In this document: piece by piece, positions 1-64,000 of the stretch | How positions within the stretch are numbered: the stretch's first letter is position 1 | Layout of the letters: each line of letters opens with the position of its first letter | DNA from: a virus | Reading direction: 5' to 3' (one strand) | Length of the DNA: 64,000 nucleotides | Virus record (IMG/VR): IMGVR_UViG_3300030339_000006 | Position numbers and translations under genes: made by a program | Notes under the pieces: generated by a model | The model's database searches: none | The model's input: the letters and a program-made list of their open reading frames with translations, nothing else | Told to the model about the DNA's origin: nothing

Positions 1-6
1 ATAAAG

Positions 7-807
7 ATGGTCGAGTTCTATGGCCGTTTGATACCGACCGTGAAGTACCCTGATTCCAACGACCTGGCCGTCGTGATCGATGACATCATCGTTCAGCTCG
101 GTCTGCAGGATTGGAAGGACGAGTTGATGCAACGTGCTCTGTATGACACGAAGTTTCTGGCTCAGTTAATCAACATCGAAGACGGTCCTGGCCAGCAGTT
201 GGTGGTCATTCCGTTGCACAAACTGAACGCGTACCTGTACTCTATCCGTATTCGCAAAGATGATGACCTGTGGTTCAAACAGGAAGTGATCGACGCGATG
301 ACCGGTGAAGTGAAAGAAGAGACCGTCAACCTGCGTGAAAACCTGATTCGCTATCAGGACGAATGCTCGATGGCATTGCACTCTTACTGGACCAACGGTA
401 TTGCGATTAACCCTAATGCCAACTCCCCCTTCGCGGCGCTCGGCTCGCTCTGGCGTACTGCCCGAATGAACCTGACCACTGTGATTGCTCGCTTCTCGGA
501 GTTCGCAGAAACGACCGGTGAGGACTTCCCCGAAAAGACTGTTCAGCGTGGCATCAACATCCTGCTGAAGGAATTTCTGCCGGCCCAGCTGGTGGATGAA
601 CCGGAACTGTCAAACAACGGGTATGACCTGTACCGTCTGGCTCTGGCTGAAGACTACATCGCCCGCTACCTGAATAACTGTATCGTAACCAAAGATTCAC
701 CGACGCATTGCTTCACCCAGTTGGATGCCGACATGGTCGTCGCGTTCCACTCGATTGCCTCGGGCTTGCTCGAAGCGGTAAACAACTGGAACATCCCCAC
801 TCGATAA
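7..807 (+). CDS. P22 antirepressor N-terminal (P22_AR_N)-like DNA-binding protein, possibly 5'-truncated
   Basis: VEFYG..., LGL.W, IPLHKLNAYLYSI, LIRYQDEC..ALHSYW.NGIAINP motif typical of P22_AR_N. Confidence 0.75.
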   Translation: MVEFYGRLIPTVKYPDSNDLAVVIDDIIVQLGLQDWKDELMQRALYDTKFLAQLINIEDGPGQQLVVIPLHKLNAYLYSIRIRKDDDLWFKQEVIDAMTGEVKEETVNLRENLIRYQDECSMALHSYWTNGIAINPNANSPFAALGSLWRTARMNLTTVIARFSEFAETTGEDFPEKTVQRGINILLKEFLPAQLVDEPELSNNGYDLYRLALAEDYIARYLNNCIVTKDSPTHCFTQLDADMVVAFHSIASGLLEAVNNWNIPTR

Positions 808-820
808 TCTGCGGATTACC

Positions 821-828
821 GGTATAAG
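821..828 (+). promoter_or_regulatory. GGTATAAG phage promoter motif
   Basis: One of ~14 intergenic copies located upstream of genes. Confidence 0.65.
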
Positions 829-872
829 AGACCTGAGGGACAGTTCCGTCCCTCTTATTCTTAGGAGTTATT

Positions 873-1646
873 ATGTCTACCCATTTCCTGTTAAAAGAGA
901 TCCACCGTGTAACCGTCCTCGGCACCGTAATTGAAATCCTCGGTGATGATAAAGGTCAACCAATGGTGCCGATTCGTTCACTCTGTGACGCGATCGGTAC
1001 GGTATACGGTGATGAATTCGCTCGTCTGCGTAGCGACCGCCGCCTGGGCGCCTATAGCATTCGTCTGCGTGCTGAAACGGATCCAGTGGACATCGTCTGC
1101 GTGCCGTTAACCAAACTGCATGCGTTCCTGTACACCATGAATCCGGACGCTCTGGACAGCGTGGCCCGTGCCAAACTGGAAATGTTCCAGGACGAGTGCG
1201 TTGACGTTCTGAACGATTACTGGAACAAAGGCATTGCGATTAACGATCGTGAAGAACGTGGTAGCACTGAAGGCAGCAAATTCCGTGATGCTCGTAAGCT
1301 GTCCCGCCCAGCGTTGGTCGAAGCGGTTAAGCGTCTGACGGCGTACGCAGCGACTACCGGTGTCGAACTGGATCCGGACGACGTGTATCACCACTTGATC
1401 ACTTTCTGCTGGGATCGTCTGGGCCGCAACCCGATGAAGTCCGAGTATGAAGAGATCGACACCAATACTCACGGTGCAGACTCCTACTTCCTGGCTCTGA
1501 TGGAACGTACGGCCGTCAAGTTGATCGATGTGGTTATCCAGGAAGGTTACCAGGTCAGTGATGTCATCAACTACCTCGGTGAAAACATCGACGTGGAACT
1601 GGCCAAACTGACTGAACGTGGATTCGAGCTGCTGGAAGCGAAGTAA
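873..1646 (+). CDS. P22_AR_N-like DNA-binding protein
   Basis: PMVPIRSLCDAIG, CVPLTKLHAFLYTMNP, FQDECVDVLNDYWNKGIAIN; AGGAG RBS. Confidence 0.8.
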   Translation: MSTHFLLKEIHRVTVLGTVIEILGDDKGQPMVPIRSLCDAIGTVYGDEFARLRSDRRLGAYSIRLRAETDPVDIVCVPLTKLHAFLYTMNPDALDSVARAKLEMFQDECVDVLNDYWNKGIAINDREERGSTEGSKFRDARKLSRPALVEAVKRLTAYAATTGVELDPDDVYHHLITFCWDRLGRNPMKSEYEEIDTNTHGADSYFLALMERTAVKLIDVVIQEGYQVSDVINYLGENIDVELAKLTERGFELLEAK

Positions 1647-1652
1647 CAAAAC

Positions 1653-1670
1653 GGGACCCTTCGGGGTCCC
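1653..1670 (+). terminator. hairpin GGGACCC-TTCG-GGGTCCC
   Basis: UUCG tetraloop stem just after stop. Confidence 0.55.
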
Positions 1671-1702
1671 TATCCTAACTGAATTTCTCTATTTGAGGTT
1701 GT

Positions 1703-2491
1703 ATGAAACTGATTGATTTTTATGGCGATACTCTTGAAGTCGTCGAAATGGAAGGTGGTCCCGGTGTTACTGCTCGTCGTCTGGTCGAGAACCTGGGGTT
1801 AGAATGGTCTGGTCAGTTAAAGAAACTGGAAGATCCTATCTACGCTTGTGTACATATGTACACAACTGGATCTGACGACAAGAAGTATGAAATGATGGTC
1901 ATGCCTGTGAAGTCTCTGCCGGCTTTCCTCTTCTCGATTAACCCGAAGAAAGTCCGTGAAGACCTGCGTGAGAAACTGGCCCACTATCGTCTGGAGTGTG
2001 TGGACGTGCTATACCAGTACTGGGCAAAAGGCTACGCGATTAACCCTCGGCCGACGGTAGAATCCTCCCTGGAAGACTATCTGAGCGGTACCGGTAAGGC
2101 CCACTACGCGTTCCTGGACAGCATGCTGGAGTCCGAGTGCAACGGTCCAGAGCATCGTTCCGCGATGGCGAAGGTCATTGAGCGTATTCTGAGTGAAGCA
2201 CTCGAAGTTGAAGAAGTTGATATCGAGCGTAACTTCGTGCACCGCAAGCAGGGTTGGGTCTGCATGAGTCCTGTGGAAATCACTGTGGTTCAAGCAGTCG
2301 AATCAGAGATTGGCCTGTACTTCGCCAAGAACGGCGTGCCGGCTAATGCAGAAGGTGTCATGGAAATGGGTCAGCAGGTTGGCCGTAAAGTGACAAGCCG
2401 TCTGCGTAAAGCGATGTTCATCTCTGAGACATTCTCTGAGAAGTTTGAGACGTCTTTGTTCGAGTTGCTGGGCATGAAAGAAACGGCTTGA
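1703..2491 (+). CDS. P22_AR_N-like DNA-binding protein
   Basis: IDFYGDTL, RLVENLGLEWSGQLKKL, DDKKYEM, FLFSINPKKV, YRLECVDVLYQYW. Confidence 0.85.
   Translation: MKLIDFYGDTLEVVEMEGGPGVTARRLVENLGLEWSGQLKKLEDPIYACVHMYTTGSDDKKYEMMVMPVKSLPAFLFSINPKKVREDLREKLAHYRLECVDVLYQYWAKGYAINPRPTVESSLEDYLSGTGKAHYAFLDSMLESECNGPEHRSAMAKVIERILSEALEVEEVDIERNFVHRKQGWVCMSPVEITVVQAVESEIGLYFAKNGVPANAEGVMEMGQQVGRKVTSRLRKAMFISETFSEKFETSLFELLGMKETA
1846..1865. repeat. perfect 20-bp palindrome TTGTGTACATATGTACACAA inside CDS
   Basis: Directly visible; encodes CVHMYT. Confidence 0.9.
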
Positions 2492-2493
2492 TG

Positions 2494-2582
2494 CGTTCTG
2501 GTACCAGAACACGTGGTTTGAAGTAAGCATTCGTACACATATGTGTACACGTGGTCAGTCGTTCTGGTATCGGAACGACTGA
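2494..2582. repeat. array of three CGT-[12-bp palindrome]-AC(A/G) units
   Basis: Units at 2494, 2532, 2560; first two followed by CGTGGT. Confidence 0.8.
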
Positions 2583-2587
2583 AAACA

Positions 2588-2613
2588 AAGAGGGCTCCCG
2601 AAGGAGCCCTCTT
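2588..2613. terminator. bidirectional terminator hairpin between convergent genes
   Basis: AAGAGGGCTC...GAGCCCTCTT. Confidence 0.65.
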
Positions 2614-2626
2614 AAAGCCGAATCAA

Positions 2627-2902
2627 TTACGCGTTTACAGCGTCTTTGAAGCTACGGCCAGAGCGGAAGTGTGGAGCTTTGCGAGCTTCGATGGTCAGAG
2701 CTTCGCCGGTCTGTGGGTTACGACCATTACGCTCAGCACGATCGCGGCTTGAGAAAGTACCGAAGCCAGTAATACCAACAGTTTCGCCTGCAGAGACTTT
2801 TTCAACTACCAGATCCAGTGCAGCATTCAGTACTGCAGCAACGCGAGTTTTTGGTACTTCCAGAGTTTCAGCTACTTGTGCGATCAATTCAGATTTGTTC
2901 AT
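2627..2902 (-). CDS. hup: HU-family histone-like DNA-binding protein
   Basis: MNKSELIAQVA...GFGTF...RAERNGRNPQTGE...P.F..G..FKDAVN; GAGG RBS before ATG 2902. Confidence 0.95.
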   Translation of the reverse strand: MNKSELIAQVAETLEVPKTRVAAVLNAALDLVVEKVSAGETVGITGFGTFSSRDRAERNGRNPQTGEALTIEARKAPHFRSGRSFKDAVNA

Positions 2903-2967
2903 GGGTGGTTCCTCTTTGTTTGGGTTGAACAGATAGTATATCAAGATAAAGCCAGGCGCAAGCCTTT

Positions 2968-3657
2968 TTGGAGAATTTTATGGAAATTACTAAAATTTAT
3001 GCTGCAGTGAAAGATCTTGGGGTGGAACCGATCGTTGTTATCCCCTTGGGCGAATGCTACGGAGAGTCCTTCGGGTTCGGCCGAGTGAAGTACTCCGTCG
3101 TCTACCTGGAGTCACCAATGAAGGTGCTCTACGGTGGCGGACTGCCGAAGGCCCACTTCACGGTGGACGGGGTGGACATCAAGTTGATTCGCTACGCCGC
3201 TTTCATTCAGCATTGCCTCAGTGGCACTCAGGGTTACGCCCAGCAGTTGTTTATGAAGACCGATCACTTCAACGAGTACTGGGAGAACATCCAGGATCAC
3301 CGCGATACCTTTATGAGCTCCCGCCAGACGATCCAGGAGTCGATCAACCACATCGACCACGGCCTCATGAGCCAGACCCTCCTGCTCTCCCGCCACATCC
3401 TCCGCAAGACTGAAGCCCTCCTGCAGTTCTGGGAGACGGGCGACATCGACTTCCTCTCCCTGAAAGACTGTTTAGTCCCACCCGAAGAGATCGACGGCAT
3501 GCTGAATCTGCACCGCGGTAAGCTTCGAGAGCTGCTGCACCTGTCCGAAGAGCTCGACGTGACACGTTTCGGAACTTTGGTACTTGGGCCGTATCGCGAT
3601 ATGTTCCAAGATAAGTGCAGGCAAACCAGTGACTTACGCGATTTTGTGACATTGTGA
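2968..3657 (+). CDS. degenerate nucleotidyltransferase-like protein
   Basis: YG.S.G...Y..VY...P..VL and D...Y..FI...L.G.....Q.LF spacing resembles phage/YcgL NTases; catalytic DxD absent. Confidence 0.35.
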   Translation: MENFMEITKIYAAVKDLGVEPIVVIPLGECYGESFGFGRVKYSVVYLESPMKVLYGGGLPKAHFTVDGVDIKLIRYAAFIQHCLSGTQGYAQQLFMKTDHFNEYWENIQDHRDTFMSSRQTIQESINHIDHGLMSQTLLLSRHILRKTEALLQFWETGDIDFLSLKDCLVPPEEIDGMLNLHRGKLRELLHLSEELDVTRFGTLVLGPYRDMFQDKCRQTSDLRDFVTL

Positions 3658-3812
3658 CATCGGAACATGGAAAAGTCACCCCTTTTAAGAACATCTTACC
3701 CCTATACATACATTACTATGGATTCAAAATAAGGTATATATAGGATACTACCTACTCGATAGGGATAAAGGGGGTGTGTGTTTAGAGACGTAGTTCCTGT
3801 CACAATGTCACA
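3645..3812. repeat. 168-bp non-coding element with inverted TGTGACATTGTGACA ends (copy 1); origin-like
   Basis: Highly similar to 43115-43282, same length, AT-rich core. Confidence 0.85.
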
Positions 3813-3993
3813 AGCTTGACAGATCAGCCATTTGGGCGTAACCTGTGTGACAGGACGCTCTCATGGCAAGTTGACTGTCTTTCTCATTCTCAATGTAAAA
3901 TAGAATAGTCAATCATGAGTGTTGTTCTCCTTGTTAAAAACCCGAGAGGGTTCTACCGGCCTTCGGGCCGGTCAGTTTTTACTGGAGACTCTC

Positions 3994-4350
3994 ATGCTAC
4001 TGATCCTGCTGCTCATCAAACACTTTCTTTTAGATTTCCCTTTCCAAACCCCTTACATGCTCCGTAAGTCACAGCCGACTGGATGGTTCTTCCCGCTCTT
4101 CCTCCATGCTGCCGCTCACGGTGCCGCCACCTTTATACTCCTGCTGTTCTTCGCACCGACCCTGGCCATTCCTCTGGCTCTGGCGGAAGGCGTCGTACAC
4201 TTCGGGATCGACTACTGGAAAGCCCAGAAAGCGAAGGCCGAGTTTGCCTCTGCGAAGTTCTGGACGTACCTGGGTCTGGACCAATTGTTCCACAATCTGA
4301 CCTACGTCGCGATTATTTTCATCGTTTCCCTTTACATGACGGGACTTTAA
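3994..4350 (+). CDS. DUF3307-like membrane protein
   Basis: KHFLLDFPFQT, HAAAHG, HFGIDYWK, GLDQLFH. Confidence 0.85.
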   Translation: MLLILLLIKHFLLDFPFQTPYMLRKSQPTGWFFPLFLHAAAHGAATFILLLFFAPTLAIPLALAEGVVHFGIDYWKAQKAKAEFASAKFWTYLGLDQLFHNLTYVAIIFIVSLYMTGL

Positions 4351-4384
4351 GCATATGCTACTCCTAACTAAACAGGAGAAGTCT

Positions 4385-5029
4385 ATGTCAACCTTTAAAT
4401 TACCTAACCGTCGTGCCGACTACGTGGATCTACGCACCCTCTTCGAAGAGTATGATCTGCCAGGACGCTTTCGAGATTGGATTCGCCGCCAGGTAAAACC
4501 CCTGCTGGGCACTGCAATCGTAGAGTACACCAAATCGGGTGCTCCGAGAGGCCAACAGGATTACGCTCTGGCTGAACAGAATGCTGCGGCATTGATCGCC
4601 ACTCTGCCGGCCGACAAGCGGGCTCTGAAGACCGAGCCTGCGGCTGCCGCTCCAGCGAACCCGTTCCCGAACCACTTCCGCTTCCGTATCCCGGTCCACG
4701 CGATTTCCCATAACGCGATGTACGTGCCGACGAGCTTCGGTGCTCGCAAGCAGCTGCGTCGTTCTCCGGAATACAACGAGTGGGCTGAAGTAGTATCGAG
4801 CCTGGTCCCCGCTAAGCCTCGCTGGCTGAAGAAAGGCAAAGCGTGCCACGTGGCGATTAAGTTCGGTCACACCGCACCGTTTGACACCGAGAACCTGATG
4901 AAGGGCACGATCGACACGGTCTTCACGACCTGGCGTCTGAACGACAACAACATCCGTTCCGGTTCGTTCTCCTCCGAGATCGTTCGCAGCAAAGATGATG
5001 GCTACATTGTCATTGATGTGTACCAATAA
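4385..5029 (+). CDS. AntA/AntB-type N-terminal domain fused to RusA-like Holliday junction resolvase
   Basis: VDLRTL...FRDWI...DYAL (AntA); SHNAMY, DTENLMKGTIDT, NDNNI (RusA fold). Confidence 0.65.
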   Translation: MSTFKLPNRRADYVDLRTLFEEYDLPGRFRDWIRRQVKPLLGTAIVEYTKSGAPRGQQDYALAEQNAAALIATLPADKRALKTEPAAAAPANPFPNHFRFRIPVHAISHNAMYVPTSFGARKQLRRSPEYNEWAEVVSSLVPAKPRWLKKGKACHVAIKFGHTAPFDTENLMKGTIDTVFTTWRLNDNNIRSGSFSSEIVRSKDDGYIVIDVYQ

Positions 5030-5030
5030 C

Positions 5031-5038
5031 GGTATAAG
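5031..5038 (+). promoter_or_regulatory. GGTATAAG phage promoter motif
   Basis: GGTATAAGCAATGTGTAAAC. Confidence 0.65.
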
Positions 5039-5097
5039 CAATGTGTAAACAAAAGGCTCACTTCGGTGGGCCTTTATCATTTCTTAAGGAGAACAAA

Positions 5098-5547
5098 ATG
5101 AAATTGGCACAAGAACTGAACTTAATGGCGAACGAGACCGACCGCGTTGTTCGTAAGATCTGCACGACCCTCACCACTCGTATGTACAATAATGCACATA
5201 ATGGTGGACAAGAAACACTGTACGCCTTCGCGGCCAAGACTAAAAAGGACATTAAGGACGGTGTCAAATCCTGGCTTACCGAACAAGGGTTCTCTGTCGT
5301 GATTGATGAAGATGGGGATCTGACCATCTCTTGGGATGTCCTGCGTATCCTGCTACCCGTAACCCTACTGGATCGCGTTCGTGAGCGTATCTTGGCAGCG
5401 TCGCGTTATGAGAAGAAATCGGTAACCATGAGCTTCAGCGTAGTGGAGTTCGAGGAACTTGAAGCGGCGAAGGAAGGGCTCCTCTATGATGGCTACACCG
5501 TGGATGTAGACGATGTCTTCCAGGAGATTTCCGTGTCATGGGAATAA
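5098..5547 (+). CDS. hypothetical protein, two copies of 'GF.V...ISW' domain
   Basis: WLTEQGFSV...LTISW and LLYDGYTV...ISVSW; AGGAG RBS. Confidence 0.7.
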   Translation: MKLAQELNLMANETDRVVRKICTTLTTRMYNNAHNGGQETLYAFAAKTKKDIKDGVKSWLTEQGFSVVIDEDGDLTISWDVLRILLPVTLLDRVRERILAASRYEKKSVTMSFSVVEFEELEAAKEGLLYDGYTVDVDDVFQEISVSWE

Positions 5548-5561
5548 CAGCAGAAGATCAC

Positions 5562-5792
5562 ATGATGTTCCAGTTGGCCAGCTTCGGGTTGGCCTATTGT
5601 GAACCGAAACCTCAGAAGTACCTGCCAATCAGCGATTGGCCGTACATGAAGGAGGGGCTTCGGGAGCTGACCACCCGATACTTGGAGTCCAAGGGTTTCC
5701 AAGTAATTCCCGAAGGTTCTTCAGCGAAGGTGTTCAATCCGGAGAAAACCCGGTGGATGAAGATTAAGGAGTGGTATGAAGCTTGCCGATAA
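5562..5792 (+). CDS. hypothetical protein (GF.V family, divergent)
   Basis: YLESKGFQV; coupled operon. Confidence 0.55.
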   Translation: MMFQLASFGLAYCEPKPQKYLPISDWPYMKEGLRELTTRYLESKGFQVIPEGSSAKVFNPEKTRWMKIKEWYEACR

Positions 5793-6024
5793 AGTCCGTG
5801 CGATAGCCAACTCGACTTGTCACCTGCCGATGTATAAAGCCTGGGGTAAGATTTGCCGCAGCATAGAAGATCGGGCCCACGACGGCCATTATGACCACCA
5901 GTATCTTATTGAGAGCACGAGTCCTTACTTTGATGCCCTCAATAAGCGCCTGGTGGATCAAGGCTTCGACGTGCGTTATGAAGGTAAAACCTTACACATT
6001 TCCTGGAGGAAGAATGAAGAATGA
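5776..6024 (+). CDS. hypothetical protein ('GF.V...ISW' family)
   Basis: LVDQGFDV...LHISW; AGGAG RBS. Confidence 0.7.
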   Translation: MKLADKVRAIANSTCHLPMYKAWGKICRSIEDRAHDGHYDHQYLIESTSPYFDALNKRLVDQGFDVRYEGKTLHISWRKNEE

Positions 6025-6310
6025 TCTGGAACAAGCCGTGCATGATGGATTCGCTATTCTTACGGCCGCTATTGCTAAAGAGCGTAGCCAAGCAGTTGTT
6101 CAACGAGAGACTGACCAGCTCATGGTCAAGGTCATGACAGAGATCGACAAGGCCACCACTAAGGGCGCCTTCCGGATTGCCATGGAGATGGCTGCTGTTC
6201 CTGCGAATGTCTGTCGGCAGGCCGTTAAGGTACTGAAGGAAAAGGGTTTTGTTACTGACGTCAACGGGGCGGTACTCCGGGTCTCTTGGGGTGGAATGGA
6301 TGATGCATAA
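6014..6310 (+). CDS. hypothetical protein ('GF.V...ISW' family)
   Basis: LKEKGFVT...LRVSW; GGAGG RBS. Confidence 0.7.
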   Translation: MKNDLEQAVHDGFAILTAAIAKERSQAVVQRETDQLMVKVMTEIDKATTKGAFRIAMEMAAVPANVCRQAVKVLKEKGFVTDVNGAVLRVSWGGMDDA

Positions 6311-6689
6311 GGATCTGCATCAGTACGAAAGCCCAGAGGCCTTCTTGGTGGAGTTCATTCCATACTTGGAGGCAACGCGGGAAGAAGACTGGGTGCAGGA
6401 TGTCGTGCGGCGAGGTGGGCAGAACTGTTTGATGGGGCATTTCATCAACTTCTGTGAACACGACCTGGATGATAACGTTGCACCCTCTTGGGATTGGTTC
6501 GAGCAGATGGTCGCTACACCCTACATGGTGTACCCGGTCAATGACGGTACTGACCCCGATTATCCTCAGGGCTCCGCCCGTGAACGTTGTATTGCGTTCA
6601 TGAAGGATATCCTCTCTGGTACCAAACCAAATACCCTCCGGGCAATGCAAGAAGATTACGAGGAGTGGAAATGCAGAAATCACATGTAG
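6300..6689 (+). CDS. hypothetical protein
   Basis: Overlapping operon ORF, ends in TAG. Confidence 0.65.
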   Translation: MMHKDLHQYESPEAFLVEFIPYLEATREEDWVQDVVRRGGQNCLMGHFINFCEHDLDDNVAPSWDWFEQMVATPYMVYPVNDGTDPDYPQGSARERCIAFMKDILSGTKPNTLRAMQEDYEEWKCRNHM

Positions 6690-6937
6690 CCCTGTGCGTT
6701 AATATGGCCGTGGGCTGCCGGCCTACCGAACCGAAAGCCGAGTGGCCGCTGACCATCGGTAACCTCGACCCGTGGCTCTCAGACTACTTCATCCAGGGTA
6801 AGGACATCGGGAAGACACGGCCCTCACTGAGCGACTTAGAGTTCCGCGTGCTGCTCAACGAATCTCAGAGTCTACGCGAGAACGAAGGGCTTCGTCAGGC
6901 AATGAAAGCTCGCTTACTGTCTTATAACTATAAATAG
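6671..6937 (+). CDS. hypothetical protein
   Basis: AGGAG RBS, coupled. Confidence 0.6.
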   Translation: MQKSHVALCVNMAVGCRPTEPKAEWPLTIGNLDPWLSDYFIQGKDIGKTRPSLSDLEFRVLLNESQSLRENEGLRQAMKARLLSYNYK

Positions 6938-6940
6938 TAC

Positions 6941-6970
6941 TTGACGAGCCCTTCGGGGCTCTGATAGTAT
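6941..6970 (+). promoter_or_regulatory. sigma70-like promoter with hairpin in spacer
   Basis: TTGACG-18-TAGTAT; GAGCCC-TTCG-GGGCTC in spacer. Confidence 0.5.
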
Positions 6971-7000
6971 CACTCTTACCTTTTTAGCTGGAGAAACACT

Positions 7001-7285
7001 ATGTTGATTACCAACCAGTATAACGCCCGAGCAAAGAAGAATTTGACCCGCAGTCAGATTGAGACGCTCCTGGGACTGTCTAAGTACACCCGAGATCGTG
7101 CCCTGAGAGCCTTTGAAGCTCTGACGGATATCTCTCTGAGTACTGCGGATTACGACCTCCTGTTGCTCGTGAAGAGTATCGTGACGGAAGTCAAGAAAGA
7201 TCCTGATCCCTTTAAGATGTTCGGGAAAGATGGCAGCCGCGGTCCGTGGGTCGTAACAGATATCCCACTGCAGGCAACGTTTTAA
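7001..7285 (+). CDS. hypothetical protein (possible HTH)
   Basis: GGAG RBS; LTRSQIETLLGLSKYT. Confidence 0.6.
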   Translation: MLITNQYNARAKKNLTRSQIETLLGLSKYTRDRALRAFEALTDISLSTADYDLLLLVKSIVTEVKKDPDPFKMFGKDGSRGPWVVTDIPLQATF

Positions 7286-7286
7286 T

Positions 7287-7363
7287 CTCGGTTTAGCTCA
7301 GTCTGGTAGAGCACTTGCTTTGGGAGCATGGGGTCGAAGGTTCGAGTCCTTCAGTCGAGACCA
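7287..7363 (+). tRNA. tRNA-Pro(UGG)
   Basis: Cloverleaf, loop TT-TGG-GA, TTCGAGT T-loop, CCA. Confidence 0.9.
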
Positions 7364-7368
7364 AATTT

Positions 7369-7457
<89 letters not shown>

Positions 7458-7532
7458 GGGGATGTAGTTTAATTGGTAGAACGTCTGCCTTGCACGCAGA
7501 AAACGAGGGTTCAAATCCCTACTTCTCCACCA
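7458..7532 (+). tRNA. tRNA-Ala(UGC)
   Basis: G3-U70, CT-TGC-AC loop, CCA. Confidence 0.9.
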
Positions 7533-7572
7533 CTTCGATAGAGTCCTGGCTCTCTAAAACCGGGAGAATTTT

Positions 7573-7649
7573 GGGGCTATAGTTTCAAACGGATAAAATA
7601 CCCGCCTGTCACGCGGGAGATCCGGGTTCGATCCCCGGTAGCCTCGCCA
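7573..7649 (+). tRNA. tRNA-Asp(GUC)
   Basis: CT-GTC-AC loop, GCCA end. Confidence 0.9.
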
Positions 7650-7655
7650 TACAAT

Positions 7656-7743
7656 GGACCGATAGTTTAACGAGCCAGAGCTCGAAGGGAAACGCCCAGG
7701 CGCCAAATCTGGGAGGTGAGGTGAAAGTCCTCAGAGTCCGCCA
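7656..7743 (+). ncRNA. atypical tRNA-like RNA with hairpin inserted in D-loop
   Basis: GTTT/AAAC D stem enclosing CGAGC-CAGA-GCTCG, CCCAG/CTGGG arm, TGAGG/CCTCA T arm, GCCA end. Confidence 0.6.
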
Positions 7744-7746
7744 AAC

Positions 7747-7827
7747 ATACCTATCGTCTAACTAGGACGCTGCTGTAGCCGCATGTGCTTCAGGGAAATG
7801 CAGGTTAGACTCCTGCTGGGTATACCA
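7747..7827 (+). ncRNA. tRNA-like RNA with non-canonical anticodon arm
   Basis: ATACCTA/TGGGTAT acceptor, GCAGG-TTAGACT-CCTGC T arm, ACCA. Confidence 0.65.
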
Positions 7828-7829
7828 CT

Positions 7830-7918
7830 GGAAGATTGGCTGAGCCGGTCGAAAGCAGCAGATTGCTAATCTGTAGATCCCCTGGGGTCCGTGGGTTCGA
7901 ATCCCACATCTTCCTCCA
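7830..7918 (+). tRNA. tRNA-Ser(GCU)
   Basis: TT-GCT-AA loop, long variable arm, CCA. Confidence 0.9.
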
Positions 7919-7980
7919 CACTAAGTTACTTTCTGAAATACCCCTTCCTCGTAAAATTCATTCAAGTAATGGAGGTTTCC

Positions 7981-8283
7981 ATGCGTGAATGGCTTATAAA
8001 ACTCTTAGGAGGAATTGTGGACGAAAAACCTGTAAGTGAACTGACCCCGATCGTTGACTCAGCCCCGGCTGACGTACCTGCACCGGTAACGGACTTCGAT
8101 AAAGTGAAGTCAGTCCTGGTACTGATCGACGCCGGTATCGACGAAGCCTATGATGACGCTCTGGCAATCGCCCAGAAAGTCGGTGGCGACGTGCAAGGCA
8201 AGCTCAAGGTGTTCCTGAACGTAGCCGGTTATGCCGTCCCTGCGTTTGACGACATCGTGGCTTTCATCAAGAAGCACGGTTAA
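7981..8283 (+). CDS. hypothetical protein
   Basis: GGAGG RBS, followed by terminator. Confidence 0.65.
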   Translation: MREWLIKLLGGIVDEKPVSELTPIVDSAPADVPAPVTDFDKVKSVLVLIDAGIDEAYDDALAIAQKVGGDVQGKLKVFLNVAGYAVPAFDDIVAFIKKHG

Positions 8284-8285
8284 GA

Positions 8286-8309
8286 AAAGGCTCCTCACGG
8301 GGCCTTTTT
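8286..8309 (+). terminator. rho-independent terminator
   Basis: AAAAGGCTCC-TCAC-GGGGCCTTTTT. Confidence 0.7.
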
Positions 8310-8343
8310 CATGTTATCCTCCTGATTCACACAGGAGATCACC

Positions 8344-8766
8344 ATGTTAATCATTTCTGCATTCCCGGGAACGGGTAAATCCTACTTCCACGAGAAGTTC
8401 CCTCACGTCGCCGACTCAGATTCGAGCCAGTTCGACAAACGTTACTTCCCAAGCAACTATCTCACCCACATTCAGAATCGCTACGAACGCGGTCTGTGCA
8501 CCTTCGTGTCCAGTCATGAAGCTGTCCGTAAGTCGATCATTTCGTCAGGCCTTCCTTTCATGCTGGTGTACCCGGCCAAGGAATGCAAAGCGGAATACCT
8601 GGAACGTTACCGTCTTCGTGGTTCCCCACAGGCCTTCATCGATCTGATCGACGCCAACTGGGACGCGTGGCTGGATGGCTGTGCCGCTGAACAGGCAGAA
8701 CACGTTGTGCTTAAGCCTGGCCAGTACCTCAGCGACGTCATCCAGTGGGGCTTCAGTTTGAAATAA
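8344..8766 (+). CDS. P-loop nucleotide kinase-like protein
   Basis: N-terminal ISAFPGTGKS Walker A; R..LRG lid. Confidence 0.75.
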   Translation: MLIISAFPGTGKSYFHEKFPHVADSDSSQFDKRYFPSNYLTHIQNRYERGLCTFVSSHEAVRKSIISSGLPFMLVYPAKECKAEYLERYRLRGSPQAFIDLIDANWDAWLDGCAAEQAEHVVLKPGQYLSDVIQWGFSLK

Positions 8767-8779
8767 AAGAGTGTCTCCT

Positions 8780-8787
8780 GGTATAAG
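8780..8787 (+). promoter_or_regulatory. GGTATAAG phage promoter motif
   Basis: GGTATAAGTAAGGTACAC. Confidence 0.65.
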
Positions 8788-8812
8788 TAAGGTACACAAC
8801 CAGGAGATCTTC

Positions 8813-9079
8813 ATGAAACTCACTCTGAAACAAAAAGGCCTTCGCCAATTCACCGTCCTGTTCCACCGTAAGAACGTCCACTCTTTCTATCTGCCGGAAG
8901 ACGAATCGCTGGCCTACGACCGTATCTACCAGATTCTCGATGAGACCGCCCCAACGCAGGACCCGGTAGACTTCTTCGATGGCATGCATGACGCCGGCAA
9001 CTCCCTGTTCCGGGCCTTCCGGGATAGACATCCGACGTCGTTCTACTGCGGGGCGGTGTGTCTCACTCTGGAGAAGTAG
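8813..9079 (+). CDS. hypothetical protein
   Basis: AGGAG RBS; ends in TAG. Confidence 0.6.
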   Translation: MKLTLKQKGLRQFTVLFHRKNVHSFYLPEDESLAYDRIYQILDETAPTQDPVDFFDGMHDAGNSLFRAFRDRHPTSFYCGAVCLTLEK

Positions 9080-9080
9080 T

Positions 9081-9587
9081 ATGCTCGAACACCTGCTTAG
9101 TCGTCACTATGACCCCGCTCGTTACCCGACGCAGTGGATCACCGACAACCAACTCGTCGTTCCGCTCTTTGATTTCATCGGGCGGCTTCGTGGCTGCCTG
9201 ACCTACACCCGAGATGCCCCGAAGGAGCACGAGAATCCCCGCTTGAAGCGGTATCTTCCTCGAGCACCGGCAGGGTATCAACCCCTCTGGGGTACTGAAC
9301 TCCCGGTGAAAACCGGAGTCGTTTTCCTGACGGAATCCATCTTCAAGTCCGCTTCGCTGCACGCCCTGGGGTATGACTCGTGGGCGGTCTGTTCGTCGGC
9401 CCTGTCGGATCCTCTCTACCAGCAGCTCATGACCCTGCCCTACCAGTTCGTCTGTCTGGGCGACGATGATAAAGCCGGTCGGGAGCTTGCCCGCTCGTTA
9501 AAGTACGGCGCCACCTCAAGGGACTTGGATGAGTTGACCGTCCCGGAGCGTCTGGCGGTGATAAAACAATTTGACTTCCTTTTTTGA
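9081..9587 (+). CDS. minimal TOPRIM-domain (DnaG primase-like) protein
   Basis: VVPLFD..G.L.G, KRY, FLTESIF, GDDDKAG, DLDE. Confidence 0.75.
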   Translation: MLEHLLSRHYDPARYPTQWITDNQLVVPLFDFIGRLRGCLTYTRDAPKEHENPRLKRYLPRAPAGYQPLWGTELPVKTGVVFLTESIFKSASLHALGYDSWAVCSSALSDPLYQQLMTLPYQFVCLGDDDKAGRELARSLKYGATSRDLDELTVPERLAVIKQFDFLF

Positions 9588-9599
9588 TTCCCTTAAACT
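9571..9599 (+). promoter_or_regulatory. sigma70-like promoter for tRNA cluster
   Basis: TTGACT-17-TAAACT immediately before tRNA-Tyr. Confidence 0.65.
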
Positions 9600-9608
9600 T
9601 CAGTCACT

Positions 9609-9690
9609 GGGGGATTGGCAGAGCGGTCGAATGCGCCTGACTGTAAATCAGGTATCCCACACGGTGGTTCAAATCCATCATCCCCCACCA
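9609..9690 (+). tRNA. tRNA-Tyr(GUA)
   Basis: CT-GTA-AA loop, ACCA. Confidence 0.9.
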
Positions 9691-9691
9691 T

Positions 9692-9766
9692 TGGAGTGTA
9701 GCCAAGCGGAAAGGCACTGGTCTCTGAAGCCGGTATGCGGTGGTTCGATCCCACCCACTCCAGCCA
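9692..9766 (+). tRNA. tRNA-Gln(CUG)
   Basis: U1-A72, CT-CTG-AA loop, GCCA. Confidence 0.9.
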
Positions 9767-9768
9767 TC

Positions 9769-9854
9769 GCAGGAATGATGGAAAGTAGACATAGGCATCG
9801 TCGGATGTCTTGCCGGTTGGCATTGGGAGGTTAGAGTCCTCTCTTCCTGCACCA
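9769..9854 (+). ncRNA. tRNA-Leu-like RNA with anticodon loop replaced by tetraloop
   Basis: GCAGGAA/TTCCTGC, AGGCATC-GTCG-GATGTCT, TGCC/GGCA variable arm, T arm, ACCA. Confidence 0.7.
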
Positions 9855-9858
9855 CTTT

Positions 9859-9939
9859 TGAAGAAGATAGTCGGACTGGTTGCACCAGGCGGAAAATTAG
9901 CAGACATTGGGTTCGAGTCCCTACTTGCTATCTTCTTCA
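9859..9939 (+). ncRNA. long-stem RNA carrying a T-loop arm
   Basis: TGAAGAAGATAG/CTATCTTCTTCA 12-bp stem enclosing GGG-TTCGAGT-CCC. Confidence 0.55.
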
Positions 9940-9948
9940 CCTAACGAT

Positions 9949-10023
9949 TGGGGTTTAGTTTAGTTGGTAAAACACCGGGCTTTGATCCCGGTATCGGGGG
10001 TTCGATCCCCTCAACCCCTGCCA
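9949..10023 (+). tRNA. tRNA-Gln(UUG)
   Basis: CT-TTG-AT loop, GCCA. Confidence 0.9.
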
Positions 10024-10032
10024 CGAGGATTT

Positions 10033-10227
10033 ATGATAATCTCCCTAACCATCTTCATTTTATCGTTCATCGCTATACTTGCGGCTATCTCTGCAGGTAC
10101 TTACTTTGGTATGAAGCACCAAGGATGTACTCCTCAGCAGGCTCATGTTGCGACCAAGATCGTACTGTATTCTGTGGCGATTACTTTCATGCTCATCAAC
10201 CAGTTAGGCCCTATCCACATACTGTGA
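10033..10227 (+). CDS. small membrane protein
   Basis: Two hydrophobic segments, GAGG RBS. Confidence 0.55.
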   Translation: MIISLTIFILSFIAILAAISAGTYFGMKHQGCTPQQAHVATKIVLYSVAITFMLINQLGPIHIL

Positions 10228-10234
10228 GGTTCTT

Positions 10235-10432
10235 ATGGCTATCGTCGGTTTCATCATCTGCTTTATCTTCAGTTTGATCATCACTCTCGTCCTCCCTTTC
10301 TTCTGCGTCATCGGTGCTGCCTTCAGTGGTAAATCCGGAGAAGGCTGGTGGGCCCTTGTACCATTCGCCATCGGGTGCGGTTTACTCTACCTGACTATCG
10401 CTAATTCTCCGTTCCATATCGCCATCTCGTAA
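10235..10432 (+). CDS. small membrane protein
   Basis: Two hydrophobic segments, GAGG RBS. Confidence 0.6.
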   Translation: MAIVGFIICFIFSLIITLVLPFFCVIGAAFSGKSGEGWWALVPFAIGCGLLYLTIANSPFHIAIS

Positions 10433-10433
10433 T

Positions 10434-10441
10434 GGTATAAG
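10434..10441 (+). promoter_or_regulatory. GGTATAAG phage promoter motif
   Basis: GGTATAAGTAATGTGAG. Confidence 0.6.
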
Positions 10442-10451
10442 TAATGTGAGA

Positions 10452-10524
10452 AAGACAAGTAGCTCAACTGGTTAGAGCATAATCATACCCGATTAGTGTT
10501 GGGGGTTCGAGTCCCCCCTGTCTT
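10452..10524 (+). ncRNA. tRNA-like RNA / pseudo-tRNA with 6-nt anticodon loop, no CCA
   Basis: Canonical D arm and T arm; TAATC-ATACCC-GATTA. Confidence 0.65.
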
Positions 10525-10555
10525 AGCTTTAAAATCTCCCTATTAGGAGAACTTC

Positions 10556-11332
10556 ATGGAAAAAGAATCTGGCTTCATCATGACCGCCCTCGGTGGCCAC
10601 GCCCTGCAGAACATCGCCGGGGCGAAACTCGTTAAATCAAAAAGCTTTATCACGGATACCGCCAAGCATTTGACTGCTGGAGCACTGGGGCGTAATGGCC
10701 GTAATGGTACTCTGAAGGAAGGCTTGAAGACGGCAGTGACCAGTGTCGGTGTGCCGGAAGCGGTAATGGCTCACAACCGTGCGTATGCTGCAGGACAGGG
10801 ATTACACCATCGAGCCAAAGCTCTCGGGGTTAACCTGGAGAATCTTGGTCGTCGTGACGTCGCGAAAATGCGAATGGCAGCAGAAGGCCGTCTTCCGGAG
10901 AAACACCGCACACCTCTCACGGACCGAGCTCGAGATCTCTTGAAGGGTAATCACCTTCCGAAGAAGACGTTGAAGGCCGGGCACATTAAGGAGATTATGA
11001 AGCGTCCTGCAGGTAACCTTAAGCCCCACAGCACCAAGGCAATCGTCGCTGGGAACGCCGTAGCGTCGGTAGCAGAACCGGGAATCGGGGTGTTAAACGC
11101 CGCTAAGTTTGCGACGGAGCACAAGGGCTTCCAGAAAACCCGAGTGGGTAAATACATCGAGCACAACTTCGTGCACAAACCGTTGACCGACGCCTTTAAG
11201 AAAGGTGCGACAGGCCAGGCGGTGAATAAGGCGAAGGAGTTGGGCTACAAATATGGCGTCAACGGGGCCGTTGGTGAAGCAATCTCACAGGCTCATAAGG
11301 CCGGGGCTAAAGCAGTCGGGAGAGTAAAATGA
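10556..11332 (+). CDS. basic Gly/Ala/Lys-rich protein, putative internal virion protein
   Basis: Composition shared with 12254-14867 and 19400; starts MEKESG. Confidence 0.6.
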
Positions 11333-11384
11333 CAGGCATCGGGATTATCGCAGTAGCCATCATCATCGTCTGGTGGTGGAATCG

Positions 11385-11531
11385 ATGAGCTACGAACATA
11401 AACGTGGTGACATCAAGGAGAGCGCCGTAAAGGCGCTACTCTTCGACCCTCTTTTTAGACAGCGAATTGTGGTGGCTAAGAAGGGGAAGGGGTCCTATCG
11501 CCGTGTCAAAGCGGCAAAGGCTTACCCATAA
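11385..11531 (+). CDS. arfA: alternative ribosome rescue factor A (48 aa)
   Basis: Hand-translated [40 protein letters not shown] matches ArfA signature DPLFRQR...KKGKGSY.R. Confidence 0.9.
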
Positions 11532-11682
11532 ACTTCGTGATCTTCGGCGGCTTGAATCCTACGGTCGCCTTAACCTTTTCAACCAGCTGACTCACTGAGC
11601 CCTGGCGGATCGCCTTCGGTCCCGGGATCACCGAGTTCGAAGCGACATTGTAATTCTGCGTGTAACGTGCGGGATTAATCAT
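11506..11682 (-). CDS. small hypothetical protein (58 aa), convergent with arfA
   Basis: GGAGG RBS; [23 protein letters not shown]... Confidence 0.5.
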
Positions 11683-11747
11683 AGCGTACCTCCAAATTGA
11701 TTTTACCCTGCCGTCAGTGTATAGTCGAGTAAAACAGGAGGCCTCCT

Positions 11748-12254
11748 ATGCTGCAACACATGCTCGTCACTGGATTCGAATGCTCTAACGTCGCCAATCC
11801 AGAAACCGTCACCAAAATCACTGACTTCTCTTCAGCATCCGCCTGCACCGATGCCCTACTCGCTGTCCTGGCTGAAAAGCCCGGCAACTTCGTGTCTGTC
11901 TACATCGAGCTGTACAAAGAGTTAGAAAACGCCCATCCCTGGGACGAAATCATCATTCGCTACGCCTTTACCGGCGACCCCAATATCCTGATGTGCTCCA
12001 TCATGGATTACGAGGGGGTGAGCCTCACCCAGGGTTTCTTCATCAGCATCAACCGGGAGACGAGAAAACTCGGTGGATTACGCTCAGATGGACGTTCTGA
12101 CGACGACGCGAAGGACGAAGTGATTAAAATCATCAAGGAATACGGAATGCACATCGACAGCGGAGTCCGCTGGAGTGCCTTCCTGCTGCATCAGTATCTG
12201 AGCGGCAACCTCGATAATTACTTCTCAGAAGAACGCTACATGGAGATCCACTAA
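11748..12254 (+). CDS. hypothetical protein
   Basis: AGGAGG RBS. Confidence 0.7.
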   Translation: MLQHMLVTGFECSNVANPETVTKITDFSSASACTDALLAVLAEKPGNFVSVYIELYKELENAHPWDEIIIRYAFTGDPNILMCSIMDYEGVSLTQGFFISINRETRKLGGLRSDGRSDDDAKDEVIKIIKEYGMHIDSGVRWSAFLLHQYLSGNLDNYFSEERYMEIH

Positions 12255-13912
12255 TGACTGAGACCACCAAGACTCTTCACCAACGTGTGTCGAGCCTGAT
12301 CAAGAACCCGAAGCGTGTCAAGGGTGTGATCAAAGAAGCCGGCGTGCGTTTCGTACCGCCATCCCATTACCTTAAAGGTAAGAACGTTGCTGAGGCAGCG
12401 GAAAAGATCAAACAACTAAAAGCCCCGAAAGGGCTCAACGGAGAGACGCCAGTGCCTGGAGCATCTAAGTTTTTCAAAGAAGCAAGCCTGCTTGATACCG
12501 CTCGCGGTCTGATCAAAGCGGCCAAAGATGAAGCGGCCAAGGGTGCTGCAGCCGGTGCCGCTATCGGTGCGGCGAGTACGGCCGGCAAGATTTACAACGG
12601 CAAGCGCATTCTTGAACGCGGTGCAACGGCCCGTGGCGGTGTAGCGAATCCTAAGACGATCGCCCGCCTGGCCAAGACTAAGCTGAAACGCTCCATCCCA
12701 GGGATTGCCGGGGCAGCCGCTATCGGTGCCGCCGCCGGAGCTGCGATCAAAGGAATGAAGAAGGAAGCCAGTATCGCATCCACTGCTAACCGTGCCGGGC
12801 GTGCGGTAGAAGCCTTCAAGGCTCGTACTAAGATGAAACCGGTCTTCGAAATGGCTGACGTGAAGGGTAAAGCGAAGGCGGCCCTGAAGAAAGCTGTCGT
12901 TCCTGCTGCTGTCCTGGCCGGTGGCGTTGCTGTCACTAAGAAGAACGAGAGCATGAAGAAGGAAGCTTCTGAACTCGTGATGAAAGATGGCAAGAAGTAC
13001 CGTAAAGGTACCGTTGCATCTGCGGCGAATAAGGTCGGTACTGCCGGTGCCGTTCTCGGTGCCATAAAGGGTAAGGGTATCAAGCAGATTGCCAAGGGTG
13101 CTCTGAGTGGTTCCGTTCTCGGCGGTGGCTACGGTACTCTGCGTGGGGCCAACCGTATCCGTAAGGGTGAGATCTCTCTGGATAAGAAGGAAATGTCCCA
13201 GCTGACCAAGAAGGCGGCGGAGAAGTTGACCCACAAGGGTGTGACTTACCGTCGTGGTACCGTCGGTTCTGCCGCTAAGAAAATGGCAGTCGGCGGTGCA
13301 GCTCTCGGTGCTGGTGTAGGTATGGCAGGTATGGGCCCTGCCGGTGGCGCCATGGCCGTCCCGGGAGCTGCTCAGGGTGCCGTTACCGGGGCGCTGTACG
13401 GCCTGGCCCGCGGTGTCCTGCGTGCTCAGAAGGGTGAGCGCTCAATGGCTCCGGCCGAGTTTGACCGTTTGAAACACCGTCTGACCAAGGAGGCGGCGGA
13501 GTTGATAATTCGCGACGGGAAAAAGTACCGTAAGGGCAACGATGCTTCTGCAACGGCCTTAATGGGGGGTATCAATGCCACCCTTGCAGTTCCTAACGCG
13601 GTTAAAACTGTGCAGCAACACCGTACAGCGGGGATTAAGGTCCCTACTAAAGCAATAGCGAAATACCTCGGAGCGGCTACTGCTGCTGGGGCTGCAACGG
13701 GTTACATCTACTCCAAGGTCCGTGGAATCGGTCGTGATCGTCGAGGCGAAACCTCTGTATCCCACACTCGTTTCCAAGAGCTGAAGAAGAAAGCGGAACT
13801 CTCCGTCGGTGACAAGGGTACCGAAGAGATGAAGAAGGTTGTTAAATCCGGTGGTAAATCAGGCAAGATGGCCCAAATGAAAGGGTCTGATAAAGGTCCT
13901 AAGGGGGCATAA
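12254..13912 (+). CDS. Gly/Ala/Lys-rich modular polyprotein with repeated K-[EK]-A junctions
   Basis: KEAG, KEAS, KKEAS x2, KKAAE, KEAAE, KKAE; three ~90-aa G.Y R.G...RG..R.G E.S repeats. Confidence 0.75.
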   Translation: MTETTKTLHQRVSSLIKNPKRVKGVIKEAGVRFVPPSHYLKGKNVAEAAEKIKQLKAPKGLNGETPVPGASKFFKEASLLDTARGLIKAAKDEAAKGAAAGAAIGAASTAGKIYNGKRILERGATARGGVANPKTIARLAKTKLKRSIPGIAGAAAIGAAAGAAIKGMKKEASIASTANRAGRAVEAFKARTKMKPVFEMADVKGKAKAALKKAVVPAAVLAGGVAVTKKNESMKKEASELVMKDGKKYRKGTVASAANKVGTAGAVLGAIKGKGIKQIAKGALSGSVLGGGYGTLRGANRIRKGEISLDKKEMSQLTKKAAEKLTHKGVTYRRGTVGSAAKKMAVGGAALGAGVGMAGMGPAGGAMAVPGAAQGAVTGALYGLARGVLRAQKGERSMAPAEFDRLKHRLTKEAAELIIRDGKKYRKGNDASATALMGGINATLAVPNAVKTVQQHRTAGIKVPTKAIAKYLGAATAAGAATGYIYSKVRGIGRDRRGETSVSHTRFQELKKKAELSVGDKGTEEMKKVVKSGGKSGKMAQMKGSDKGPKGA

Positions 13913-14550
13913 TGAAAGACAGTGATAAGGCAGTAGCCGGCGGGGCCGCAGCAGTGGTCCTCGGACATAAAGCACCGAAGAATATCCTGGGTTACGAGAA
14001 GGTTCACCACGGCACCAGTACAGAAGCTGCGGCCAGTATTCGTAAGACTGGTCTGCAGAAGAGCAAGTCGGGTACCGGTGTGTCAGCTAACGATGCAGCG
14101 ATCGGTCGTGCCAAGATTGAAGAACTGAAGGGTAAAGTCTATACCGCCAAGATCAAGGCGACGGCGGATGCCCACCAGCCCGGCTTCCTGGGCCACAAGA
14201 TGGGTGATACGGTCACTGCCCGTGTTCCTTATCGTGCTCCTCACCGCCTGGCGAAGGATAAAGTCTTCTCAGACCTGGTTGACCAAGCGAAGGGTGCGGA
14301 GAAGACCTCTGGGAAACATCAGCTGAAGAATCTGCGTATCTACAAGCACTCTATCCACCAGCGTTTCATCGAAGGGCCGGAGTATAAGGGTACCAAGCAG
14401 TTCGCCACCAAGGGCAACATCCGTCGTTATCTCGGTCAGGCCGGCGGTAAAGCCCGCTTCGCCAAGGGTGTCGCTCAGGCGGTAGGTGCCGGAGCTTCCG
14501 GTCTCTACGCTGCCGCTCACGCTCTGAAGGCGGCTAAGGAGAAAGTGTGA
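13912..14550 (+). CDS. ART/Tpt1-fold-like protein with Gly/Ala-rich flanks
   Basis: VHHGTS...SIRKTGL, GKVYT, IHQRFI. Confidence 0.55.
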   Translation: MKDSDKAVAGGAAAVVLGHKAPKNILGYEKVHHGTSTEAAASIRKTGLQKSKSGTGVSANDAAIGRAKIEELKGKVYTAKIKATADAHQPGFLGHKMGDTVTARVPYRAPHRLAKDKVFSDLVDQAKGAEKTSGKHQLKNLRIYKHSIHQRFIEGPEYKGTKQFATKGNIRRYLGQAGGKARFAKGVAQAVGAGASGLYAAAHALKAAKEKV

Positions 14551-14867
14551 GTCTATACGATATTGCCCTAGGTATCCTCAAAGAGGCCGCCAATATCGAG
14601 GAGTTGAAAAAACAGCGGGATAAAGGACGGGGTAAGATTCTCGGCAGTGCCGCTACTATGGGCATTCTCCCCGCAGTAATTGGCACTCAGGTGGCAGCGT
14701 ATGATGTGGGTCTGAAGAAACTACCGAGCCGGGAGGGCATAAAGGCCATTGCCCGTCACGGTAAAGGTTCTGCCAAGATGATGGGGAAATACATAGCCCC
14801 GATGGCAGGGGCAGCCACCCTTATCAACGAAGCTCGTTATCATATCCGTAAGCGTAAAGCTGATTGA
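14547..14867 (+). CDS. Gly/Ala/Lys-rich protein with KEAA motif
   Basis: LKEAAN then amphipathic module. Confidence 0.6.
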   Translation: MSLYDIALGILKEAANIEELKKQRDKGRGKILGSAATMGILPAVIGTQVAAYDVGLKKLPSREGIKAIARHGKGSAKMMGKYIAPMAGAATLINEARYHIRKRKAD

Positions 14868-14920
14868 TCTTGTAAAAGGTTAGCCCTTGGTTCATACTGA
14901 GGGCTCAACCTGGAGAACCT

Positions 14921-15148
14921 ATGAAAGACCAACACACTCTGATTAAGGGCTACCGCGACCTCACAGCGGACGACATCGAGCAGATGAACCAGATCAAGTC
15001 AGCCGGTAACGCACTGGGTGCCCTGATTGAAGCACTGCAGGAACTGGACGGCTTCGACCAACGCTTCATCGCACTGGGCAAGAGCGACATTCAGAAAGGC
15101 CTGGCGATGGTCATCCGCGGTATCGCACAACCGTCGACCTTCTGCTAA
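14921..15148 (+). CDS. acb2: anti-CBASS sponge Acb2-like protein
   Basis: QH..IKGYRDL...I..MN.IK...R..A.GK.DIQ.G....IR.IAQP..F. Confidence 0.85.
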   Translation: MKDQHTLIKGYRDLTADDIEQMNQIKSAGNALGALIEALQELDGFDQRFIALGKSDIQKGLAMVIRGIAQPSTFC

Positions 15149-15467
15149 TGGAGTGGTGGATGGTGTGCAACCTGATTCTCGCTGTCGGTATTCTCCTTAT
15201 GATGATCTACAGCGATCTGATGGAGGCCAACATCAAGTATCGCCAGACCGGAGACAGCACTCCGATCAAAGAAGAAGTCGTTTGGTGGGCATTCCTCATC
15301 ATACTGTTTAGCTAAGGCCCTCCGGGGCCTTTTTTGGAGCTATCATGACCCTTACCTGGACACTGGCGATCATCGCCTTGATAATTATTTTGATCATCAT
15401 AATCGGCTATCCACAAGTCTTTCTCATCATCGGGGATATCCTTTCCATCTTTTTTGATTAAAACCTG

Positions 15468-15496
15468 TTGACAGTTTTGAGTGGGTTAGTTAAAGT
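15468..15496 (+). promoter_or_regulatory. sigma70-like promoter for tRNA cluster
   Basis: TTGACA-17-TAAAGT, inverted repeat over -10. Confidence 0.7.
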
Positions 15497-15666
15497 TAAC
15501 CCATCGCTCCCCGGTAGCTGGGAGCCTAAATGTTGAGGAGCCCAGTACGTGGACCTTCTCTGATAAGCTGCTAGACAGGGTTTGTAATCGAGGTTTTCTG
15601 CTTTTCCCTTGGTTAATTTTTCCCATATCGTCAGTAGCCCCGCTGATGTCGAAAGAGGGGCTTTAT

Positions 15667-15742
15667 GGTTCTGTAGCTCAGCGGTTAGAGCGCTCGCCTG
15701 TTAAGCGAGGGGTCGGTGGTTCGAATCCACCCAGTTCCGCCA
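15667..15742 (+). tRNA. tRNA-Asn(GUU)
   Basis: CT-GTT-AA loop, GCCA; two U-U pairs in acceptor. Confidence 0.85.
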
Positions 15743-15801
15743 ATTTAGGAGGATCGATGTTAACATCAGAACAGTGTCGATCTTACGAGAAGTTTTGTGT
15801 A

Positions 15802-15886
15802 GGGGCGGTGGCGAAATTGGTAGACGCACCGGATTTAGGTTCCGACGGGGAAACCCGTGAGAGTTCGAGTCTCTCCCGCCCCACCA
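15802..15886 (+). tRNA. tRNA-Leu(UAG)
   Basis: TT-TAG-GT loop, variable arm, ACCA. Confidence 0.9.
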
Positions 15887-15968
15887 GAGTTCATATGGCT
15901 ACATACCTTTGCGTCCGAACCTCGCCAGAGGTCGAGTCTACTCTGTCGGTGTGGCGCCATATGAATTC
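15887..15968 (+). ncRNA. long-stem structured RNA between tRNAs
   Basis: GAGTTCATATGGC/GCCATATGAATTC 13-bp stem with internal hairpins. Confidence 0.5.
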
Positions 15969-15971
15969 TTC

Positions 15972-16047
15972 GCCTTTATAGCTCAGTTGGTAGAGCAACC
16001 GCCTTGTAAGCGGTAGGTCCTGGGTTCGAAGCCTAGTGAGGGCACCA
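15972..16047 (+). tRNA. tRNA-Thr(UGU)
   Basis: CT-TGT-AA loop, ACCA. Confidence 0.9.
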
Positions 16048-16049
16048 AT

Positions 16050-16124
16050 GCATCCCAAGTGTTGATGGTGGCACGACGTCCTTCCAAGTCGTAGGGACCG
16101 GTTCGAGACCGGTGGGTTGCTCCA
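16050..16124 (+). tRNA. tRNA-Gly(UCC)
   Basis: CT-TCC-AA loop, U73 CCA. Confidence 0.85.
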
Positions 16125-16135
16125 ATTGAGGACTT

Positions 16136-16309
16136 ATGGATAATATCCGTTCGTTTTGTAAGTTAGTCTTGATCACTCTGTTCGTGGCCGGATTCATAGC
16201 GATGGTCTACGCGGTGATCGGAACCGTCCTACTCGTAGGGGTTCTTGCAGTATGCGTCATAGCTTTTTTAGCTCTCGTTAAACAGACCTGGAAGGATATG
16301 AAGCGGTAG
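16136..16309 (+). CDS. small membrane protein (57 aa)
   Basis: GAGG RBS; hand-translated, highly hydrophobic. Confidence 0.5.
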   Translation: MDNIRSFCKLVLITLFVAGFIAMVYAVIGTVLLVGVLAVCVIAFLALVKQTWKDMKR

Positions 16310-16380
16310 TGTAGCTCAGTCGGTAGAGCGGCTCCCTCATAAGGAGTAGGCCGGTGGATCGTGCCCACCCATTACCACCA
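16305..16380 (+). tRNA. tRNA-CAU (elongator Met or Ile2)
   Basis: CT-CAT-AA loop, atypical ATCGTGC T-loop, ACCA. Confidence 0.8.
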
Positions 16381-16482
16381 TTTTGATGCAGTCGGTAGTC
16401 CCGGAGGTGATCAAAATCTTGATGGTCATAATTGACAAGCCATTCCGTCACGCCGTGAGGCACCACGAGAATGACGAACTAT

Positions 16483-16559
16483 AGCGGGGTAGAGCAGTCA
16501 GGTAGCTTGCTAGGCTCATAACCTAGAGGTCGGTGGTTCAAATCCATCCCCCGCTTCCA
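16483..16559 (+). tRNA. initiator-like tRNA-Met(CAU)
   Basis: AGCGGGG start, A11-U24, CT-CAT-AA, TTCAAAT T-loop. Confidence 0.85.
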
Positions 16560-16562
16560 ATC

Positions 16563-16723
16563 GGGTAGAAGTTTCCACCGCGGCCGTGGCGTTCCGGAGC
16601 AAAACGGCGGTAGGTTCCTTAGGAGGTTCAGGAAACACTTTCAGGATTAGAGACTGAGTAGGCCGGCCGGCTGGAAGGTTGATAGACTGAGAGATCGGGG
16701 TTCGAATCCCCTTCTACTCGCCA
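16563..16723 (+). ncRNA. 161-nt tRNA-scaffold RNA with expanded D and anticodon arms
   Basis: GGGTAGA/TCTACTC acceptor, GTTTCC/GGAAAC, CTTTCAG/CTGAGAG, GGGG-TTCGAAT-CCCC, GCCA. Confidence 0.7.
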
Positions 16724-16754
16724 CACCAATGCATCCTTCCGAGGGCTCATTGGT

Positions 16755-16829
16755 GTGGTCGTATCATAATGCTAATGATCCTCCCTGTGAAGGAGGCCTA
16801 TGCGAGTTCACGCCTCGTCGACCACCCCA
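16755..16829 (+). tRNA. tRNA-His(GUG)
   Basis: CT-GTG-AA loop, C73 CCA; no encoded G-1. Confidence 0.85.
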
Positions 16830-16979
16830 AGTATCCCAGGTGATACTTTTCTTAAGGTTTCACCTCTTTTAGTAACCCCGGAGGCACTATGCGATCAGAG
16901 AGTATTGCTAAAATGATGAAGCTCGCGGAACGTATCAATGAGATCGTTGCCGAGATGGAAGTTCGTAAGGCGGCTTACC

Positions 16980-17177
16980 TTGAAACCTTACGGTCTTAAA
17001 CCCGGCGGTTCTCCCGGTTGCTCCTGTCGCGGTTGTCGTACCCGCGGGGTTCGGGAAGACCAAGTCATCCTCGTAGCGAAAGCGTTCGCTCGAAGAGAGG
17101 GTAAACGCGAAGCACGAACATGGCGGGCTGGCAGAGTGTCTATGCACTGGATTGCAAATCCAGATTACGAAGGTTAG
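16980..17177 (+). CDS. small basic Cys-containing protein (MKPYG...)
   Basis: TTG start inferred; CSCRGC, KAFARREGK; 3' end overlaps tRNA-Cys. Confidence 0.35.
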   Translation: MKPYGLKPGGSPGCSCRGCRTRGVREDQVILVAKAFARREGKREARTWRAGRVSMHWIANPDYEG

Positions 17178-17196
17178 AATCCTTCGCCTGTCTCCA
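17122..17196 (+). tRNA. tRNA-Cys(GCA)
   Basis: TT-GCA-AA loop, U73 CCA. Confidence 0.9.
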
Positions 17197-17203
17197 AATA
17201 AGC

Positions 17204-17232
17204 TTGACCCATCAGCACATTTATCGTACTAT
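17204..17232 (+). promoter_or_regulatory. sigma70-like promoter before tRNA-Trp
   Basis: TTGACC-17-TACTAT. Confidence 0.6.
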
Positions 17233-17241
17233 CTCCTCAAC

Positions 17242-17317
17242 GGGGGCTTGTTCTAGCGGCTACGATGCTGGCCTCCAAAACCATGCGACGAAGGTTCGAG
17301 TCCTTCAGCCCCTGCCA
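17242..17317 (+). tRNA. tRNA-Trp(CCA)
   Basis: CT-CCA-AA loop, GCCA. Confidence 0.8.
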
Positions 17318-17326
17318 GGAGATACG

Positions 17327-17659
17327 ATGAAACTTGTCATTTTAGAATCACCCTTTGCCCCGACGAACGGGAAGACCCTCGACGAAAACATCGCGTACGC
17401 ACGTGCCTGTGTCCGTCACTCCCTGTCCCTCGGTGAGGCACCAATCGCCAGTCACTTACTGTACACCCAAGAAGGTATCCTCGACGACTTCATTCCTGAA
17501 GAGCGTGCGTGGGGTATCGAAGCCGGTTTAGCCTGGAAGCAGGTCGCCAACGGTTCCGTCGTGTACGTCGATTTCGGCGTCTCGAAGGGGATGGAATATG
17601 GCATTCAAGCAGCCATTGCAGCCGGCCTTTCTGTAGAATACCGGAGGATTTATGCTTAA
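17327..17659 (+). CDS. nucleoside 2-deoxyribosyltransferase-like (DUF4406-related) protein
   Basis: ILESPFA, NIAYARAC, GEAPIASHLLY, VYVDFGVSKGM. Confidence 0.65.
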   Translation: MKLVILESPFAPTNGKTLDENIAYARACVRHSLSLGEAPIASHLLYTQEGILDDFIPEERAWGIEAGLAWKQVANGSVVYVDFGVSKGMEYGIQAAIAAGLSVEYRRIYA

Positions 17660-17825
17660 GTACGCTGATCTGCTCCACACCGCTGGCTTGATCACCGACG
17701 CGTTCCACGCTGACCTGCACGCTGCAGTCAAGGATCGCTCCCTGTTTCTTCTGCTGGCACTGAAACTGCTCGACGTAATCCGTCGTGTTCTTTCCAACCT
17801 GCACTCTCAGAAGGTAACCGCATGA
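17652..17825 (+). CDS. small hypothetical protein
   Basis: GGAGG RBS, coupled stop/start. Confidence 0.5.
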   Translation: MLKYADLLHTAGLITDAFHADLHAAVKDRSLFLLLALKLLDVIRRVLSNLHSQKVTA

Positions 17826-18004
17826 ACATCGAAGACCTCGTTAAATTTAAACAGATCGCCCGCCGCCTGCACACCCGTGGCGTGATCTCCCAGAACCTGT
17901 GCCTACGGATTCTCGGCCTGAAAGAACCGAAGTACCGCGTTCAGTCCTGGCTGATCTCTGCAGGATTTGCCCTGTGCAAACTCGCTCTGAAGCACTCGAA
18001 ATGA
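17822..18004 (+). CDS. small hypothetical protein
   Basis: ATGA overlaps on both sides. Confidence 0.55.
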   Translation: MNIEDLVKFKQIARRLHTRGVISQNLCLRILGLKEPKYRVQSWLISAGFALCKLALKHSK

Positions 18005-18294
18005 AGTATACCCGTAAGCCGTACGCAGTGGATGCTGTCCAGTTCAACGGACAGAATCACCTGAATATCTTCGAAGACTACTGGCCGGACTGGATCCACC
18101 ATGCCATAGCCTGCGGTGATGTACAGCTCTGCGGGGATTACTTTGAACTCTGGCGACCGGACCACACTTCCTGGGATCGCTTCGGGTTGGGCTGCTGGAT
18201 CGTTCTGGACGACGGCGCCATTATTGGCGTCACCGCCGAAGAATTCTACCGGAGATACGATCGTGTCTACAATCGAAACGCCGATAATCGATAG
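18001..18294 (+). CDS. conserved phage protein (MKY.RKP..V.AVQF family)
   Basis: MKYTRKPYAVDAVQFNG...G.WIV...F...Y. Confidence 0.6.
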   Translation: MKYTRKPYAVDAVQFNGQNHLNIFEDYWPDWIHHAIACGDVQLCGDYFELWRPDHTSWDRFGLGCWIVLDDGAIIGVTAEEFYRRYDRVYNRNADNR

Positions 18295-18517
18295 CGTATA
18301 TACAATCAAAGTGACCCGAATCAAGGACTGGCATGCCCGTCTGTTCTTAAACGGGTTGCTGGTCGATGAAATGTCGTGTAAACTCCGTAGTGATATCGGA
18401 TGGATCTGCCGTGAGATGATGCGGTGGGCCGATAAAATGGGAGGTGATAGTCATACCTCCAGTGCTCGCAGACGCCAAGGCCAAGCTGTGGGTAAAGTGA
18501 AATACCTGAGGAAATAA
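18263..18517 (+). CDS. hypothetical protein
   Basis: GTG start after GGAG; coupled. Confidence 0.5.
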   Translation: MSTIETPIIDSVYTIKVTRIKDWHARLFLNGLLVDEMSCKLRSDIGWICREMMRWADKMGGDSHTSSARRRQGQAVGKVKYLRK

Positions 18518-18519
18518 CC

Positions 18520-18858
18520 ATGTTATAGACCAAACACTGGACCTACACGTTCGTTCGTACTGATCTGCCGCTCGAGCAGATTCTCGTTCAATCCAACCAC
18601 GCTTCCCACGAAGCCGCCCTGAAGTACCCCTACACCTCTGCTGAACCTAACTCGCTGATCGTCATTGGCGTGAAGAACCGTGCTGCCCTCGAAAAGGCCA
18701 TGGCCCGCTTCGCTGCGTTCGACCCAACCCCTTTCTACGAGCCCGACTGGGAGTACGGCCTGACCGCCTTCACCACCCGTCCAGTGACCGAAGAAGAGCG
18801 TGCTGAATTCCGTAAGTATCAACTCTTCCGGAGGTCACATGTACGCAACCAATTTTGA
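18520..18858 (+). CDS. Pth2-like peptidyl-tRNA hydrolase with in-frame UAG at codon 3
   Basis: GAGG RBS, ATG-TTA-TAG then open frame YTFVRTDL...VQSNHA...LIVIGV...FYEPD...LTA. Confidence 0.75.
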
Positions 18859-19372
18859 TGACCTTCAGACCCGGATGGCCGCCACTGAGCAGACCGCCGG
18901 CGTCTCCGTTCTGGAACACGGCCACAGCGTCCACCAGCGGTACCAGGAGCTCCTTCGGGAGCTCAACCAAGGCAAGGGCAACCCGACACTCCAGAAGGTC
19001 TGGGAGAGCGTTAGAGAGCGTCTGATGGACCCCGATCTGATCTGGCGGTATCAGGTGTATCACGACTGTGGCAAACCGGCCTGTGCCCAGGACGGACACT
19101 TCCCAGATCACGCAGAGCACTCAGCGAATCAGTGGGCCCTACTCTTCCCGGAAGACCCGGTCGTCGCTGACTTGATGCGGATGGACATGCAGTTCCACTT
19201 GACGAACGCCGAGGACGCCCGGTCCTTCTGGGCACACCCGCTGGCCCCGACCCTCTACGTCACAGCCTGGGCGGAGATTCTGTCAAATGCCAGCATGTTC
19301 GGCGGAGAAGACTCCACGTCCTTCAAGATTAAGCGTAAGAAGTTAGAGCGTGCCGGGCGGGCGCTGTGGTAA
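18839..19372 (+). CDS. HD-domain phosphohydrolase
   Basis: EHG..V, YHDCGKP, HAEHSA; GGAGG RBS. Confidence 0.75.
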   Translation: MYATNFDDLQTRMAATEQTAGVSVLEHGHSVHQRYQELLRELNQGKGNPTLQKVWESVRERLMDPDLIWRYQVYHDCGKPACAQDGHFPDHAEHSANQWALLFPEDPVVADLMRMDMQFHLTNAEDARSFWAHPLAPTLYVTAWAEILSNASMFGGEDSTSFKIKRKKLERAGRALW

Positions 19373-19399
19373 AATCCTGGTATTCACAGGAGAATTATC

Positions 19400-20080
19400 A
19401 TGGTCGAAAAGAGAGACAATTTTGAAAAAGGCGTAATTGGAGCCGTCGGGGGCACTGCTGCAGCCTCCGGAGTGGCACCTCGCTTGCTGGGGTATCACGT
19501 GGTCCGCCACGGCACGAGCAACGAGAACGCCGCAAAGATCAAGAAGGAAGGGTTTAACCCTAAGATGGGTGGCAAGGGTGGGGCGGGACAGCACGCGGCG
19601 ACAGGTGACCGAGCGAAGAGGTTTAAGGAACAATCCCGAGGGAAGATTCACGTAACGAAAAACCCTTTGATCTCCCGTATGTTCGCCGGGATAACGGAGA
19701 AGCGTAATCCTAATCCCGAATCTCTCGGTGACTTGGCCGGTGGTAAGGTTCTGAAAGCCCGCGTTACTGATCAACATTACCGAACCATGCAGAAAGACCC
19801 TCACATGGGTGGCGGCAAGGCCACTGCAGCGACGACTCACCACAAGATTCCCTCACATCAGATTATCGGTGGGGCGGGGGATAAGGGGGTCAAAGGTGTA
19901 GTTAATAAGAAGACGTTGGCGAAATACTACCGCAATAAGACGAATCACGGTCGTATCGGCAGAGGTATAGCTCTCGCGGGAGTCGCTGCCACCGGTGCTC
20001 ACCAGGTCTATCAGTCCGTGAAGGAAGGATTGACCAAGAAGTCAGGATTGCAGATCCGGGCAGAAAGTTTGCTCCGGTAA
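19400..20080 (+). CDS. ART/Tpt1-fold-like protein with Gly/Ala-rich flanks (paralog of 13912)
   Basis: LLGY..V.HGTS...IKKEGF, GKIHVT, KIPSHQI. Confidence 0.6.
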   Translation: MVEKRDNFEKGVIGAVGGTAAASGVAPRLLGYHVVRHGTSNENAAKIKKEGFNPKMGGKGGAGQHAATGDRAKRFKEQSRGKIHVTKNPLISRMFAGITEKRNPNPESLGDLAGGKVLKARVTDQHYRTMQKDPHMGGGKATAATTHHKIPSHQIIGGAGDKGVKGVVNKKTLAKYYRNKTNHGRIGRGIALAGVAATGAHQVYQSVKEGLTKKSGLQIRAESLLR

Positions 20081-20109
20081 TTGACAGGTCAAGGACGACC
20101 TGATATCTT
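20081..20109 (+). promoter_or_regulatory. sigma70-like promoter driving suppressor tRNA
   Basis: TTGACA-17-TATCTT. Confidence 0.7.
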
Positions 20110-20117
20110 ACAGACAT

Positions 20118-20193
20118 GCCTGAGTAGCTGAGCGGTTGTAGCGGGAGCCTCTAAAACTCTGATACGTCGGTTCGAATCCGACCTCGGGCACCA
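20118..20193 (+). tRNA. amber suppressor tRNA (anticodon CUA)
   Basis: GCCTGAG/CTCGGGC acceptor, GGAGC-CT-CTA-AA-ACTCT, GTCGG-TTCGAAT-CCGAC, ACCA. Confidence 0.85.
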
Positions 20194-20194
20194 C

Positions 20195-20288
20195 TGATGT
20201 GTAGCTTAACGTAAAAGTGCTACGGAATCGGGGACTACCCCCTTTGACAATGGCGGATGTCCGGCACGTAAACCGGACCACATCACCA
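20195..20288 (+). ncRNA. tRNA-like RNA lacking canonical anticodon loop
   Basis: GATGTG/CACATC acceptor, GTCCGG/CCGGAC T-like arm, GGGG-ACTA-CCCC hairpin, ACCA. Confidence 0.6.
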
Positions 20289-20290
20289 CC

Positions 20291-20366
20291 GGGTGCATAG
20301 CTCAGTTGGCAGAGCGGCGGACTCTTAATCCGTAGGTCGTAGGTTCGAACCCTACTGCACCCACCA
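20291..20366 (+). tRNA. tRNA-Lys(CUU)
   Basis: CT-CTT-AA loop, ACCA. Confidence 0.92.
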
Positions 20367-20426
20367 CTTCCCCTTTTGCGAATTCCTTGGTATAATAGAC
20401 ATACCGTCCATACCAGGAGTTTTTCC

Positions 20427-20621
20427 ATGAAAGATATTATCGGTAATACCCTCGAAATCGGCGACCGCGTCGTGACCACTGTCAGTGGCTACGAAGAATT
20501 ACAGGTCCGCTACGTTCACAGCTTCACCCCTAAGAAAGTCCGTCTGTCCGCCCACCCGAACCTTGAGTTCACTTCCGATCTTAAATCCCCTCGTCAACTC
20601 GTGAAGGTGCCGCATGTTTGA
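20427..20621 (+). CDS. small SH3/KOW-like protein (D..G..L.VGD.V family)
   Basis: MKDIIGNTLEIGDRVV. Confidence 0.7.
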   Translation: MKDIIGNTLEIGDRVVTTVSGYEELQVRYVHSFTPKKVRLSAHPNLEFTSDLKSPRQLVKVPHV

Positions 20622-20808
20622 TTTCCGTAAGCAGGAACTGGCGGTTGGGGACACGGTAGCCCTTTTTTGGTGCGACGGCCAGTTGGCCGAAGGGGTCATC
20701 GTGCAGATTCGGGGCAACTGGGCCAAACTCGACGTTACTTATCACGGCTCGGTCTCTCGCAGTAAGTGGAAGGCCGGCTACACCATGGTTAAACTGGAGG
20801 CAAAATGA
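20614..20808 (+). CDS. small SH3/KOW-like protein
   Basis: MFDFRKQELAVGDTV. Confidence 0.7.
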   Translation: MFDFRKQELAVGDTVALFWCDGQLAEGVIVQIRGNWAKLDVTYHGSVSRSKWKAGYTMVKLEAK

Positions 20809-21002
20809 AAGATCAATTCGGTCGTGAGCTCAAACTCGGCGACATGGTCGTCTTCTGCGGGATTCGTCACCGCTCGGCGTACCTCTACCGCGGCATCATT
20901 GAGAAAGTCGAAGGCAAGTCCCTGACGATCTTCTGTGGTGACCGCGAGTCTTCCCGTAAACGCTTCAACCGCCACTGTGAGGACGTTTCCCTTGATCGAT
21001 AG
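20805..21002 (+). CDS. small SH3/KOW-like protein
   Basis: MKDQFGRELKLGDMV. Confidence 0.7.
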   Translation: MKDQFGRELKLGDMVVFCGIRHRSAYLYRGIIEKVEGKSLTIFCGDRESSRKRFNRHCEDVSLDR

Positions 21003-21192
21003 ATTCGGCAATACTCTGTCCGTCGGTGACACGGTGGTTTACTTCTCAACGGGCTATGCCCCGACTGCCCGCGTTGGCATGATCATCGAGTTCGCGAGAG
21101 GGTCAGTGAAGATCAAGACCACTTCTCATCGTGAAGTCCTTCGGTCGGCAGGCTCGCTCATCCACTACACAGGAATCGCTAATGGTCTTTAA
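20992..21192 (+). CDS. small SH3/KOW-like protein
   Basis: TTG start; IDRFGNTLSVGDTV. Confidence 0.65.
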   Translation: MIDRFGNTLSVGDTVVYFSTGYAPTARVGMIIEFARGSVKIKTTSHREVLRSAGSLIHYTGIANGL

Positions 21193-21397
21193 CGGCGTCG
21201 ACATCCTCGATAAATCCGAGTTGGTCAAAGGCCGGTCCTACAAGGGCGACTGCCGGAACGCCAGTGAGGCCGTCTGGAACGGGCGTCTGTTTGTTTACAA
21301 GCGGACCAAGTTCGGTGACACCTACGATGAAACCATCGAACACCCGGAAGATGACTGCGGGTATGATCTCTTCCTCCCCCGGAGGGATTTGAATTGA
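21182..21397 (+). CDS. hypothetical protein
   Basis: Y.G.CRNA..A.WNG..F.Y.RTKFG conserved-looking phage motif. Confidence 0.6.
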   Translation: MVFNGVDILDKSELVKGRSYKGDCRNASEAVWNGRLFVYKRTKFGDTYDETIEHPEDDCGYDLFLPRRDLN

Positions 21398-21591
21398 AAG
21401 ACTTAACCGGAATGGAGATTCACGTCGGTGATACCGTGGTGGCCAGCCTAGATGGCACCGACTCCCGGATTCGCCTTTGCACCGTCATCGGCTTCACCGC
21501 CCAGAAAGTTAGAGTTCAATCCCGTTGGAGGGGCAATGAGCGTGGCGAGCTGAAAGACCCTGGTAACCTCATTATCATGAGGGCAATGTGA
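21394..21591 (+). CDS. small SH3/KOW-like protein
   Basis: KDLTGMEIHVGDTV. Confidence 0.65.
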   Translation: MKDLTGMEIHVGDTVVASLDGTDSRIRLCTVIGFTAQKVRVQSRWRGNERGELKDPGNLIIMRAM

Positions 21592-21655
21592 GTACATTCT
21601 TGCTGTGGCTTAGCCTGCAGAAACACCCTAAACCTTTACTCAATAAGGAAACACC

Positions 21656-21841
21656 ATGTTTGATGCTCGAGGAAATCCCCTGTCGTTGGCCGACTCTGTC
21701 GTCTTCGCGAAAAATGACGGGGAGTTAGGCTTCGGCCACATTACCGGTTTTGACGAGTATGGTCACTACGCCTTTATCCACACGGAGAAAGACCGCAAGA
21801 CCAAAAAGAATAACCGTGAGCTACTGAAGGTGCCGAAATGA
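21656..21841 (+). CDS. small SH3/KOW-like protein
   Basis: MFDARGNPLSLADSV. Confidence 0.65.
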   Translation: MFDARGNPLSLADSVVFAKNDGELGFGHITGFDEYGHYAFIHTEKDRKTKKNNRELLKVPK

Positions 21842-22047
21842 AGGACATTAATGGCAATGAAGTCCACGTCGGTTCCGTTGTCGTGACCGGCAGATCGGGA
21901 GGGTCCATCAGCCTGGGTTTCGGTATCGTGACGTCCATCGGTAAAAAGATGGTCACGTTAGACCGACTACCCCCAACAGACTCCCGTTACCGCCACTGCG
22001 TTTACCCCGGATCTCGCCGTTACGGAGATGATGTAGTCGTTCTATAA
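21838..22047 (+). CDS. small SH3/KOW-like protein
   Basis: MKDINGNEVHVGSVV. Confidence 0.65.
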   Translation: MKDINGNEVHVGSVVVTGRSGGSISLGFGIVTSIGKKMVTLDRLPPTDSRYRHCVYPGSRRYGDDVVVL

Positions 22048-22052
22048 AATAG

Positions 22053-22081
22053 TTGACAGCCAGGGTTCGCCCTGGCATACT
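22053..22081 (+). promoter_or_regulatory. sigma70-like promoter whose spacer is a hairpin
   Basis: TTGACA-GCCAGGG-TTCG-CCCTGG-CATACT. Confidence 0.65.
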
Positions 22082-22090
22082 CTAAGGCTC

Positions 22091-22166
22091 GGGGGAATAG
22101 CTCAGTTGGTAGAGCATTCGGCTGATAACTGAAAGGTCGCTGGTTCGAGCCCAGCTTCTCCCACCA
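22091..22166 (+). tRNA. tRNA-Ile(GAU)
   Basis: CT-GAT-AA loop, ACCA. Confidence 0.92.
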
Positions 22167-22168
22167 CT

Positions 22169-22244
22169 GCTCTGTTCGTCTATCGGTTTAGGACATCGCT
22201 CTTTCACAGCGAAAAGAGGAGTTCAATTCTCCTACAGAGTACCA
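22169..22244 (+). tRNA. tRNA-Glu(UUC)
   Basis: CT-TTC-AC loop, ACCA. Confidence 0.9.
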
Positions 22245-22246
22245 CT

Positions 22247-22323
22247 GCATCGCTAATTCAATTGCGTAGAATACCAGGCTTTTAACTTGGGGGTTGTAGG
22301 TTCAAGTCCTACGCGATGCACCA
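22247..22323 (+). tRNA. tRNA-Lys(UUU)
   Basis: CT-TTT-AA loop, ACCA. Confidence 0.9.
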
Positions 22324-22351
22324 CTTCCTGTCCTCATTTTTACCCACCACG

Positions 22352-22359
22352 GGTATAAG
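22352..22359 (+). promoter_or_regulatory. GGTATAAG phage promoter motif
   Basis: GGTATAAGTACTGTGTAAACC. Confidence 0.65.
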
Positions 22360-22384
22360 TACTGTGTAAACCACAGGAGGCAGC

Positions 22385-22867
22385 ATGTTTTCAGCATATC
22401 TCAGCTTCAAGAACCCCTTTAATAGCCTTTTCGGAGAATACCAGAACTTCGCCATTTATGGCGATCTGGATGACTTCGGCCGTTACCTTCGCACTATCAC
22501 CTGGACCCGTAAGTACCCCGAACTGGACAACACCCGACGGGTGATCTCCTTGTTCCTGGAAGAACTTCCGAAAGTGAAGAACAAACTCTCCATTGATCTC
22601 AACGGGGAGTACATCACCCTGTACGAAACCAAGTATATCGAACGCACGAAGGACCGTCTGGAATTCGGCGAGCGGCCACTCTTCCCGGTTCAAGACCTGG
22701 AGGGAGCGATGAAGACTATCGCCCGCGGCATTGACTGGAAGGACGTCAAGAAGGTCCGTGAAGGGCGGATGGCCATGAGTAAGCTTTTCAACGACCACGA
22801 GTATGGCATTCTACAATTGGAGGCACAAAATGTTAGTAACACTGCAGATAGATCACGAGGACGGTGA
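22385..22867 (+). CDS. hypothetical protein
   Basis: AGGAGG RBS after promoter. Confidence 0.7.
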   Translation: MFSAYLSFKNPFNSLFGEYQNFAIYGDLDDFGRYLRTITWTRKYPELDNTRRVISLFLEELPKVKNKLSIDLNGEYITLYETKYIERTKDRLEFGERPLFPVQDLEGAMKTIARGIDWKDVKKVREGRMAMSKLFNDHEYGILQLEAQNVSNTADRSRGR

Positions 22868-23099
22868 GGAAACTACCGGCCCTCATGGCTTCGTCTCAGG
22901 GCAGCGTCTGGACCTGGACGACCACCCGAACCGCATAACGGAGATCGTCAACGACATCATCGGGGCTCTTGCCATAGAAGAAGATCCTGACGAACTCGGG
23001 GATGTGATCGACGAGCTCAACGACGGGATCGATAACGGTGAGAACGTTCGCACGGAAATCGGCCCATGGGAAATCGAACTGTTAGTGGTGGACGAATGA
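22830..23099 (+). CDS. acidic hypothetical protein
   Basis: GGAGG RBS. Confidence 0.65.
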   Translation: MLVTLQIDHEDGEETTGPHGFVSGQRLDLDDHPNRITEIVNDIIGALAIEEDPDELGDVIDELNDGIDNGENVRTEIGPWEIELLVVDE

Positions 23100-23389
23100 A
23101 GGTCCTTGGCGGGGACTTCATCATCGAGCTGAAGGGCAACGGGTTAGTCAAATTCAACCTGTTCGGCCAGAGCCTCGACCACGTGGTACTTCGTGGTAAA
23201 TTCCGCGACGTCACCAAGGACCTCGGCAGTGTGACACTCCAAACGATCGGCGACCAGGATTACGCCGCGTTTGATGCACAGTTAGAAGAGTTCTTGGAGA
23301 AGGTCGAAGAGGCCGACGAGTACTCCTTCCAGTTCGGCGGCCAGCCGTCCGAGCAGTGGCCCATCTTGATCTGTCAGTATATTAAGTGA
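23096..23389 (+). CDS. hypothetical protein
   Basis: ATGA coupling. Confidence 0.6.
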   Translation: MKVLGGDFIIELKGNGLVKFNLFGQSLDHVVLRGKFRDVTKDLGSVTLQTIGDQDYAAFDAQLEEFLEKVEEADEYSFQFGGQPSEQWPILICQYIK

Positions 23390-23577
23390 AATTAATCATA
23401 AAGAGCGCCAGGACGGTGCTCTTTACTGCTAATGGAGTTGAAGAAGCCCTTAAGTTATTGGATCAGGATTTCGAGGAGCCTCTAGCGGTGGCCGCTATGG
23501 TCTCGTGGCTCCATCGATATCCCGAATCACCTCACGCCATTTACGGCAAGTTAACCTTCATGTGGACACGACTATGA
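23386..23577 (+). CDS. hypothetical protein
   Basis: GTGA coupling. Confidence 0.55.
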   Translation: MKLIIKSARTVLFTANGVEEALKLLDQDFEEPLAVAAMVSWLHRYPESPHAIYGKLTFMWTRL

Positions 23578-23978
23578 AAATCACTGACGTTACCTACTAC
23601 GTTGCCCGCGGTATCTTCTACGGGTACTCTCAGGAATCTATCCAAAACTTTATTCTTCGTGGCTACTGCGTAGAAAACCAATTGGTGATCGATATTCCTT
23701 CACCGACGGGAACTCTCTTTGAAGGTATGGGTTGGATTCCCTCCGAGAAAGAGCTCGGGTTGGACCCGCAGGAAGTCATCCGCTTGATCAACTTCCGCCG
23801 CATCTACAGCGTACCTTTCGGGGAGCACGCGGAGGATCTGGATCCCGAGGATATCGAGTTTGGAAAATACACCATGGTCCTCATGAAGCCTGGACTGTCC
23901 CGGTCTTTGGTCCAGAATATGGCTGCAGCGATCATCCTCCAAATGGCCACCCGCGGCTATGCACTGGAGGACGCGTGA
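23574..23978 (+). CDS. hypothetical protein
   Basis: ATGA coupling. Confidence 0.6.
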   Translation: MKITDVTYYVARGIFYGYSQESIQNFILRGYCVENQLVIDIPSPTGTLFEGMGWIPSEKELGLDPQEVIRLINFRRIYSVPFGEHAEDLDPEDIEFGKYTMVLMKPGLSRSLVQNMAAAIILQMATRGYALEDA

Positions 23979-24328
23979 ACCTCCATCAAGCCGTGCTGAA
24001 GTTAAACGGAGACGATGACGTGCAGTGGGAACTGGAAGGTATCCAGCAGACCCGCTTCACGATCATCTTCCGCGGGGCCGATCTCGATGCGATGCTCTAC
24101 CGCGTCAATGACGTCCTCCGTTCATTCACCGTCGTGCCCAACCCTGCCGCTAAACCAGACGTTCAAGCAGGCTACCTGGAAGCGGCCAAGAAGATGCTCT
24201 GGGATATCCGCTGCCTGATTCATCAGCAGGGGAAGGATGGGGATGTCGCCACCGGTGGCAATATCTGTTCGTCCTGGGAGCTGTACACCATGCCTGACGT
24301 CCTTGCAGATAGGATCTACAAAGTATGA
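23975..24328 (+). CDS. hypothetical protein
   Basis: GGAGG RBS, GTG start. Confidence 0.6.
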   Translation: MNLHQAVLKLNGDDDVQWELEGIQQTRFTIIFRGADLDAMLYRVNDVLRSFTVVPNPAAKPDVQAGYLEAAKKMLWDIRCLIHQQGKDGDVATGGNICSSWELYTMPDVLADRIYKV

Positions 24329-24525
24329 AAAGAGAAATCGTTGAGATATGCCGACCGGGGTGGTGCTGTCCTGGCCACGATAAGTATCCTGGAGATACCT
24401 ACCGGAGCAATCGCTCCAAGCGGGCCCGTGCCCGGGATATCAAGAAAGAACACCGTCACGTCCGTCGAGTTGTCAAAGGGCGTACCCGTAAAGAAGCATT
24501 AGCAGCATTAGGAGAATTGAAATGA
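24325..24525 (+). CDS. small Arg/Lys-rich protein with CCPGHD
   Basis: ATGA coupling; very basic. Confidence 0.6.
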   Translation: MKREIVEICRPGWCCPGHDKYPGDTYRSNRSKRARARDIKKEHRHVRRVVKGRTRKEALAALGELK

Positions 24526-25010
24526 CACACGCAGCGAATTGGCGAGAAGAAGGCAAAGAAGATCCTCACGGTAATCACTACAACAAAGAGCGCAGCAGTC
24601 TCGCTCTGGGGGATATGACGGACGACGAGTTGGCCAATGCCGTTTTCCTCTACGGTGATACTATGCCGAATATGAATGACGTTATTGCCGGCAAGGCTAG
24701 GATGCCGATCGCCTACCTGACGGCCGCTAAGGAGCGTATCCGCTGGCTGTCCCGTCGTCTGGAGAGCAAGTTGGGATCCAAGGCTTCCGACCTTCTGTGG
24801 AACAATCGTGATGACGGTCGACTGCCAGGTGGGCAGACGTGGAAGGACTTCGAGTTGGTCCCGCTGTTTGGTGGCCAGACCTGTGCACCAGAAGAAGCCG
24901 ACACGTATCGCCTGTGTGGTGTCACTTCAACGGTTACTTACTGGCTTCATACCTGCTCATCTTACTCAGAGGCTCTGGAACGTATGACCGTTCTGGAGAA
25001 ACTGCGTTGA
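24522..25010 (+). CDS. hypothetical protein
   Basis: AGGAG RBS; LTDDELAN...AAKERIRWLSR. Confidence 0.7.
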   Translation: MTHAANWREEGKEDPHGNHYNKERSSLALGDMTDDELANAVFLYGDTMPNMNDVIAGKARMPIAYLTAAKERIRWLSRRLESKLGSKASDLLWNNRDDGRLPGGQTWKDFELVPLFGGQTCAPEEADTYRLCGVTSTVTYWLHTCSSYSEALERMTVLEKLR

Positions 25011-25348
25011 TTCGCGGCAAACTCGTTATCGGGTCCTACGGGACCGGGAGCTTCACTCATGGCACCGTCACCCAAGACCAATTCGTCTTCATCATCTATG
25101 GAGGAACAGAAGAGGTCGTTACAGCGAGAGCGATTGAAATCCTTAAGGAAATCACAGGGGTCGCTAACCCCTACACTTCCGAGGCCTATCAAAGGGACTT
25201 TTCCGAGCTCCCCGCCGCCGTCCTTCAGAAACTCGACGAGGGTGAGGACTTTGGATTCTCTCTCGACTATGATCCGTATGAGAATGTTGCGGGAGCCAGC
25301 TGGAGAATGAAATCCCTGCATGGCGATCCCACCATTATCCTGGAGTAA
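25007..25348 (+). CDS. hypothetical protein
   Basis: TTG start, GGAG RBS. Confidence 0.55.
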   Translation: MIRGKLVIGSYGTGSFTHGTVTQDQFVFIIYGGTEEVVTARAIEILKEITGVANPYTSEAYQRDFSELPAAVLQKLDEGEDFGFSLDYDPYENVAGASWRMKSLHGDPTIILE

Positions 25349-25350
25349 TC

Positions 25351-25608
25351 ATGTACGCATTCTTCAGACTGAGTATGCCCAAGGTAAACTCCTGGGACGG
25401 AAAGTGGAGCGGCGAGGGTAAGAACCTTGTCGCAAAGGCCCCGGTCCAGAACGATGACCTGATCGGCCGGTCCTTCCTGCATGACTTCGGGGATGGCTGG
25501 GTGGCCCAGGTCACCGTTTCCCTTAACGACACCGCCGAAGGTTCCGATGGGTTCTTCGGGTATGAGTGGATGATCACTTCATTGATTGAACACGGAGAAA
25601 TACGATGA
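25351..25608 (+). CDS. hypothetical protein
   Basis: SWDGKWSG...DFGDGW...GF.GYEWMI conserved-looking. Confidence 0.65.
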   Translation: MYAFFRLSMPKVNSWDGKWSGEGKNLVAKAPVQNDDLIGRSFLHDFGDGWVAQVTVSLNDTAEGSDGFFGYEWMITSLIEHGEIR

Positions 25609-25949
25609 GACACGTAGGCCTATTGACCTTCATCAGTTTCGACCAAGTGACCTGGCATTACAAGACGATCGAGCGGGACATCCGCAAGAGCATACTGAAG
25701 ATTCAAATTGAAGCACCGACGAAAGACAAGCTGCAGGAAACTGCCCTCGCAGTAATGGGTGCGGTTTCTGTTGAGTATGTCCACTTCAGTCTTGACCGTT
25801 CGGATGTTGACGGGTTGCTCAAAGAGATCACCGAAGACATCCCTCGCTTCGATTCGCGAACGGCGAGCATGGAGGAAGGCGCCATCAGCGTTAACTGGCG
25901 GTATACTGTCGTCGATGATCGCATCTGTGACGTGATCATTATCAAATAA
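25605..25949 (+). CDS. hypothetical protein
   Basis: GGAG RBS, ATGA coupling. Confidence 0.6.
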   Translation: MRHVGLLTFISFDQVTWHYKTIERDIRKSILKIQIEAPTKDKLQETALAVMGAVSVEYVHFSLDRSDVDGLLKEITEDIPRFDSRTASMEEGAISVNWRYTVVDDRICDVIIIK

Positions 25950-26014
25950 CTACCGGAATCCCGGTATAACTAAGTTGTAGCAATCGCTATCATTAACTTT
26001 AAAAGGAAAATCCC

Positions 26015-26470
26015 ATGGGTCTGTTGTCAATGTTCAAGAAAGCTGTTTCAGGTGCTGCTAACGATGCGTCAACCAAACTGGCACGTCGCGAGAACAAGGA
26101 AGTAGTGGAAGCGGTAGTCTACGGCTGTATCATGATGGCACACGCCGACGGCACTCTGGGTGACGACGAACTGGCAAACATCAGCCTGCAGCTGGAAAAC
26201 AACGAAATCTTCAACGGCTTCCCGCCGGCTGAACTGGGTGCCATGATCGAGAAAGCTTGTAGCCTGTACAAAATGGGCAAGCTGATGGGTGACACCAAGT
26301 GCATGAATCAGATCAAAGACGTTAAGAAAGATCCGAAGAATGCTGAAGAAGTGCTGGTGGCCGTTCTGACCGTTGCCTTCGCTGACGGCGACTTCTCCGC
26401 AACTGAACGTGCCTGTGCTGAGAAGATCTCTCTGGCTCTCGGCCTGCGTCTGAAAGACTATGCTGAATAA
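26015..26470 (+). CDS. terB: TerB-family tellurite-resistance-like protein
   Basis: AHADG...E and AFADG.F...ER...I...LGL duplicated motif. Confidence 0.85.
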   Translation: MGLLSMFKKAVSGAANDASTKLARRENKEVVEAVVYGCIMMAHADGTLGDDELANISLQLENNEIFNGFPPAELGAMIEKACSLYKMGKLMGDTKCMNQIKDVKKDPKNAEEVLVAVLTVAFADGDFSATERACAEKISLALGLRLKDYAE

Positions 26471-26618
26471 GGGCAAGTTGCTCCTGGCGGCGGCCTTTGC
26501 AGTCGCTGCTGTCCTCGTGGACTTCACGAGTAAAATGCTCTCGGTTGTCTCTGACGGACTTTTCATTGGTGTTGCCGCCTTCTTGGTGTGGCAAGTCTTG
26601 AAAAGCCCGCGGAGATAA
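26460..26618 (+). CDS. small membrane protein after terB
   Basis: Hand-translated MLNKGKLLLAAAF...VDFTSKMLSVVSDG. Confidence 0.55.
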   Translation: MLNKGKLLLAAAFAVAAVLVDFTSKMLSVVSDGLFIGVAAFLVWQVLKSPRR

Positions 26619-26621
26619 CGA

Positions 26622-26648
26622 AAGGCCCTTCGGGGCCTTTTCTTTTTA
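26622..26648 (+). terminator. rho-independent terminator
   Basis: AAGGCCC-TTCG-GGGCCTT + T-tract. Confidence 0.75.
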
Positions 26649-26684
26649 GGCGAGTAAAATAGGAATCCAACCATAGGAGTCACA

Positions 26685-27080
26685 ATGAACACTAACCATA
26701 TGCTGTACGCGGATTTTGCACACGCTGACTACACTGCTCAGGGTATCACTATTCCGTTCGATGAGTGGACTGAAGACAATTACTGGGTGAACGCACCGGT
26801 TCCTGATAACATCACTTACATTGAGCGTGTATTCTTCATGACCGATGATGAGTGGGGTTTCCCTTGGCAGTTGGCCGGAGAAGGCCCAACCTACGTTCGC
26901 GGTCAGTTCAGTCAGACGGATGGCCAGTGGTCAATCTATCTGGGTGATCAGGACCAAGATCAGTTCAGCCGCGACTTCCCGGATGAAGCCAGTGCTCGTG
27001 CCGTTTGGGATCACATGCTGAACTCCGACACGGTTACCCAAGAATCTATTGATTGGGTGCCGGATGCTGAAACCGAGTGA
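26685..27080 (+). CDS. hypothetical protein (MNTNH / A..WD.L family)
   Basis: AGGAG RBS; paralog of 28377. Confidence 0.65.
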   Translation: MNTNHMLYADFAHADYTAQGITIPFDEWTEDNYWVNAPVPDNITYIERVFFMTDDEWGFPWQLAGEGPTYVRGQFSQTDGQWSIYLGDQDQDQFSRDFPDEASARAVWDHMLNSDTVTQESIDWVPDAETE

Positions 27081-27474
27081 GTTCATAAAGCTCCAGGTGA
27101 AGCACGATAAAGTGAGGATCCGGGAGATCATGAAACGTCGGAGCCACAAGATCGGAAAGGGTGACATGGAACGTTACCTTTCTGACCACGAACACCGTGA
27201 CTGGGAGCTTCGTGCCGGCTACTTTGAAGTTACCGACGATTGGTACCCTCCCTACTCTATCCCCACTCTCCCCGAACGTTACATGCGAGCCAGCCTCCGA
27301 GCCAGTTATGAGGGCATGCATGAAGTATACGTTAGCGGGGCCGATGATCACAACCACACTTATCACTTTGCCAGCCTACTCGAAGCCGAGACTTTCTGGG
27401 ACCTCCTGGTCGCTGAAGGCCCGCTCGAATCCTTGATGATTGACTTGATCTACGAACCTTTCTACCCGTGGTAA
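27064..27474 (+). CDS. hypothetical protein (A..WD.L family)
   Basis: FASLLEAETFWDLL. Confidence 0.55.
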   Translation: MLKPSEFIKLQVKHDKVRIREIMKRRSHKIGKGDMERYLSDHEHRDWELRAGYFEVTDDWYPPYSIPTLPERYMRASLRASYEGMHEVYVSGADDHNHTYHFASLLEAETFWDLLVAEGPLESLMIDLIYEPFYPW

Positions 27475-27497
27475 AATACCTTTAGAGGTATTGAACT

Positions 27498-27854
27498 ATG
27501 AAGATAACGTGGAACACAGACAGCATCAAAGAACTGATCCCTGAAATGAACACTTTACTGTCGAACTTCAACTGTGAAGTGGAAGTGGATCGTTACGGTT
27601 TCAGCCGTAACTGTATGGATCGCTCGGGTGCGAGGGTCTCTTGGAATGTACTCGAGGCCAATGGATTGGTATACTTACTGAATCGGACGATTCTGCATCC
27701 CTGTGGCTACTCTCTGTATCTACGGGATGGGGTATCTCCGGGGTTCTTCGTGATGGAGGATGACGAGCTGAAATACTCGCTCGACACCATTCGTCATTAC
27801 GAACGGATCCTCTCCTCGGTTCTCGAGGAGGAATACGCTAATCATTCCGATTAG
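27498..27854 (+). CDS. hypothetical protein
   Basis: GL...NRTILHP.G..L motif; GAGG RBS. Confidence 0.6.
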   Translation: MKITWNTDSIKELIPEMNTLLSNFNCEVEVDRYGFSRNCMDRSGARVSWNVLEANGLVYLLNRTILHPCGYSLYLRDGVSPGFFVMEDDELKYSLDTIRHYERILSSVLEEEYANHSD

Positions 27855-27900
27855 GGTATAAGTAAAGGGAGAGCAATTAAGCTCTCCGGGAGAGGTGTTA

Positions 27901-28344
27901 ATGAAATGTCTTCTGACTATTTCACTCCTGCTCGGGCTGTTCGCGGGTAACGCTGCGGCAGCACCAAGCATCTGTAAGAAAGAGCCACTAGCATGTAACG
28001 TGTATTTCGAATCTCGAGGTGAGAAAGAAAAGGGTCAATACGCAGTCGCGTTTGTCTCGGTGAACAGGCTTAAAAACGGTAGTTATGGCCAATCCATGCG
28101 ATCTGTTGTCTTCTCAAAGGGACAGTTCTCATGGACTAACAGCCGAGGGAAGATTAACGATCCCGAAGCATGGGCGAAGGCACGTGAGATCGCCCGAAAC
28201 GTACACCACTGGTCAAAGGACGACAAGCTTTACCGGAAGAAAGACCTCACGCGTGGGGCGCTGTACTTCCGTAAAGAGGGAACCTCCGTCCAGTGGAACA
28301 AGAAAGTGGTTGCCCGTATCGGCAAGCACATCTTCTATGCCTAA
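27901..28344 (+). CDS. SleB/Hydrolase_2 cell-wall hydrolase with signal peptide
   Basis: LACNVYFESRGE, GQ.AVA.V..NR, QFSW, GALYF, IGKHIFY. Confidence 0.9.
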   Translation: MKCLLTISLLLGLFAGNAAAAPSICKKEPLACNVYFESRGEKEKGQYAVAFVSVNRLKNGSYGQSMRSVVFSKGQFSWTNSRGKINDPEAWAKAREIARNVHHWSKDDKLYRKKDLTRGALYFRKEGTSVQWNKKVVARIGKHIFYA

Positions 28345-28376
28345 GCCCTCCGGGGCTTTTTTATTTTGGAGACTCC

Positions 28377-28757
28377 ATGAACACTAATCACGTACTCGCT
28401 TCTCAGGTTAACACCAAGACCAATGTGGTACGCTCGGCGTCCTCTCCGGCCCTATCCATGACCGTCTCGCTGACCTTCCAAGCGTCCAAACCAAAGGAAG
28501 ACGGCCCTATTTACTTCCGTACCGAGAATGCTGACGGCTATGACATCAGCGGCCTGACCGGCTATTACCTGTTGGGGTACATCGGCACGCGTCCGTCTAA
28601 CCTGAACATCACGACGATCACTCTCGTCGGCCCGAGCGGTGTAGCTCACTCACATGATGAGATCGACACCAACGTCGCTGCCCGGCTGTGGGATAAGTTG
28701 AAGTCCGGCAACGTCGTGGACATCACCGATCTCGGCGCCACTTACGTGGAGGTGTGA
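28377..28757 (+). CDS. hypothetical protein (MNTNH family)
   Basis: MNTNHVLAS...AARLWDKL. Confidence 0.65.
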   Translation: MNTNHVLASQVNTKTNVVRSASSPALSMTVSLTFQASKPKEDGPIYFRTENADGYDISGLTGYYLLGYIGTRPSNLNITTITLVGPSGVAHSHDEIDTNVAARLWDKLKSGNVVDITDLGATYVEV

Positions 28758-28942
28758 TGGACTACACCCAGGCCATGAGCCACCTGTACACCTCGGCGGT
28801 CACTCGCCGGGTTTACCCCGACAGTCGAATCATGCTACGTGACGGCGTGGTTCACATTCAATGGCACCGCCAGTTCCCCGGTACGACGCCCTGGACGCCG
28901 ACCCGAGAAGATCTGGAAGCAGAGGATTATTGCATCGTATGA
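28757..28942 (+). CDS. Tad2/DUF2829-like small protein
   Basis: M.Y.QA...V.R..Y...PWTPT..DLEAEDY.IV. Confidence 0.6.
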   Translation: MDYTQAMSHLYTSAVTRRVYPDSRIMLRDGVVHIQWHRQFPGTTPWTPTREDLEAEDYCIV

Positions 28943-29451
28943 ATCGCGTATGGATTTGGTCAGACTTACACCTGGGACACGCTAATATCCCGAAGTTCCG
29001 CTCCAAGATTAAGACCGTTGAGGAGAACACAGAGATTCTCGTGGAGAATTGGAAGCGGTTCATCAAGCCCGACGATACCGCGATCTTGGTCGGCGACGTG
29101 GCGATGACCCTTGACGCCCTGCAGATTATCGCTAAGCTCCCCGGTGAGAAGATCCTCGTGATCGGCAACCACGACACACAACGGGGTATCACACCGGTTG
29201 ATTTGGCAGGGGTGTACAAGAAGATCACCGGCTTGATCAACTATCCCGGCGGCTTCTGGATTTCCCACGCTCCGATTCACACCTGTGAGCTCTTCGGCAA
29301 GAAGAACATCCATGGTCACATGCACAACGCTGCGATTGCCGACCCTAACTATATCAACGTGAACGTCGATTACACCGACATGAAGCCGGTATTGATGGAT
29401 CACATCCGTTCAGGAGCCTACACCACTCATGAAAGACCGTCGCTTAAATAA
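28939..29451 (+). CDS. calcineurin-like metallophosphoesterase
   Basis: SDLHLGH, VGD, GNHD, SHAP, HGHMH. Confidence 0.9.
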   Translation: MNRVWIWSDLHLGHANIPKFRSKIKTVEENTEILVENWKRFIKPDDTAILVGDVAMTLDALQIIAKLPGEKILVIGNHDTQRGITPVDLAGVYKKITGLINYPGGFWISHAPIHTCELFGKKNIHGHMHNAAIADPNYINVNVDYTDMKPVLMDHIRSGAYTTHERPSLK

Positions 29452-29592
29452 CCCTCTGCCGCTCTTGATGGTGATGTACAGCGTTCCCGCCATGATCACC
29501 TACGCCTTCACCCGAGATACCCCGTTGTCGATTGACGTCGGCGGCCTGTGCATATTGGTTGGCGGCCTGATTTACTATAAAGTGAGATACAA

Positions 29593-29949
29593 ATGACGAT
29601 CATCCCGATCAGCGAAATCAACGTTGAGGACTTCCCCGATCTCCGAGAAGCCCTGGAGAATCTGGCCGGCAAGACCGACCACTTTATCGTCCTGCCCGAA
29701 GGCGGTAAAGGTTTCATCAGCAATCGCCGAGAGATCCGTAAGTGGTTTCCTCAGGCCTTCCCGTTGGCCTTCCATCAAGCTCTGGGTCTCATCAGTAAGA
29801 ACCCTAAGCTGTGTATGCGGAAGGGTGAATTCGAAGTGCACGTTGAGCACCACCACCTGTACATGAAAGAAAACCTGTGGAATCCACCCGTTGAGATTCT
29901 GCTCTCCCCCGACCTCGTTTGGTATTTAGGAACTCGCAATGAAAATTGA
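29593..29949 (+). CDS. hypothetical protein
   Basis: Phage-like codon usage, operon position. Confidence 0.55.
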   Translation: MTIIPISEINVEDFPDLREALENLAGKTDHFIVLPEGGKGFISNRREIRKWFPQAFPLAFHQALGLISKNPKLCMRKGEFEVHVEHHHLYMKENLWNPPVEILLSPDLVWYLGTRNEN

Positions 29950-30352
29950 TGTCCGCGTTCAAAAAGTTACTGCAGGCTTTCGCGTCATCCCAAAGAATGT
30001 ACAGGAAGCTGTCGATAAGATGTTGGCTAATGGTTCCAAGGATACATACTTGGTGCACGTGGAAGGCCTGAAGGACCCTCAGGTGACCAATCGTGCAGGC
30101 GTTATCCGTTGGTTCCCACTGATCGTTCCGCACTCCTTCCGGGATGCCGTTAAGTTTCTGGAAGACCCGAATCTGGTCATGCGTCAATACACCGCTCAAG
30201 AGGGAATCTCCTTGGTCGATGGCCGATTGACTCAGGCCGGTCAGTACTTCGTGGCCAGTATTCAAATGATGTTCAGCGAAGAGGAAGTCTGGTATGTATC
30301 GAATAAAGGGGCGGAACCGGATCACATCCCGACAGATCTCCGGCCGTTCTAA
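29939..30352 (+). CDS. hypothetical protein
   Basis: AGGA RBS, overlap with previous. Confidence 0.6.
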   Translation: MKIDVRVQKVTAGFRVIPKNVQEAVDKMLANGSKDTYLVHVEGLKDPQVTNRAGVIRWFPLIVPHSFRDAVKFLEDPNLVMRQYTAQEGISLVDGRLTQAGQYFVASIQMMFSEEEVWYVSNKGAEPDHIPTDLRPF

Positions 30353-30485
30353 AACCTGGTGTGGCAACTGCGACGCCAACTTAATGCACGCCGGTGAGCG
30401 CTGCAGCCGTTGTGGCTGGCGGTGGATCGGTCCGGCTAAGAAGAGAGACTATCTCTTTAAGGATCAACTTGAACATTCAAATTAG
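30294..30485 (+). CDS. small zinc-ribbon protein
   Basis: WCGNCD...CSRCG. Confidence 0.5.
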   Translation: MYRIKGRNRITSRQISGRSKTWCGNCDANLMHAGERCSRCGWRWIGPAKKRDYLFKDQLEHSN

Positions 30486-30622
30486 CGGTGGCTGGTGGTG
30501 GTGTGAACCCTGCCAGAGGAACCACTGTGAAGGGGGTGGCTGCCCGGTCACCTCTCCGCCGATCGACGAGGCCGACCTGGAACGTCGTATTCGTAAGCTG
30601 CAAGATCACTTTAAGGGTAAAA

Positions 30623-31327
30623 ATGAAGATCATCAGCAAGTTCCATGACTACTACGATACTGTCGCCGCCCACGGGGTGAGCGATGGGTATTACTTCCGC
30701 ACGCCGTCCATCCATCCTATCAGCGGGGCCAAGTATGAACCCTTCCTGGGGAACGGGATGCGACTGGGCAGCGAGTTTGACTACTCCGTGATTCTCTTCT
30801 GCGGGCAGGTCTTCCCGTGTATCCAGGTGAAGACCCTTCAGGAGCGTTACACGGTAACCCGTGGAGAGTTCTCGATCTTCAACATGGAGACCTACGACAA
30901 GTACCAGAAGTTGGTGCGGGAAGACCTTGGCTTCAAGGGCTCCCCGCGTTGGCCGGCCTTCCGCTCCAAGGCGGATTGGTTTGACCAAGTGAAGACCGAC
31001 CGTGACTCGATGGAGAAATACTTCGAAGGTCTGAACTCCCTGGACTCCGGCTTCATCCACCGGGAGCTGAACGCTCCGATCATCCACGTGCGTCACGAAC
31101 CTTCACGTAACTCCTACGGTCGCCGGGTCTTCGAGGCCAACCCTCAGTTGAAAGGCCTGGGGTTCCAGTCGGTCAAGGATCCCTTCACGGCGTACCAGGA
31201 GCTGGACTCTTACCTCTCCGGTGTGATGGGCGTCGAGACCCGGCCACCGGTCGAAATCTCCGACGTGCACCGTTTGGAAGGCCACGGGTTTGACAAGAAG
31301 ACTTCCTTCCGTAAAGGCAAATCGTAA
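30623..31327 (+). CDS. conserved phage hypothetical protein
   Basis: MKIISKFHDYYD...NPQL...F....DP..AYQE...HGFDKKTSFR. Confidence 0.75.
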   Translation: MKIISKFHDYYDTVAAHGVSDGYYFRTPSIHPISGAKYEPFLGNGMRLGSEFDYSVILFCGQVFPCIQVKTLQERYTVTRGEFSIFNMETYDKYQKLVREDLGFKGSPRWPAFRSKADWFDQVKTDRDSMEKYFEGLNSLDSGFIHRELNAPIIHVRHEPSRNSYGRRVFEANPQLKGLGFQSVKDPFTAYQELDSYLSGVMGVETRPPVEISDVHRLEGHGFDKKTSFRKGKS

Positions 31328-31388
31328 ATCCCGTTTTATCTCTACGTTCTGGTATAAGGATTGTAGAGAATAAACCGGAGAAACCTCT

Positions 31389-31910
31389 ATGTTCACCTTA
31401 ACTAATGCTGGTCTGAGTACTGTTATTCGTCTTGAAGATGTCACCGTTATCATTGCTCGCCGTCCCGCTAAGAGAGGGATGTTCCGTTATATCCCGATGG
31501 CTGATCTTCTGGCCATTGACCAACTCCTTACCGAAGAGCTATCCATTGATAACCTTGATCAATTCAAGCGTCTCTTCTCTGGGTATTGTCCAAAACGAGA
31601 AGCGGCACAGTACGTCCGCTGGTTCAGCACGGACCCTACTGCCCTGCTGAAATTACTGGAGTCAAAGAACATGTTGAAAGAAAAGGTGAAAGTCGAAGAC
31701 AACGTCCTGATGGACTATCGTCTGCGTGACGGTTACCGCATCACCCTGCAGAACATCGCCGGGACGCTGTATGTTGTCGAAGAAGAAAGAGGTTCAGAAA
31801 TCGGCAAGTCCAAGATGCTGACTCTGCGTGAAGGTCAATCTCACGTGAAGAAAGCAGTGGAAGCGATCGAAGAGCTGGAAGACGTATCCTTCCAGATTAT
31901 TAAAGCCTAA
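31389..31910 (+). CDS. hypothetical protein
   Basis: GGTATAAG promoter at 31351, GGAG RBS, terminator after. Confidence 0.7.
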   Translation: MFTLTNAGLSTVIRLEDVTVIIARRPAKRGMFRYIPMADLLAIDQLLTEELSIDNLDQFKRLFSGYCPKREAAQYVRWFSTDPTALLKLLESKNMLKEKVKVEDNVLMDYRLRDGYRITLQNIAGTLYVVEEERGSEIGKSKMLTLREGQSHVKKAVEAIEELEDVSFQIIKA

Positions 31911-31938
31911 GCCCTTCGGGGCTTTTTTAGGAGTCACT

Positions 31939-32295
31939 ATGAAATTCGGATGGATTGTTTTCTTCAAAAGAGATCCTGGTTATCTCAAAATGGCAGGAGA
32001 ATGTGCTTTTACCGTACCTAATCGTGCGGATGCACAAGTCTTCCCAGAGTACCCCGCACATACTCGTGAGCTTTTCGGAGGATCCGAGATTCTTGCCGTA
32101 TCCGTTGAACACAAGGTAGAGATCTGCGAAATGAACCACCACGTTGTTCGGGAAGGTGAATGCCTGCCAATCATCTGCGAGAACGCAGGGGTGCTCATGA
32201 GTGACGTGGTCAAGATTAACAACATCAAAGACCCCAACCTCATCTTCCCGAGTAGAGCCCTCATTCTTCCACCGCGAGGATTCCGTCTATGCTGA
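31939..32295 (+). CDS. LysM-domain protein
   Basis: HVVREGECL..I...GV....V..IN.I.DPNLIFP...L.LP. Confidence 0.75.
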   Translation: MKFGWIVFFKRDPGYLKMAGECAFTVPNRADAQVFPEYPAHTRELFGGSEILAVSVEHKVEICEMNHHVVREGECLPIICENAGVLMSDVVKINNIKDPNLIFPSRALILPPRGFRLC

Positions 32296-32750
32296 AGATG
32301 ATCGTCGCGATGGACCAGGACCAAGGGATTGGCTTCGAGGGTGGGCTGCTTAAACACCTGCACGGCGACCTTCCTAGGTTCCGCGATATGACTTGGGGTC
32401 ACCCGATTATCATGGGCCGCTTGACGGCGTCGAGCCTACCGAAAGCTCTTCCTGGTCGTGAGAACTGTGTGGTCTCGCACCAACCGTATGACCGTGAAGG
32501 TTTCGGCTGGTGGAACACCAAGCAGCTGTCAGACTTCTGCCAGAATCCACCGGTCTGGGACTCGTGGATTATCGGTGGCGGACAGATCTACGCGTTCTGC
32601 CTCCCGTTCATCGATGAGCTCTACGTGGCCCACTTTGAGCAAACTGCTGTTATCCCGGATACGTTCTTCCCAACGTTCCTTCCGGACTTCCGTGCTGTAG
32701 ACCGTCAGGACTGCGGCGATCATGAGTTCGTCAAATACGTGAGAAAGTGA
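32289..32750 (+). CDS. folA: dihydrofolate reductase
   Basis: MIVAMD...IG, DL..F...T, IMGR.T..SL..ALPGREN, IIGGGQIY, DTFFP. Confidence 0.95.
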   Translation: MLKMIVAMDQDQGIGFEGGLLKHLHGDLPRFRDMTWGHPIIMGRLTASSLPKALPGRENCVVSHQPYDREGFGWWNTKQLSDFCQNPPVWDSWIIGGGQIYAFCLPFIDELYVAHFEQTAVIPDTFFPTFLPDFRAVDRQDCGDHEFVKYVRK

Positions 32751-33970
32751 TGAATATTCCTGAGTACTACCTGAACCTCCTGGGCGGCTGGAACGGCGCC
32801 GACGATGAGACCCACTACGGGGCCCGCCCTATCCTGGCCGCCATCATGTCCCACTACAAAGTCCGTGCGACGACGAAAACCGACCTGGTCCGTGAGATGG
32901 GTCTCGGGGCTACTCCGGGCTTCCTGCTCGGTCAGCGTGAGACCACGATGTCGTCCTACTACGTGAAGAACTACGAGCACCGCCGCTTCTGTTCTCGCTT
33001 GGTGGAATTCAAGAAGGTCGGCCGTACGTTTAACTACCTGCTCAACTGGGACGTGGTCAGCGACACCGACTTCAACATGGGTTTCTATTCGCCGAACTGG
33101 TCGTCAATCGCTCAGGTATATTGGTGGGGCCGCTTGATGTTCGGTCACAACGTGATTCCGGAGAGCGTGATTACCGTTCTGCGTTCCCGTATGGTCGTCA
33201 AGAATGACCGTCGGGACGAGTACCGCAACGCGTACAACCCGTTTGTCGTGCAGTTCCTTCGGGATAATGACCTGATGCCGACGGGGAATCATCACCCGGA
33301 AGCACGGGCCGGTAACTCGGTGCTGGACCGTGAAATCCCTTACTGGGAAGTCATGCTGTCCTTCGCATGCTCGATTGCCACTACGAACAACGTCGCCGGG
33401 TACTACTCGTCACTGGCGTCCCTCTCAAGAGTTCTTATCCCGCGTCCCGTCGATCATGATTCAGCTTCCGGTATGAAGATTGACTGCGTACAGGATGCCG
33501 AACGCAAATTAGATCCGTACTTCAAGTGGTGGGATCCTTCGAGTAGCCGTCCGCTGAACGGTTCGTGGCAGTACGGTATCGGTCAGCCGTCGATTGAGCG
33601 GGCACTGCGTCCTAATGGCTTCCCATCGAATGTCCGTGAGATGATCCCACTGTTTATGGGCCACCTTCACATGACCCCTCTAGAGGAGCAGCGTAACAAC
33701 TACAAGACACCGTACGTTGGCTACGACGTTAATATGTCCGGCCGTAATAAGTACGCGTATGCTCTTTCCTGCCTTCTGTACGAATTCGGCCTGTTGGTGA
33801 ACAACACAGCTCTCTTCGACCTGTCCATCCTGAAGCGGATTCGTGAAGAGAAAGAGTGGGATGATGCAGGTATCATTGCCGCGGCAGAGGGTCTATCCAT
33901 GCTGGGTATCAAGAACCACACCATCCATCGTATCGTCGGGTTTAATATCGAGCGTCAGAATCAGGTATAA
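32747..33970 (+). CDS. hypothetical protein (407 aa)
   Basis: Long ORF with phage codon bias. Confidence 0.75.
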   Translation: MMNIPEYYLNLLGGWNGADDETHYGARPILAAIMSHYKVRATTKTDLVREMGLGATPGFLLGQRETTMSSYYVKNYEHRRFCSRLVEFKKVGRTFNYLLNWDVVSDTDFNMGFYSPNWSSIAQVYWWGRLMFGHNVIPESVITVLRSRMVVKNDRRDEYRNAYNPFVVQFLRDNDLMPTGNHHPEARAGNSVLDREIPYWEVMLSFACSIATTNNVAGYYSSLASLSRVLIPRPVDHDSASGMKIDCVQDAERKLDPYFKWWDPSSSRPLNGSWQYGIGQPSIERALRPNGFPSNVREMIPLFMGHLHMTPLEEQRNNYKTPYVGYDVNMSGRNKYAYALSCLLYEFGLLVNNTALFDLSILKRIREEKEWDDAGIIAAAEGLSMLGIKNHTIHRIVGFNIERQNQV

Positions 33971-33998
33971 GTAAGGTGTAACCCACTAGGAGAATACC

Positions 33999-34613
33999 AT
34001 GAAATTAAGCTTGAAGATTGCAACCCTCCCGACCACCATGGTCGATTACTACCTGGAAAAGACCGAAGTACTGCAGGACACACTCTTGGCGGAAGAGGCG
34101 AATCTCTCACCGGAAGATCTTCGTCAACTGATCGGTATCGCTAACGCGGCCGTCGTGAAGAAGACCTTAGCCGAGCATCTGCCGGCCATTACGGAATCAG
34201 GCTTCTTCCAGGGTATCACTTCCTGGGAACGCTATGAAGTCGAATGGACCGACGAGCTCCGCTTCCTGTATTTCTATGAAGTGTTCCACGGTTGTCTGGT
34301 CAGAACGCTCGCCGAAGATCAGCTCGCCGGCCGTCGTGACATCAAGGGCACCGTAGAACGCTTCCGCGATATGCATGACCTTCGGGTGGCGTCAGAAGTA
34401 TCCCTGTCACTTAAGGACGTTCCAGAGGGTGTTGCCTCTCGCCTGCGAGCAACGGTGGAGGAAGTCAGTCGCGTGAACGTCGGGACGATGCTCGGGGATA
34501 CCAACTACAACATCTGGAAGGCGTTGGACTACTCGACTCAGGCCGGCAGTACTCTGGAAGGTCTCGAACCGCTGCTCCGCAAGTTAAACCCGATGCAGTT
34601 CGTTCTGGCATGA
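33999..34613 (+). CDS. hypothetical protein
   Basis: GGTATAAG at 33964, AGGAG RBS. Confidence 0.7.
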   Translation: MKLSLKIATLPTTMVDYYLEKTEVLQDTLLAEEANLSPEDLRQLIGIANAAVVKKTLAEHLPAITESGFFQGITSWERYEVEWTDELRFLYFYEVFHGCLVRTLAEDQLAGRRDIKGTVERFRDMHDLRVASEVSLSLKDVPEGVASRLRATVEEVSRVNVGTMLGDTNYNIWKALDYSTQAGSTLEGLEPLLRKLNPMQFVLA

Positions 34614-34957
34614 GCGTAGTATCGTCCAGGGAGAGTACCTTCTTCGGTGACTATCTGGAAGTCATCACCGACCACACCTCAGGAATGACTTACGTCAAAG
34701 CTAAAAGCCTGTGTAAGGTCTTGGGAATAGCCTGGCAAAGCCAGAGCACTAAGTTATCCGAGGATATCTACGGTCGTTATCGTAGTTTCTTCGGGAGTGC
34801 ACTCGGCCCGGGCGGTAAGAAGTATCGCTATGTCATGCTTCCGGTAGATACCCTCAAGCATTTTCTTGAAGACATCAACTTAAAGAACCTTGATCGAGAT
34901 ACCGCCAAGAAACTGGCAGACATCCGTGAAAGATTCACCGGGCCTAACTGCTTGTAA
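34610..34957 (+). CDS. P22_AR_N-like domain protein
   Basis: FFGDYL, YV..KSLCKVLGIAW.SQ..KL, GKKY...MLP. Confidence 0.75.
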   Translation: MSVVSSRESTFFGDYLEVITDHTSGMTYVKAKSLCKVLGIAWQSQSTKLSEDIYGRYRSFFGSALGPGGKKYRYVMLPVDTLKHFLEDINLKNLDRDTAKKLADIRERFTGPNCL

Positions 34958-34965
34958 CCAAAAAG

Positions 34966-35049
34966 ATTCAGGTATGGAGATCCCTCTAACCCTTCAAGTA
35001 TGACGATATCGTTACACTTGAATGGCTTGTCATTTGACAATACCTGAAT
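34966..35049. repeat. nested palindromic intergenic element
   Basis: ATTCAGGTAT...ATACCTGAAT enclosing TTCAAGT-ATGACGATATCGTTAC-ACTTGAA and TTGTCA-TT-TGACAA. Confidence 0.7.
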
Positions 35050-35106
35050 TCCCACCCCATCTGGTATAAGAACAGTGTAATCCCACTGTAGCTATAGAGG
35101 TTTCTA

Positions 35107-36030
35107 ATGAACAAAGTCAGTAAAGTGAATTTCTTCGGTGAAGACATTATCGTAATCGATTGTGAAGTAAAAGTTGCGGGTAAGACTGAGCACGTGCTAG
35201 GTGTTCCTGCAAAGCGTTTAGTTGAACAGTTGGGATTGGCGTGGCCGTCACAGCATGCAAAATTGATGGATGACGAAGATAACCGTTATGGCGTATTTGA
35301 AGCTCCACTGATCTCTCCAAATGGCAAGACTTACGATTCCCTGGTGATTCCTTACACGGCACTGAATGCATTCCTGTTCAGTATCAACCGTAAGAACCTG
35401 CCGGAGAAGATGATTCAGACAGAACTGTCCGGCGGCGGGATCCGTGAGGAAACCATCAAGCAGAAAATCATCCGTTATCAGGATGAATGTCAGTTAGTGC
35501 TGCATGATTATTGGACCCACGGTGCTGCGATCAATCTGCGTTCTAACTTCGCTGACGCGGAAGCCCAGAAGAACTATGACATCCTCGAAACGTCTCGTAA
35601 GCGTTATGAGAACATGTTCAATGGCCTGGTGCAGAACATCGTTGACTCTCAGGGTAAACGTGGTGAAGACTTCGAGCGTGGCGTGATTGAGTTTGCGGGC
35701 GTACTGGAAGAGCAGGTTCTGGAAGTCATCATGACCTGTATGGGTGCGGCTGAACTGGATACTCAGGCGATGACCATCCGTAAGCCAGGGGAAGCCGGTA
35801 AGCGTTATCTGACCGGTATGGAAGCGATCTATATCAGCATTCTGCAGAACTGTTTCTGTGACTTGATCGGTCTGTTCCGTCGTAAAGAGATCGGCGACGG
35901 TCGTAACTACGAAGCCATCCTCGATGAACTGCCGAAATACTTCGACGACTATCTGAGCAACGTCAATCGAGACGTCCTGATGATGCGTAACACGTTCAAC
36001 CGTGGTCGTGGTCTGTTCGCTCCAAACTAA
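35107..36030 (+). CDS. P22_AR_N-like DNA-binding protein
   Basis: VNFFG, RLVEQLGLAWPSQHAKL, FLFSIN, RYQDEC..VLHDYW..GAAIN; promoter at 35063. Confidence 0.85.
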   Translation: MNKVSKVNFFGEDIIVIDCEVKVAGKTEHVLGVPAKRLVEQLGLAWPSQHAKLMDDEDNRYGVFEAPLISPNGKTYDSLVIPYTALNAFLFSINRKNLPEKMIQTELSGGGIREETIKQKIIRYQDECQLVLHDYWTHGAAINLRSNFADAEAQKNYDILETSRKRYENMFNGLVQNIVDSQGKRGEDFERGVIEFAGVLEEQVLEVIMTCMGAAELDTQAMTIRKPGEAGKRYLTGMEAIYISILQNCFCDLIGLFRRKEIGDGRNYEAILDELPKYFDDYLSNVNRDVLMMRNTFNRGRGLFAPN

Positions 36031-36084
36031 TAAGTGCCCGGCTTCGGCCGGGCCATCCTTCACTCGCGTTCTTTTAGAGGCCTT

Positions 36085-36504
36085 ATGGAAATCACCGATA
36101 TTGCTGTTAACCCCCAGAACCTATCTGAATGGTCCTTCTCGACCGAGCCCGTTGACCTGGGTATCGCCACCTTCAGTGCCCGCTTGTTAAAGCCTCAGGC
36201 GTACAACGACTGCCTGACCGCCCACTTAACCCTCAATAACTTCCTGGATGACCAGCTCGGGGGCACCGAAGACTGGGGCAGTAAGTACGCCAACTGGTTA
36301 AACAGCATGGGCTTTGACCACCAGAGCGACGACGGGTGGTGGAATCTCATTGCCGTGACGCCTGGGAACATCCGGGCGTTCATCAAGTTCTGGGACGACG
36401 ATGAGTATCAAGCTGTCGTCCTGGCCGCCACCGAACGCTACAACCGCAAGAAGTTCAAACACGACTTCACCCTCGTGAGTGACTTCGTTGAGGTGCTCGG
36501 GTAA
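36085..36504 (+). CDS. hypothetical protein
   Basis: GAGG RBS. Confidence 0.65.
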   Translation: MEITDIAVNPQNLSEWSFSTEPVDLGIATFSARLLKPQAYNDCLTAHLTLNNFLDDQLGGTEDWGSKYANWLNSMGFDHQSDDGWWNLIAVTPGNIRAFIKFWDDDEYQAVVLAATERYNRKKFKHDFTLVSDFVEVLG

Positions 36505-36944
36505 TGCAGGTCATGATCGTCGTTCGTTCCGACCTGAAGGTCACCGTTCCCGGTTCAGCCCCCGCTACTCTGTCCGGTATTCTCTTTGAAGACGATTTCA
36601 TTCGCCCGGAGTGGATAGAGCGGATCCTCCGTGACACGACTGTTGAAGGGTTCTCTCGGCCGGCGTGGATAACCCTCGTCCGGTCCGTAATGAGCTCCGT
36701 CAGCAAAGGGACCGCCACTGTGTATAAACGTTCCGGTGCGGTAGAGATTATCGTCATGCACGCCGCCCGTGGCCTGTCCGACATGGAACCCCTGAAGTTA
36801 AAACCAGTGGACGTCCCCCGTCGATATCGGGTACACTCTACGAGCGGGCGTAGTGTAACGGATGCACAGTGGTCTTCTAAGCCTTTAGACCGGGTTCGAA
36901 TCCCGGCGCCTGTACCAAAGGAAATTGTATGCTCCTCAAGTTAA
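36504..36944 (+). CDS. hypothetical protein whose 3' end overlaps tRNA-Arg
   Basis: TAATG coupling. Confidence 0.5.
   Translation: MQVMIVVRSDLKVTVPGSAPATLSGILFEDDFIRPEWIERILRDTTVEGFSRPAWITLVRSVMSSVSKGTATVYKRSGAVEIIVMHAARGLSDMEPLKLKPVDVPRRYRVHSTSGRSVTDAQWSSKPLDRVRIPAPVPKEIVCSSS
36844..36917 (+). tRNA. tRNA-Arg(UCU)
   Basis: GCGGGCG/CGCCTGT, CT-TCT-AA loop, CCGGG-TTCGAAT-CCCGG, ACCA. Confidence 0.8.
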
Positions 36945-37138
36945 AAATCTGGTGGTTTAAACGTCGCCTTCGCCGCATGATCATAAGCTTCAACCAAGAT
37001 TACTCCGATTACAATGGTGGAAATCACATTACGGGTATTATCAGTGGTGGTTTGTACTGTCGTCGAAAGGCGGATATCGAAACTGTGAAAGACAAACTCC
37101 GAGCCATCGACCCTAACTGCCCTAAACGTAAGCCATAA
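36929..37138 (+). CDS. hypothetical protein
   Basis: AAGGA RBS. Confidence 0.55.
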   Translation: MLLKLKIWWFKRRLRRMIISFNQDYSDYNGGNHITGIISGGLYCRRKADIETVKDKLRAIDPNCPKRKP

Positions 37139-37190
37139 TCGCCAATCTCCGTGGTATAAGTAAGGTGTAAACAACCACAGGAGAACTATT

Positions 37191-37481
37191 ATGTTCGGTA
37201 AAGATCCCCGCGAGAAATTCACAGAAGACCTCGATCAGTTTGATTTCAGTGCTGCTTTCGGCAGCTTCCTTAAAGACAACATGCTCCTCTGCTTCATCAT
37301 CCTGGCCGCTTCACTCGGTGCCGTCGTCTTCAACGGTGCCCGCGGTATCCTCTCCAACAAGAAAGTCGGCACTATCCTGCTGGCCATTATGGTCTGTCGT
37401 GCTTACCATGCAGGCTCCACTCGTACCATCGTAATAACCGAAAAGGAAGTGAAAGATGATAATTCAACAGATACAGTCTGA
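37191..37481 (+). CDS. membrane protein
   Basis: Two hydrophobic helices; promoter at 37153. Confidence 0.65.
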   Translation: MFGKDPREKFTEDLDQFDFSAAFGSFLKDNMLLCFIILAASLGAVVFNGARGILSNKKVGTILLAIMVCRAYHAGSTRTIVITEKEVKDDNSTDTV

Positions 37482-37872
37482 TCTAACCAAGTACCGTCAA
37501 TACGGTGATTTAGAGCGCTCCAAACTGCTGGCCATTCTGGCGGGTGAAATGGATAACACGGCACGTCGTCTGGGTAAGACCGGCGACATGCTGCTGGATG
37601 ATGGTGCAAATGAAATCATCAAGCGTCACCTGAAACACGCTGGCATTACCCTGACGATGAATCCCACTGACCCTACTGCGAAGTTGGTCATTGAGCTTTA
37701 TAGTCACTACCTGGCGTCGGATGTCATGTCCGATGCTGAACTAACCCGTCGTATCCTTGATTGCGAACATCGCGAACCTAAACAGATCCTCCGCTACCTG
37801 AAGTCGAACTACGGTATCGCAGTGGATTCTGAGCGGGCACAGCGTGTCGTTGAAGGGATCTTCGGTAACTGA
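37456..37872 (+). CDS. YqeY/GatB-domain protein
   Basis: QIQSDL......D......L...GE, DD....IIK, E.....YL...MSDAEL, ...YLK..Y...VD. Confidence 0.7.
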   Translation: MIIQQIQSDLTKYRQYGDLERSKLLAILAGEMDNTARRLGKTGDMLLDDGANEIIKRHLKHAGITLTMNPTDPTAKLVIELYSHYLASDVMSDAELTRRILDCEHREPKQILRYLKSNYGIAVDSERAQRVVEGIFGN

Positions 37873-38049
37873 CAGGCTTCGGCCTGTTTTTTTGAGGAGG
37901 ATGCATGACTCAATGTGTCTACTGCAACCGTGCAGCCAAAGAAGTAATCGATACGGACCAAACTAAGTACTGTCACTGCGATAACTGCCACGAAGACTTC
38001 GTGACGGCAGATCAACAAGCCTACAACCGGATAATCTGGGAGAATAAGA

Positions 38050-38850
38050 ATGAACTATCATCAGGGTCAAATTGACGCACGCGTTGCTCTGCTGGATGTT
38101 ATCTATAAGGTGGATCCCCTGATCGCTGGGGATATCATCAATAAAGCCGAAATGGCCGTCACCGGGACGCCGGAGTATCTGCAGGGTTTCAGTGAGTACT
38201 GTGACAGCAAGTGGCGTGAACTCAAACTGGATGGGCCGCGGGTAACCCACGACGAACTGGTGAAGGACTTCGGTATCGCCGGTACGCACCGCCGTCTGTT
38301 CAATGCTCGCCGCCTGGCTCAGGATTCCCATGAAGGGCAGTGGCGTAAAGGAGCGGAAGAGCCGTACTTCAATCACGTCTATCGCGTGTCCCAGTCGGTG
38401 GCAAACTACCTGGCCTTGAAGGGAATGACCTTCGCCTTCGAGCGGCACTCCGTGGACATGATGATTGCGGCGTTGTTGCATGACGTGGTCGAGGACTGCG
38501 ACGTTACGCTGGATGAAGTCCAGAGCCTGTTCGGCCTGCGGGTTCGTACCTGGGTAGATGGCTTGACGCACATCATGGTTGGTGTCAACCGGGCGGACCG
38601 GGAGTATAAGACGCGTCAGAAACTGATGGCGGCGCCGTGGGAGGTGAAGTTGATCAAGTGCTTTGACATCTATGATAACGCGAAGAGCATGGCGATCGAT
38701 GATCCCGGCTTCGGCGTTCTGTGGTATCAGGAGAAGTTGGAACTGGTGAGAGAAGGGTTCCTGGCAGAAATGCCCGCGTTAGTGCGAGATCTCGTCCAGG
38801 GAACCCTGACTATGGGTCACGCTCTTAGCTTAGCACTAACTAAGAAATAG
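38050..38850 (+). CDS. (p)ppGpp hydrolase-like HD protein (small alarmone hydrolase / Mesh1 type)
   Basis: A...HEGQ.RK...EPY..H, AALLHDVVED, V..LT, K..D..DN. Confidence 0.85.
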   Translation: MNYHQGQIDARVALLDVIYKVDPLIAGDIINKAEMAVTGTPEYLQGFSEYCDSKWRELKLDGPRVTHDELVKDFGIAGTHRRLFNARRLAQDSHEGQWRKGAEEPYFNHVYRVSQSVANYLALKGMTFAFERHSVDMMIAALLHDVVEDCDVTLDEVQSLFGLRVRTWVDGLTHIMVGVNRADREYKTRQKLMAAPWEVKLIKCFDIYDNAKSMAIDDPGFGVLWYQEKLELVREGFLAEMPALVRDLVQGTLTMGHALSLALTKK

Positions 38851-39360
38851 TGACCGTTCGGCTTGGCGTCTTTTAACCAAACCCCCCATGACGACGCCAC
38901 CGGATTTGGTCCACTGGAGCAAGCCATTAGCAGCTGCCGTAAAGGCACCCGCCCGTAGGTTTCGAAGAATACTTGAAGTAGCACCACTGCGTAAGGTAAT
39001 AAGTCCATCTTTAACTCCTTTTGAGCCTGGACCTACATTGTACACAAAGGACACTAACGCATCAAACTGATTCTGATTTAGTTTGACTGGCGGCGTTCCG
39101 GCGATGACCTGTTTGTTAATCACGTCCTCCGCCCACTTCACGTCAGCGGCAAAGAGTGCATCAATCTGAGCCTGCGTCAGTGTCACGCGATCGTACTGCG
39201 TGTCTGTTTTCTTCACCAAGTGACCGATCCCGATCGTTGGGAAACCTACTGCGTCGGCTGCACGAGCAATCGTCTTGCCGGTTTTGTCATCATAAAGCTG
39301 TGCTCGAGACCCTTCGAAGAGGGCCATCTCGGCACGCCCCTTACTACTTAATGTCATCAT
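38836..39360 (-). CDS. endolysin, GH24 phage lysozyme
   Basis: EG....YDD...TIGIGH, QNQFDALVSFVYNVG, GLVKRR.AE..LF; GGAGG RBS. Confidence 0.92.
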   Translation of the reverse strand: MMTLSSKGRAEMALFEGSRAQLYDDKTGKTIARAADAVGFPTIGIGHLVKKTDTQYDRVTLTQAQIDALFAADVKWAEDVINKQVIAGTPPVKLNQNQFDALVSFVYNVGPGSKGVKDGLITLRSGATSSILRNLRAGAFTAAANGLLQWTKSGGVVMGGLVKRRQAERSLFLS

Positions 39361-39392
39361 AGACACCTCCAATCGTATTTTAAAGGATCACT

Positions 39393-40019
39393 ATGAAAGT
39401 TCTCGGTAAAGAAGTCCCCTTGGTAAACGGGATGTATGATCTCAACTTCATCGCCTTCGTTATGGGGCTGGAAGAAGAGAAGAGCCCTCAGGTCTGGGCG
39501 AGTAAGCTCCCAGGGTTCGCCGCCTGTGCCCTTCGCTTAACCCCTGAGCGTGTCTATGCGGATGAAGAATATACAGAGTTCTATCTGGACTGGTTGTTAC
39601 CGGTAGTGCTGGACGCGGATGATCGCCGAGTTCAGCTCCTTAACGGTGGGGTCCTGGAGACGCTCGGCGTTGTACGCGGGAGCACTACTGAGGCCTTCGA
39701 GGTCATATGGATCGGTGACGTGGCATTATTCCCGAAGAATGGCCTGTATCAACTCTCCCGGGTTCAGTACGGGATGCAGCGTAAGGCTAATCTGTCAGTA
39801 CATTCCTTTGCAGAACGTCTGCCTGGACAGCACAAGCCTTACGTCAAGGTAGAGCTTCGCAAAGAGTGCTACTGGGGTAACAAGGCAGCGGTCTACGAGT
39901 ATCTGGCTCAAGGATACCCGGAGATGCAGGCGGCCCTGGTTATGACCGGCAGTATCCTCCGCAAGGCAATTCCTAACGAACTCACTAACAAACTGGCGAC
40001 AATCTCACTATGGCAATAA
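39393..40019 (+). CDS. tandem KilA-N-like DNA-binding protein
   Basis: NGMYDLN...P..W and NGLYQL...YWG...VYEY repeats. Confidence 0.5.
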   Translation: MKVLGKEVPLVNGMYDLNFIAFVMGLEEEKSPQVWASKLPGFAACALRLTPERVYADEEYTEFYLDWLLPVVLDADDRRVQLLNGGVLETLGVVRGSTTEAFEVIWIGDVALFPKNGLYQLSRVQYGMQRKANLSVHSFAERLPGQHKPYVKVELRKECYWGNKAAVYEYLAQGYPEMQAALVMTGSILRKAIPNELTNKLATISLWQ

Positions 40020-40435
40020 CACACACGATTCTCTACTTCATGATCGGCATCGTTTTCACGTCGATCTCCCTGGCCAACGCCTTCAACTCCCCGAAAATCA
40101 AGGAGTGGATGGATGACATTTCCGGAATAGCCCTCCTGGTTGTCTTGATCAGTATGGGCGTCGGGTATGTCTCGGCGACCGGAGCGATGGTACTCATCGA
40201 AGGGTGGGCAGTGAATTTGTCGACGCTGGATGGTCCGACACTGGCACTCTTCTGGGTATTCGTTGTCCTAACAGGTGTCGCTGCGTTCGTGGCTTGCCTG
40301 CAGACTGATTGGTACCCCGCGGTATGTGATGGTATGGAAGACTCGTCTTCCGGAGTAGTGGTTATTTTCTCTGCCGCCACGTTCTTCGGGATCGGCTTCC
40401 TGCAAACCTTTGCTCTCTTCCACTGGATATTGTGA
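40010..40435 (+). CDS. multi-pass membrane protein
   Basis: Four hydrophobic segments. Confidence 0.65.
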   Translation: MAITHTILYFMIGIVFTSISLANAFNSPKIKEWMDDISGIALLVVLISMGVGYVSATGAMVLIEGWAVNLSTLDGPTLALFWVFVVLTGVAAFVACLQTDWYPAVCDGMEDSSSGVVVIFSAATFFGIGFLQTFALFHWIL

Positions 40436-40740
40436 TGTGGGCCCGCATTAAGTGCTTCTTCCTGGGCCACTTCTACTTCCCATCCCACACCGTCCGAAGC
40501 TGCAATGTTCAGTACACCTGTGAGTGCTGCGGTCAGAAAACGGAGTGGATGCATAAAAAAGAGCATCGTGAGTTCATCGATAAACATTGCCCAACGTGGG
40601 GAGATCGCGGAAGCGACTCCCAGGGTTATTCAAGAGGATATCAGCATGAGATCAATCATCATGCCCCCGTCGGAAAGAAGCATCGAGGCTCCAAACGGCG
40701 GGTGGCAAAAAGGCGTGTACCTGGTGGACGTGGCGTTTAA
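40432..40740 (+). CDS. hypothetical Cys/His-rich protein
   Basis: KCFFLGH...C..CG. Confidence 0.5.
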   Translation: MMWARIKCFFLGHFYFPSHTVRSCNVQYTCECCGQKTEWMHKKEHREFIDKHCPTWGDRGSDSQGYSRGYQHEINHHAPVGKKHRGSKRRVAKRRVPGGRGV

Positions 40741-40912
40741 CAAGAATAATCCCATTCACGGGGCCATTCTGTGCACACCCTTCGTGAGGGGCGGTCAGCC
40801 GTTCAACGAGACTCTCTTCTGCCATTGCTGGGAAGAGAATCACCAGATCCGTGACATGCATTACCTCAAAGTCATCAGCTACTCGAAGACCCTGACGAGG
40901 CACCTGGCATGA
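40646..40912 (+). CDS. hypothetical protein
   Basis: GAGG RBS; YLVDVAF...NPIH. Confidence 0.5.
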   Translation: MRSIIMPPSERSIEAPNGGWQKGVYLVDVAFNKNNPIHGAILCTPFVRGGQPFNETLFCHCWEENHQIRDMHYLKVISYSKTLTRHLA

Positions 40913-41100
40913 TAATCGTCTGTGCACTCATCTTCGCCCAATTGATGCTCTGGGACTTCCCCGATGAAATCATCCAAAGGGCGATAAAGAAGAGAGGTAA
41001 CTGGGCGCTCCTGCTGGGTTGGCTCGTTTGGTTGGGCACCTTCATCATCGGGTTGGTTCTCTCCTATCTCGTCAACGTGTTCGTGGTGGAGGTACTGTGA
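40909..41100 (+). CDS. small membrane protein
   Basis: Hydrophobic, coupled. Confidence 0.5.
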   Translation: MIIVCALIFAQLMLWDFPDEIIQRAIKKRGNWALLLGWLVWLGTFIIGLVLSYLVNVFVVEVL

Positions 41101-41269
41101 GTCTAATGTCGTTCTTCATCTGGCAGTTGGGGATCATCCCTTTCGGTTCCTTCGGCATTTTCGGGTATAAGTTTATTAAGGGCGCCGATGGTGCTCTCTG
41201 CTGGATTGGCGGGACGACCACTATTTTGGTCTGCACGCTGATCTTCAAACTAGTAACAGGACGCTAAGA

Positions 41270-41773
41270 ATGACAAAGCTATTTCTGGGCGTTGACCCCG
41301 GTTGGAAGAATCTCGGATGGTCAGTGACCGATGAGAAAGGCCGTTACATCAAGTCAGGATCGGTTGACCCCAGCACGCTCCCGCTGGGTTCGATCGGTCA
41401 GTACCTGCTGTCGCAACTCGAAGAAGAAGCACCGTTTCTCGCCGGCATGGCCATGGAGCGCTACGTGGTCTACAAGGGTAAGTACAACTCGGACTCCGAG
41501 CACATCCTCTTGGTCACCGGGGCCCTCCAAGCGCTAGCATGCCAGCTGGGTATCCCACTGGACATGTACAAAGCGATCGACTGGAAAACCCGAGCAGCTA
41601 AGTTCATCTACAAGACTACCCGTCAGGAGAATCCGTCCGATCGTCTGGACAAAGTGTTCTCCATGTTCGCCGCCTTGGTTCTCCTGGAAGTTGAGTTCGA
41701 ATCGGATCACGAGGCAGACGCATCCTGTCTGTCCTGGTTCGCAGGAATGGCCTGGCGAGCTTCAAACAGGTAG
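41270..41773 (+). CDS. ruvC: RuvC-like Holliday junction resolvase
   Basis: LGVDPG..N.GW, MER, WK, DK, DHEADA. Confidence 0.85.
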   Translation: MTKLFLGVDPGWKNLGWSVTDEKGRYIKSGSVDPSTLPLGSIGQYLLSQLEEEAPFLAGMAMERYVVYKGKYNSDSEHILLVTGALQALACQLGIPLDMYKAIDWKTRAAKFIYKTTRQENPSDRLDKVFSMFAALVLLEVEFESDHEADASCLSWFAGMAWRASNR

Positions 41774-41874
41774 AGCTATACAATCACCCTGCTTCACCTC
41801 AAAAGTCCGTAGCGAGCGTCTCAGAGCGTTCTAGAGGACATACTCAAAAACCTTAATCTGTCAGGAGTTACAAA

Positions 41875-42444
41875 ATGTCAACTGTTAGCAAAATCATTAC
41901 CTTCTTCCGCAACGAAGAAATCCAGGCCGCTACTCGTGCTTTCGGTGAATTACACGAAGGCAAGAAAGCGATGGTTGATATCCAGTCTATGATCCCGGAC
42001 TACCTGGCACTGACCACGGTCATGGCCCGCGTTCTGAAAACCAGTGGTCTGATCGAAGAGGAGCAAGCTGGCCTCGAAGACATGGACCCGATCTCCGGTG
42101 CCTCTCCGTACTGCTTCTTGGCCCTCCCGGGTATGAAACGTGACCTGTCCTTACCGTGGCTGTTGGCCGGTCTGGATGTCGACGTTGAGAACAGCGTGGA
42201 AGGTGTTGCTGCGTTGACGAAATTCCGTGAGACCGAATCGGGTGCCCGTAAGCTCGACAATCTGGCCCTCATCTGGGAGACCGGCAAGATCTACGCAGCT
42301 ATTCAATCGCAGGTGTATTCTACCTGCAACGACGGGGCCGAAGAGATGTTGGCCAAAATGCTGATGGGGATCTTCGATACCCTTTCAGAAGACTCTGAAG
42401 TCAAAGCGGCAATGGCAGAAGCGAAAGGAGCGACCAAGCAATGA
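41875..42444 (+). CDS. hypothetical protein
   Basis: AGGAG RBS. Confidence 0.7.
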   Translation: MSTVSKIITFFRNEEIQAATRAFGELHEGKKAMVDIQSMIPDYLALTTVMARVLKTSGLIEEEQAGLEDMDPISGASPYCFLALPGMKRDLSLPWLLAGLDVDVENSVEGVAALTKFRETESGARKLDNLALIWETGKIYAAIQSQVYSTCNDGAEEMLAKMLMGIFDTLSEDSEVKAAMAEAKGATKQ

Positions 42445-43004
42445 TTCAGTCAATGAACTACCAAGCGATCTACCTGGAACTCCTGCCGGCTCTTACAGCA
42501 CCGGTGATCAAATCCACCCTGTCCGAGCTGCAGTCTATCCAGCAGTTGCAGATGCAGTCCGCCCTGCGTAACGATGAGCCGTCTTTCGAGCTGGCCGCCC
42601 GTAACCTGCTGGCGAATCACCGCTTCTGTATCGCGTTGATTGAAGCCGTCCGTGATACGAAGATCGACCTGGAGTTCATCCAGTTGGCTAACATCAGCAA
42701 CTTCCTGATCTTCGGTGGAGATCACAACTTCCTCGGTATGCTCGTCTGTGCCATCGAAGGGGATGCGGAATACGACACGGCCCGGGCGGAAGAGATCGTT
42801 AACGCTCACGGTAAGGTCGACGTTAAGAAGATTGCCAATGGCCAATCCGACTACGTGGACACCGTCCTGTGGCTCTACAACATGGGTGCGTACAATGCCA
42901 AGTATCTGACTGGTACCACTATCGTGGATTTGGCGGTCGAGAAAGGCTGGGATCAAGAAGCTGTTGAGATGGTTGCTCAGTTGGTTGAGCCCATCCGGCA
43001 GTAA
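42441..43004 (+). CDS. hypothetical protein
   Basis: AAGGAG RBS, terminator after. Confidence 0.7.
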   Translation: MIQSMNYQAIYLELLPALTAPVIKSTLSELQSIQQLQMQSALRNDEPSFELAARNLLANHRFCIALIEAVRDTKIDLEFIQLANISNFLIFGGDHNFLGMLVCAIEGDAEYDTARAEEIVNAHGKVDVKKIANGQSDYVDTVLWLYNMGAYNAKYLTGTTIVDLAVEKGWDQEAVEMVAQLVEPIRQ

Positions 43005-43114
43005 CCGAAAGGGCCCTCCGGGGTCCTTTTTAGCCGCTGTGACATCGAAAGTCAGGGTCCTGTTCCCAAAATGTTCCAAAGAAAACCCAGGTAGGACAAG
43101 GGCTTAGACGATTC

Positions 43115-43282
43115 TGTGACATTGTTACATCGGAACGTCTCCAACCCACCCTTATTAGAGACATCTTACCCCTATACATACATTACTATGGATCTTAAAT
43201 AAGGTATATATAGGATGCTACTACCCTCTAGGGGATAAAGGGGGTGTGTGTTTGGAGACGTAGTTCCTGTCACAATGTCACA
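43115..43282. repeat. 168-bp inverted-iteron element (copy 2)
   Basis: Near copy of 3645-3812. Confidence 0.85.
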
Positions 43283-43339
43283 GGGCTCAATTTTGGCTGA
43301 TAGGCAGGTATAACTAACTTGTAACCACAGGAGCTCCTC

Positions 43340-43918
43340 ATGAACAACTACATTGAAACTTACACAGGTCTGCATTTTGCTTTAGATTCCGACTCTACTG
43401 AAGGAATTCACCTGTTCGACATCGCACGGGCCCTTTCGGGGGTAAACCGTTTCAACCACCACACGATCATGTCCTACAGTGTAGCAGAACACTGCGTTCA
43501 CGTAGCGGCTCTTTTACCTCCCGAATACCAACTACTGGGTCTCATCCACGATGGCTCTGAAGCTTACCTCCAGGACATTCCCTCCCCATTCAAGGCTCTT
43601 CTCCCGGACTACAAGTTCTACGAGAAGAAGACGGAAGACCGTATCTACGCGGCCTTTGGTCTTGATCCAGAATGGGCACATAGCGTCTACCACCATGTTA
43701 AAGCAGCTGATACAATGATGCTCCACGTAGAAGCCCGCATCCTGACCCACTCCCGTGGACAGGGTTGGGCCGAAGCGGTGGACCATCCAGGTATCGTCTG
43801 TCTCCCGGCACTGGCTGCCGAGCAGGCGTTCTTGAACGCTTACAATCGCATTGCTGCAGGCGATTTCTTTACCGGGCCTTTAACCGCCCGTGAACTACTC
43901 GAACTAACGGAGAAGTAA
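43340..43918 (+). CDS. YfbR/YfdR-like HD 5'-deoxynucleotidase
   Basis: DIARALS...RF..H, YSVAEH, IHDGSEAY..DIPSP.K, VK.AD. Confidence 0.85.
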   Translation: MNNYIETYTGLHFALDSDSTEGIHLFDIARALSGVNRFNHHTIMSYSVAEHCVHVAALLPPEYQLLGLIHDGSEAYLQDIPSPFKALLPDYKFYEKKTEDRIYAAFGLDPEWAHSVYHHVKAADTMMLHVEARILTHSRGQGWAEAVDHPGIVCLPALAAEQAFLNAYNRIAAGDFFTGPLTARELLELTEK

Positions 43919-46207
43919 ATGCAAGATATCTACGTCACTAAACGTAATGGCCGTCGCGAACTTTCTGATTTCGCCAAGATCGCCAAGGTCATCAACTGGG
44001 CTGCTGAGTGCCTCAACGTATCCACCTCTCAAGTAGAGATGGGCGTCCGCATCCAGATGGAAGACGGTATTCCTACCCGCCAGATTCACCGTGCTGTTAT
44101 CAAAGCAGCGGCTGACTTGATCTCCGCCGACGAGCCAGACTACCAGTACATGGCAGCCCGCCTGTCCATCTTCGGCATCCGTAAAGAAGCCTTCGGCCAG
44201 TTCAATCCCCCTCCGTTCCCTCTGTTTGTTTCCAGTATGGTAGAACGCGGTAAATACGACAAAGCCATCCTCGACGATTACACCTTCGAAGAGCTGGAAG
44301 AACTCGACGAAGAGATCGACCACGATCGCGACATGCTGTACGCGTACGCGGCCACCAAACAGTTGGAAGGCAAGTATCTGGTCCAGGACCGCACGACTCA
44401 CCGTATCTTCGAGTCTCCGCAGATGGCCAACATGATGATCTCAGCGTGCATGTTCTCCCGCTACGCTAAAGACATCCGCTTGGACTACGTGAAGCGTTTC
44501 TACCACGCGATGTCCACCTTCAAGATCTCTCTGCCGACCCCGATCATGTCCGGCATGCGTACTCCGACCCGTCAGTTCTCCTCCTGTGTGGTGATCAAAG
44601 CCGGGGACTCCCTGAAGAGCATCAACGCTGCGTCTTCTGCGATCGTTGAGTACGTCTCTCAGCGTGCCGGCATTGGCCTGGATGTCTCTCATATTCGCGG
44701 CGTCGGTGCACCGATCCGTGGAGGTGAAGCTGAACACACCGGTGTTATCCCCTTCATCCGCCACTTCCAGACGGCGGTGAAATCCTGTTCCCAGGGTGGT
44801 GTCCGTGGGGGTGCGGCAACGGTGTTCTACCCAATGTGGCACTACGAGTACAAAGACCTGGTCGTCCTGAAGAATAACCGTGGTACAGAATCTTCCCGTG
44901 CTCGTCACCTGGATTACGGTGTGCAGATCAACGGGTTCCTCTACAAACGCTTGCTCGCCAAGGGTAAGATCTCCTGTTTCTCCCCAGATCAGGTCCCCGG
45001 GCTCCTCGAAGCGTTCTATGCTGACCAGGGTGAGTTCGCCCGTCTGTATGAAATCTACGAAGCCGACCCGAATATCCGCCGCAATACCTACTCCGCCATA
45101 GAAGCTTTCGGTTGGTTAGTGGCCGAGCGTGCGAGCACCGGCCGTATCTACATCCAGAACGTGGACCACTGCAACACACACTCCGCTTTCGATCCGAATC
45201 TGGCACCGATAAGCCAGTCAAATCTTTGCCTGGAAATCTGTCTGCCAACCAAAGAGTTGCGTAACGTGGACTCGCCGGAAGGGGAAATCGCTCTGTGTAC
45301 TCTGGCCGCCTTCAACCTCGGTGTGATGACTCCGGACGAAATTCCTGAGATGGCAGAACTGCTGGTCCGCGGCCTGGACGAACTGCTGGATTACCAGGAT
45401 TACCCGGTACCGGCGGCCAAGAAGGCCTCCATGCGTCGTCGTACGCTGGGTATCGGTGTGATTAACTATGCGTACTGGCTGGCCAATCAAGGCATGAAGT
45501 ACTCCGATGGTTCTGCGAATGAAGCGACGCACCGTCTGTTCGAACGTCTTCAACACGCCCTGATCTCAGCGTCCGTTACCCTGGCCGAAGAGAAAGGCGC
45601 CTGCCCAGCGTTCCACGACACGTCCTACGCCCGCGGTCTGCTCCCGATTGACACGTACAAGAAGGATCTGGACACGATCGTGTCACCTAAACTGCACCTG
45701 GACTGGGAAGCGCTTCGTGCTCGCATCAAGGCTCACGGCATGCGTAACTCTACCCTGATGGCTCTGATGCCGTCCGAGACCTCTTCGCAGATCTCCAACT
45801 CGACCAACGGTATTGAGCCGGCGAAAGGTTTGGTGACGGTGAAGGTGTCGAAAGACGGGGTGATGCGTCAGGTCGTTCCGGAAGTGACCCGCCTGCGGGA
45901 TGCCTACGAGACGCAGTGGGACATGCCGAACAACTCCGGTTACATTCAGCTGGTAGGGATTATGCAGAAGTTCGTCGACCAGGCGATCTCTGCGAACACC
46001 AACTATGACCCGGCACGCTTCCCCGGTGGCAAAGTCTCAACCGAAGTCTTGCTGCGTGATCTGATCATCGCGTACAAGTTTGGCTGGAAGACTCTGTACT
46101 ACCACAACACCCGTGACGGTTCGGACGACAAGACGTTCGAAGAGAAAGTTGAAGTAGTCCTCCCGACACCGGGTGATGACGACTGTTCGGATGGCTGCAA
46201 GATCTAA
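43919..46207 (+). CDS. nrdA: ribonucleotide reductase class Ia alpha subunit
   Basis: ATP cone, PTP, FSSC, SQGGVRGG, SNLCLEI, CTL, MPSETSS, KTLYY, C-terminal CxxxC. Confidence 0.97.
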   Translation: MQDIYVTKRNGRRELSDFAKIAKVINWAAECLNVSTSQVEMGVRIQMEDGIPTRQIHRAVIKAAADLISADEPDYQYMAARLSIFGIRKEAFGQFNPPPFPLFVSSMVERGKYDKAILDDYTFEELEELDEEIDHDRDMLYAYAATKQLEGKYLVQDRTTHRIFESPQMANMMISACMFSRYAKDIRLDYVKRFYHAMSTFKISLPTPIMSGMRTPTRQFSSCVVIKAGDSLKSINAASSAIVEYVSQRAGIGLDVSHIRGVGAPIRGGEAEHTGVIPFIRHFQTAVKSCSQGGVRGGAATVFYPMWHYEYKDLVVLKNNRGTESSRARHLDYGVQINGFLYKRLLAKGKISCFSPDQVPGLLEAFYADQGEFARLYEIYEADPNIRRNTYSAIEAFGWLVAERASTGRIYIQNVDHCNTHSAFDPNLAPISQSNLCLEICLPTKELRNVDSPEGEIALCTLAAFNLGVMTPDEIPEMAELLVRGLDELLDYQDYPVPAAKKASMRRRTLGIGVINYAYWLANQGMKYSDGSANEATHRLFERLQHALISASVTLAEEKGACPAFHDTSYARGLLPIDTYKKDLDTIVSPKLHLDWEALRARIKAHGMRNSTLMALMPSETSSQISNSTNGIEPAKGLVTVKVSKDGVMRQVVPEVTRLRDAYETQWDMPNNSGYIQLVGIMQKFVDQAISANTNYDPARFPGGKVSTEVLLRDLIIAYKFGWKTLYYHNTRDGSDDKTFEEKVEVVLPTPGDDDCSDGCKI

Positions 46208-46236
46208 TGGAGAGGGCCCTTCGGGGCCCTGTAATT

Positions 46237-46515
46237 ATGAACGTAGAAGATTGTATCCAACACGATAGACTGTCATATCGTAAAGGCGGCGAAGTCCTTC
46301 GTCGAATAAACCAGCGTGAGGCTGCCATCGTGGCCCAGGATGATAACTCGGTCACCCTACGCCTTAATGGACATCTCGGAGTGGTAGTCACGGAGTCCGG
46401 AGATGGTGTATCATATCGCTTCATTAATCTGAAGACCAAACAACTGAGCCATGTTTTCCACAACCAGGCTCTACTAGCATTGAACTACAAACGAGGAACC
46501 TACAATGCCCTTTAA
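46237..46515 (+). CDS. hypothetical protein between nrdA and nrdB
   Basis: ORF after terminator-like hairpin. Confidence 0.45.
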   Translation: MNVEDCIQHDRLSYRKGGEVLRRINQREAAIVAQDDNSVTLRLNGHLGVVVTESGDGVSYRFINLKTKQLSHVFHNQALLALNYKRGTYNAL

Positions 46516-47134
46516 TAAATACCACCAGATCGTCGACGACGCGTTCAGCTATCCGTACATGAACGATGCCCACGTTACCCGTGCCGGCTTGCTCCTGGGG
46601 ACGATCGATAAGTCTAAGCCGGTACCGCTGAGCAAAGCGTTCGTGGACCGTCTGCTTCGTGTCGAGCCGAAGAGCGAAGGCGTGGACATGGTGAAACTCC
46701 GTGAGCTCGGCCCGGTAGTGCTGCAGCTCGATGGCGTCAGCGATGAAGGCCCGCGTTTCATCATCAGTATCCTCGTGGTTCCAATGGACGAGAAGGAGCA
46801 GATTCACTGCTACCCTTACTCCAACAACAACCCGGAAGAGAAGATGTGGCCGTATGATAAGCACTTCGTCATCTCTAACCTGACCCCGCTGGCAGACATC
46901 CAGGTTTCCGCCCGTGAGACACACCCACTGGCCGGCGCCGAAGGCCTGGACCCTATCGGTGTTGATCACATGACTGCCATGACCACGATCGTGCTGAAGT
47001 TCGTCATCGGTCTGCAGCAGGGTGACATCGAGTTAGTCCCGGACACCACGGACTACTCCAAGCTGAACGCCAAGCGTGCAAAGAGCAAAAAGGCCCCGAT
47101 CAAGGGTGATTATCTTCCAGTATTCGTAGGTTAA
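46505..47134 (+). CDS. hypothetical protein
   Basis: GAGG RBS; C-terminal LNAKR.KS.K.PI. Confidence 0.7.
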   Translation: MPFNKYHQIVDDAFSYPYMNDAHVTRAGLLLGTIDKSKPVPLSKAFVDRLLRVEPKSEGVDMVKLRELGPVVLQLDGVSDEGPRFIISILVVPMDEKEQIHCYPYSNNNPEEKMWPYDKHFVISNLTPLADIQVSARETHPLAGAEGLDPIGVDHMTAMTTIVLKFVIGLQQGDIELVPDTTDYSKLNAKRAKSKKAPIKGDYLPVFVG

Positions 47135-47136
47135 CC

Positions 47137-48345
47137 ATGAGCTTCTCTATCTTCTCTCAAGACCAAACCGACTACCTGGAACAGAGCATGTTCTTCGGTA
47201 AAGGGCTGAACGTCTCTCGCTTCGATGAACTGAAGTATCCGTTCATTGACAGCAACCTGACGGACCAGCAGCTGGCGTTCTTCTGGCGTCCGGAGGAGAT
47301 TGACATCTCCAAGGACCGTATCGATTACAACGAACGTCTGCCACAACATGAAAAGCACATCTTTACCAGTAACCTGAAGTACCAGACCCTGCTAGATTCC
47401 TGTCAGGGCCGCGGTATCGAACAGGCCTTCGGGAAGATCGTGTCGATACCGGAACTGGAGAACTGGTTCCTGACCTGGGCGTTCTCTGAAACGATCCACT
47501 CGCGTTCATACACGCACATCATCCGTAACCTCTTGGCCAACCCCGGCGAGATCTTCGATGATATCGTGTTGAACCCGGAGATCACCGGGCGTGCCATTAA
47601 CCTGACGGGGAACTACGACCGCTTCATCAAGTCGGTCGATCTGCACTCCCTGTTCGGTGAAGGTCACTTCGAAATCTCTAAGAAATCCCCGGGCGGTATC
47701 CTTCTGCCACAGGGCTTCGAAGACATTCAGCGTGGTCCGGATCAGATGCAACTCGTTGAGAAATTCGACGTGAGCATGCCACAGATGATGGAAGACGCGT
47801 TCTACCTGCTGGGTGACATCAACTGCCTGGAGGCTCTCCGCTTCTACGTGTCCTTCGCGTGTTCCTTCGCCTTCGCGGAACGTGAGCTGATGGAAGGGAA
47901 TGCCAAGGTGATTAAGTTCATCTGTCGCGATGAATCCCTGCATAAAGTCGGCACGACCTACTTGATCAACAAGCTATCGGATGGCTCTGAGGGTCAGGAG
48001 TGGGCTAAGATCGGGCGTCGCACTAAGCTGCGTTTCCCCGAGCTGGTCCGCAGTGTGGTCGATCAGGAGAAATCCTGGGCGAAGTACCTCTTCAAAGACG
48101 GGGCGATGCCGGGCATCAACCTGGAGAGCATGGGCCACTACATGGAATACCTGGCTGACGTCCTCCTGGATCAGATGGGTATTGCTCCACTGTACGGCCG
48201 TAAGCGTAATCCATACCCGTGGATGACCACTTACACCAACTCGGAGAACGTCCAACCTGCTCCGCAGGAAGTGGAGATCTCTGCCTACCGAACTGCCGAC
48301 CTGAGCTCTGACAGCACAGGCCTGCTTGACGACCTATCTCTCTAA
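47137..48345 (+). CDS. nrdB: ribonucleotide reductase class Ia beta subunit
   Basis: FFWRPEE, LLDS, ETIHSRSY, EALRFYVSF, RDESLH, APQEVEI.AY. Confidence 0.97.
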   Translation: MSFSIFSQDQTDYLEQSMFFGKGLNVSRFDELKYPFIDSNLTDQQLAFFWRPEEIDISKDRIDYNERLPQHEKHIFTSNLKYQTLLDSCQGRGIEQAFGKIVSIPELENWFLTWAFSETIHSRSYTHIIRNLLANPGEIFDDIVLNPEITGRAINLTGNYDRFIKSVDLHSLFGEGHFEISKKSPGGILLPQGFEDIQRGPDQMQLVEKFDVSMPQMMEDAFYLLGDINCLEALRFYVSFACSFAFAERELMEGNAKVIKFICRDESLHKVGTTYLINKLSDGSEGQEWAKIGRRTKLRFPELVRSVVDQEKSWAKYLFKDGAMPGINLESMGHYMEYLADVLLDQMGIAPLYGRKRNPYPWMTTYTNSENVQPAPQEVEISAYRTADLSSDSTGLLDDLSL

Positions 48346-48413
48346 CCTGACATGGGCCCACGGACGGGCCTTTTACTGGTATAAGTAACAGGTAGAGACA
48401 ATCAGGGGAGCTT

Positions 48414-48980
48414 ATGTTTAACAGAGAAGTACTAGAAAATCGTATACAAAACGGTTGTTTGGCAGCAATCGGCACAGCTCCGATCATTGGTTTGGCCTCA
48501 TACAAAGCACTGGAGGATCTTCGGCTCGAGCGAGACATGCTCAAAATCCTGAAGTTCACTCTGGTGGTCTCTGCCGTGTCAGGGGTGATTTGGGCACTAT
48601 TCCCGTCATCCCGTCGTAAACCTTCTCAAACTGACGAAGAAGCCGTACGTGACTCTTACTCTCCGAAACTGCTGATTGCGATCAGCGAGTCTATGCGAGA
48701 TGCCGAAGACGAACAGATTATGCGACTGAGTCGAGAGAAAGAGAAGAAAGACGAGAAGAAAACTTCGGTGGAGCCGTACCGACCTCGGTATGAGCGAACA
48801 GGGTATTCCGGATACATCGCCCCTAAGAGCAAGACCTTCTCGGAAGACAAAGAGGAAAAAACATCCTCCGGACTTCAAACGAGCAGACTCTTCTCCGGTA
48901 GCAGTTTGGAACGTAAGACCCTGTCCAATGATGACATTCATAAAGTTCTGTTAGCAGACACAGATGACGAGGAGTATTGA
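48414..48980 (+). CDS. membrane-anchored hypothetical protein
   Basis: Promoter at 48378; TM segment. Confidence 0.6.
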   Translation: MFNREVLENRIQNGCLAAIGTAPIIGLASYKALEDLRLERDMLKILKFTLVVSAVSGVIWALFPSSRRKPSQTDEEAVRDSYSPKLLIAISESMRDAEDEQIMRLSREKEKKDEKKTSVEPYRPRYERTGYSGYIAPKSKTFSEDKEEKTSSGLQTSRLFSGSSLERKTLSNDDIHKVLLADTDDEEY

Positions 48981-49339
48981 TGACAACAAAAGTGGTTCTG
49001 GAATTGACGGTCAAGGAGACGTCAGTTCGTATCCGAGGATATGGGGAAGAGGCGATCATGGAGCACTCTCTGACTCACCCGCTGATGCAAGGCTCGCTGA
49101 AGTTTCAGTGTAAGCGAAAAGATCTGGCCGACGTACTGAAAGAATTTGCGGAGGGTTTGGACTCTCGCAAGAAAGATTTCGAAGGGGATGTTTCGTTGGT
49201 AGATGTGGGAAATGAGCTGGCCCGTAGCTCAACCGGCATCCCTTTGAGTGAAAAAGAGCAGAATGAACTGAAGACGTTACTCGACGGTAAATCCGCTGTA
49301 GAACAACGAGATGGTGCATTCCGAATAAAAATCAGTTAG
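48977..49339 (+). CDS. hypothetical protein
   Basis: GGAG RBS, coupled. Confidence 0.55.
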   Translation: MMTTKVVLELTVKETSVRIRGYGEEAIMEHSLTHPLMQGSLKFQCKRKDLADVLKEFAEGLDSRKKDFEGDVSLVDVGNELARSSTGIPLSEKEQNELKTLLDGKSAVEQRDGAFRIKIS

Positions 49340-49411
49340 TATAGCAGTGAAAACAGGAGGATTGACCCCTCCTGTTTTTATCCAGTATAATCATCCCATA
49401 GGAGAAATCTC

Positions 49412-50062
49412 ATGCCACAACTTATTATCGGAATCAATGGTTTAGCACAGCACGGCAAAGACACGACGGCCAACGCCATCGCGAAGCGTTTGAATGACCG
49501 TGGGTTTACCACGGAGACTCTGTCCTACGCGATCGCCCTGAAGCACATCTCCCAGTACGTCTTTGACCTGGCTGATGACCATTTGAATACCAGCGCCGGT
49601 AAAAAAGAAGAAATCCCTGCCGCTCACGGCATGACCCCCCGCAAGATCATGCAGCTGGTGGGTACCGAGTCCTTCCGTGACGTATTCTGGCCGGAAATCT
49701 GGACTGAATTTTTAGATCGTCAGATCGCCAAATCCTCAGCGGATGTCATTTTGATTCCTGACATGCGTTTTTCTAACGAACTCATTCACGTACGAGACCA
49801 AATGCCGATGACTCACGATTGTGACACGGTACTCGTGAAAGTGACTAACCCACGCGTGGGACAGATTGTCCCCACCCCGAAGAACCTCTGGCAACGTATC
49901 CAAGTGTTCTTCGGTAAGTCCCTGGCCCATCCGAGTGAAATCCCTCAGCCTGACAGGCAGTTCGATGACGTGTTCCAAAACGATTCGACGCTGCAGATGT
50001 ACGAGCTGAAGATCCGCCAGTGGACTGATGCCGATATCATTCCGAGACTCCACCATGCTTAA
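49412..50062 (+). CDS. deoxynucleoside monophosphate kinase
   Basis: IGINGLAQHGKDT, TPRKIMQLVGTE..R, D.RF.NE, HPSE; sigma70 promoter 49362-49391. Confidence 0.9.
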   Translation: MPQLIIGINGLAQHGKDTTANAIAKRLNDRGFTTETLSYAIALKHISQYVFDLADDHLNTSAGKKEEIPAAHGMTPRKIMQLVGTESFRDVFWPEIWTEFLDRQIAKSSADVILIPDMRFSNELIHVRDQMPMTHDCDTVLVKVTNPRVGQIVPTPKNLWQRIQVFFGKSLAHPSEIPQPDRQFDDVFQNDSTLQMYELKIRQWTDADIIPRLHHA

Positions 50063-50537
50063 TCTACAATCCAAGAGCCCCCTGTCGGGGGTTCATCTCT
50101 TCAATAGTAAAACATATCCCGAGGACGTGGGAGTATACTGGCGAGGCCAAGAGCCTATCGCCTTTGAGATCGATTACTCCGACGAACCTGAAGCTTTCCC
50201 CAATCTCCTCGACCACGTGTACAACTCCTACGAACTCCTTGAATGCCATCGCATCGGCGAGATCCTGATCAGTAAAATCCAGTGCGGCAAGACCTTCTAC
50301 GCAATCTGCGATGGTGACACCCTTGTTTTTAGCCACAAAAAGCCCGTGTTTGAAGACCAACGAGTGGACCGTCCATCGAATTTGGTGGTGGCAGTGCATG
50401 AGACGTTGATCGCCCAGGCGCTATTGGCCGTGAGTTTCTCTCCGGTAGATCTGGCTTGGTTGACTGGGGAAAATACAATAGGGTTGTACGAGGAAAGAAT
50501 CTGGGAGTATGCCCGTAAGCATCTCCCAGTCCATTAA
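50055..50537 (+). CDS. hypothetical protein
   Basis: Last + strand ORF before strand switch. Confidence 0.55.
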   Translation: MLNLQSKSPLSGVHLFNSKTYPEDVGVYWRGQEPIAFEIDYSDEPEAFPNLLDHVYNSYELLECHRIGEILISKIQCGKTFYAICDGDTLVFSHKKPVFEDQRVDRPSNLVVAVHETLIAQALLAVSFSPVDLAWLTGENTIGLYEERIWEYARKHLPVH

Positions 50538-51049
50538 GGTTTCTTGTTACTGATGTTCGGCGTACTCAGTCCTTTGATAGAACCGAAGTAGTAACCGACC
50601 ACTGACATCCACGCCGTGCTGAGCGAACCCAGCATGATGTTGACGATATTGATACTCTCTACCGGAATCGGATGGAAGAGCATCACACAGATAATCCCAA
50701 AGAGTCCTACGGTGATAGCACCGGCTAGGACCGACGGGGTCTTATCATGCAGCGCCTTCTCACGGGCCCGGGCATCTGCGACGTCGAGTAAATCCGTCTT
50801 GATGCCCAAATCCGACATCGCCTTCTGAAACGCCACATCTGCATGAATGATCTTCTGCAGAACGTCCGGCGTCTGAATGGCGATCGCCCCCTCCAGTGCC
50901 GTAGTCTGATCTTCCAGAGTCCCGGTCGTTGGTAGTCCCAACTGATCGCTCAGAAACTTGACGCCTACGCCGGCCAGCGGCCCCTGTAGAGTACGCCCCA
51001 GAGTCGGGGCGATTTGTTGAACTAAGCTCTGCCAATCAAAGGACATCAT
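50534..51049 (-). CDS. holin-like membrane protein (3TM/GTA type)
   Basis: IAPTL...L.GPLAG, D..DAR.RE, two TMs, V.GYYFGS. Confidence 0.65.
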   Translation of the reverse strand: MMSFDWQSLVQQIAPTLGRTLQGPLAGVGVKFLSDQLGLPTTGTLEDQTTALEGAIAIQTPDVLQKIIHADVAFQKAMSDLGIKTDLLDVADARAREKALHDKTPSVLAGAITVGLFGIICVMLFHPIPVESINIVNIMLGSLSTAWMSVVGYYFGSIKGLSTPNISNKKP

Positions 51050-51401
51050 ACACCTCAGTTACTTCGGCAGCCCCCGCTTTGTATTGATCGACGAGCCGCG
51101 TGAAGGTATCTTTCATGTGAGTCACTGCTTGGTTCTGCAGCACGCTGGTATCACAGAGGATAACCGCTTCGTGGTACAGACAGTAGCGAGACCCGAAGTT
51201 GGACTTCTTGTCGGGATTGTAGACCTTCAACTTCCCGAGATCCGGGAGAAAAGCTACCCCGACATAACCGGCCAACCCACCCTGAGAATCCTTCTCATAA
51301 ATGAAGATGTTGGCAGGGAGATCACTCCCCGCCTTCACTTCTGCTTTCACCTCAAACTTTCCCTGGTTGAAGCGTGTGCCGATCACCAGGCCATTAGGCA
51401 T
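51036..51401 (-). CDS. hypothetical virion protein
   Basis: Within structural operon. Confidence 0.55.
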   Translation of the reverse strand: MPNGLVIGTRFNQGKFEVKAEVKAGSDLPANIFIYEKDSQGGLAGYVGVAFLPDLGKLKVYNPDKKSNFGSRYCLYHEAVILCDTSVLQNQAVTHMKDTFTRLVDQYKAGAAEVTEVYDVL

Positions 51402-51894
51402 ACAGAATTCTCCACCAGAACTGCAGACTGAACGAGTCAACCTTCGGTACTGCACGGAAGGTTTTCAAGTTGAACATATCCCCGGAGTCCTTGAACAGGC
51501 CCACTTCTGAGATAAACTCGTCGTTGGCTTCATCCGGTCCGAGCACGAAGTCGATCGTCAGGAAGTCCTGGGAATCGGCCGCAGTACTAGGCGTGATGTT
51601 CAGGTTACGGTTGTACGTCATGATCGGGTTGTACAGGTCATTACGCAGGTTATCAACACGGATCGGCTTACGGCCGGCCGCGTCGTAGGTCCCGCCAGAA
51701 CCGATCTTGAAAGACGAGATGATGTTCGGTCGAGCGTCGACGTCATAAAGGAACGTCAAGTGCTCACGTTTGGCTGCACGCATGATTGCGTTCGGATCGT
51801 TGTCCAGAACTCTTTCACGCGTACCGTCCAGGTAGATCTTGTCGATAGTCAGGAAGCCTTGGGCGATCTGAACTGGTTCGTTTAGTTTAATCAT
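51394..51894 (-). CDS. baseplate/tail-fibre attachment protein
   Basis: N.I, IGSGG, EAN...ISEVGLF...MFN.KTF..V.K motif. Confidence 0.6.
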   Translation of the reverse strand: MIKLNEPVQIAQGFLTIDKIYLDGTRERVLDNDPNAIMRAAKREHLTFLYDVDARPNIISSFKIGSGGTYDAAGRKPIRVDNLRNDLYNPIMTYNRNLNITPSTAADSQDFLTIDFVLGPDEANDEFISEVGLFKDSGDMFNLKTFRAVPKVDSFSLQFWWRILYA

Positions 51895-51903
51895 CAGTAT
51901 TCC

Positions 51904-54072
51904 TTAATCTCTTCTAATGTAGGCTTTCAAATCGCCGCCGAAGTTACCACCACGGTTGAAGTTCAGCATTGTTCCGCCGCGTCCGTCTTGATAATGTCCA
52001 TCCTGCACGGAGCGGGCATCGACGATCGCTGGGTTGGCCAGGTAGGTCTCACGCGTAATCGGGGAAGAGCCTGGGCGTTCCTCGAAGTCCATCGTCATTT
52101 CGATCGGGTCACCGTCATCAACCGGGAAATACGTCGGCATGATAGTCGTCGTTTCCACAATCAGGGATACTGACCAGCAATCCATGTAGATTTCACACAG
52201 CAGCAACTTGAGGGTTCCTGGGAGATCTGCCAGCTTCGGCACGTACATCATCCCTTGGTGACGCGACAGGATCGGCGGCACGTAGTTCTCGCTGTACTTG
52301 AAGGTGAAGACCTTCTCGAGGTTCGGGTCGTAATCCTCTGCCGTGTCCGTGGTATCTCGCAGGATAATGTCCGAGTACACTGTTGCGGCGGTCAAGTTGT
52401 CTACCCAGATCGGGAGCGTCCCTTTGACCAGCAACGCTGCAGTGGCTTGTCGATTGATTTTAACCAACTTGGCCTTCAGCTCATCTACGTGGCACAGGTA
52501 AAGTGGCACGATGTTGCGGGTATCCAGGGTAATTGGCAGGCCGTCCTGGTTCAGGTACGTGCGAGTACCACCTTCAGAAGTAGCCAGCTCAGAACCACGG
52601 TACGAACGCATCCCGGTTGAACGAGTACGAACGACGACGTTGGTGCCACGGGACGCCATCAACGGATCCATGCGGTAGATATCTTCCTGAATCCCCTCGT
52701 TCGCTTCATCGACCCAACCACCGATCCCGGAGAGTGGGCGTCCGTCAGCGTTAATGCCGCGGAACTCACCGTCTTTCGGGAAGTCGCCGACCATCTGCTG
52801 CATCAGCTTCGGGGTCTGGTAGCGGTTGTAGTAGTTCGTCCCACGGTCGAAGATCGTCGAGCGGTCTCCACGGACGAAATCGATGATGCGACCTTCGTAG
52901 ATCGTGTCTTCGATCTCCACCAGCTGCCCGATCGTCAAGTCATCATCGATGATGTTGATGATTTCGTCACCCATCGGAGCTGCCCACACGAAGATCGGGT
53001 AGGTATGACTCGGGCGGGCCCGGAAGATTACTTCAGACACCGTGTAGTAGCCGGCCAGTGAGATCCCCGCTTCCTGGAACAGCACCATGAAGGTGTTGAA
53101 CTTCAGGTACGTGCTCATCAGCCAGTCCATGTCGGTGTTCGGCGTGACCGCCGGGTACTGGACACCACCAGTCAATTCCTTAGGAATGAAGGTGTTGTAC
53201 CACCACTTGCCGTCCTTCTGATAGTCCTTCACGTTAACCCACGAGGTCAACTGCTGGCCTTCCGTCAGCTGATCCCCCACGGCGATGTCTGGACGGAAAC
53301 CATACGGAATGTCATAGAAGTTCTGAGCGGTCAGGACTTCCCAGTGACCGGTGATTGGGTTCTGCAGGACAGACAGCACGGACTCCGTGGAGCGGGCGGT
53401 CGGGATCCCCAGGGCCAGGTTAACGCCGGCAATGGTGTAGTCGATGATCGGTCCGTGGGAGTACAGGAAGTACAGGCCGTCAACGAAGTCCTTGTAGTTC
53501 CCGATCGCACGCTCCTTGGTCATCCCTACACATTGGCCGTACTGGGCGAAGATGATCCCTTCATCGATCTCCACGTTCGAGGCCCACAGAGCGTACTGCT
53601 CGACGCCGTCTGACGTCACGCGACGTGGGAACCCCAGGGCGGACAGGGGTTTGTAGAAGGTGATCTCGTCGAAGTCTTCGTTGATTTCGAAGTGCACCCC
53701 TTCGATCAGGCTCTGCGTTGGGAGCATCGGACGGTTCATCATGTACTTGATCCCTTGGATTTTCTCCGGGAGTTTGTACGTGGTGCCCGACAGCTGATCA
53801 ACCAGGTCCGCCTGACCGAAGAGCATCAGTTTGATCTGGGTGTTGTAAGTGTCCTGAATTGTCTTCAGGGAGATATTCCCGGCACGCTGGAGGAACTGGC
53901 CGTACGCTTCCCCGAGTTGGAGCGTGGAGACTTCCAGAAGGGAGTCTACCAAGTCCTTGTCAGCGAAGATCGTCGTCCAGAAGTCTGCCAGGCCATAGAT
54001 GTACGACAGAGATCCTCGGACCTCTGTACGATTTTCCAGACCGTTCATATCCACTGGGGAAATGAAACTCAT
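51904..54072 (-). CDS. baseplate wedge-like structural protein
   Basis: Position after baseplate J-like gene; RPSHT motif. Confidence 0.55.
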   Translation of the reverse strand: MSFISPVDMNGLENRTEVRGSLSYIYGLADFWTTIFADKDLVDSLLEVSTLQLGEAYGQFLQRAGNISLKTIQDTYNTQIKLMLFGQADLVDQLSGTTYKLPEKIQGIKYMMNRPMLPTQSLIEGVHFEINEDFDEITFYKPLSALGFPRRVTSDGVEQYALWASNVEIDEGIIFAQYGQCVGMTKERAIGNYKDFVDGLYFLYSHGPIIDYTIAGVNLALGIPTARSTESVLSVLQNPITGHWEVLTAQNFYDIPYGFRPDIAVGDQLTEGQQLTSWVNVKDYQKDGKWWYNTFIPKELTGGVQYPAVTPNTDMDWLMSTYLKFNTFMVLFQEAGISLAGYYTVSEVIFRARPSHTYPIFVWAAPMGDEIINIIDDDLTIGQLVEIEDTIYEGRIIDFVRGDRSTIFDRGTNYYNRYQTPKLMQQMVGDFPKDGEFRGINADGRPLSGIGGWVDEANEGIQEDIYRMDPLMASRGTNVVVRTRSTGMRSYRGSELATSEGGTRTYLNQDGLPITLDTRNIVPLYLCHVDELKAKLVKINRQATAALLVKGTLPIWVDNLTAATVYSDIILRDTTDTAEDYDPNLEKVFTFKYSENYVPPILSRHQGMMYVPKLADLPGTLKLLLCEIYMDCWSVSLIVETTTIMPTYFPVDDGDPIEMTMDFEERPGSSPITRETYLANPAIVDARSVQDGHYQDGRGGTMLNFNRGGNFGGDLKAYIRRD

Positions 54073-55646
54073 GTATTTTTCTCCACGGTCAATACGTCGA
54101 GCACGAAGCGCTGTGTGGACGTCGCTGTGATGCTGTCAGTCACGTCAGTCACGGTCTTCACCAAGTCTTTCGCCACTGCGGTTGCCGTTACGGTGATCGG
54201 TGATTTGATCTCGCTCAGCCCAGTCGCCACGATCATTTTGTACAGATCGGACACGTAGATAGTACCACTATCCGGCGTCTGATCAAAGTACGCTTCGATC
54301 GCCGTGCGGGCGTTGGCCACCAGATTCGCATCTACGGCGGTGTAGCTCTGGGCTTCTATGCTGATCAACACCGGTTCAAAGGCACGGACCAAGCCGTCAG
54401 CACAGACCACACGGTTCTGCGGGTCCTTGATGAAGGTCTGCATGTCTTCCAGGCCGAGGAACTTACGCACCACGAAGGAGACTTTCTTCAGCGGATAGGT
54501 CAGTCCGAACTCCAGACGGATTACCTGATTGGCAGACAGGCCGATGTCCTTGGAAGGATCAACGGGGACGCGGTTCACGTAGTTCGTGCTGGTCGGATAG
54601 GACTGAGCGTAACCCACGCCGGCCGGGATGTCATCGGCTGCTGTACCACCGGATACCGGTGAACGATAGATGTCAAAGATCGGGCCGGTCAGCTCAATCA
54701 TCCCGTTCTTGTCGGTGATGTACTGCACGACGTTCGTACGGAAATCCGTTGACGTGAAAATGTCTACACAACCCCCAACGTGAATCTTGAAGCGATCCGG
54801 GATGCCGGTGATGGTGTCATTCACACCATTTACGTCAACCAAATCACGCCACATGTCCGGATCGCCCATACCTACTACCCTCTGATGTTTGATATAGTTG
54901 AACACGTCCGTTAAACGGGAAGTGATCGACGGGTCATTGATCAGGTTACGGGTAGAGATGGCCGAGTACGAACGGTTCACCAGGTCGACGTTGGTCTCTT
55001 CTGCCACAGCTGTTGAAGTCATGTACAGGATTGAGCCCTTCACGAAATACGGGTTGAAAATCGAGAAATACAACAAGTCACCGGTGGTCTGGTCGTTGAA
55101 GGTCTCATCGGCCGTCGCTGAGGATAGCGGGATGTCCACGTACCAGAGCTCTTCGCTTTCGTCGTAGTTCAGATAAGTGTTCCCCGCGATCGCCGTGTCA
55201 CCGTCCTTCAGAACCTGTGCAAAGACCGGAGCCGAAGGGTAGAACAAACGGGTGTTATCCGTTGAGAAGAAAGCACTCACCGGAATCTGCACGTTCGTCG
55301 GCGTGCCGTTCTGGAACAGGAAGTACAGGCGAGCCTGAACCACCGCCAGGGAGCCCGTCTGGCGCTCGATGAAGAAGTTAGACAGAATCGCGTCAACGAC
55401 TTCTGCCGGGGTGTCATTAGTGACGGATCCCAGGCTGGCCGAGTCGAAGTACACCTCGATGTATTTCTTCACGGTAGCTAAAAGAACGGCGTTGGGACGG
55501 ATTACCAAGTCACGCACACCGGTACCCTGACGGAAGTCGACCGTCGGGAATTTGGCTTCGAGGAACTGTTGGGCGAAGACTTCCGCTTCCTGGACGTCTG
55601 TCGCTGTAAGTTCCAGCGAGCTCATTACGGAAAAGATATCAGCCAT
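54069..55646 (-). CDS. baseplate J-like (gp6-type) wedge protein
   Basis: G..VRDL.I.P, NFFIER..G..A, ETN.DL..R, GG.VDIF. Confidence 0.7.
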   Translation of the reverse strand: MADIFSVMSSLELTATDVQEAEVFAQQFLEAKFPTVDFRQGTGVRDLVIRPNAVLLATVKKYIEVYFDSASLGSVTNDTPAEVVDAILSNFFIERQTGSLAVVQARLYFLFQNGTPTNVQIPVSAFFSTDNTRLFYPSAPVFAQVLKDGDTAIAGNTYLNYDESEELWYVDIPLSSATADETFNDQTTGDLLYFSIFNPYFVKGSILYMTSTAVAEETNVDLVNRSYSAISTRNLINDPSITSRLTDVFNYIKHQRVVGMGDPDMWRDLVDVNGVNDTITGIPDRFKIHVGGCVDIFTSTDFRTNVVQYITDKNGMIELTGPIFDIYRSPVSGGTAADDIPAGVGYAQSYPTSTNYVNRVPVDPSKDIGLSANQVIRLEFGLTYPLKKVSFVVRKFLGLEDMQTFIKDPQNRVVCADGLVRAFEPVLISIEAQSYTAVDANLVANARTAIEAYFDQTPDSGTIYVSDLYKMIVATGLSEIKSPITVTATAVAKDLVKTVTDVTDSITATSTQRFVLDVLTVEKNT

Positions 55647-56145
55647 TTGTTACCTCGTTAAGGATTAAACCGTTGCTGTTAAACGGTAAGGCGATCGGTG
55701 CGGATACGCCAGCTTTCGTTAAGATTCGGACCTTCACGATCGTGCTCTCAGAGCCCTGAATCGCATCGAGTACTTCCACGGAGGCCAGTTGGGATTCTGC
55801 AGAATACAGGTAGGAGTTCAGGATTGCCATCGCTTGGTCACCGGCGGCTTTAATCGCTGCCGTGATGGTCGCCTTGGCCACCGCTGAGTCACTCGTGATG
55901 TTTGAATACATAACGAAATCTGAGAACTTCGTCCCGGCGCTTGGATAGATGGGGTCAGACCCCTGGCCAGTCATCAAGCACTTCACGAAGATCTGCACGA
56001 CCTTCTGCACGCCAGTGATCTTGCGGGGGTTATTCCCCACGGTGAACGTCAGCTGTGAGTTCGGGAAGCCGTCGGGGAAATCTAAAAGAAGGAGATCGTA
56101 GCGATCTTGGTCCTTCAGGTTCTGTGTATTGCCTACGCGGGCCAT
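55639..56145 (-). CDS. gp25-like baseplate wedge subunit
   Basis: ITG.QK..Q...K.L.T..GSDP.YP..GT. Confidence 0.65.
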   Translation of the reverse strand: MARVGNTQNLKDQDRYDLLLLDFPDGFPNSQLTFTVGNNPRKITGVQKVVQIFVKCLMTGQGSDPIYPSAGTKFSDFVMYSNITSDSAVAKATITAAIKAAGDQAMAILNSYLYSAESQLASVEVLDAIQGSESTIVKVRILTKAGVSAPIALPFNSNGLILNEVTNG

Positions 56146-56148
56146 CGG

Positions 56149-56538
56149 TTATCCTTTGGGGGTCTGACGGACCCCGGTTAAGTTGTACAGACGGTTATTC
56201 ATCTCCGACTGCCAGGAAGAAGCCTGCACGCCAGCCTCCGCGGCGCCTTCACGGTAGTAATCCGCTCGGGTCATTGACCGCATGGCTTGTTCTGCTTGCA
56301 TCGAGTCGAGATCACGGTAGGTGGAGAGCAGAGCAGTATTCGTCGTAGAAGCCTGCCCTTTAACACGAGCCTGGATGGCTTGGCGTAGCCCACCCAGGTC
56401 GATGTCTTTGGCACTGTCCGCGAAGTCCACGATTGGTGTCGCCGGGTCCTGGAAGAATCCTGACAGGCCATTGTAGTAGCCTGTCATTTTAGCGAACGCC
56501 CCGCGAACCAGTGCCGGTACGTCTATCAGTTGTCCCAT
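56149..56538 (-). CDS. hypothetical protein
   Basis: Structural operon ORF. Confidence 0.6.
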   Translation of the reverse strand: MGQLIDVPALVRGAFAKMTGYYNGLSGFFQDPATPIVDFADSAKDIDLGGLRQAIQARVKGQASTTNTALLSTYRDLDSMQAEQAMRSMTRADYYREGAAEAGVQASSWQSEMNNRLYNLTGVRQTPKG

Positions 56539-57230
56539 GTTCCATAATCCTCAAGTAGCTTTTGAACTTTATCTTTAAGCTTACCGGAGGCGTAGTTGTA
56601 CTGGTTGATGTTCATCCCGAGACCATTCGCGATCTCCGTGGCGGAGACTTTGTCGGCACGGCCGTTGAAAATCTTGAGTTCTTCGTCCGATAGCTTACTC
56701 TTAATGTAGTTTAGTTTCAGCGGATCGGAGTTGAACTTGCTCTGTTCCGGAGCGTATAGGTTACCAGATTCCACGTGATCTTGGAACAGCAGGCTCTTAT
56801 ACTTCCCGACTTCCTTCTCAGACCAGCCCAGACGGTGGCCAATCTCCTTATCCGTTGGCTCACGCCCGAGCTCTTCTTCGAGGTTAGTGGCCGCCAGATT
56901 GTACTTCCCGTACTGCAGCTGCTTGTCCTCACCCATGTTCGCGATGTTCTGGTACGTGTAGTTGAGGCGTTTGGCCTTACGCGTCCAGTTGTACACGTGG
57001 GTAGACAGCTTGGTGCCCTTGGTCGGATCGTAATCCTTGATGGCTCGGATGGCCCAGGACACGACTTCACCCTTGAGGGCAGAAGCCGGCAGTGAGCCGG
57101 ACAGTTTGGTCGTTTCGCTCTGGATGATTGGTTTCAAGTTATTCACCAGGTTCTTCAGAGCCTTCTTATCCCCGTCGTTCTTCCACGCGTGGAAAAGTTC
57201 GAGGTCCTTATCGCCTAATTCGTTGTTCAT
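56526..57230 (-). CDS. phage RNA polymerase sigma factor (sigma70-family, FliA/SigF-like)
   Basis: GDKKAL..LV, AIKDYDPTKGTKLSTH, L..ELGREPTD.EI...LG, C-terminal HTH. Confidence 0.85.
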   Translation of the reverse strand: MNNELGDKDLELFHAWKNDGDKKALKNLVNNLKPIIQSETTKLSGSLPASALKGEVVSWAIRAIKDYDPTKGTKLSTHVYNWTRKAKRLNYTYQNIANMGEDKQLQYGKYNLAATNLEEELGREPTDKEIGHRLGWSEKEVGKYKSLLFQDHVESGNLYAPEQSKFNSDPLKLNYIKSKLSDEELKIFNGRADKVSATEIANGLGMNINQYNYASGKLKDKVQKLLEDYGTWDN

Positions 57231-57523
57231 TACACCTCCTGAGTCAGGTTGAACGCCTTCACGACGTTATACGCAAAATCCACCATCAGTTGCTGCATAA
57301 GCAGACTGTTTCGACGATAAACAAAACAGTCCTTGGCGGCGGACGTCGTGGACAGACGCTGATCTGAGACCAGAGTCGATGGGATCATGTTGTTAAAACG
57401 TCGGACGATGTTAATCTTCTGCACCGACGAGTCTGACATGTCCGGTTGCACCACCTGCGACTCCGGGAGAGTCGCTGGCAGTCCTTCGGGATATGACATA
57501 ATGGTACTGGTTGTGTTTGCCAT
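57230..57523 (-). CDS. hypothetical protein
   Basis: Preceded directly by GGTATAAG motif (57528-57535, - strand). Confidence 0.55.
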   Translation of the reverse strand: MANTTSTIMSYPEGLPATLPESQVVQPDMSDSSVQKINIVRRFNNMIPSTLVSDQRLSTTSAAKDCFVYRRNSLLMQQLMVDFAYNVVKAFNLTQEV

Positions 57524-57536
57524 ATTACTTATACCC

Positions 57537-60500
57537 TTAACCTAAGCCTAAGTCGAAGTGGACCGGGTCATACGTGGAGAAGTTACCGCCCCAACGTAGA
57601 GTGATCCCCATGGAGTTCCCGACCTGCAGAACAAACTGTGCGAAGTTCGCCATGACCGCTCGAGAGGATGCATGGAGATCGTTACACGGTACGATATCGA
57701 CCGCCCATGATGGGTTCTTACGGTGGCGAGAACCCTCTTTGGCACCCTGGGCGTAGCTGCTACCATCACTCTCAAGGCTGGCCTGCTTGGCCGATGAGCG
57801 ATAACCACTGGTCACCACGACCGGGCGGGTCTCGATGACCTTCATCACGACTTGAATCAGTCGAGGGTCACAGGTCGCCAGAATCGCCGAAGAGTTTGCA
57901 TCCAGGACGCCAACGGAACAGCGCTTCCCTAGTTTAGGCATGATCGTCGGTAGAGAGACAGCTTTCGCTGCAGCTTCGTTAGCCTCTTGAGAGATGGATT
58001 TACCCACTGATGGCTGTAGAGAATACAGATTCTGTTTGGCCTTCGGTTGTTTGAGGACGGGATCTCCAGTCTCCCCATCGTCGTAAGTCAGGAAGGCAGA
58101 AGACTCCATGTCACGGCCACGCAGTGTGGATGACTTGGTAGCCGACTGATCGTTGACCCACGGACCTTTACGGACCTGCTGAACGGTTACTGCACCCTGA
58201 TTCCACATGTCGATATCGATGAAGGTCTCTGCCAGAGCACAGTGTTCCTGCTCGACGTCGATCAACGTGGCGATGTTACGGGCTACCAAGTTCAGGTTAC
58301 CCAGGGTCGTGCCGTACAGGCTGGCGATACGGGTTGTTCCTTCGTCACTCTGACCGATTTCCCACACGCCCAGATTACGTTTCACTGGAATGGGTTTACC
58401 GGTAGAGTAAGACTCGAGAATGGTCGGATCGGCAGCACCCACGCCTAGCACGTCGTTGTAATACTGGCAGGCCCTCTGGAACGCCGCGGTGTTGCCATAC
58501 ATCGATAAGTTGTCTGTCATTTTTAGCTGGGCGAGTAACCAAGGGCTTGTTCCCGGAATGTAACATGTGGCGATTTCCGAGAAGGTATAGCACGAGGACA
58601 TACCGATGGAAGTACCACTGGCACCCTGACCGTCGAAGTAATGACTGACGCTGGTGCAGAATCCATGGTAAGACTCACGCAGCGGAGACGGGTCGACTAC
58701 GTCCATTGGGTATCCAGGGATGATGAATGGGTTGAAGACCCCATCGACCTGTCCCTGACGAGACTGAGCGTAGATGTTGGAATACTCCTGGTCTACGCCA
58801 GTCACGAACAGACGGTTGTACGCCTGCAGACCGCTCGCTGAAGAATCCCACGGGTTGAGCGTCGGGTCTTCTGGGTACAGTTTCAGCCACGCCGCTTTCA
58901 GTTCATTCAGTGTATCTGCGTCACTCAGATCCCCGACGTTGCCCGACCCCTGGTTTGACAGCACAGAATACCAGTATGGCAGAATCCCGCTGGTAGTACG
59001 CACACCGGTACCCCACTCGTATTTCCCCGGAACGGCACGCTGAGATTGCAAGGTATCCTGCAGATTTCCGCCGTTGGACAGGGCTTTACGCACAGAATGA
59101 GGGGCCACGAAGTTGATTCCGTAAGCTTCTGTGGTCTGGTTCGCTGCAGAGTCCGCTGAGAAAGGCATGCCAGAGAAGACGGCACGGGATGGCACTTGGT
59201 CAGTCCCGATGTTCACCGACATGCTCTCATACATGCTCGGCAGGACCACGTTACAGATCGGAGCGTAGTAGGAGAACATCCGAGGTTTATACACGTGGTC
59301 AATGATCTCACGACGCCCAGAGACTCGGATCGCGGCCGGTGAGTTCATCACCAAGTGGTCGTACTCGATCAGGTTCGTGAACATCTCAATGAATTGGCCG
59401 AAGGACATAGACTCGCCGGTCCCACCGCTCGCCAGGTCATTCTGAGTGATCTGCAGAATCTGTTCAGCCACTGCCTTGGAGAAGGAGCCCTGAATATTCC
59501 CCGGGATCAACTTACCGTTGGCTGTGGACAATTCTTCTTGGGAACCTTTTGCGTTCTTAGCGTTCGCTGCGATCTGTTGGGCACTCGGGAGCGGGGCGTC
59601 CAAGAAGAAAGATCGGTCTCGGGAACGTCTGGTCACTAAACCTTGAGAAACCTGACCACCGGAGTACACCCAAGAGAGAAATCCATCGGCTGCTGCCTGG
59701 GTATTCCCCTCAGTAATGTAACGAACGATCGTTGAAGGTTCACCGGAAGCCTGCCAGAGCGCCCCGTCCTTCCCTCCGCGGCCACCAGGACCGACGTTGA
59801 AGGTCAGATCGGTCAGGGCATCGAACTGTCCCTGGCTCAGAGTCAGACCGAGGGCGTTCACAGAAGACTCTGCTGACGCCAGATCGCCGTTCAGGAGAGC
59901 ATCGACCTGTCCGTCTGTCAACGTCGTGCGATCATACTGAGTGCTCGTCTTGGAGACAGCATGACCCACCCCGATCGTTGGCGTACCAGTAGACTGAGCA
60001 GCGAACTGAATCTCTACTCCGGTAGCATCATCATACAGGCGATAGCGACGACCCTCTGAGAATTGCACCAAGTCCTTCTTCCCTTTGTCCGACATCTTCT
60101 TCGGACCGGGAGTAGCTACCGGAGCGTTAGTCTGGGGAGTGCCTGCAGAGGGCCCTGGAGTGCCGTTAGCCGGGTTCTCAACGTAAGGGGTAGTAGGAGC
60201 AGCCGGCGTCTCGTTATCGACGCCAGGAGGCGTAGCGGCCTTCTGAATCGATCCCTCGATGATAGGGTGGCCGGTCATCTTCGAGAAGTAAGACAGACCG
60301 GTTTCCATCAACGGGATGTACATCTTGGTCATGATCGACTTGTCCGTCTGCAGGGCGTCCATGTACGACGCACGCTTCAGGGAGTTCCACATGGCCACGA
60401 TCACCCCGGGCATGCCCTGCAGGCGCCAGTAGTTATCACTCATGGTGTCAGACAGCACAGAGATATCGCCACCGCCATCTTCCAGAGAAACATCGGAGTC

Positions 60501-61091
60501 ACGCGGTTCGTGTACGCCGGCCAGTGCCTGCTCGATTGCAAACATCGAACCGACATCACCGTCAGCCATGATCCCGAAGGCAGAATCTTGTGCGGTATCC
60601 ACCTTGTTGCTCGTTCCGGTGAAGCGGAAGAGGATCTCGTTCAGCATGTAGTACGGGTGCACGCAGTTCAGCGTTACAGACGACGAGCCGCCGTCACCCG
60701 ACAGGCTTTTACTGTCGGTGATCGAGGTGATTACGCCGTCGAAGATGACTTTGTAAGCGTTACGTTCGACCAGGTTGAAGGTCTCTTGGGCGTTCTGCAG
60801 GACAGCCTGTTCGTCCACCGTCGTGGCCGCAGGAACGGAACCGACCATCTTTTGGATGTCGTACGGTGCCAGCCCTTGGTTGAAGTCACGGTAGAAGATC
60901 TGGATTTTCGGGAAGTATCCCTTGGTGATCTCAGAGAAACCACGCCACGGGGCGACCGTTATCGTCGCCGTCGGGAGTCCGCGGTACACGTTCTGGACGC
61001 TACCGGATGAGAAGGGGATTTGTACCCCCTCCACGTAGACTCTGAAGCTGGTGTAAAGGTTGTCGCCACCGAGATTATTTTCTAAACGCAT
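57537..61091 (-). CDS. baseplate hub/tail lysin with GH24 lysozyme insert and C-terminal M15 peptidase
   Basis: Hub-like N/C parts (FNPFIIPGYP); EG...YDD...TIGVGH; TSGYRS...SRH...AVD...WGG...D..HF. Confidence 0.8.
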   Translation of the reverse strand: MRLENNLGGDNLYTSFRVYVEGVQIPFSSGSVQNVYRGLPTATITVAPWRGFSEITKGYFPKIQIFYRDFNQGLAPYDIQKMVGSVPAATTVDEQAVLQNAQETFNLVERNAYKVIFDGVITSITDSKSLSGDGGSSSVTLNCVHPYYMLNEILFRFTGTSNKVDTAQDSAFGIMADGDVGSMFAIEQALAGVHEPRDSDVSLEDGGGDISVLSDTMSDNYWRLQGMPGVIVAMWNSLKRASYMDALQTDKSIMTKMYIPLMETGLSYFSKMTGHPIIEGSIQKAATPPGVDNETPAAPTTPYVENPANGTPGPSAGTPQTNAPVATPGPKKMSDKGKKDLVQFSEGRRYRLYDDATGVEIQFAAQSTGTPTIGVGHAVSKTSTQYDRTTLTDGQVDALLNGDLASAESSVNALGLTLSQGQFDALTDLTFNVGPGGRGGKDGALWQASGEPSTIVRYITEGNTQAAADGFLSWVYSGGQVSQGLVTRRSRDRSFFLDAPLPSAQQIAANAKNAKGSQEELSTANGKLIPGNIQGSFSKAVAEQILQITQNDLASGGTGESMSFGQFIEMFTNLIEYDHLVMNSPAAIRVSGRREIIDHVYKPRMFSYYAPICNVVLPSMYESMSVNIGTDQVPSRAVFSGMPFSADSAANQTTEAYGINFVAPHSVRKALSNGGNLQDTLQSQRAVPGKYEWGTGVRTTSGILPYWYSVLSNQGSGNVGDLSDADTLNELKAAWLKLYPEDPTLNPWDSSASGLQAYNRLFVTGVDQEYSNIYAQSRQGQVDGVFNPFIIPGYPMDVVDPSPLRESYHGFCTSVSHYFDGQGASGTSIGMSSCYTFSEIATCYIPGTSPWLLAQLKMTDNLSMYGNTAAFQRACQYYNDVLGVGAADPTILESYSTGKPIPVKRNLGVWEIGQSDEGTTRIASLYGTTLGNLNLVARNIATLIDVEQEHCALAETFIDIDMWNQGAVTVQQVRKGPWVNDQSATKSSTLRGRDMESSAFLTYDDGETGDPVLKQPKAKQNLYSLQPSVGKSISQEANEAAAKAVSLPTIMPKLGKRCSVGVLDANSSAILATCDPRLIQVVMKVIETRPVVVTSGYRSSAKQASLESDGSSYAQGAKEGSRHRKNPSWAVDIVPCNDLHASSRAVMANFAQFVLQVGNSMGITLRWGGNFSTYDPVHFDLGLG

Positions 61092-61755
61092 TACCGTATA
61101 CTCCGTAGTATGCAACGATCATGAATGCTCGCTCTAATTTATCGTGAATGGTATTCAGGTAGTCTATCTCATCGTCCGGCACTTTTAAAGCCTGGAGATT
61201 GCTGACCATCGTATCCATCTCGTCCGAAGTGACCAGAGCAGCGAACATGTCGGGGCGAATCGGGAGCGGTTCTGCCGGGAGCGGGGAGATACCGAGTAGT
61301 GCTCCTCCATAGGTATTCCCCAGGTAGTTGATGTATGAGTCTGGATCCGTTGGCATGCGGACTGTCGTGTTAATCGCTGGGACTTCATCTTCGAAGCCCA
61401 GACGAACGTACGTCCCGTGCAAACAGCGGCGGCAGATCCCTCCCGGGCTGGTACACGCCGACGTGTCACGCACGCGGATCGTGTAAATACCCTGTGAGTA
61501 CTTGTCCACCAGATATGCATCATCGATCAACGTATCAGTATCCAGTGCCAGCAAGCCGATCATCGAGTCATCATCTGCAGACACGTTACGGCCGATCAGC
61601 GTCCCGCAGTTATCCTCCACGATCTTGACGCTCGGCATCAACAGCTTCGTGGTGAACGACTTAAGGGCCGGATTGAAGTCCGGCATTGATTTCTGCTTGA
61701 ATAGGTTCTCCATCAACATCGAGTTGGCGTACGAACGAACCCCTAAATTAGCCAT
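61075..61755 (-). CDS. protein with RNA polymerase beta-prime zinc-binding-like domain
   Basis: IVEDNCGT..G ... IRVRD...C....GIC..C. Confidence 0.6.
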   Translation of the reverse strand: MANLGVRSYANSMLMENLFKQKSMPDFNPALKSFTTKLLMPSVKIVEDNCGTLIGRNVSADDDSMIGLLALDTDTLIDDAYLVDKYSQGIYTIRVRDTSACTSPGGICRRCLHGTYVRLGFEDEVPAINTTVRMPTDPDSYINYLGNTYGGALLGISPLPAEPLPIRPDMFAALVTSDEMDTMVSNLQALKVPDDEIDYLNTIHDKLERAFMIVAYYGVYGNAFRK

Positions 61756-61756
61756 G

Positions 61757-63163
61757 TTATGCTCCTGTTGGCAGTGTGGCTGTTGCGTCAGTGTTCTTCG
61801 TGATACCGACATTGATTGGCGTCAGGACAATCTCAGCGCCACGGGCCGGTCCTGGGTCCGCTCGTGAACCGGCAGAGAGTAGCCCGCCGGCGGAGTCTGC
61901 GTCAATACGGGACCCCCCAATGAGTGCATTCGAATCTGATGACCCACCGTGCTTACCGCCACCACCAGTTGAGAGCAGGAAGGAACCATTAGCTCCGTTC
62001 GGTGTCATCAAGCCATTATCCAGGAAGGCACCAATCTTGTTGGCCAGCGATTCCGGGAAGTTAATGATACGGCCGATGGTGTCTTCCACCTTCTGAATAG
62101 CACCCTTCACCCCACCGATGGTGTCAGTGATTGACCCCATGATCTTGTCAAGGCCACCCTCTACTGTTTTCAAATAGGCGACTGCGGTATCCGCATAGCT
62201 GTTCACCTTATTGATGATAGCATTTGGGATCGACAGGATATCATTAAGGGTATTGTTCCAACCCGTCAGGATAGACGCGATATCTTCCGGAGAAATCCCC
62301 AGCAGATCCTTCATGGATGGAATAGATTCGATCGCCGACGTGTAAATACCCGCCAGGGAAAGAGTCTTGCCACCCAGAATCGAGGTCGCGTCAGAATTAC
62401 TGACGGCAGAACCATCAGCACGGATCGTCGCGATTTGGTCGACACGCTTATCCATGATCTCTTGCTGCGTCAACGTCGGGGTATCACGGGTCCCCAGGAA
62501 GTTTTGGTCTTGATAGTCCGTTACTTCCCCGGAATCGTTCTCGAAATACACGTCGGTGGAGCGGAAGATCGTTTCACGGACCAGGAAGCCCATCGAGAAG
62601 GACACGTCAGTGTCACGAGCGGCGTTCTGCTGGAAGGCCAGTGACGTGATTGACCCGAAGAATGTGGCATTCGGCAGGGCCAACTCGACCAGGGCATAGT
62701 TGCGGGCCGCCTGAGTACCGCGAAGGTGTTTCAGGTAGAGCTGAGCGAAGCGAGCGAATTGGTCATTGTCCAAGTCATCCGTCAGCATTCCCGAGATGCG
62801 AAGGGCCAGCGGATTCTGTCCGTAGAAGTAGACGCTCTCGTGGCCGCCGAAGGTGTGGAACACCTGGTACTTCTCGGTCATCTCGTAGGCCAGGTCGGTC
62901 ATCAAGAAGTCTTTGTAACCTCCGGTCGCGTCGTCCTGGTTCATCAGTTTCTTGAATGCGATCGCCTCGTAGTAAGGCATACCGGCACTCATGGCGGTGA
63001 TATCATCCGCAGTCACGCCCTCTGACAGGATCAGACGGATGGTCGCAGCTTCACCACGACGAGGGTTAGTCTCGTCGGTAGCGTAGTAGCGAGGACGAAC
63101 GGTGAATAGGCGTTCCCCCTCTTGGTTAATACGGGCTAACCCGTACGTGTTATCAGTTGCCAT
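61757..63163 (-). CDS. tail tube initiator / baseplate-associated structural protein
   Basis: E...EKYQ..TFG...YFYG..P....SG.L motif, downstream of tape measure. Confidence 0.5.
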   Translation of the reverse strand: MATDNTYGLARINQEGERLFTVRPRYYATDETNPRRGEAATIRLILSEGVTADDITAMSAGMPYYEAIAFKKLMNQDDATGGYKDFLMTDLAYEMTEKYQVFHTFGGHESVYFYGQNPLALRISGMLTDDLDNDQFARFAQLYLKHLRGTQAARNYALVELALPNATFFGSITSLAFQQNAARDTDVSFSMGFLVRETIFRSTDVYFENDSGEVTDYQDQNFLGTRDTPTLTQQEIMDKRVDQIATIRADGSAVSNSDATSILGGKTLSLAGIYTSAIESIPSMKDLLGISPEDIASILTGWNNTLNDILSIPNAIINKVNSYADTAVAYLKTVEGGLDKIMGSITDTIGGVKGAIQKVEDTIGRIINFPESLANKIGAFLDNGLMTPNGANGSFLLSTGGGGKHGGSSDSNALIGGSRIDADSAGGLLSAGSRADPGPARGAEIVLTPINVGITKNTDATATLPTGA

Positions 63164-63368
63164 ATTGATCCTTTACGATTCTGGTGATACGCACGACGTT
63201 ACCGCCCTCGAGCAGATCTCGTTGAGCGAAAATACCCCCCATTTGCAGGGGGATATACGTTTCGGTGCCACCGGAGTTCTGGAAGCGAATGCCTTCCATC
63301 ACCTCCGCGACGGTCTGGCGGAACATCTCGGTAGCTGACATGTTTCGAAGCTGTACGTTATTAGACAT
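63153..63368 (-). CDS. small hypothetical protein
   Basis: Coupled in structural operon. Confidence 0.5.
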   Translation of the reverse strand: MSNNVQLRNMSATEMFRQTVAEVMEGIRFQNSGGTETYIPLQMGGIFAQRDLLEGGNVVRITRIVKDQYGN

Positions 63369-64000
63369 TAGCGTGGCCCATAGTGTGGTGTTGTTCTTGG
63401 TGCACCGGCGGTATTAGCTGCAGGACCGGATCCGCGTACCAAAGGAATCAACGTTTTGTTTAAAGCATCGATGGACTTCGCGAGAGCTGGGTCACCGGCT
63501 CCGGTGATCTTCTCAAGGGCGTCCGCCGCACGATTTAGAGCGTCCGACGAAGCTGTGAGTCCGTCCGTCGCTTTCCCGATGTTATCCGCCACTTTACCCA
63601 TGGACTTGATTGCATCAACGCCACCGTACATGGAGTTCAGGTGATCGGCTTCCTTGGTGGCCTGGTCGATCGTGTCCTGAGCGGTCTTCGAGATGTCCCC
63701 GCCTTTACGCAGGCTGTCAGCACGCTGATCGTCGGTCATGTTACGGATCGCCGTGTCAGTGATACCGTCCAGGGCGTTGATCGCCGTTCCGGTATACCCG
63801 GCAGCCGTCTGAGCCTGCTTGACACCCTTACGGTAGGTTGCCACGTCCATCTTCTGAAGGCCAGCGTTGACGTTCTTCGCAGTGGCATCACGGAGTTCAT
63901 CACCTTGCTTGCCGAAGAGCAGTCCTGCACCGTCCATGTCGCCACGACCCAGAGCAGTAATACCCTTATCGATCGCCCCGAGTTTGTCCTTGTCGAGCCC
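63368..64000 (-). CDS. C-terminus of probable tape measure protein (5' end outside window)
   Basis: Frame stays open to the window edge; Ala-rich helical. Confidence 0.55.
   Translation of the reverse strand, partial: GLDKDKLGAIDKGITALGRGDMDGAGLLFGKQGDELRDATAKNVNAGLQKMDVATYRKGVKQAQTAAGYTGTAINALDGITDTAIRNMTDDQRADSLRKGGDISKTAQDTIDQATKEADHLNSMYGGVDAIKSMGKVADNIGKATDGLTASSDALNRAADALEKITGAGDPALAKSIDALNKTLIPLVRGSGPAANTAGAPRTTPHYGPR

Follow-up and report, generated by a model that had tools for sequence, protein, structure and literature searches.

A palindrome located within the coding sequence of a P22_AR_N-family gene was found to be conserved at the same codons across the family, with compensatory change between its arms and with selection acting at the nucleotide level. 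The arms vary in association with the helix of the encoded protein that is predicted to read DNA, and copies of the palindrome also occur in non-coding DNA beside family genes. Because the sequence of the palindrome tracks this helix, it is probably a binding site of the protein, placed within the protein's own gene.

The palindrome within gene 1703-2491

The window (the whole 64,000-nucleotide stretch of viral DNA that was analysed) has three tandem paralogues of the P22_AR_N family followed by a convergent gene. The features of this region are:

7..807, plus strand: tandem P22_AR_N paralogue 1, aligned codons without the palindrome
873..1646, plus strand: tandem P22_AR_N paralogue 2, aligned codons without the palindrome
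1703..2491, plus strand: P22_AR_N-family gene (Pfam PF10547), 262 aa, third of the three tandem paralogues
1802..1828, plus strand: predicted recognition helix (second helix of the helix-turn-helix), codons 34-42, E-W-S-G-Q-L-K-K-L (AF2 helix 35-42)
1843..1868, no strand: in-gene palindrome in the family's 26-nt frame, perfect over the 20 bp 1846-1865
2588..2613, minus strand: terminator hairpin between the convergent genes, with the T-run on the minus strand (HU side)
2627..2902, minus strand: HU-like gene (Pfam PF00216, E 6e-31), convergent, syntenic in relatives

The product of gene 1703-2491 matches PF10547 over residues 4-112 (E 4.9e-33; 114.2 bits, cut-off 30.7), and its AF2 model has a pLDDT of 84.7. 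Structural matches of the N-domain are the N-terminal domain of CpGV Orf22 (4ye7_B; Z 9.1, 95 aligned, rmsd 3.4), DdrC (7QVB; Z 8.1, or 6.1 for the DdrC N-terminal domain; Foldseek E 2e-4), Mbp1 (1bm8; Z 6.6) and Bqt4 (5yc2; Z 6.4). The modelled N-domain has a winged-helix fold of the Bro-N/KilA-N/APSES type, which is typical of DNA binders, although the fold alone does not prove DNA binding.

It was confirmed, as originally predicted, that codons 49-54 of this gene read TGT GTA CAT ATG TAC ACA (CVHMYT) and lie inside a perfect 20-bp palindrome. The palindrome codes for the first strand of a beta-hairpin (residues 50-55) and is matched at 1839-1872 (26.0 bits) by a family covariance model that was built with the window sequence excluded. 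In a scan of the whole window, the longest perfect palindromes were of 20, 16 and 16 bp, all at 1846-2548; Markov shuffles give an expectation per window of 0.05 for 20 bp and 0.61 for 16 bp, and the three observed cluster within about 700 bp. No other match to the in-gene 18-mer was present in the window at up to three mismatches (expectation 0.00), and similarity to a 168-bp element (3645-3812 and 43115-43282) was limited to short words. An Rfam search returned three chance-level matches only (E 6.7-9.3, far under the gathering scores), and no description of an in-gene palindrome in the ant family was found in the literature.

Several familiar elements were also considered. By the test of a GC-rich stem plus T-run, only 2588-2613, 1653-1670 and 835-854 are intrinsic terminators within 1-3100; neither the in-gene site nor the downstream units described below are. 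A terminator hairpin directly 3' of the stop codon is conserved in relatives. Dropped by eye were a LexA/CRP box (spacing and key bases misfit, and the arms are variable), a -1 frameshift signal (an in-frame slippery heptamer is absent), translational bypass (translation runs through the segment, which is conserved in part), an invertase site (the sites are unlike one another, and the reverse strand has no ORF) and long-range pairing of the in-gene site with downstream unit U2 (A:C mismatches on one side).

The original prediction proposed that homologues be compared at this 18-nt segment. They are indeed palindromic and hypervariable there, and their variants match the downstream units. The palindrome is present at the same codons, with differing arms (GTA/TAC, TCT/AGA, TGT/ACA, GGT/ACC, TGC/GCA, TCC/GGA, ACC/GGT, GTT/AAC), in each of the 11 distinct Arash-like orthologues, and between close relatives the high DNA identity of the flanks disappears across gene nt 141-190. 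The palindrome helix is the only helix found by RNAalifold over 120 nt of these orthologues, with 90.9% of cells paired versus 65.8% after shuffling (0 of 500 shuffles reach the observed value; slid controls 22-52%). Palindromes of 24-26 nt occupy the same codons in P22 ant, phage N7, Cronobacter ES2 and Pasteurella Pmp3, and about 50 prophage genes from many bacterial genera have one as well. In the P22 record (L043) the palindrome lies at 1638-1663 and carries no annotation, all annotated immI control elements being at or before the 5' end of ant; a search of P22 for further copies of its site gave none better than three mismatches, leaving one good copy.

In 57 distinct sequences, pre-filtered for at least 10 of the 13 pairs, 91.0% of pair cells are paired versus 70.8% when shuffled, the covariation score is 0.595 versus 0.239, and both-side changes occur in 12 of the 13 pairs. 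The prophage-gene survey was unfiltered, as was a protein-only test in which 100 decapeptides were picked by their Cys alone; here the codon pairs x1/x4 are reverse complements in 80% versus 30% when shuffled. The arms of most close homologues (P0002, P0003, P0008 and others) are known from protein sequence only. The genome scan used a 12-sequence alignment, a 42-sequence alignment being too diverse; a single-protein scan of viral contigs gave zero matches, whereas the alignment query did find matches.

Synonymous codons are used very unevenly at the palindrome: TGT 53 times and TGC never, CAT 28 and GAT 17 times and CAC or GAC never, and for Thr ACA 25, ACG 12, ACT 1 and ACC 0. This choice, in particular that of TGT, CAT and GAT, indicates that the constraint works on nucleotides.

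Association of the arms with the predicted recognition helix

The arm residues are coupled to helix columns 34, 36, 37, 39 and 40 with z of 7-15; for residue x1 the values are 13.3, 15.0, 10.2, 7.3 and 7.9, respectively. The same residue is uncoupled from the nearer linker 43-48 (z 0.8-5.7) and from the turn 55-63 (z 1.3-3.4), and the outer pair 48/55 has no coupling to the helix. Between background clusters, the probability of the same residues at 36/37 given the same arms is 0.356 versus 0.025, while the ratios for linker and turn are 0-1.2. In family members without the palindrome, the helix coupling falls to background. GGT/ACC arms accompany the helix K-[STV]-Q-[HYS]-[RKA]-K-L in eight lineages whose codons drift synonymously and whose linkers are unrelated, which speaks against both a recent block transfer and RNA pairing; base pairing of the helix codons with the arms was dropped in view of that synonymous drift.

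We propose, with about even confidence, that the winged-helix P22_AR_N domain recognizes a two-fold site located in its own gene or next to it. This site would be double-stranded and two-fold symmetric, and would be read by the protein's own N-terminal domain. The exposed residues 34, 36, 37, 39 and 40 of the second helix would read the inner base pairs of each half-site, and reading of the constant GT..AC and the central TA would fall to the invariant Q38 and K41. Because about 10 codons separate the helix-coding sequence from the site downstream of it, reader and site would move as a single specificity module. On the beta-strand, the six residues that the site encodes (C-x1-x2-x3-x4-T) would be tolerated passengers. 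The site may also sit beside a family gene instead of within it, as at 34993-35022 and, in Moraxella prophages, ahead of a promoter. If the gene's own product binds the site, this would serve autoregulation or self-recognition. Of the two readings first offered for this locus, a self-encoded operator with extra sites downstream, as a putative binding site, fits the evidence best, and its coupling to recognition residues is kept in altered form: the relevant residues would be the exposed helix residues about 10 codons upstream rather than the six that the palindrome encodes, which seem to be passengers. Against reading of its own operator counts that P22 Ant is, to our knowledge, known as a repressor-binding protein and not as a DNA binder, that P22 holds just the one good copy of its site, and that the units downstream of gene 1703-2491 disagree with that gene's own helix type.

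Non-coding copies of the palindrome

Non-coding palindromes of the same type are present in the window directly after the stop codon of gene 1703-2491 and between two other family genes:

2494..2516, no strand: U1, CGTTCTGGTACCAGAACA followed by CGTGG, non-coding palindrome, perfect 16-mer 2495-2510
2532..2554, no strand: U2, CGTACACATATGTGTACA followed by CGTGG, non-coding palindrome, perfect 16-mer 2533-2548
2556..2581, no strand: U3, CGTTCTGGTATCGGAACG followed by ACTG (from 2560), within the non-coding 26-nt quasi-palindrome CAGTCGTTCTGGT / ATCGGAACGACTG
34610..34957, plus strand: short P22_AR_N-like gene, 115 aa, helix W-Q-S-Q-S-T-K-L at nt 34733-34756, in-gene palindrome absent
34993..35022, no strand: intergenic family-type palindrome TTCAAGTATGACGAT / ATCGTTACACTTGAA
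35107..36030, plus strand: P22_AR_N-like gene, 307 aa, downstream of the intergenic palindrome

The three units of the same geometry 3' of the stop codon had been noticed at the outset, and their existence and translations (RSGTRT, RTHMCT and RSGIGT) proved correct. U1 has the arms TCTGGT/ACCAGA, the 3' flank ACACGTGG and a weak match to the covariance model (8.9 bits); U2 has the arms ACACAT/ATGTGT, the same 3' flank and a match of 15 bits; U3 has two G:T pairs and a match of 24.9 bits (E 8e-5). The 3' UTR 2480-2625 folds into U1, U2, U3 and the terminator with -70.4 kcal/mol, versus -37.1 +/- 3.4 for shuffles (z -9.7). The arms of the units disagree with the helix type of the local gene, and their arm types (TCT/AGA, ACA/TGT and TCT/GGA) occur in-gene in relatives with other helices, which makes it likelier that they are targeted by paralogous or foreign family members than by the local protein. 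The units are probably further sites of the same class. In five related phage genomes, a search for the U1/U3 or U2 cores gave only 1-mismatch matches, at or near control level.

The intergenic palindrome at 34993-35022 is the best match of the model in the window (28.1 bits, E 8e-6) and has a counterpart in a relative (G004). The helix QSQSTKL of the adjacent gene 34610-34957 is identical to that of the distant protein P0155, which carries T-N-D-I-V-T in-gene; the intergenic palindrome reads C-N-D-I-V-I, and its arms are the in-gene arms of P0155. In Moraxella prophages, a K36 protein goes with an upstream site that has GGT/GGA half-sites and adjoins TTGACT-17-TATCAT. This second copy is flanked by a divergent ribbon-helix-helix gene and the ant-like gene, and the sigma-70-like promoter follows closely downstream of it. 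Judged by sequence, non-coding copies near family genes follow the same helix-arm pairing as the in-gene sites.

Possible readers of the palindrome and comparison with known systems

The main rival explanation, which we consider unlikely, is a stem-loop on one strand, in the form of an mRNA hairpin or of a sense-strand DNA hairpin or cruciform, that would be recognized by some general factor of host or phage, for example a nuclease, the ribosome or a structure-specific protein. Its arms would drift by compensatory change, and the helix residues would merely follow by packing against the strand residues that the arms encode. The strong compensatory covariation agrees with such a structure, as do the preference for ACG over ACC and ACT, the G:T pairs of U3, the stability of the 3' UTR fold and the frequent mismatches in the central four bases. 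The excess of G:T over A:C mismatches in pairs 3-13 (72 versus 19) also speaks for it, but is mostly found at pairs fixed by Cys, Met, Thr or Pro codons; the freely varying arm pairs 4-6 have no strand asymmetry (10 G:T versus 10 A:C). The central two pairs, which a hairpin cannot contain, are nevertheless retained (T-A in 57/58 and A-T/T-A in 51/58), in line with the strict use of CAT and GAT. The non-coding copies, free of any coding need, still have self-complementary centres (GTAC, ATAT, TTAA) and retain the GT..AC frame. Such centres, together with equal G:T and A:C counts in the arms, point to duplex symmetry rather than a hairpin loop. The in-gene region alone does not fold with unusual stability (z -1.4), and Rfam holds no matching family. 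Packing against the strand would account neither for the background-level helix coupling in non-palindromic members nor for non-coding sites that obey the helix-arm pairing and encode no strand residue. It is possible that ordinary co-evolution of residue contacts (36/37 with 50/53) acts on top of a hairpin.

It is improbable that the palindrome perpetuates itself as a quasi-palindrome with no reader at all, mutations being copied from arm to arm by template switching and the flanking copies being debris. Arm-to-arm correction in quasi-palindrome mutagenesis is far faster than point mutation, and hybrids that resemble recombinants at the centre do occur (L010 ACA CAT / ATG AGA, L069 GTA..TCT, L078 ACT..AAA). 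However, the central loop bases, which template switching does not homogenize, are the best conserved, and the process leaves unexplained the constant GT..AC frame of the non-coding copies, the helix-arm association across lineages with synonymous drift, and retention from P22 to 176-kb myoviruses and MAG prophages.

Slightly more improbable still is an operator for a different co-evolving regulator, for example a ribbon-helix-helix repressor of the Arc/Mnt type encoded beside many ant genes, the in-gene site then being an auxiliary operator like lac O2 or gal OI. Genes of this type flank ant in P22, N7 and PfDIW6, and the second Moraxella copy adjoins one such divergent ribbon-helix-helix gene, upstream of the promoter. 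The P22_AR_N gene, though, is the only gene that constantly accompanies the element, and the arms co-vary with a helix of that same protein. No Arc/Mnt-type repressor was seen in the examined part of the window, and P22 has its annotated Arc and Mnt operators upstream of arc, at L043 1166-1212 and away from the ant palindrome.

The other initial suggestion, that the downstream units are donor cassettes or hairpins which diversify the protein by gene conversion of 12-18 nt in the gene, is very improbable: the hypervariability of the segment, the in-gene occurrence of the unit arm types in relatives, and copies beside the gene in L004 (two, partial, upstream of the start) and L011 (downstream) would suit it, but the array is absent in most relatives (L004-L007 and downstream of L010) and, within 600-bp flanks, in 68 prophage loci except for the Moraxella pair and L107 (at the locus edge), unit and gene are homologous over the palindrome and a further 3-5 nt only, the neighbouring ORFs that were read gave no sign of a reverse transcriptase or recombinase, and the recurrence of the same helix-arm pairs with synonymous drift in unrelated lineages indicates selection and not a local copying device.

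Tentatively, the binding of an in-gene site by its own product may extend to a large Ant/Bro-type subfamily, in which every member would have a cognate operator in the sequence of its DNA-binding domain, the code would be readable, and operators of other specificity would lie beside genes in large phages. P22 ant has a place in the textbooks, and few unexplained phage proteins are as common as those of the P22_AR_N/Bro-N kind; homologues amount to 4,993 cluster representatives at E <=0.001. If the proposal is true, a recognition code (helix residues 34, 36, 37, 39 and 40 versus half-site bases) could be read from thousands of natural genes, which would constitute a natural data set of reader-site pairs. 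Operators of other specificity beside genes would then be cross-regulatory sites, or decoys for family proteins of a rival phage or prophage. A conserved, co-varying palindrome tied to the neighbouring helix gives the family a testable role as sequence-specific DNA binders whose targets are self-marked. It would also explain the free swapping of a short segment between otherwise similar phages, and would extend the single experimental precedent for a gene-embedded cognate element, BstA/aba.

The APSES, KilA-N and Bro-N domains of known structure (1BM8, 5YC2, 4YE7, 7QVB) share a topology of strands, two helices and a beta-hairpin with the ant-family N-domain, at 7-13% sequence identity for Mbp1, Bqt4, CpGV Orf22 and DdrC; we know of none of these four whose site lies within its own gene. 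The intragenic auxiliary operators lac O2 and gal OI are found in genes other than the repressor's own. The ant-family palindrome resembles them as a candidate operator in a coding region, sometimes with a promoter-proximal partner (Moraxella prophages), but those two operators do not recur at a fixed codon position throughout a protein family. Lambda O and P22 gene 18 are initiator genes that contain sites bound by their own product; lambda ori has four iterons and an AT-rich region in the segment coding for the linker, and its site co-varies with N-terminal specificity between phages. Sites (here putative) of a DNA-binding protein inside its own coding sequence, with co-varying specificity, are common to both. 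Unlike lambda ori, the ant-family gene has a single in-gene site that encodes a structured strand, in a protein of unrelated fold with no link to replication. In P22 itself, the same gene is densely controlled by immI (the Arc and Mnt operators and the sar antisense RNA), whose annotated elements are confined to the 5' end of ant or the sequence before it, whereas the palindrome lies within the gene.

Another close parallel is BstA, a prophage abortive-infection protein with a KilA-N-like domain and a cognate anti-BstA DNA element, aba, of 63 bp, which spans the start codon, needs terminal direct CCCGCC repeats, is non-palindromic and acts as DNA (bioRxiv 10.1101/2020.07.13.199331). The ant-family site differs from aba in being a palindrome of 16-26 bp in the middle of the domain-coding sequence (codons 47-55), away from the start codon and with terminal direct repeats absent, and in having a readable correspondence of helix to arms. 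The abortive-infection and self-immunity phenotype belongs to BstA/aba, the ant-family element being known here from its sequence alone. Both systems have a domain of the broad Bro-N/KilA-N kind and a short cognate DNA element (putatively so in the ant family) in the gene's own locus, and in both each homologue has its own matching element.

The in-gene palindrome and its conservation

The window derives from a large phage that carries 24 tRNA genes and whose closest named relative is Salmonella phage Arash. The window gene (1703–2491, +) is the last of three tandem genes of the P22_AR_N (P22 antirepressor, Ant) family (7–807, 873–1646, 1703–2491). The locus contains the following features, with the non-coding units U1–U3 lying between stop codon and terminator hairpin:

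1846–1865: perfect 20-bp in-gene palindrome enclosing codons 49–54 (TGT GTA CAT ATG TAC ACA)
2494: U1, palindromic unit
2532: U2, palindromic unit
2560 (extended, 2556–2581): U3, palindromic unit
2588–2613: terminator hairpin common to both convergent genes
2627–2902 (−): HU-like gene, convergent with the window gene

The original prediction of an in-gene palindrome with three palindromic units downstream was borne out by reading of the sequence and by a whole-window palindrome scan, in which this locus contained all three of the longest perfect palindromes in the 64 kb (shuffle expectation per window: 16 bp, 0.61; 20 bp, 0.05).

The window protein is 57% identical to Arash gp139. DNA identity between the two genes is high through the N-terminal region and is lost over gene nt 141–190, and the identical codons of Arash carry another perfect palindrome, GTTCTGATATCAGAAC. 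All 11 distinct orthologue sequences (window, two Arash copies, four IMG/VR genomes and four metagenome contigs) are palindromic at these codons with differing arms, written left/right as GTA/TAC, TCT/AGA, TGT/ACA, GGT/ACC, TGC/GCA, TCC/GGA, ACC/GGT and GTT/AAC. The palindrome helix was the sole prediction of RNAalifold for the 120-nt orthologue alignment, with six pairs altered on both sides. Standard pairs occupied 90.9% of pair cells versus 65.8% after shuffling (0 of 500 shuffles equalled the observed value), and 22–52% when the partner was slid by 1–3 columns. These alignments show that the in-gene palindrome is kept by compensatory change.

The encoded hexapeptide, C-x1-x2-x3-x4-T, has reverse-complement codon pairs at x1/x4 and x2/x3 in 64 close homologues (residue pairs V/Y, S/R, R/P, G/T, T/C, C/A; H/M, D/I, V/N), and the motif was widespread among representatives in a search of 1.8 billion proteins. 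In 100 distinct decapeptides, selected solely by the Cys and with no pair-count filter, reverse-complement compatibility was 80% (full) for x1/x4 (30% ± 4% shuffled), 61% for x2/x3 (31%) and 74% for the flanking N..V position (36%). Palindromes of 24–26 nt occupy the same codons in P22 ant (CAACTATGTCGAT-ATCGACATGGTTG, locus L043, 1638–1663), phage N7, Cronobacter phage ES2 and Pasteurella phage Pmp3, and about 50 prophage genes, also surveyed without that filter, are palindromic there (Pasteurellaceae, Enterobacterales, Moraxella, Neisseriaceae and several MAG lineages). The motif-less members 933W, StAB, BatStarr and NrS-3 have no palindrome at the aligned codons. In 57 distinct sequences, which exclude the window and were selected to have 10 or more of the 13 positions paired, 91.0% of cells were paired versus 70.8% ± 1.1% shuffled, with both-side changes in 12 of the 13 pairs. 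Synonymous codon choice is skewed at Cys (TGT 53, TGC 0), x2 (CAT/GAT 45, CAC/GAC 0) and Thr (ACA 25, ACG 12, ACT 1, ACC 0), which shows that the constraint acts on nucleotides.

Pseudomonas phage UFJF_PfDIW6 (L047, 1139–1173) lacks the Cys, yet a 27-nt palindrome persists in the same place, its centre odd (TTGTCAT-G-ATGACAA); the element therefore reaches past the Cys subfamily. A separate near-palindrome, GTCGTCCAC-GTGGAAGAC, is present in paralogue 1 of Arash and two relatives (L021, ~720–740 in reverse-complement orientation; L031; L034). Its centre, CACGTG, falls at the aligned strand position, and it encodes V-V-H-V-E-D; paralogue 1 of the window has no near-palindrome of this type. A hairpin with no sequence relation to the in-gene palindrome, CCTCGATCAGA-AATGGTCGGGG, is conserved 5' of ant-like genes in Pasteurellaceae prophages (L048, 925–946; L089, L090, L092, L094 and L097, ~460–580).

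Elsewhere in the window, one of the 24 tRNA genes (20118–20193) has the anticodon CTA, that of an amber reader, and was labelled Pyl by ARAGORN. A near-identical 168-bp element occurs in two copies 39.5 kb apart (3645–3812 and 43115–43282); it has an AT-rich core and TGTGACA doublets inverted at its termini, and only short words (ATCGGAAC) in common with the palindromes studied.

Predicted fold and helix-arm coupling

The AF2 model of the window protein (pLDDT 84.7) has three strands, helices 24–30 and 35–42, and a beta-hairpin (50–55/61–68) whose strand 50–55 is encoded by the palindrome. Structural matches of the N-domain were the CpGV Orf22 N-terminal domain (Z 9.1), DdrC (8.1), Mbp1 (6.6) and Bqt4 (6.4), and the modeled domain is of the Bro-N/KilA-N/APSES winged-helix kind.

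Among 107 distinct motif-bearing domains, x1 is coupled to its partner x4 (z 15) and also to columns 34, 36, 37, 39 and 40 (z 13.3, 15.0, 10.2, 7.3 and 7.9) of the predicted second helix of the helix-turn-helix (residues 34–42). The corresponding values are z 0.8–5.7 for linker columns 43–48, which are nearer than the helix, and z 1.3–3.4 for turn columns 55–63, with entropy in both similar to that of the helix columns. Residue x2 couples with x3 (z 16) and residue 37 (z 15), and the outer pair 48/55 is self-coupled (z 13) and uncoupled from the helix. Between different background clusters (<60% identity outside the region), the probability that residues 36/37 are shared is 0.025 and rises to 0.356 when the arms are shared; linker or turn residues give a ratio of 0–1.2 in the same comparison. 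The helix signal is down to background (z 2–6) in family members that lack the palindrome.

Arms GGT/ACC accompany the helix K-[STV]-Q-[HYS]-[RKA]-K-L in eight lineages (Morganella, a SAR324 MAG, Volucribacter, Rodentibacter, Martelella, Rosenbergiella, an Arash-like phage and a Pasteurella phage), TG[CT] accompanies A-S-Q-[ST]-V-K-L, AGA accompanies x-G-Q, and GTT and ATT mostly x-T-Q. Across the eight lineages with GGT/ACC, the helix codons have drifted synonymously and the linkers are unrelated. Neither contiguous-block transfer nor RNA pairing would produce this pattern; a recognition helix and its half-site would.

Non-coding copies

With a covariance model from which all window sequence had been excluded, an intergenic site at 34991–35024 scored 28.1 bits (E 8e-6), the in-gene site 26.0, U3 24.9 (E 8e-5), U2 15 and U1 8.9. 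The intergenic site is flanked by two family genes, both without an in-gene palindrome, and has a counterpart in a related genome (G004). The gene at 34610–34957 has the helix Q-S-Q-S-T-K-L, seen in only one other protein, the distant family member P0155, whose in-gene T-N-D-I-V-T compares with C-N-D-I-V-I read from the intergenic site. Moraxella prophages have a second copy in the interval that separates the ant-like gene from a divergent ribbon-helix-helix gene, immediately 5' of TTGACT-17-TATCAT; its half-sites, GGT/GGA, are of the type paired with the protein's K36, although the in-gene arms are GTT/AAC. Judged by these sequences, the non-coding copies follow the same helix-arm pairing.

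An extended -10-like motif, TGGTATAAG, was observed at 35055–35075, 5' of the gene at 35107, and is conserved 5' of that gene's counterparts in two relatives (L030 and L033); it may be a promoter type proper to this phage group. Candidate promoters elsewhere in the phage genome are represented by GGTATAAG.

In most relatives the stop codon is followed by the terminator and HU gene with nothing intervening, and the U1–U3 array is unique to the window among the relatives compared. Locus L011 has one full and one half unit downstream, and L004 has two degenerate units 5' of the orthologue start. U1 and U2 have a common 3' flank, ACACGTGG. The arm types of U1–U3 (TCT/AGA, ACA/TGT and TCT/GGA) occur in-gene in related phages whose helices are G-N..E, S-R..E and S-S..E, and do not match the type that goes with the S-G..K helix of the window gene. 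We read U1–U3 as putative additional operators whose readers would be paralogous or foreign members of the family. In L004 (2440–2500), the degenerate copies consist of right arm and flank (CATATGTACACAACTG, TTATGTGCACAACTGG) directly before the start codon, and the second provides the GGAG of the ribosome-binding site.

Possible mechanism and precedent

We give about an even chance to a mechanism in which the P22_AR_N domain would bind as a dimer to a two-fold duplex site inside or adjoining its own gene, and in which reader helix and site would be inherited together as a single module of ~90 nt. The outcome of such binding could be autoregulation, or self-recognition as in BstA/aba.

It is unlikely, though deserving of consideration, that the element acts as a one-strand hairpin and that the helix signal comes from residue-contact co-evolution. 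The excess of G:T over A:C pairs (72 vs 19), two G:T pairs within U3, and a 3' UTR that folds much more stably than shuffles (z −9.7) would fit a hairpin. However, the G:T excess falls mostly at pairs 8, 9 and 12, where it is set by Cys/Met/Thr/Pro codons, and the freely varying pairs 4–6 are balanced (G:T 10, A:C 10). The central two pairs are the best conserved although they are unable to form in a hairpin, and the non-coding copies retain self-complementary centres (GTAC, ATAT, TTAA) and the GT..AC frame without a coding reason. Full two-fold symmetry running through the centre matches the need of a dimer on duplex DNA. A quasi-palindrome maintaining itself without a reader is improbable, and an operator belonging to a neighbouring repressor is quite improbable. 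The suggestion that the downstream units are donor cassettes was not upheld and is scarcely credible, the flank homology being too small and the array too seldom present.

No description of the in-gene palindrome was found in the literature searched, whose coverage is incomplete, and an earlier account is possible. The nearest precedent for the proposed dimer and site is BstA, a KilA-N-like protein whose own locus contains its cognate DNA element, aba (bioRxiv 10.1101/2020.07.13.199331). The likeness lies in the location of the cognate element within the protein's own locus; aba, however, spans the start codon and is non-palindromic, whereas the window element is a palindrome. A looser comparison can be made with lambda O/ori and with intragenic operators.

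Follow-up and report, generated by a model that had tools for sequence, protein, structure and literature searches.

Why would a phage keep RNAs that have the outline of a tRNA and nothing with which to read a codon? The question is raised by the window analyzed here, a 64,000-nucleotide stretch of viral DNA (IMG/VR record IMGVR_UViG_3300030339_000006) from a large, Arash-like phage, in which such elements are interspersed with ordinary tRNA genes.

tRNA-shaped elements in a phage tRNA array

ARAGORN detected 22 canonical tRNAs at 7287-22323 of the window and one more at 36844, in agreement with the count of about 23 normal tRNAs in an initial annotation of this DNA. The six tRNA-shaped elements claimed there (A to E and X6) were all recovered in place on the + strand, which is the tRNA strand, with E starting at 20196 instead of 20195. 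A seventh element, C2, had not been listed. The elements and the predicted promoters near them are as follows:

7656 to 7743, + strand: module A, a cloverleaf RNA derived from tRNA-Asp (covariation; collinearity with the adjacent tRNA-Asp)
7747 to 7827, + strand: module B, tRNA-shaped, with no stable anticodon arm (fold; geometric scan)
9571 to 9599, + strand: predicted promoter of sigma-70-like type (TTGACT-17-TAAACT), preceding the Tyr-Gln-C-C2-Gln unit
9769 to 9854, + strand: module C, compact and tRNA-shaped (fold; geometric scan; weak, sub-threshold tRNA-Sec match)
9860 to 9941, + strand: module C2 (fold z = -2.85)
10435 to 10444, + strand: GTATAAGTAA promoter-like motif, 8 nt upstream of X6
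10452 to 10525, + strand: X6, tRNA-shaped, lacking CCA, its "anticodon" loop 6 nt long (ARAGORN tRNA-???; Rfam tRNA model)
16563 to 16723, + strand: module D, a 161-nt tRNA-like RNA (fold; homologues; compensatory pairs)
20081 to 20109, + strand: predicted promoter of sigma-70-like type (TTGACA-17-TATCTT), preceding the suppressor tRNA-E-tRNA-Lys unit
20196 to 20289, + strand: module E, a single unit of the E family (fold; 17-unit alignment)

Two units at least, Tyr-Gln-C-C2-Gln and suppressor-E-Lys, thus begin behind a sigma-70-like promoter. Modules are separated from their flanking tRNAs by 1-6 nt, as real tRNAs are, and elsewhere in the same arrays tRNAs adjoin without any spacer (gaps of 0-5 nt). 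The array also contains conserved spacers, G1 and H1, that are not tRNA-like, and single D, K and N members have a mutated CCA. The region also has genes that bear on translation conflict and counter-defense: those for an ArfA homologue and for an Acb2/Tad1-hairpin protein and, in Salmonella phage Arash, the nearest cultured relative, those for RNA ligases and a peptidyl-tRNA hydrolase.

The part that the modules retain in common is the acceptor/T-arm helix, mostly together with an RCCA tail. Module A has a terminal helix of only 4 bp (GGAC/GUCC) followed by conserved mismatches, a D stem, a D loop with an extra hairpin, a T-like arm with a 5-bp stem and the loop UGAAAGU, and a GCCA end. Module B combines a 7-bp acceptor, a 3-5-bp D stem and a 5-bp T stem with the loop UUAGACU and ACCA. 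Module C (fold z = -2.5) has a 7-bp acceptor, a 5-6-bp T stem with the loop UUAGAGU, ACCA, and a second short hairpin at the position of the variable arm, while C2 is closed by an 11-12-bp terminal stem and has a GGG-UUCGAGU-CCC T-like arm and a 3' end of ACC, with no CCA. In module D, an 8-9-bp acceptor, a canonical GGGG-UUCGAAU-CCCC T arm and GCCA enclose a large, branched body that replaces the D and anticodon arms. Module E has a 6-bp acceptor (GAUGUG/CACAUC) followed by A and CCA (an ACCA end), a 4-bp D-like hairpin with the loop AACGUAA, and a T-like hairpin whose non-canonical 8-nt loop contains ACGUAA. The claim that five elements keep an acceptor stem, a T-like arm and an encoded CCA holds for the copies in the window, but A has a helix of just 4 bp and most E1 and E2 units of relatives are missing CCA.

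Searches with tRNA models, a check that had been proposed in advance, separated X6 from the others. No Rfam family was reached by A, B, C, D or E even when short-range scans admitted matches at E<=10, and none of the five matched the tRNA model RF00005 (gathering threshold, 29 bits) at that level; the best Rfam match among them was that of C to tRNA-Sec, at 22.6 bits and below the cut-off of 47. X6 was the sole element of the six to pass RF00005, with 38 bits. ARAGORN reported no tmRNA; D scored 8.1 bits against the tmRNA model in a match confined to the T loop and a weak, sub-threshold 15.2 bits against the mascRNA model. A strict geometric scan (7/7 acceptor pairs, 5/5 T-stem pairs, a 7-nt loop and NCCA) gave 22 matches in the window, comprising 18 tRNAs, B, C and two others, compared with 1.85 matches per 64 kb of simulated sequence.

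At the anticodon position, none of the six elements combines U33 and a conserved anticodon in a 7-nt loop. Module A has a 5-bp stem and a 9-nt loop, replaced in relatives by a 6-bp stem and the 6-nt loop GUCCAA; C has a hairpin of 7 bp closed by a 4-nt loop; B has 30 nt that fold into no stable structure; and B, D and E lack any anticodon-like loop. As had been claimed for the element at 10452, ARAGORN returned X6 as tRNA-??? with a 6-nt loop and without CCA. Since this position is taken by hairpins that are closed or by loops whose length varies, the modules cannot read codons. For X6 and its homologues, ARAGORN does report tRNAs whose anticodons have 2 or 4 bases, and the phage carries a true amber suppressor tRNA; both would suit decoding by unusual tRNAs, for instance frameshift suppressors whose anticodon loops have 6, 8 or 9 nt. 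However, the X6 loop ranges from 6 to 12 nt across relatives with an unconserved sequence, in which U33 is not kept and no triplet is either; X6 lacks CCA and sits in an mRNA leader; C has a tetraloop; and D and E have nothing that resembles an anticodon loop. A decoding role is thus extremely improbable.

Compensatory change and decay

The elements were compared across 11 related phage loci (designated L002, L003 and so on), among which the order of tRNAs and modules is kept even though a marker protein of this phage family is just 61-66% identical. Covariation was assessed in alignments of 11-17 homologues; for A, D and the E family, paired cells and a covariation score were compared with 500 shuffles. 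Module A was found in all 11 relatives and in three more metagenome contigs. Its alignment had 96.9% of cells paired compared with 87.4% after shuffling, and 0 of 500 shuffles were equally high. The mean pairwise identity of A (0.77) lies within the range of true tRNAs (0.68-0.95), the adjacent protein gene being at 0.69, and the window copy of A differs from that of L002 at 25% of bases with every helix kept. The E family, aligned as 17 units from nine genomes, had compensatory changes at 6/6 acceptor pairs and 96.8% of cells paired (76.7% shuffled), and module D had compensatory changes at 23 of 36 pairs and 94.4% of cells paired (74.3% shuffled); both exceeded 500/500 shuffles. X6 was present in 11/11 relatives, with covariation in its D, anticodon and T stems and compensatory changes at 6 of 13 pairs. 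Arash itself has A, X6, E1 and E2.

Although the stems of these modules vary, several of their loops show little or no change: A has GUCCAA, D has CCGG and GGCC, and E has AAYGUAA and ACGWAA. Such a pattern is expected of an RNA that binds a partner or adopts a tertiary fold, not of a mere spacer. Homologues of D occur in L006, L008, L010 and L011, and none was found in L001, L004, L005 or L009; where D is missing, its absence is clean and the flanking tRNAs are intact.

The remaining modules are restricted to the closest relatives. B is carried by just L002 and L003, at 96% identity and with no informative variation, so that decay is possible for B. C is likewise limited among the relatives to L002 and L003, and its central hairpin has undergone one compensatory double change, from U-A to C-G. 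C2 is 100% identical in L003 and missing from L002, again with no informative variation. B and C2 may be young or decaying.

These observations bear on whether the modules are neutral tRNA pseudogenes in mid-decay. Decay does occur in this lineage, since the tRNA-Asp of Arash has visibly lost its T arm while retaining its acceptor ends and CCA; B without a stable anticodon arm, the patchy C2 and the clear tRNA ancestry of A would fit such a history. Compensatory covariation nevertheless refutes neutrality for A, D, E and X6, which persist over deep divergence with many double substitutions and invariant loops, A being as conserved as functional tRNAs and keeping all helices in a window copy one-quarter diverged. 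As a general explanation, mid-decay is very unlikely. Collectively, these alignments support the conclusion that A, D, E and X6 are held by selection. Compensatory changes in related phages, the check named beforehand in the initial annotation, were found in all four, with one in C; its proposal of selection rather than decay was thus borne out for these elements but not for B.

Module A arose from the tRNA-Asp beside it, as a tandem copy that was then remodelled. Its covariance model matches real tRNAs end to end, the adjacent tRNA-Asp scoring 30 bits, and the alignment of A with that tRNA is collinear, with GUC aligned. The identity set of Escherichia coli AspRS consists of GUC, G73, G2:C71, C38 and G10 (PMC6523644). 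The consensus of A contains G73, G2:C71, G10 and GUC but not C38, its loop is 6 nt long, and the window's own copy has lost the GUC triplet. Because the consensus keeps G73, G2:C71, G10 and GUC, that form of A would imitate tRNA-Asp.

X6 and possible processing in cis

X6 is located in the 5' leader of a 258-aa virion-protein gene (10556-11332), flanked by a promoter-like motif and a ribosome-binding site. The GTATAAGTAA motif has 11 matches in the window compared with 1.3 expected, and the one upstream of X6 is kept in all relatives. X6 is most likely a processing or stabilizing signal, a tRNA-like element in an mRNA leader. Plant mitochondrial t-elements (PMC1920247) and the mascRNA of MALAT1 are comparable mRNA-embedded tRNA-like processing signals, and by that likeness RNase P or RNase Z could set transcript ends at X6. 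They belong to other organisms and have no homology to X6, whose cleavage is only predicted.

A similar role in cis might be extended to all the modules, as handles for RNase P and 3' trimming that separate tRNAs and mRNAs and whose released pieces are functionless. The acceptor/T-arm helix with an RCCA tail is a minimal RNase P substrate, and these RNase P determinants are the best-retained parts of the modules. The tRNA-like spacing of the modules, the placement of X6 and the analogy with t-elements agree with such punctuation, as do the conserved spacers G1 and H1. However, tRNAs adjoin directly elsewhere in the same arrays, making a spacer module superfluous for processing; in A, D and E, conservation is higher in the body loops than in the stems; and D is cleanly absent from some relatives with its flanking tRNAs intact. 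Punctuation alone is therefore an unlikely account of the modules.

Stable RNAs of T5 and T4 and a proposed role in trans

The closest known systems are the stable RNAs of other phage tRNA regions. The T5 record NC_005859 lists eight in its tRNA region (RNA1, RNA2, RNA3, RNAI, RNAIII, RNAIV, RNA2H and RNAX), annotated as of "unknown functions" and tRNA-like in three of the eight. As in the window, they are interspersed on the tRNA strand with about 24 tRNA genes, along with small ORFs and homing endonucleases. The long RNA1 and RNA2 resemble D in being tRNA-like with a canonical T arm; RNA3 (73 nt) resembles A and X6, with a 6-bp stem and a loop of 6 nt where the anticodon would be and with ACCA at its end; and RNAI is a stem structure with a GCCA end. 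The two tRNA regions also have a protein gene in common, T5.076 on the T5 side, to which window ORF 9081-9587 is 39% identical. The T5 RNAs differ in their parent tRNAs and body structures and are annotated as stable RNAs, whereas those of the window are predicted.

In T4, the small stable RNAs RNAC (species 1) and RNAD (species 2) lie at the end of the tRNA cluster. Of the two, RNAC is 139 nt long and shares the layout of D: a CCGGG-UUCGAAU-CCCGG arm adjoins its terminal stem, and its body is large and branched. Such RNAs number two in T4 and at least seven in the window, and the T4 genes as annotated lack an encoded CCA. The biological roles of RNAC and RNAD are still unknown (PMC3014915; PMC9697503). 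Searches of T5 and T4 by blastn with the window modules gave only T-loop-sized matches, and the covariance model of A matched only true tRNAs in both phages; the relation is therefore one of kind and not of orthology. The modules have the same-strand position in a phage tRNA array, adjoining tRNAs, and in A, C, D and E folds and covariation indicate a tRNA-like terminal helix with a non-tRNA body. By this analogy they are of the same long-known kind as the stable RNAs of T4 and T5, and their novelty is lowered, since that kind was already recorded in both tRNA regions.

YrlA and other bacterial Y RNAs (RF02553, with Ro60) are also non-decoding RNAs with a tRNA-like domain. The ends of the modules form an acceptor-like helix, whereas the 5' and 3' ends of YrlA sit in its Ro-binding stem. 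No window module matched YrlA in Rfam, and a TROVE/Ro60 gene (PF05731) was absent from Arash and from one complete 182.6-kb relative. YrlA's tRNA-like domain has been suggested to act as a competitive inhibitor of a tRNA nuclease (PMC7790460). Phage tRNAs are known to counter tRNA-targeting defenses (PMC10264068). Along these lines, the modules could be putative decoys that soak up tRNA-attacking effectors or tRNA-sensing triggers and so shield the real tRNAs, and the ArfA homologue, the Acb2/Tad1-hairpin protein and the Arash ligases and hydrolase would suit that setting. Mimics without an anticodon loop, however, cannot bait nucleases that read it; A, E and X6 show no fast turnover; and conservation across phages of many environments suits housekeeping as well as an arms race. 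We regard defense decoys as doubtful, and as one subset of trans action whose probability is not additional to it. The proposed roles as toxin decoys, synthetase or EF-Tu modulators, or aminoacyl donors are speculation.

The explanation that we favor, and consider reasonably probable, is that the modules, as part of the phage tRNA operons, encode small tRNA-shaped RNAs that do not decode, are stable and act in trans. The tRNA machinery would excise them from a polycistronic precursor, with RNase P generating the 5' end of each module and the next RNase P cut, followed by trimming to the encoded CCA, generating its 3' end. Recognition by RNase P is not assured in every case, since the terminal helix of A has only 4 Watson-Crick pairs and neither A nor E has a canonical T-like loop. 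Excised modules would accumulate as stable RNAs, by analogy with those of the T5 and T4 tRNA clusters. Action in trans on a tRNA-binding protein is favored but unproven; as look-alikes of the upper half of a tRNA, the modules would occupy such a protein of the host or the phage.

Non-decoding modules among the tRNA genes

The window (about 52% G+C) is part of a large phage. It had no close DNA relatives in the phage collection, where all matches were tRNA-sized, and its 1,192-aa lysozyme-containing protein shares 67% identity with a virion protein of Salmonella phage Arash, the nearest cultured relative. The + strand carries all 24 tRNA genes that ARAGORN identified, and 23 of these lie in several sub-clusters within 7287-22323. 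Among them are an amber suppressor and a "tRNA-???" whose loop is 6 nt long, and the canonical tRNAs were also supported by Rfam. When the gaps between tRNAs were read, all of the elements without a usable anticodon listed in the initial annotation were present within one base, together with a seventh (C2) absent from that list:

7656-7743, + strand: module A, terminal helix of 4 bp only, T-like arm, GCCA
7747-7827, + strand: module B, perfect 7-bp acceptor, D arm, 5-bp T stem with loop UUAGACU, ACCA
9769-9854, + strand: module C, compact fold (z = -2.5), tetraloop-capped hairpin at the anticodon position
9860-9941, + strand: module C2, the seventh element
10452-10525, + strand: X6, 38 bits on the Rfam tRNA model (passing), 6-nt loop, without CCA
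16563-16723, + strand: module D, 161 nt, 8-9-bp acceptor, canonical UUCGAAU arm, GCCA
20196-20289, + strand: module E, 6-bp acceptor, ACCA, non-canonical D-like and T-like hairpins

In the fold of module B, 30 poorly structured nt occupied the position of the anticodon arm. Gaps of 1 to 6 nt separated the modules from the CCA of the tRNA before them or the first base of the tRNA after them, and true tRNAs are packed in the same way. No Rfam family matched A to E at the gathering threshold or at E ≤ 10, in searches of the whole window and of short ranges, and a tmRNA reading of D was ruled out by both ARAGORN and Rfam. A relaxed geometric scan was too unspecific; the strict acceptor/T-arm/NCCA scan used in its place recovered 18 tRNAs, B, C and two further sites, against 1.85 hits per 64 kb in simulated control sequence.

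Distribution and covariation in relatives

Homologues of one virion-protein gene (10556-11332) gave access to ten metagenomic loci (L002 to L011) besides Arash (L001). Protein identity is 92 to 94% for the close relatives L002 and L003 and 61 to 66% for the others. Both tRNA order and the non-tRNA gaps were kept across relatives. Module A was present in 11 of 11 relatives and, by pattern search, in three more contigs; X6 was likewise present in all 11. E-type units occurred at all loci reaching that region, mostly as two in tandem and as three in L010. The Arash homologues lie at L001 13919-14012 (A), 16348-16421 (X6) and 26257-26461 (E1 and E2), and Arash also has the related modules N and P. 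Module D was found in four relatives and was cleanly absent from four, B and C were confined to L002 and L003, and C2 was found among relatives in L003 only. Relatives also hold modules that are missing from the window (F, N, P, Q and K, a 46-nt minihelix with a GCCA end), so that the window displays just a part of the phenomenon.

RNAalifold placed module A in a cloverleaf with compensatory changes in 10 of 24 pairs. In a counting test, 96.9% of its cells were paired versus 87.4% in shuffles (0/500 as high), and pairing was at most 53% once partners were slid. The corresponding values were 94.4% versus 74.3% for D, with 23 of 36 pairs compensatory among only five sequences, and 96.8% versus 76.7% for the 17 units of the E family, with double changes in all six acceptor pairs. 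X6 displayed compensatory changes in the D, anticodon and T stems; its loop ranged from 6 to 12 nt among relatives, and neither U33 nor a triplet was conserved. Comparison of C with its L002 and L003 homologues revealed one paired change, from U-A to C-G, in the central hairpin. Mean pairwise identity was 0.77 for A, compared with 0.68 to 0.95 for true tRNAs and 0.69 for the adjacent protein gene, and several loops of A, D and E were invariant despite variable stems. Covariation, the conservation of A and the invariant loops therefore lead us to reject neutral decay for A, D, E and X6. The proposal of the initial annotation that its six elements reflect selection rather than decay was thus borne out by covariation for these four; B and C2 may instead be products of neutral decay. 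Collectively, the modules form part of tRNA operons as conserved RNAs that are structured and do not decode.

Two structural candidates were set aside. An alternative, shorter acceptor pairing inside D (16656-16719), which gave the mascRNA-like match, was not found by eye in L006 or L008, and the long pairing form covaries. Co-variation between the D loop and T loop of the E family is not claimed, as it is inseparable from the split between the tandem paralogues E1 and E2.

Decay does occur in this lineage, and a clear case of a decaying tRNA lies beside the conserved module A in Arash, in a gene no longer called by ARAGORN:

L001 13851-13912: tRNA-Asp, T arm gone via a deletion of about 13 nt; acceptor strands, anticodon arm and GCCA kept

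Two further features of the shared array were recorded:

20118-20193: amber-suppressor tRNA(CUA), the most conserved of all array tRNAs (0.95 mean pairwise identity, 9 genomes)
L001 22354-22572, with the same position in L006, L007, L009 and L011: small ORF (Arash gp91) plus module P

The small ORF begins at the final base of tRNA-Thr and extends into P, a tRNA-like module with ACCA and a canonical T arm. In L004 and L005 only P is present, and the window has neither. X6 goes under tRNA-Asn in the Arash record, which also lists the amber suppressor under tRNA-Phe; both labels are of relevance for annotation. The Arash paper gives only "21 tRNAs" and is silent on non-decoding tRNA-like RNAs. 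A phage CCA-adding enzyme (PF01743) was not found in two complete relatives.

Origin of module A and neighboring elements

A covariance model of A scored its homologues at 94 to 114 bits and the window copy at 58 bits, followed by real tRNAs matched end to end; the tRNA-Asp immediately upstream was matched at 30 bits. The two aligned collinearly, with the UAGUUU/AAAAC D stem and the G73-CCA end in common. Relative to tRNA-Asp, module A has an extra hairpin within the D loop, broken acceptor pairs 5 to 7, and, in place of the T loop, a purine-rich loop whose first residue (U) and fifth (A) are kept; its anticodon loop has narrowed to 6 nt, and the triplet GUC remains there in register. This alignment points to a clear origin of module A from tRNA-Asp. 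The identity elements of Escherichia coli AspRS are GUC, G73, G2:C71, C38 and G10 (PMC6523644), and the consensus form of A keeps four of them. In the window's copy the loop differs, with 9 nt and no GUC, and every helix is nevertheless preserved. This copy is only 75% identical to that of L002, although the stretches compared of the flanking tRNA-Asp show no difference.

Sigma-70-like promoters were found 8 to 10 nt ahead of the first tRNA in several sub-clusters, and a second motif, GTATAAGTAA, occurred 11 times in the window versus 1.3 expected:

9571: sigma-70-like promoter ahead of Tyr-Gln-C-C2-Gln
20081: sigma-70-like promoter ahead of suppressor-E-Lys
8781, 10435, 27856, 33965, 37154 and 48379, among others: GTATAAGTAA sites

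In the cases inspected, GTATAAGTAA lay a short distance upstream of a ribosome-binding site, and it is probably a phage-specific promoter. X6 lies 8 nt 3' of GTATAAGTAA and 30 nt before the start codon of a gene with an Arash virion-protein homologue; X6 therefore belongs to an mRNA leader.

Four other elements of the array were also noted:

7533-7566: S1, 34-nt element directly 3' of tRNA-Ala, unique in the window
15887-15971: H1, long hairpin (fold z = -4.5) between tRNA-Leu and tRNA-Thr
16381-16482: G1, spacer of about 102 nt between both tRNA-Met(CAU) genes
16724-16755: hairpin with its 3' arm directly against G-1 of tRNA-His

S1 was conserved far above all of its surroundings, with 100% identity over 32 to 39 nt in eight of 11 relatives and a single mismatch in the remaining three. 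S1 does not fold stably, and in relatives it marks the edge of variable ORF insertions. With gaps, the consensus of module A aligned in its 5' half to S1, and for two A copies none of 500 shuffles reached the score. At the position of H1, most relatives have a spacer of about 85 nt with a shared AAATAAGCTTTT-like end, from which the window's end differs. G1 kept its length and most of its sequence in all relatives reaching this region; it has three predicted hairpins with little covariation, and neither tRNA-like features nor CCA. The position next to tRNA-His was filled in every relative by a hairpin of variable sequence and length (31 to 60 nt), also in L008, from which tRNA-His was missing.

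Stable RNAs of T5 and T4 and candidate roles

The reference record of phage T5 annotates eight misc_RNAs within its tRNA region: RNA1 and RNA2 ("tRNA-like stable RNA with unknown functions"), RNA3 ("putative tRNA-like RNA"), and RNAI, RNAIII, RNAIV, RNA2H and RNAX ("stable RNA with unknown functions"). Their predicted folds fell into the same classes as the modules of the window and its relatives. Long T5 tRNA-like RNAs with a canonical T arm resembled D; a 73-nt RNA that ends in ACCA and has a 6-nt loop on a 6-bp stem where the anticodon would lie resembled A and X6; and a stem RNA ending in GCCA resembled module F of relatives. Phage T4 encodes RNAC and RNAD beside its tRNAs, RNAC having a canonical T arm and a terminal stem. 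No sequence homology of the modules to these T5 and T4 RNAs was detected by blastn or with the covariance model of A. A YrlA/Ro60 reading was excluded, since the modules had no Rfam YrlA match, a TROVE gene was absent from Arash and a complete 182.6-kb relative, and the topology differs. T4- and T5-type stable tRNA-like RNAs have been on record for decades without an assigned function (PMC3014915; PMC9697503; T5 RefSeq annotation). Because the kind is already known from these phages, we class the window's RNAs as new members of a functionally unexplained kind.

Three protein-coding genes of the region bear on its ancestry and possible role:

9081-9587: Toprim/primase-like ORF, 168 aa, 39% identity to T5.076
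11385-11531: ArfA homologue, 48 aa, Pfam E = 5e-19
14921-15148: Acb2/Tad1 hairpin-domain protein, 75 aa, E = 7e-13

T5.076 lies in the T5 tRNA region beside tRNA-Ser(GCU), and the resemblance of the first ORF to it thus suggests that the tRNA regions of the window and T5 share ancestry. The other two genes lie between tRNA sub-clusters, and both are kept in relatives.

RNase P and the trimming machinery recognize a coaxial acceptor/T helix and an RCCA tail. Because the modules keep this helix and, mostly, the tail, we infer that they would be released by RNase P and 3' trimming, as are the neighboring tRNAs. They would then probably persist as stable RNAs, like their T5 and T4 counterparts. 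The strongest rival holds that the modules are processing handles only; however, other tRNAs of these arrays lie side by side with no spacer, and the body loops of the modules are conserved. Invariant loops on covarying stems are likely to be contact surfaces, judging from the alignments. We tentatively favor a role in trans in which the modules would act as look-alikes of tRNA for tRNA-binding proteins. A more specific form of this role in trans seems doubtful to us: the modules would be upper-half tRNA mimics, each tuned to one tRNA-handling protein, with A a non-translating look-alike of tRNA-Asp that AspRS may bind or charge, and the set would protect or reprogram the tRNA pool, for example by titrating acceptor-end-directed defense effectors or host tRNA enzymes. 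The putative anti-defense decoys suggested in the initial annotation are compatible with the neighborhood, given the nearby ArfA and Acb2/Tad1-hairpin genes and the RNA ligases and peptidyl-tRNA hydrolase of Arash.

The comparative data on the modules are unusually good. The Arash-like family supplies what T4 and T5 lacked, a dozen divergent genomes sharing one array, and their comparison yields base-pair-level structures of four RNA families and, for one of these, a clear origin from tRNA-Asp. With Salmonella phage Arash as a cultured member, RNA-end mapping and deletion are feasible. If the modules are only processing handles, they would account for the parsing of long phage tRNA-mRNA precursors. 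If they bind tRNA enzymes or defense effectors, they would add an RNA layer to phage tRNAs as counter-defense tools, and the tuned-mimic form, if true, would at last explain what the "stable RNAs" of T4 and T5, a class known for 50 years, are for.

Follow-up and report, generated by a model that had tools for sequence, protein, structure and literature searches.

The question raised by this locus is whether an RNA that resembles tRNA-Leu in most of its parts, but has a closed hairpin where the anticodon should be, is a working gene, and if so, what such an RNA would do for a phage. The locus (9769-9854, plus strand) lies in a window of 64,000 nucleotides, which is the whole stretch of DNA that was analysed and comes from the viral record IMGVR_UViG_3300030339_000006. 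In the original prediction, made from the letters alone, it was described as a tRNA-Leu-like RNA in which a 7-bp stem capped by GTCG replaces the anticodon loop, and which could be leucylated but could not decode. The element is called X1 below.

Fold of the element and its departures from a canonical tRNA

X1 is a whole tRNA-Leu-like gene of 86 nt with an encoded CCA, and its letters, divided by structural part, are GCAGGAA-UG-AUG-GAAAGUAGA-CAU-A-GGCAUC-GUCG-GAUGUC-U-UGCC-GGUU-GGCA-UU-GGGAGG-UUAGAGU-CCUCUC-UUCCUGC-A-CCA. When the sequence was folded with RNAfold, the full cloverleaf was both the minimum-energy (MFE) and the centroid structure, with an energy of -33 kcal/mol that was equalled by 0 of 200 shuffled sequences (z = -3.1). 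The MFE structure comprises an acceptor stem of 7 bp, whose 5′ strand GCAGGAA (9769-9775) pairs with UUCCUGC (9844-9850); U8, G9 and a Leu-type D arm (9776-9792) with a 3-bp stem (AUG/CAU) and the 9-nt loop GAAAGUAGA; a 7-bp stem with a GUCG cap; a variable arm (9811-9824) composed of UGCC, the loop GGUU and GGCA (4 bp and a 4-nt loop), then UU; a T arm (9825-9843) with a 6-bp stem (GGGAGG/CCUCUC) and the loop UUAGAGU, in which A56 is 9833; and, at the 3′ end, A73 (9851) and CCA (9852-9854). The Leu-type D arm, the long variable arm and the A73-CCA end that had been noticed are therefore borne out by both the sequence and the MFE cloverleaf. The parts of a tRNA elbow are also in place, with a G in the D loop and U54-U55 and A58 in the T loop.

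The first departure from a canonical tRNA is the sealed "anticodon" arm (9793-9810, corresponding to tRNA positions 26 to 44). Its 5-bp stem (9794-9798 with 9805-9809; positions 27-31 with 39-43) is followed by a closing pair between C32 (9799) and G38 (9804), which leaves the cap GUCG (9800-9803). Counted as in a tRNA, the codon-reading loop is CGUCGG, that is, 6 nt and one base short of the canonical 7, with G at position 33 and hence without U33. The loop reads CGUCGG, CGACGG or CGACAG in the three versions of X1 available (general form CGNCNG); the C32-G38 Watson-Crick pair, which closes it to a tetraloop, is conserved in 3/3, and the cap letters are GUCG, GACG and GACA, with no anticodon-like triplet conserved. 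The seventh pair of the predicted stem corresponds to tRNA position 26:44 (9793:9810) and is A-U, G.A and G.U in the three versions. Because this pair varies, the conserved helix has only 6 bp (the 5-bp anticodon stem plus C32-G38); the predicted helix with its GUCG cap thus stands in the MFE structure, but its length of 7 bp does not hold as a conserved feature. A canonical elongator tRNA has a 7-nt loop with U33 and an unpaired 32:38, and X1 has none of these. A 6-nt loop that lacks U33 and can be closed by C32-G38 would make X1 unusable by the ribosome. As judged from these letters, and from would-be anticodon positions that differ (GUC/UCG vs GAC/ACG) between phages that are 96% identical, X1 is almost certainly unable to read codons, and the prediction of a non-decoding loop is supported. 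X1 might also be immune to anticodon nucleases, as was proposed with it.

The second departure lies in the T arm, where a conserved G:C pair (9825:9843) that was absent from the earlier reading extends the T stem to 6 bp. This pair brings the acceptor/T branch to 13 bp (7/6), against 12 bp (7/5) in a canonical elongator tRNA, and the extra C falls on a gap in every true tRNA-Leu that was aligned. ARAGORN did not call X1 when run on the window, and the Rfam tRNA model (RF00005) left it unmatched even at E values up to 10. In silico, ARAGORN called X1 only when both departures were reverted, with a loop base added and the extra pair deleted; either correction alone was insufficient, and the copy of X1 found in another phage contig (L005, described below) behaved likewise.

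tRNA-Sec is the classic 13-bp tRNA. The best Rfam clan match of X1 was indeed tRNA-Sec (RF01852), at 22.6 bits and below the gathering score of 47; with this score, A73 in place of G73, no UCA anticodon and a D stem of only 3 bp, X1 was rejected as a tRNA-Sec. It was also rejected as a tmRNA, as ARAGORN found no tmRNA in the window.

A 6-nt loop could in principle belong to an unusual decoding tRNA that reads two-base or shifted codons, such as a frameshift suppressor, and a loop of this length does recur in an array gene at 10452-10525, where relatives have loops of 6, 7 and 8 nt. However, X1 has no U33, its loop is closed by the conserved C-G at 32/38, the would-be anticodon is not kept between the 96%-identical phages, and a 13-bp branch is atypical of elongator tRNAs. 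We regard decoding of this kind as highly improbable.

Genomic setting, distribution and conservation

X1 sits in a phage tRNA array with 24 ARAGORN calls, between tRNA-Gln(CUG) and tRNA-Gln(UUG). Upstream, tRNA-Tyr(GUA) and tRNA-Gln(CUG) occupy 9609-9766 on the plus strand, as called by ARAGORN and Rfam. The CCA of tRNA-Gln(CUG) is separated from G1 of X1 by 2 nt (UC), and a further uncalled tRNA-like element (X2) lies 5 nt 3′ of X1. A promoter-like TTGACT-17-TAAACT (9571-9599, plus strand), located by consensus scan, precedes the sub-array of Tyr, Gln(CUG), X1, X2 and Gln(UUG), and these five would be co-transcribed; promoter-like sites as a whole are not above the count in shuffled sequences, and for the one at 9571-9599 it is the position alone that is suggestive. 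The tRNA gene with a 6-nt loop at 10452-10525, a locus at which relatives carry loops of 6, 7 and 8 nt, belongs to the same array, and other odd tRNA-like pieces are present in the same arrays.

The window phage is from peat soil and is present in about 20 peat metagenome runs; no RNA run was found among the sequencing runs listed for the window. In GenBank it has a single relative, the cultivable Salmonella phage Arash, whose core genes are ~74% identical to its own at the nucleotide level and whose tRNA region is syntenic; five IMG/VR relatives were retrieved via a neighbouring 258-aa protein. Arash and four of the five IMG/VR relatives have Tyr-Phe-Gln(UUG) at the locus and no X1. A covariance model was built from X1, which it scores at 106-113 bits (113 for the window copy), and a search with this model detected no X1 in the five complete relatives (four from IMG/VR, and Arash). 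A copy is present in the remaining IMG/VR relative, L005, a 40.6-kb contig (IMGVR_UViG_3300013105_000038), at 3295-3381 between tRNA-Phe and tRNA-Gln. Between L005 and its close relative L004, X1 is an 89-nt indel with a direct repeat, TGCACCA, at its borders; tRNA-Phe and X1 both have this repeat as their 3′ end. The junction CCA-UC-GCAGGAA is the same in the window, where it follows tRNA-Gln, and in L005, where it follows tRNA-Phe. An indel between close relatives indicates that X1 comes and goes as a cassette, and its absence from five complete relatives indicates that it is dispensable.

Searches were also extended beyond these relatives. The X1 model found no copy in five enterobacterial jumbo phages. 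In exact scans of IMG/VR, the 3′ 21-mer matched the L005 contig only; the stem-loop 18-mer gave two matches, both by chance and in coding DNA; and the 5′ 17-mer gave 11, namely the L005 contig and 10 chance matches, nine of them without a match to the X1 model and one (L032) with 12.9 bits that reads as coding sequence. The 21-mer returned nothing in GTDB genomes, no match to X1 was found in E. coli genomes, and blastn against GenBank phages matched only the T arm of a Caulobacter-phage tRNA-Leu. A metagenome scan with the neighbouring protein found no closer relatives; this protein was 92-94% identical on two Logan contigs (P0001 and P0002). By all the searches made, X1 is a separate small sequence family.

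A dispensable element of this kind could be a decaying tRNA-Leu pseudogene, which lost a loop base, gained a base pair and is now carried as a functionless passenger in the array. Phage tRNA arrays turn over quickly, X1 differs by presence and absence between L005 and L004 with the TGCACCA repeat at the junction, it is missing from the five complete relatives, and other odd tRNA-like pieces share its arrays, all of which would suit such a history. What bears against it is the way in which X1 has changed. Three sequences were aligned: the window, L005:3295-3381 and a single contig, at a depth of ~5, from a 2022 biofilm metagenome (run X22). The run X22 contig is ~96% identical to the window, with six X1 differences among those listed and one further difference within 9690-9975 whose exact place is not given; it also carries an insert of roughly 80 nt at 9690/9691. 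All of the base pairs (26/26) are standard in all three versions, compared to 45-58% of cells that pair in slid-partner controls. The acceptor stem is identical in 7/7 pairs, A73 is unchanged in 3/3 versions, and the 4-bp variable stem is intact in all of them, one of its pairs being U-A or U.G. Pair 9798:9805 is U-A, C-G and G.U, thus three pair types, and pair 9797:9806 is A-U, A-U and G-C; overall, two pairs changed on both sides and two more vary on one side to G.U. The observed values were reached by 34 of 500 shuffles in a column-shuffle control, which is weak because there are only three versions, two of them 96% identical overall. Random substitutions were therefore simulated, and all pairs survived in 1.7% of trials with 6 changes and in 0.14% of trials with 10 changes.

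The differences are also unevenly placed. When the window copy is set against that of L005, identity reaches 96-97% in the 5′ 24 nt and in the 3′ 30 nt but only 69% in the central 32 nt; for seven canonical tRNAs encoded in the same arrays it is 75-88%. Compared to run X22, the 18-nt sealed arm accounts for 5/6 of the differences listed within X1 (5/18 positions), against a background difference of 3.8% over 9400-9975, and tRNA-Tyr and X2 have none among the differences listed. Hardly anything varies in the acceptor, D and T parts, and the sealed arm is fast-changing yet paired.

Only two differences separate the bodies of the window and L005 copies: the D loop has a single G in the window and GG in L005 (where the loop is GAAAGGUAGA), and T-loop position 56 is A in the window and C in L005. 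These changes would fit a swap of the elbow pair from G19:C56 to U19:A56, assuming a shift in the D-loop register by which the single G is G18 and the next base, U, is position 19, opposite A56. Position 19:56 is then pairable in both versions, as G:C in L005 and, under the assumed register, as U:A in the window. Two changes that fall on the partners of one tertiary pair, in a body that is otherwise frozen, argue that the L-shape is under selection.

Decay is difficult to reconcile with helices that are intact in three versions and carry compensatory changes, with conservation of both deviations from a canonical tRNA, with stronger conservation of the body than is seen in working tRNAs, and with coupled D-loop and T-loop changes; a pseudogene is thus an unlikely explanation. 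However, it should be noted that the cassette could have passed laterally between distant phages in recent times, in which case the near-identity of the X1 body would not be a sign of constraint. The same data dispose of the reading of X1 as a hairpin-rich spacer that resembles a tRNA by chance. Although neither ARAGORN nor the Rfam tRNA model called it, such a spacer is refuted by the L005 copy, by pair conservation and by the scores of the X1 model; the fold has z = -3.1, a score within 106-113 bits is reached in another phage, the stem positions covary, and a T loop, A73-CCA and a Leu-type D arm all occur together. Of the explanations weighed here, this is the least probable.

Another way to account for a conserved tRNA shape is that X1 acts in cis, as a processing or stability element that recruits RNase P and the 3′ trimming enzymes, and that the released RNA has no role. 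Within the tRNA array X1 has spacers of just 2 and 5 nt on its two sides, conservation is highest in what RNase P reads, namely the acceptor/T branch and the CCA, and the t-elements of plant mitochondria are a precedent (PMC1920247). On the other hand, the true tRNAs nearby supply sites of this kind at intervals of 75-90 nt anyway, the neighbours of X1 abut one another directly in relatives that do not carry it, and a processing signal needs neither A73, nor a Leu-type D arm, nor a maintained 19:56 pair. A role limited to processing is about as unlikely as a pseudogene. Taken together, these data make it rather likely, on balance, that X1 is a functional and selected tRNA-shaped RNA gene of Leu type that does not decode, a judgement that excludes any downstream role.

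Possible leucylation and roles

The type of the X1 body was assessed by the scores of true tRNAs against the X1 model. The next-best matches after X1 itself were the tRNA-Leu of phage CcrSC (41.7 bits), that of T4 (41.5 bits), tRNA-Leu(UAG) of the window (41.4 bits) and that of T5 (29 bits), followed by tRNA-Ser at 38 bits or less, a small margin, and tRNA-Tyr at 22 bits or less. These scores support a body of Leu type, closer to tRNA-Leu than to tRNA-Ser or tRNA-Tyr. X1 has U8, G9, A14, A15, the GUAGA motif in the D loop, a 4-bp variable stem and A73-CCA, and in the alignment with true tRNA-Leu genes it has U8, G9, A14 and GUAGA in common with them. A15 and U48 would be the partners of a Levitt pair, and the acceptor helix is regular. 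The set of LeuRS identity elements listed in PMC2377443 is present as well (A73, U8:A14, G18:U55 and a Watson-Crick 19:56), with the pairings deduced from sequence.

The premise that bacterial LeuRS largely ignores the anticodon, on which the original prediction had relied, is backed by the kinetics of Aquifex aeolicus LeuRS. Relative kcat/Km was 1.70 for tRNA-Leu delta35-37, which has a 4-nt loop, and 0.45 for tRNA-Leu minus the anticodon arm; it was 0.007-0.02 for A73 mutants and 0.54 for G19U:C56A, and for G19C kcat/Km was not measurable (PMC2377443). Everything that bacterial LeuRS is known to read is found in X1, from which it would follow that the host LeuRS probably loads it with leucine. 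LeuRS grips both the CCA end and the elbow. The 13-bp branch of X1 shifts the elbow by one pair from the CCA end and could block charging, and we place the likelihood that X1 is charged with leucine by the host LeuRS at about even.

In the mechanism proposed here, X1 would be transcribed inside the phage tRNA array and would be excised like the neighbouring tRNAs, because it retains the 7-bp acceptor stem, the T arm and the encoded CCA. It would then fold into the tRNA L-shape, with the elbow held by D-loop/T-loop pairing, as suggested by the coupled change in those loops, and with its codon-reading end disabled. The RNA would be leucylated by the host LeuRS and then act through its acceptor/elbow half. 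The frozen acceptor and elbow, the lower arm that is free to change but paired, the sporadic cassette and the other tRNA-like RNAs of the array would be most consistent with an accessory RNA that is gripped at its top half.

The most likely role, put forward tentatively, is that X1 engages a tRNA-Leu-gripping protein as a competitor or decoy; this protein may be a host tRNA-directed toxin or LeuRS itself. X1 as a leucine carrier for a non-ribosomal reaction is less likely than a decoy, and we consider it improbable. A particular form of this, in which X1 is the aminoacyl donor for L/F-transferase as originally suggested, finds little support: the preferred leucyl donor of the E. coli enzyme has G3:C70, A4:U69, C72 and C68 (PMC4105747), and X1 has C72 and C68 but A3:U70 and G4:C69 in place of the two pairs. 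Among ~30 ORFs scanned with Pfam or PHROGs, no aminoacyl-tRNA transferase, synthetase or tRNA repair enzyme was found, and no gene for an aminoacyl-tRNA-using enzyme was found among 20 window ORFs scanned against Pfam. A presence/absence comparison of the flanking ORFs revealed no gene confined to carriers of X1.

A more elaborate form of the decoy reading, which as a whole we hold to be quite unlikely, is that leucylated X1, barred from the ribosome by the sealed loop and the 13-bp branch, would soak up a host defence toxin that acts on the acceptor half of tRNA or leucyl-tRNA. Candidates in this combined reading would be CCA-modifying enzymes or toxins of the acetyltransferase type; the HD_4 hydrolase gene detected in the window by Pfam scan (38050-38850) would help to recycle damaged X1; and the variability of the sealed arm would reflect an arms race against a nuclease or sensor of the host. 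A decoy for bacterial Schlafen was considered separately and rejected: the published enzyme cuts the anticodon arms of Lys, Ala and Met tRNAs, with nothing that is specific to Leu.

Comparison with known tRNAs and tRNA-like RNAs

The closest relatives of X1 in design are the class II tRNA-Leu (RF00005), represented by tRNA-Leu(UAG) of the window (15802-15886), T4 tRNA-Leu and T5 tRNA-Leu(UAG), which are the best matches of the X1 model other than X1 itself (29-42 bits). Like these, X1 has a 7-bp acceptor stem, U8/G9, a 3-bp D stem with a GAA...GUAGA loop, a long variable arm, a T loop, A73 and an encoded CCA. Unlike these, it has a closable 6-nt loop that lacks U33 and an extra G:C pair in the T stem, and is called by neither RF00005 nor ARAGORN; its sequence identity to the tRNA-Leu of its own phage is low. 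Two features of X1 have counterparts among laboratory variants of Aquifex aeolicus tRNA-Leu, in that delta35-37 and G19U:C56A resemble natural features of X1 and are both good substrates of LeuRS (PMC2377443), although these are constructs of another organism's tRNA and do not have the extra T-stem pair. In the assumed register, X1 thus carries a natural version of the charging-preserving G19U:C56A swap.

X1 shares a long variable arm and an acceptor/T branch other than 7/5 with tRNA-Sec (RF01852) and with allo-tRNAs, and the branch is 13 bp in both X1 and tRNA-Sec. Allo-tRNAs with 8/4 and 9/3 branches have been described, some of them from phage tRNA clusters and from peat and soil data (Mukai et al. 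2017, PMC5389517). X1 differs from these RNAs in that its branch is 7/6 and not 8/5, 9/4, 8/4 or 9/3, position 73 is A instead of G, the D stem has 3 bp and an anticodon is lacking; the 7/6 form is not among the known non-canonical geometries named here, those of tRNA-Sec and the allo-tRNAs. Two cellular RNAs, tRNA-Other of Bacillus cereus (a pseudo-tRNA; PMC3399842) and the tRNA-like domain of tmRNA, are comparable to X1 in being tRNA-shaped, chargeable or protein-bound, and independent of an anticodon. Both are unrelated to X1 in sequence, tRNA-Other keeps an anticodon loop, and the tmRNA domain has no anticodon arm and has G3:U70 where X1 has A3:U70. No description of a sealed-anticodon phage mimic of tRNA-Leu was found in the literature searched, coverage of which was incomplete.

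By position and design, X1 belongs to a long-standing class of tRNA-like phage RNAs. Beside the tRNAs in the T4 record stand rnaC and rnaD (species 1 and 2 RNAs), annotated as "small, stable RNA", and the T5 record (NC_005859) has RNA1 (30501-30644) and RNA2 (32959-33083), annotated as "tRNA-like stable RNA with unknown functions". X1 resembles all four in lying inside a phage tRNA array, with tRNA-like ends and no usable anticodon, and T5 RNA1 also has a Leu-type D arm, GGAAUUGGUAGAC. The X1 model, searched in the T4 and T5 regions, matched only the true tRNA-Leu genes and indicated no homology to the stable RNAs of either phage. These stable RNAs measure 119-144 nt and carry large inserts where the anticodon region would be, whereas X1 is of tRNA size and is far closer to a real tRNA-Leu. 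Decades of annotation have left the stable tRNA-like RNAs of T4 and T5 without an explained function, and X1 is an unusually clean case of such an RNA: it is two small, conserved changes away from a working tRNA-Leu, it keeps the published LeuRS identity set, and it is sharply split between a frozen half that faces enzymes and a fast-evolving but always paired half that would face the codon. X1 makes the purpose of phage tRNA mimics open to direct experiment. If it is charged, it would be a natural viral aminoacyl-RNA made for non-ribosomal use only.

A structured element adjoining the tRNA-Leu-like gene

Immediately 3' of the tRNA-Leu-like gene with the sealed anticodon arm, a second uncalled structured element is encoded on the plus strand (window 9860-9945). 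The termini of this element pair over 12 bp (GAAGAAGAUAGU/GCUAUCUUCUUC), and it contains a T-arm-like hairpin, GGG-UUCGAGU-CCC; its 3' end reads ACC rather than CCA, and its fold has a z-score of approximately -3. No differences were listed for it between the window and the relative from run X22, a 2022 biofilm metagenome. A search of IMG/VR with an exact 21-mer of the element returned no match, and the element is not present in the aligned relatives of the window phage.

Insertions downstream of tRNA-Tyr in related phages

The contig from run X22, which is approximately 96% identical to the window, carries about 80 extra bases at window 9690/9691, between tRNA-Tyr and tRNA-Gln(CUG), as deduced from its record coordinates (1-286 and 367-657). 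In the relatives, tRNA-Tyr is followed by tRNA-Phe, and no tRNA-Phe was found anywhere in the window; the insertion in the run X22 contig may be a tRNA-Phe gene. A further insert of approximately 70 nt lies between tRNA-Tyr and tRNA-Phe of the IMG/VR relative L005 (L005:3146-3214). Its termini form a 7-bp helix (GUCAGUC/GACUGGC), it ends in G-CCA, and it contains a hairpin (CCGAG-GGAA-CUCGG); its fold was no better than those of shuffled sequences. This insert may represent another small tRNA mimic.

Other elements of the tRNA array and two protein-coding genes

Two CCA-ended tRNA-like elements are encoded on the plus strand between tRNA-Asp and tRNA-Ser(GCU). The first (window 7656-7745) is kept in all five of the five IMG/VR relatives; a clear form of the second (window 7747-7827), which has the acceptor AUACCUA/UGGGUAU, a T loop of UUAGACU with A56, and an A-CCA end, was found in the window only. 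Additionally, the gap between tRNA-Met and tRNA-His holds a plus-strand candidate comprising an acceptor and GCCA (window 16656-16723; acceptor GAGUAGG/UCUACUC, T arm GGGG-UUCGAAU-CCCC). Between tRNA-Leu(UAG) and tRNA-Thr, an 85-nt plus-strand spacer (window 15887-15971) is delimited by a 10-bp inverted repeat (UUCAUAUGGC...GCCAUAUGAA) and contains a GGUCGAGUC motif; in Salmonella phage Arash, tRNA-Leu(UAG) is adjoined by a second tRNA-Leu, (UAA).

On the protein-coding side, a plus-strand ORF of 202 aa (window 8979-9587) matched a primase profile, covering only the middle of its 435 positions, and in jumbo-phage relatives the match to this profile is spread across two to three annotated ORFs; the primase gene appears to be fragmented throughout this phage group. 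A second plus-strand ORF (window 38050-38850) matches HD_4 (PF13328) with E = 7e-11. This domain has the hydrolase fold found in alarmone hydrolases of the RelA/SpoT type, and the ORF may have a bearing on host toxins that produce alarmones or that modify the ends of tRNAs.

A tRNA gene with a variable anticodon arm

At a conserved position 5' of the gene for the 258-aa protein, the plus strand of the window carries a tRNA gene (window 10451-10528) whose anticodon loop, AUACCC, is 6 nt long and in which CCA is not encoded. Its counterparts in the IMG/VR relatives (L004:3895-3974, L006:3896-3971, L008:3897-3972, and L003:2848-2923) have loops of 6, 7, and 8 nt and were called as '(ac)', '(tt)', '(caaa)', and Trp(cca). 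Among these counterparts, conservation extends over the acceptor, D, and T regions, and the anticodon arm is hypervariable. The tRNA-Leu-like gene shows the same pattern, in that the body is frozen while the anticodon arm is free.
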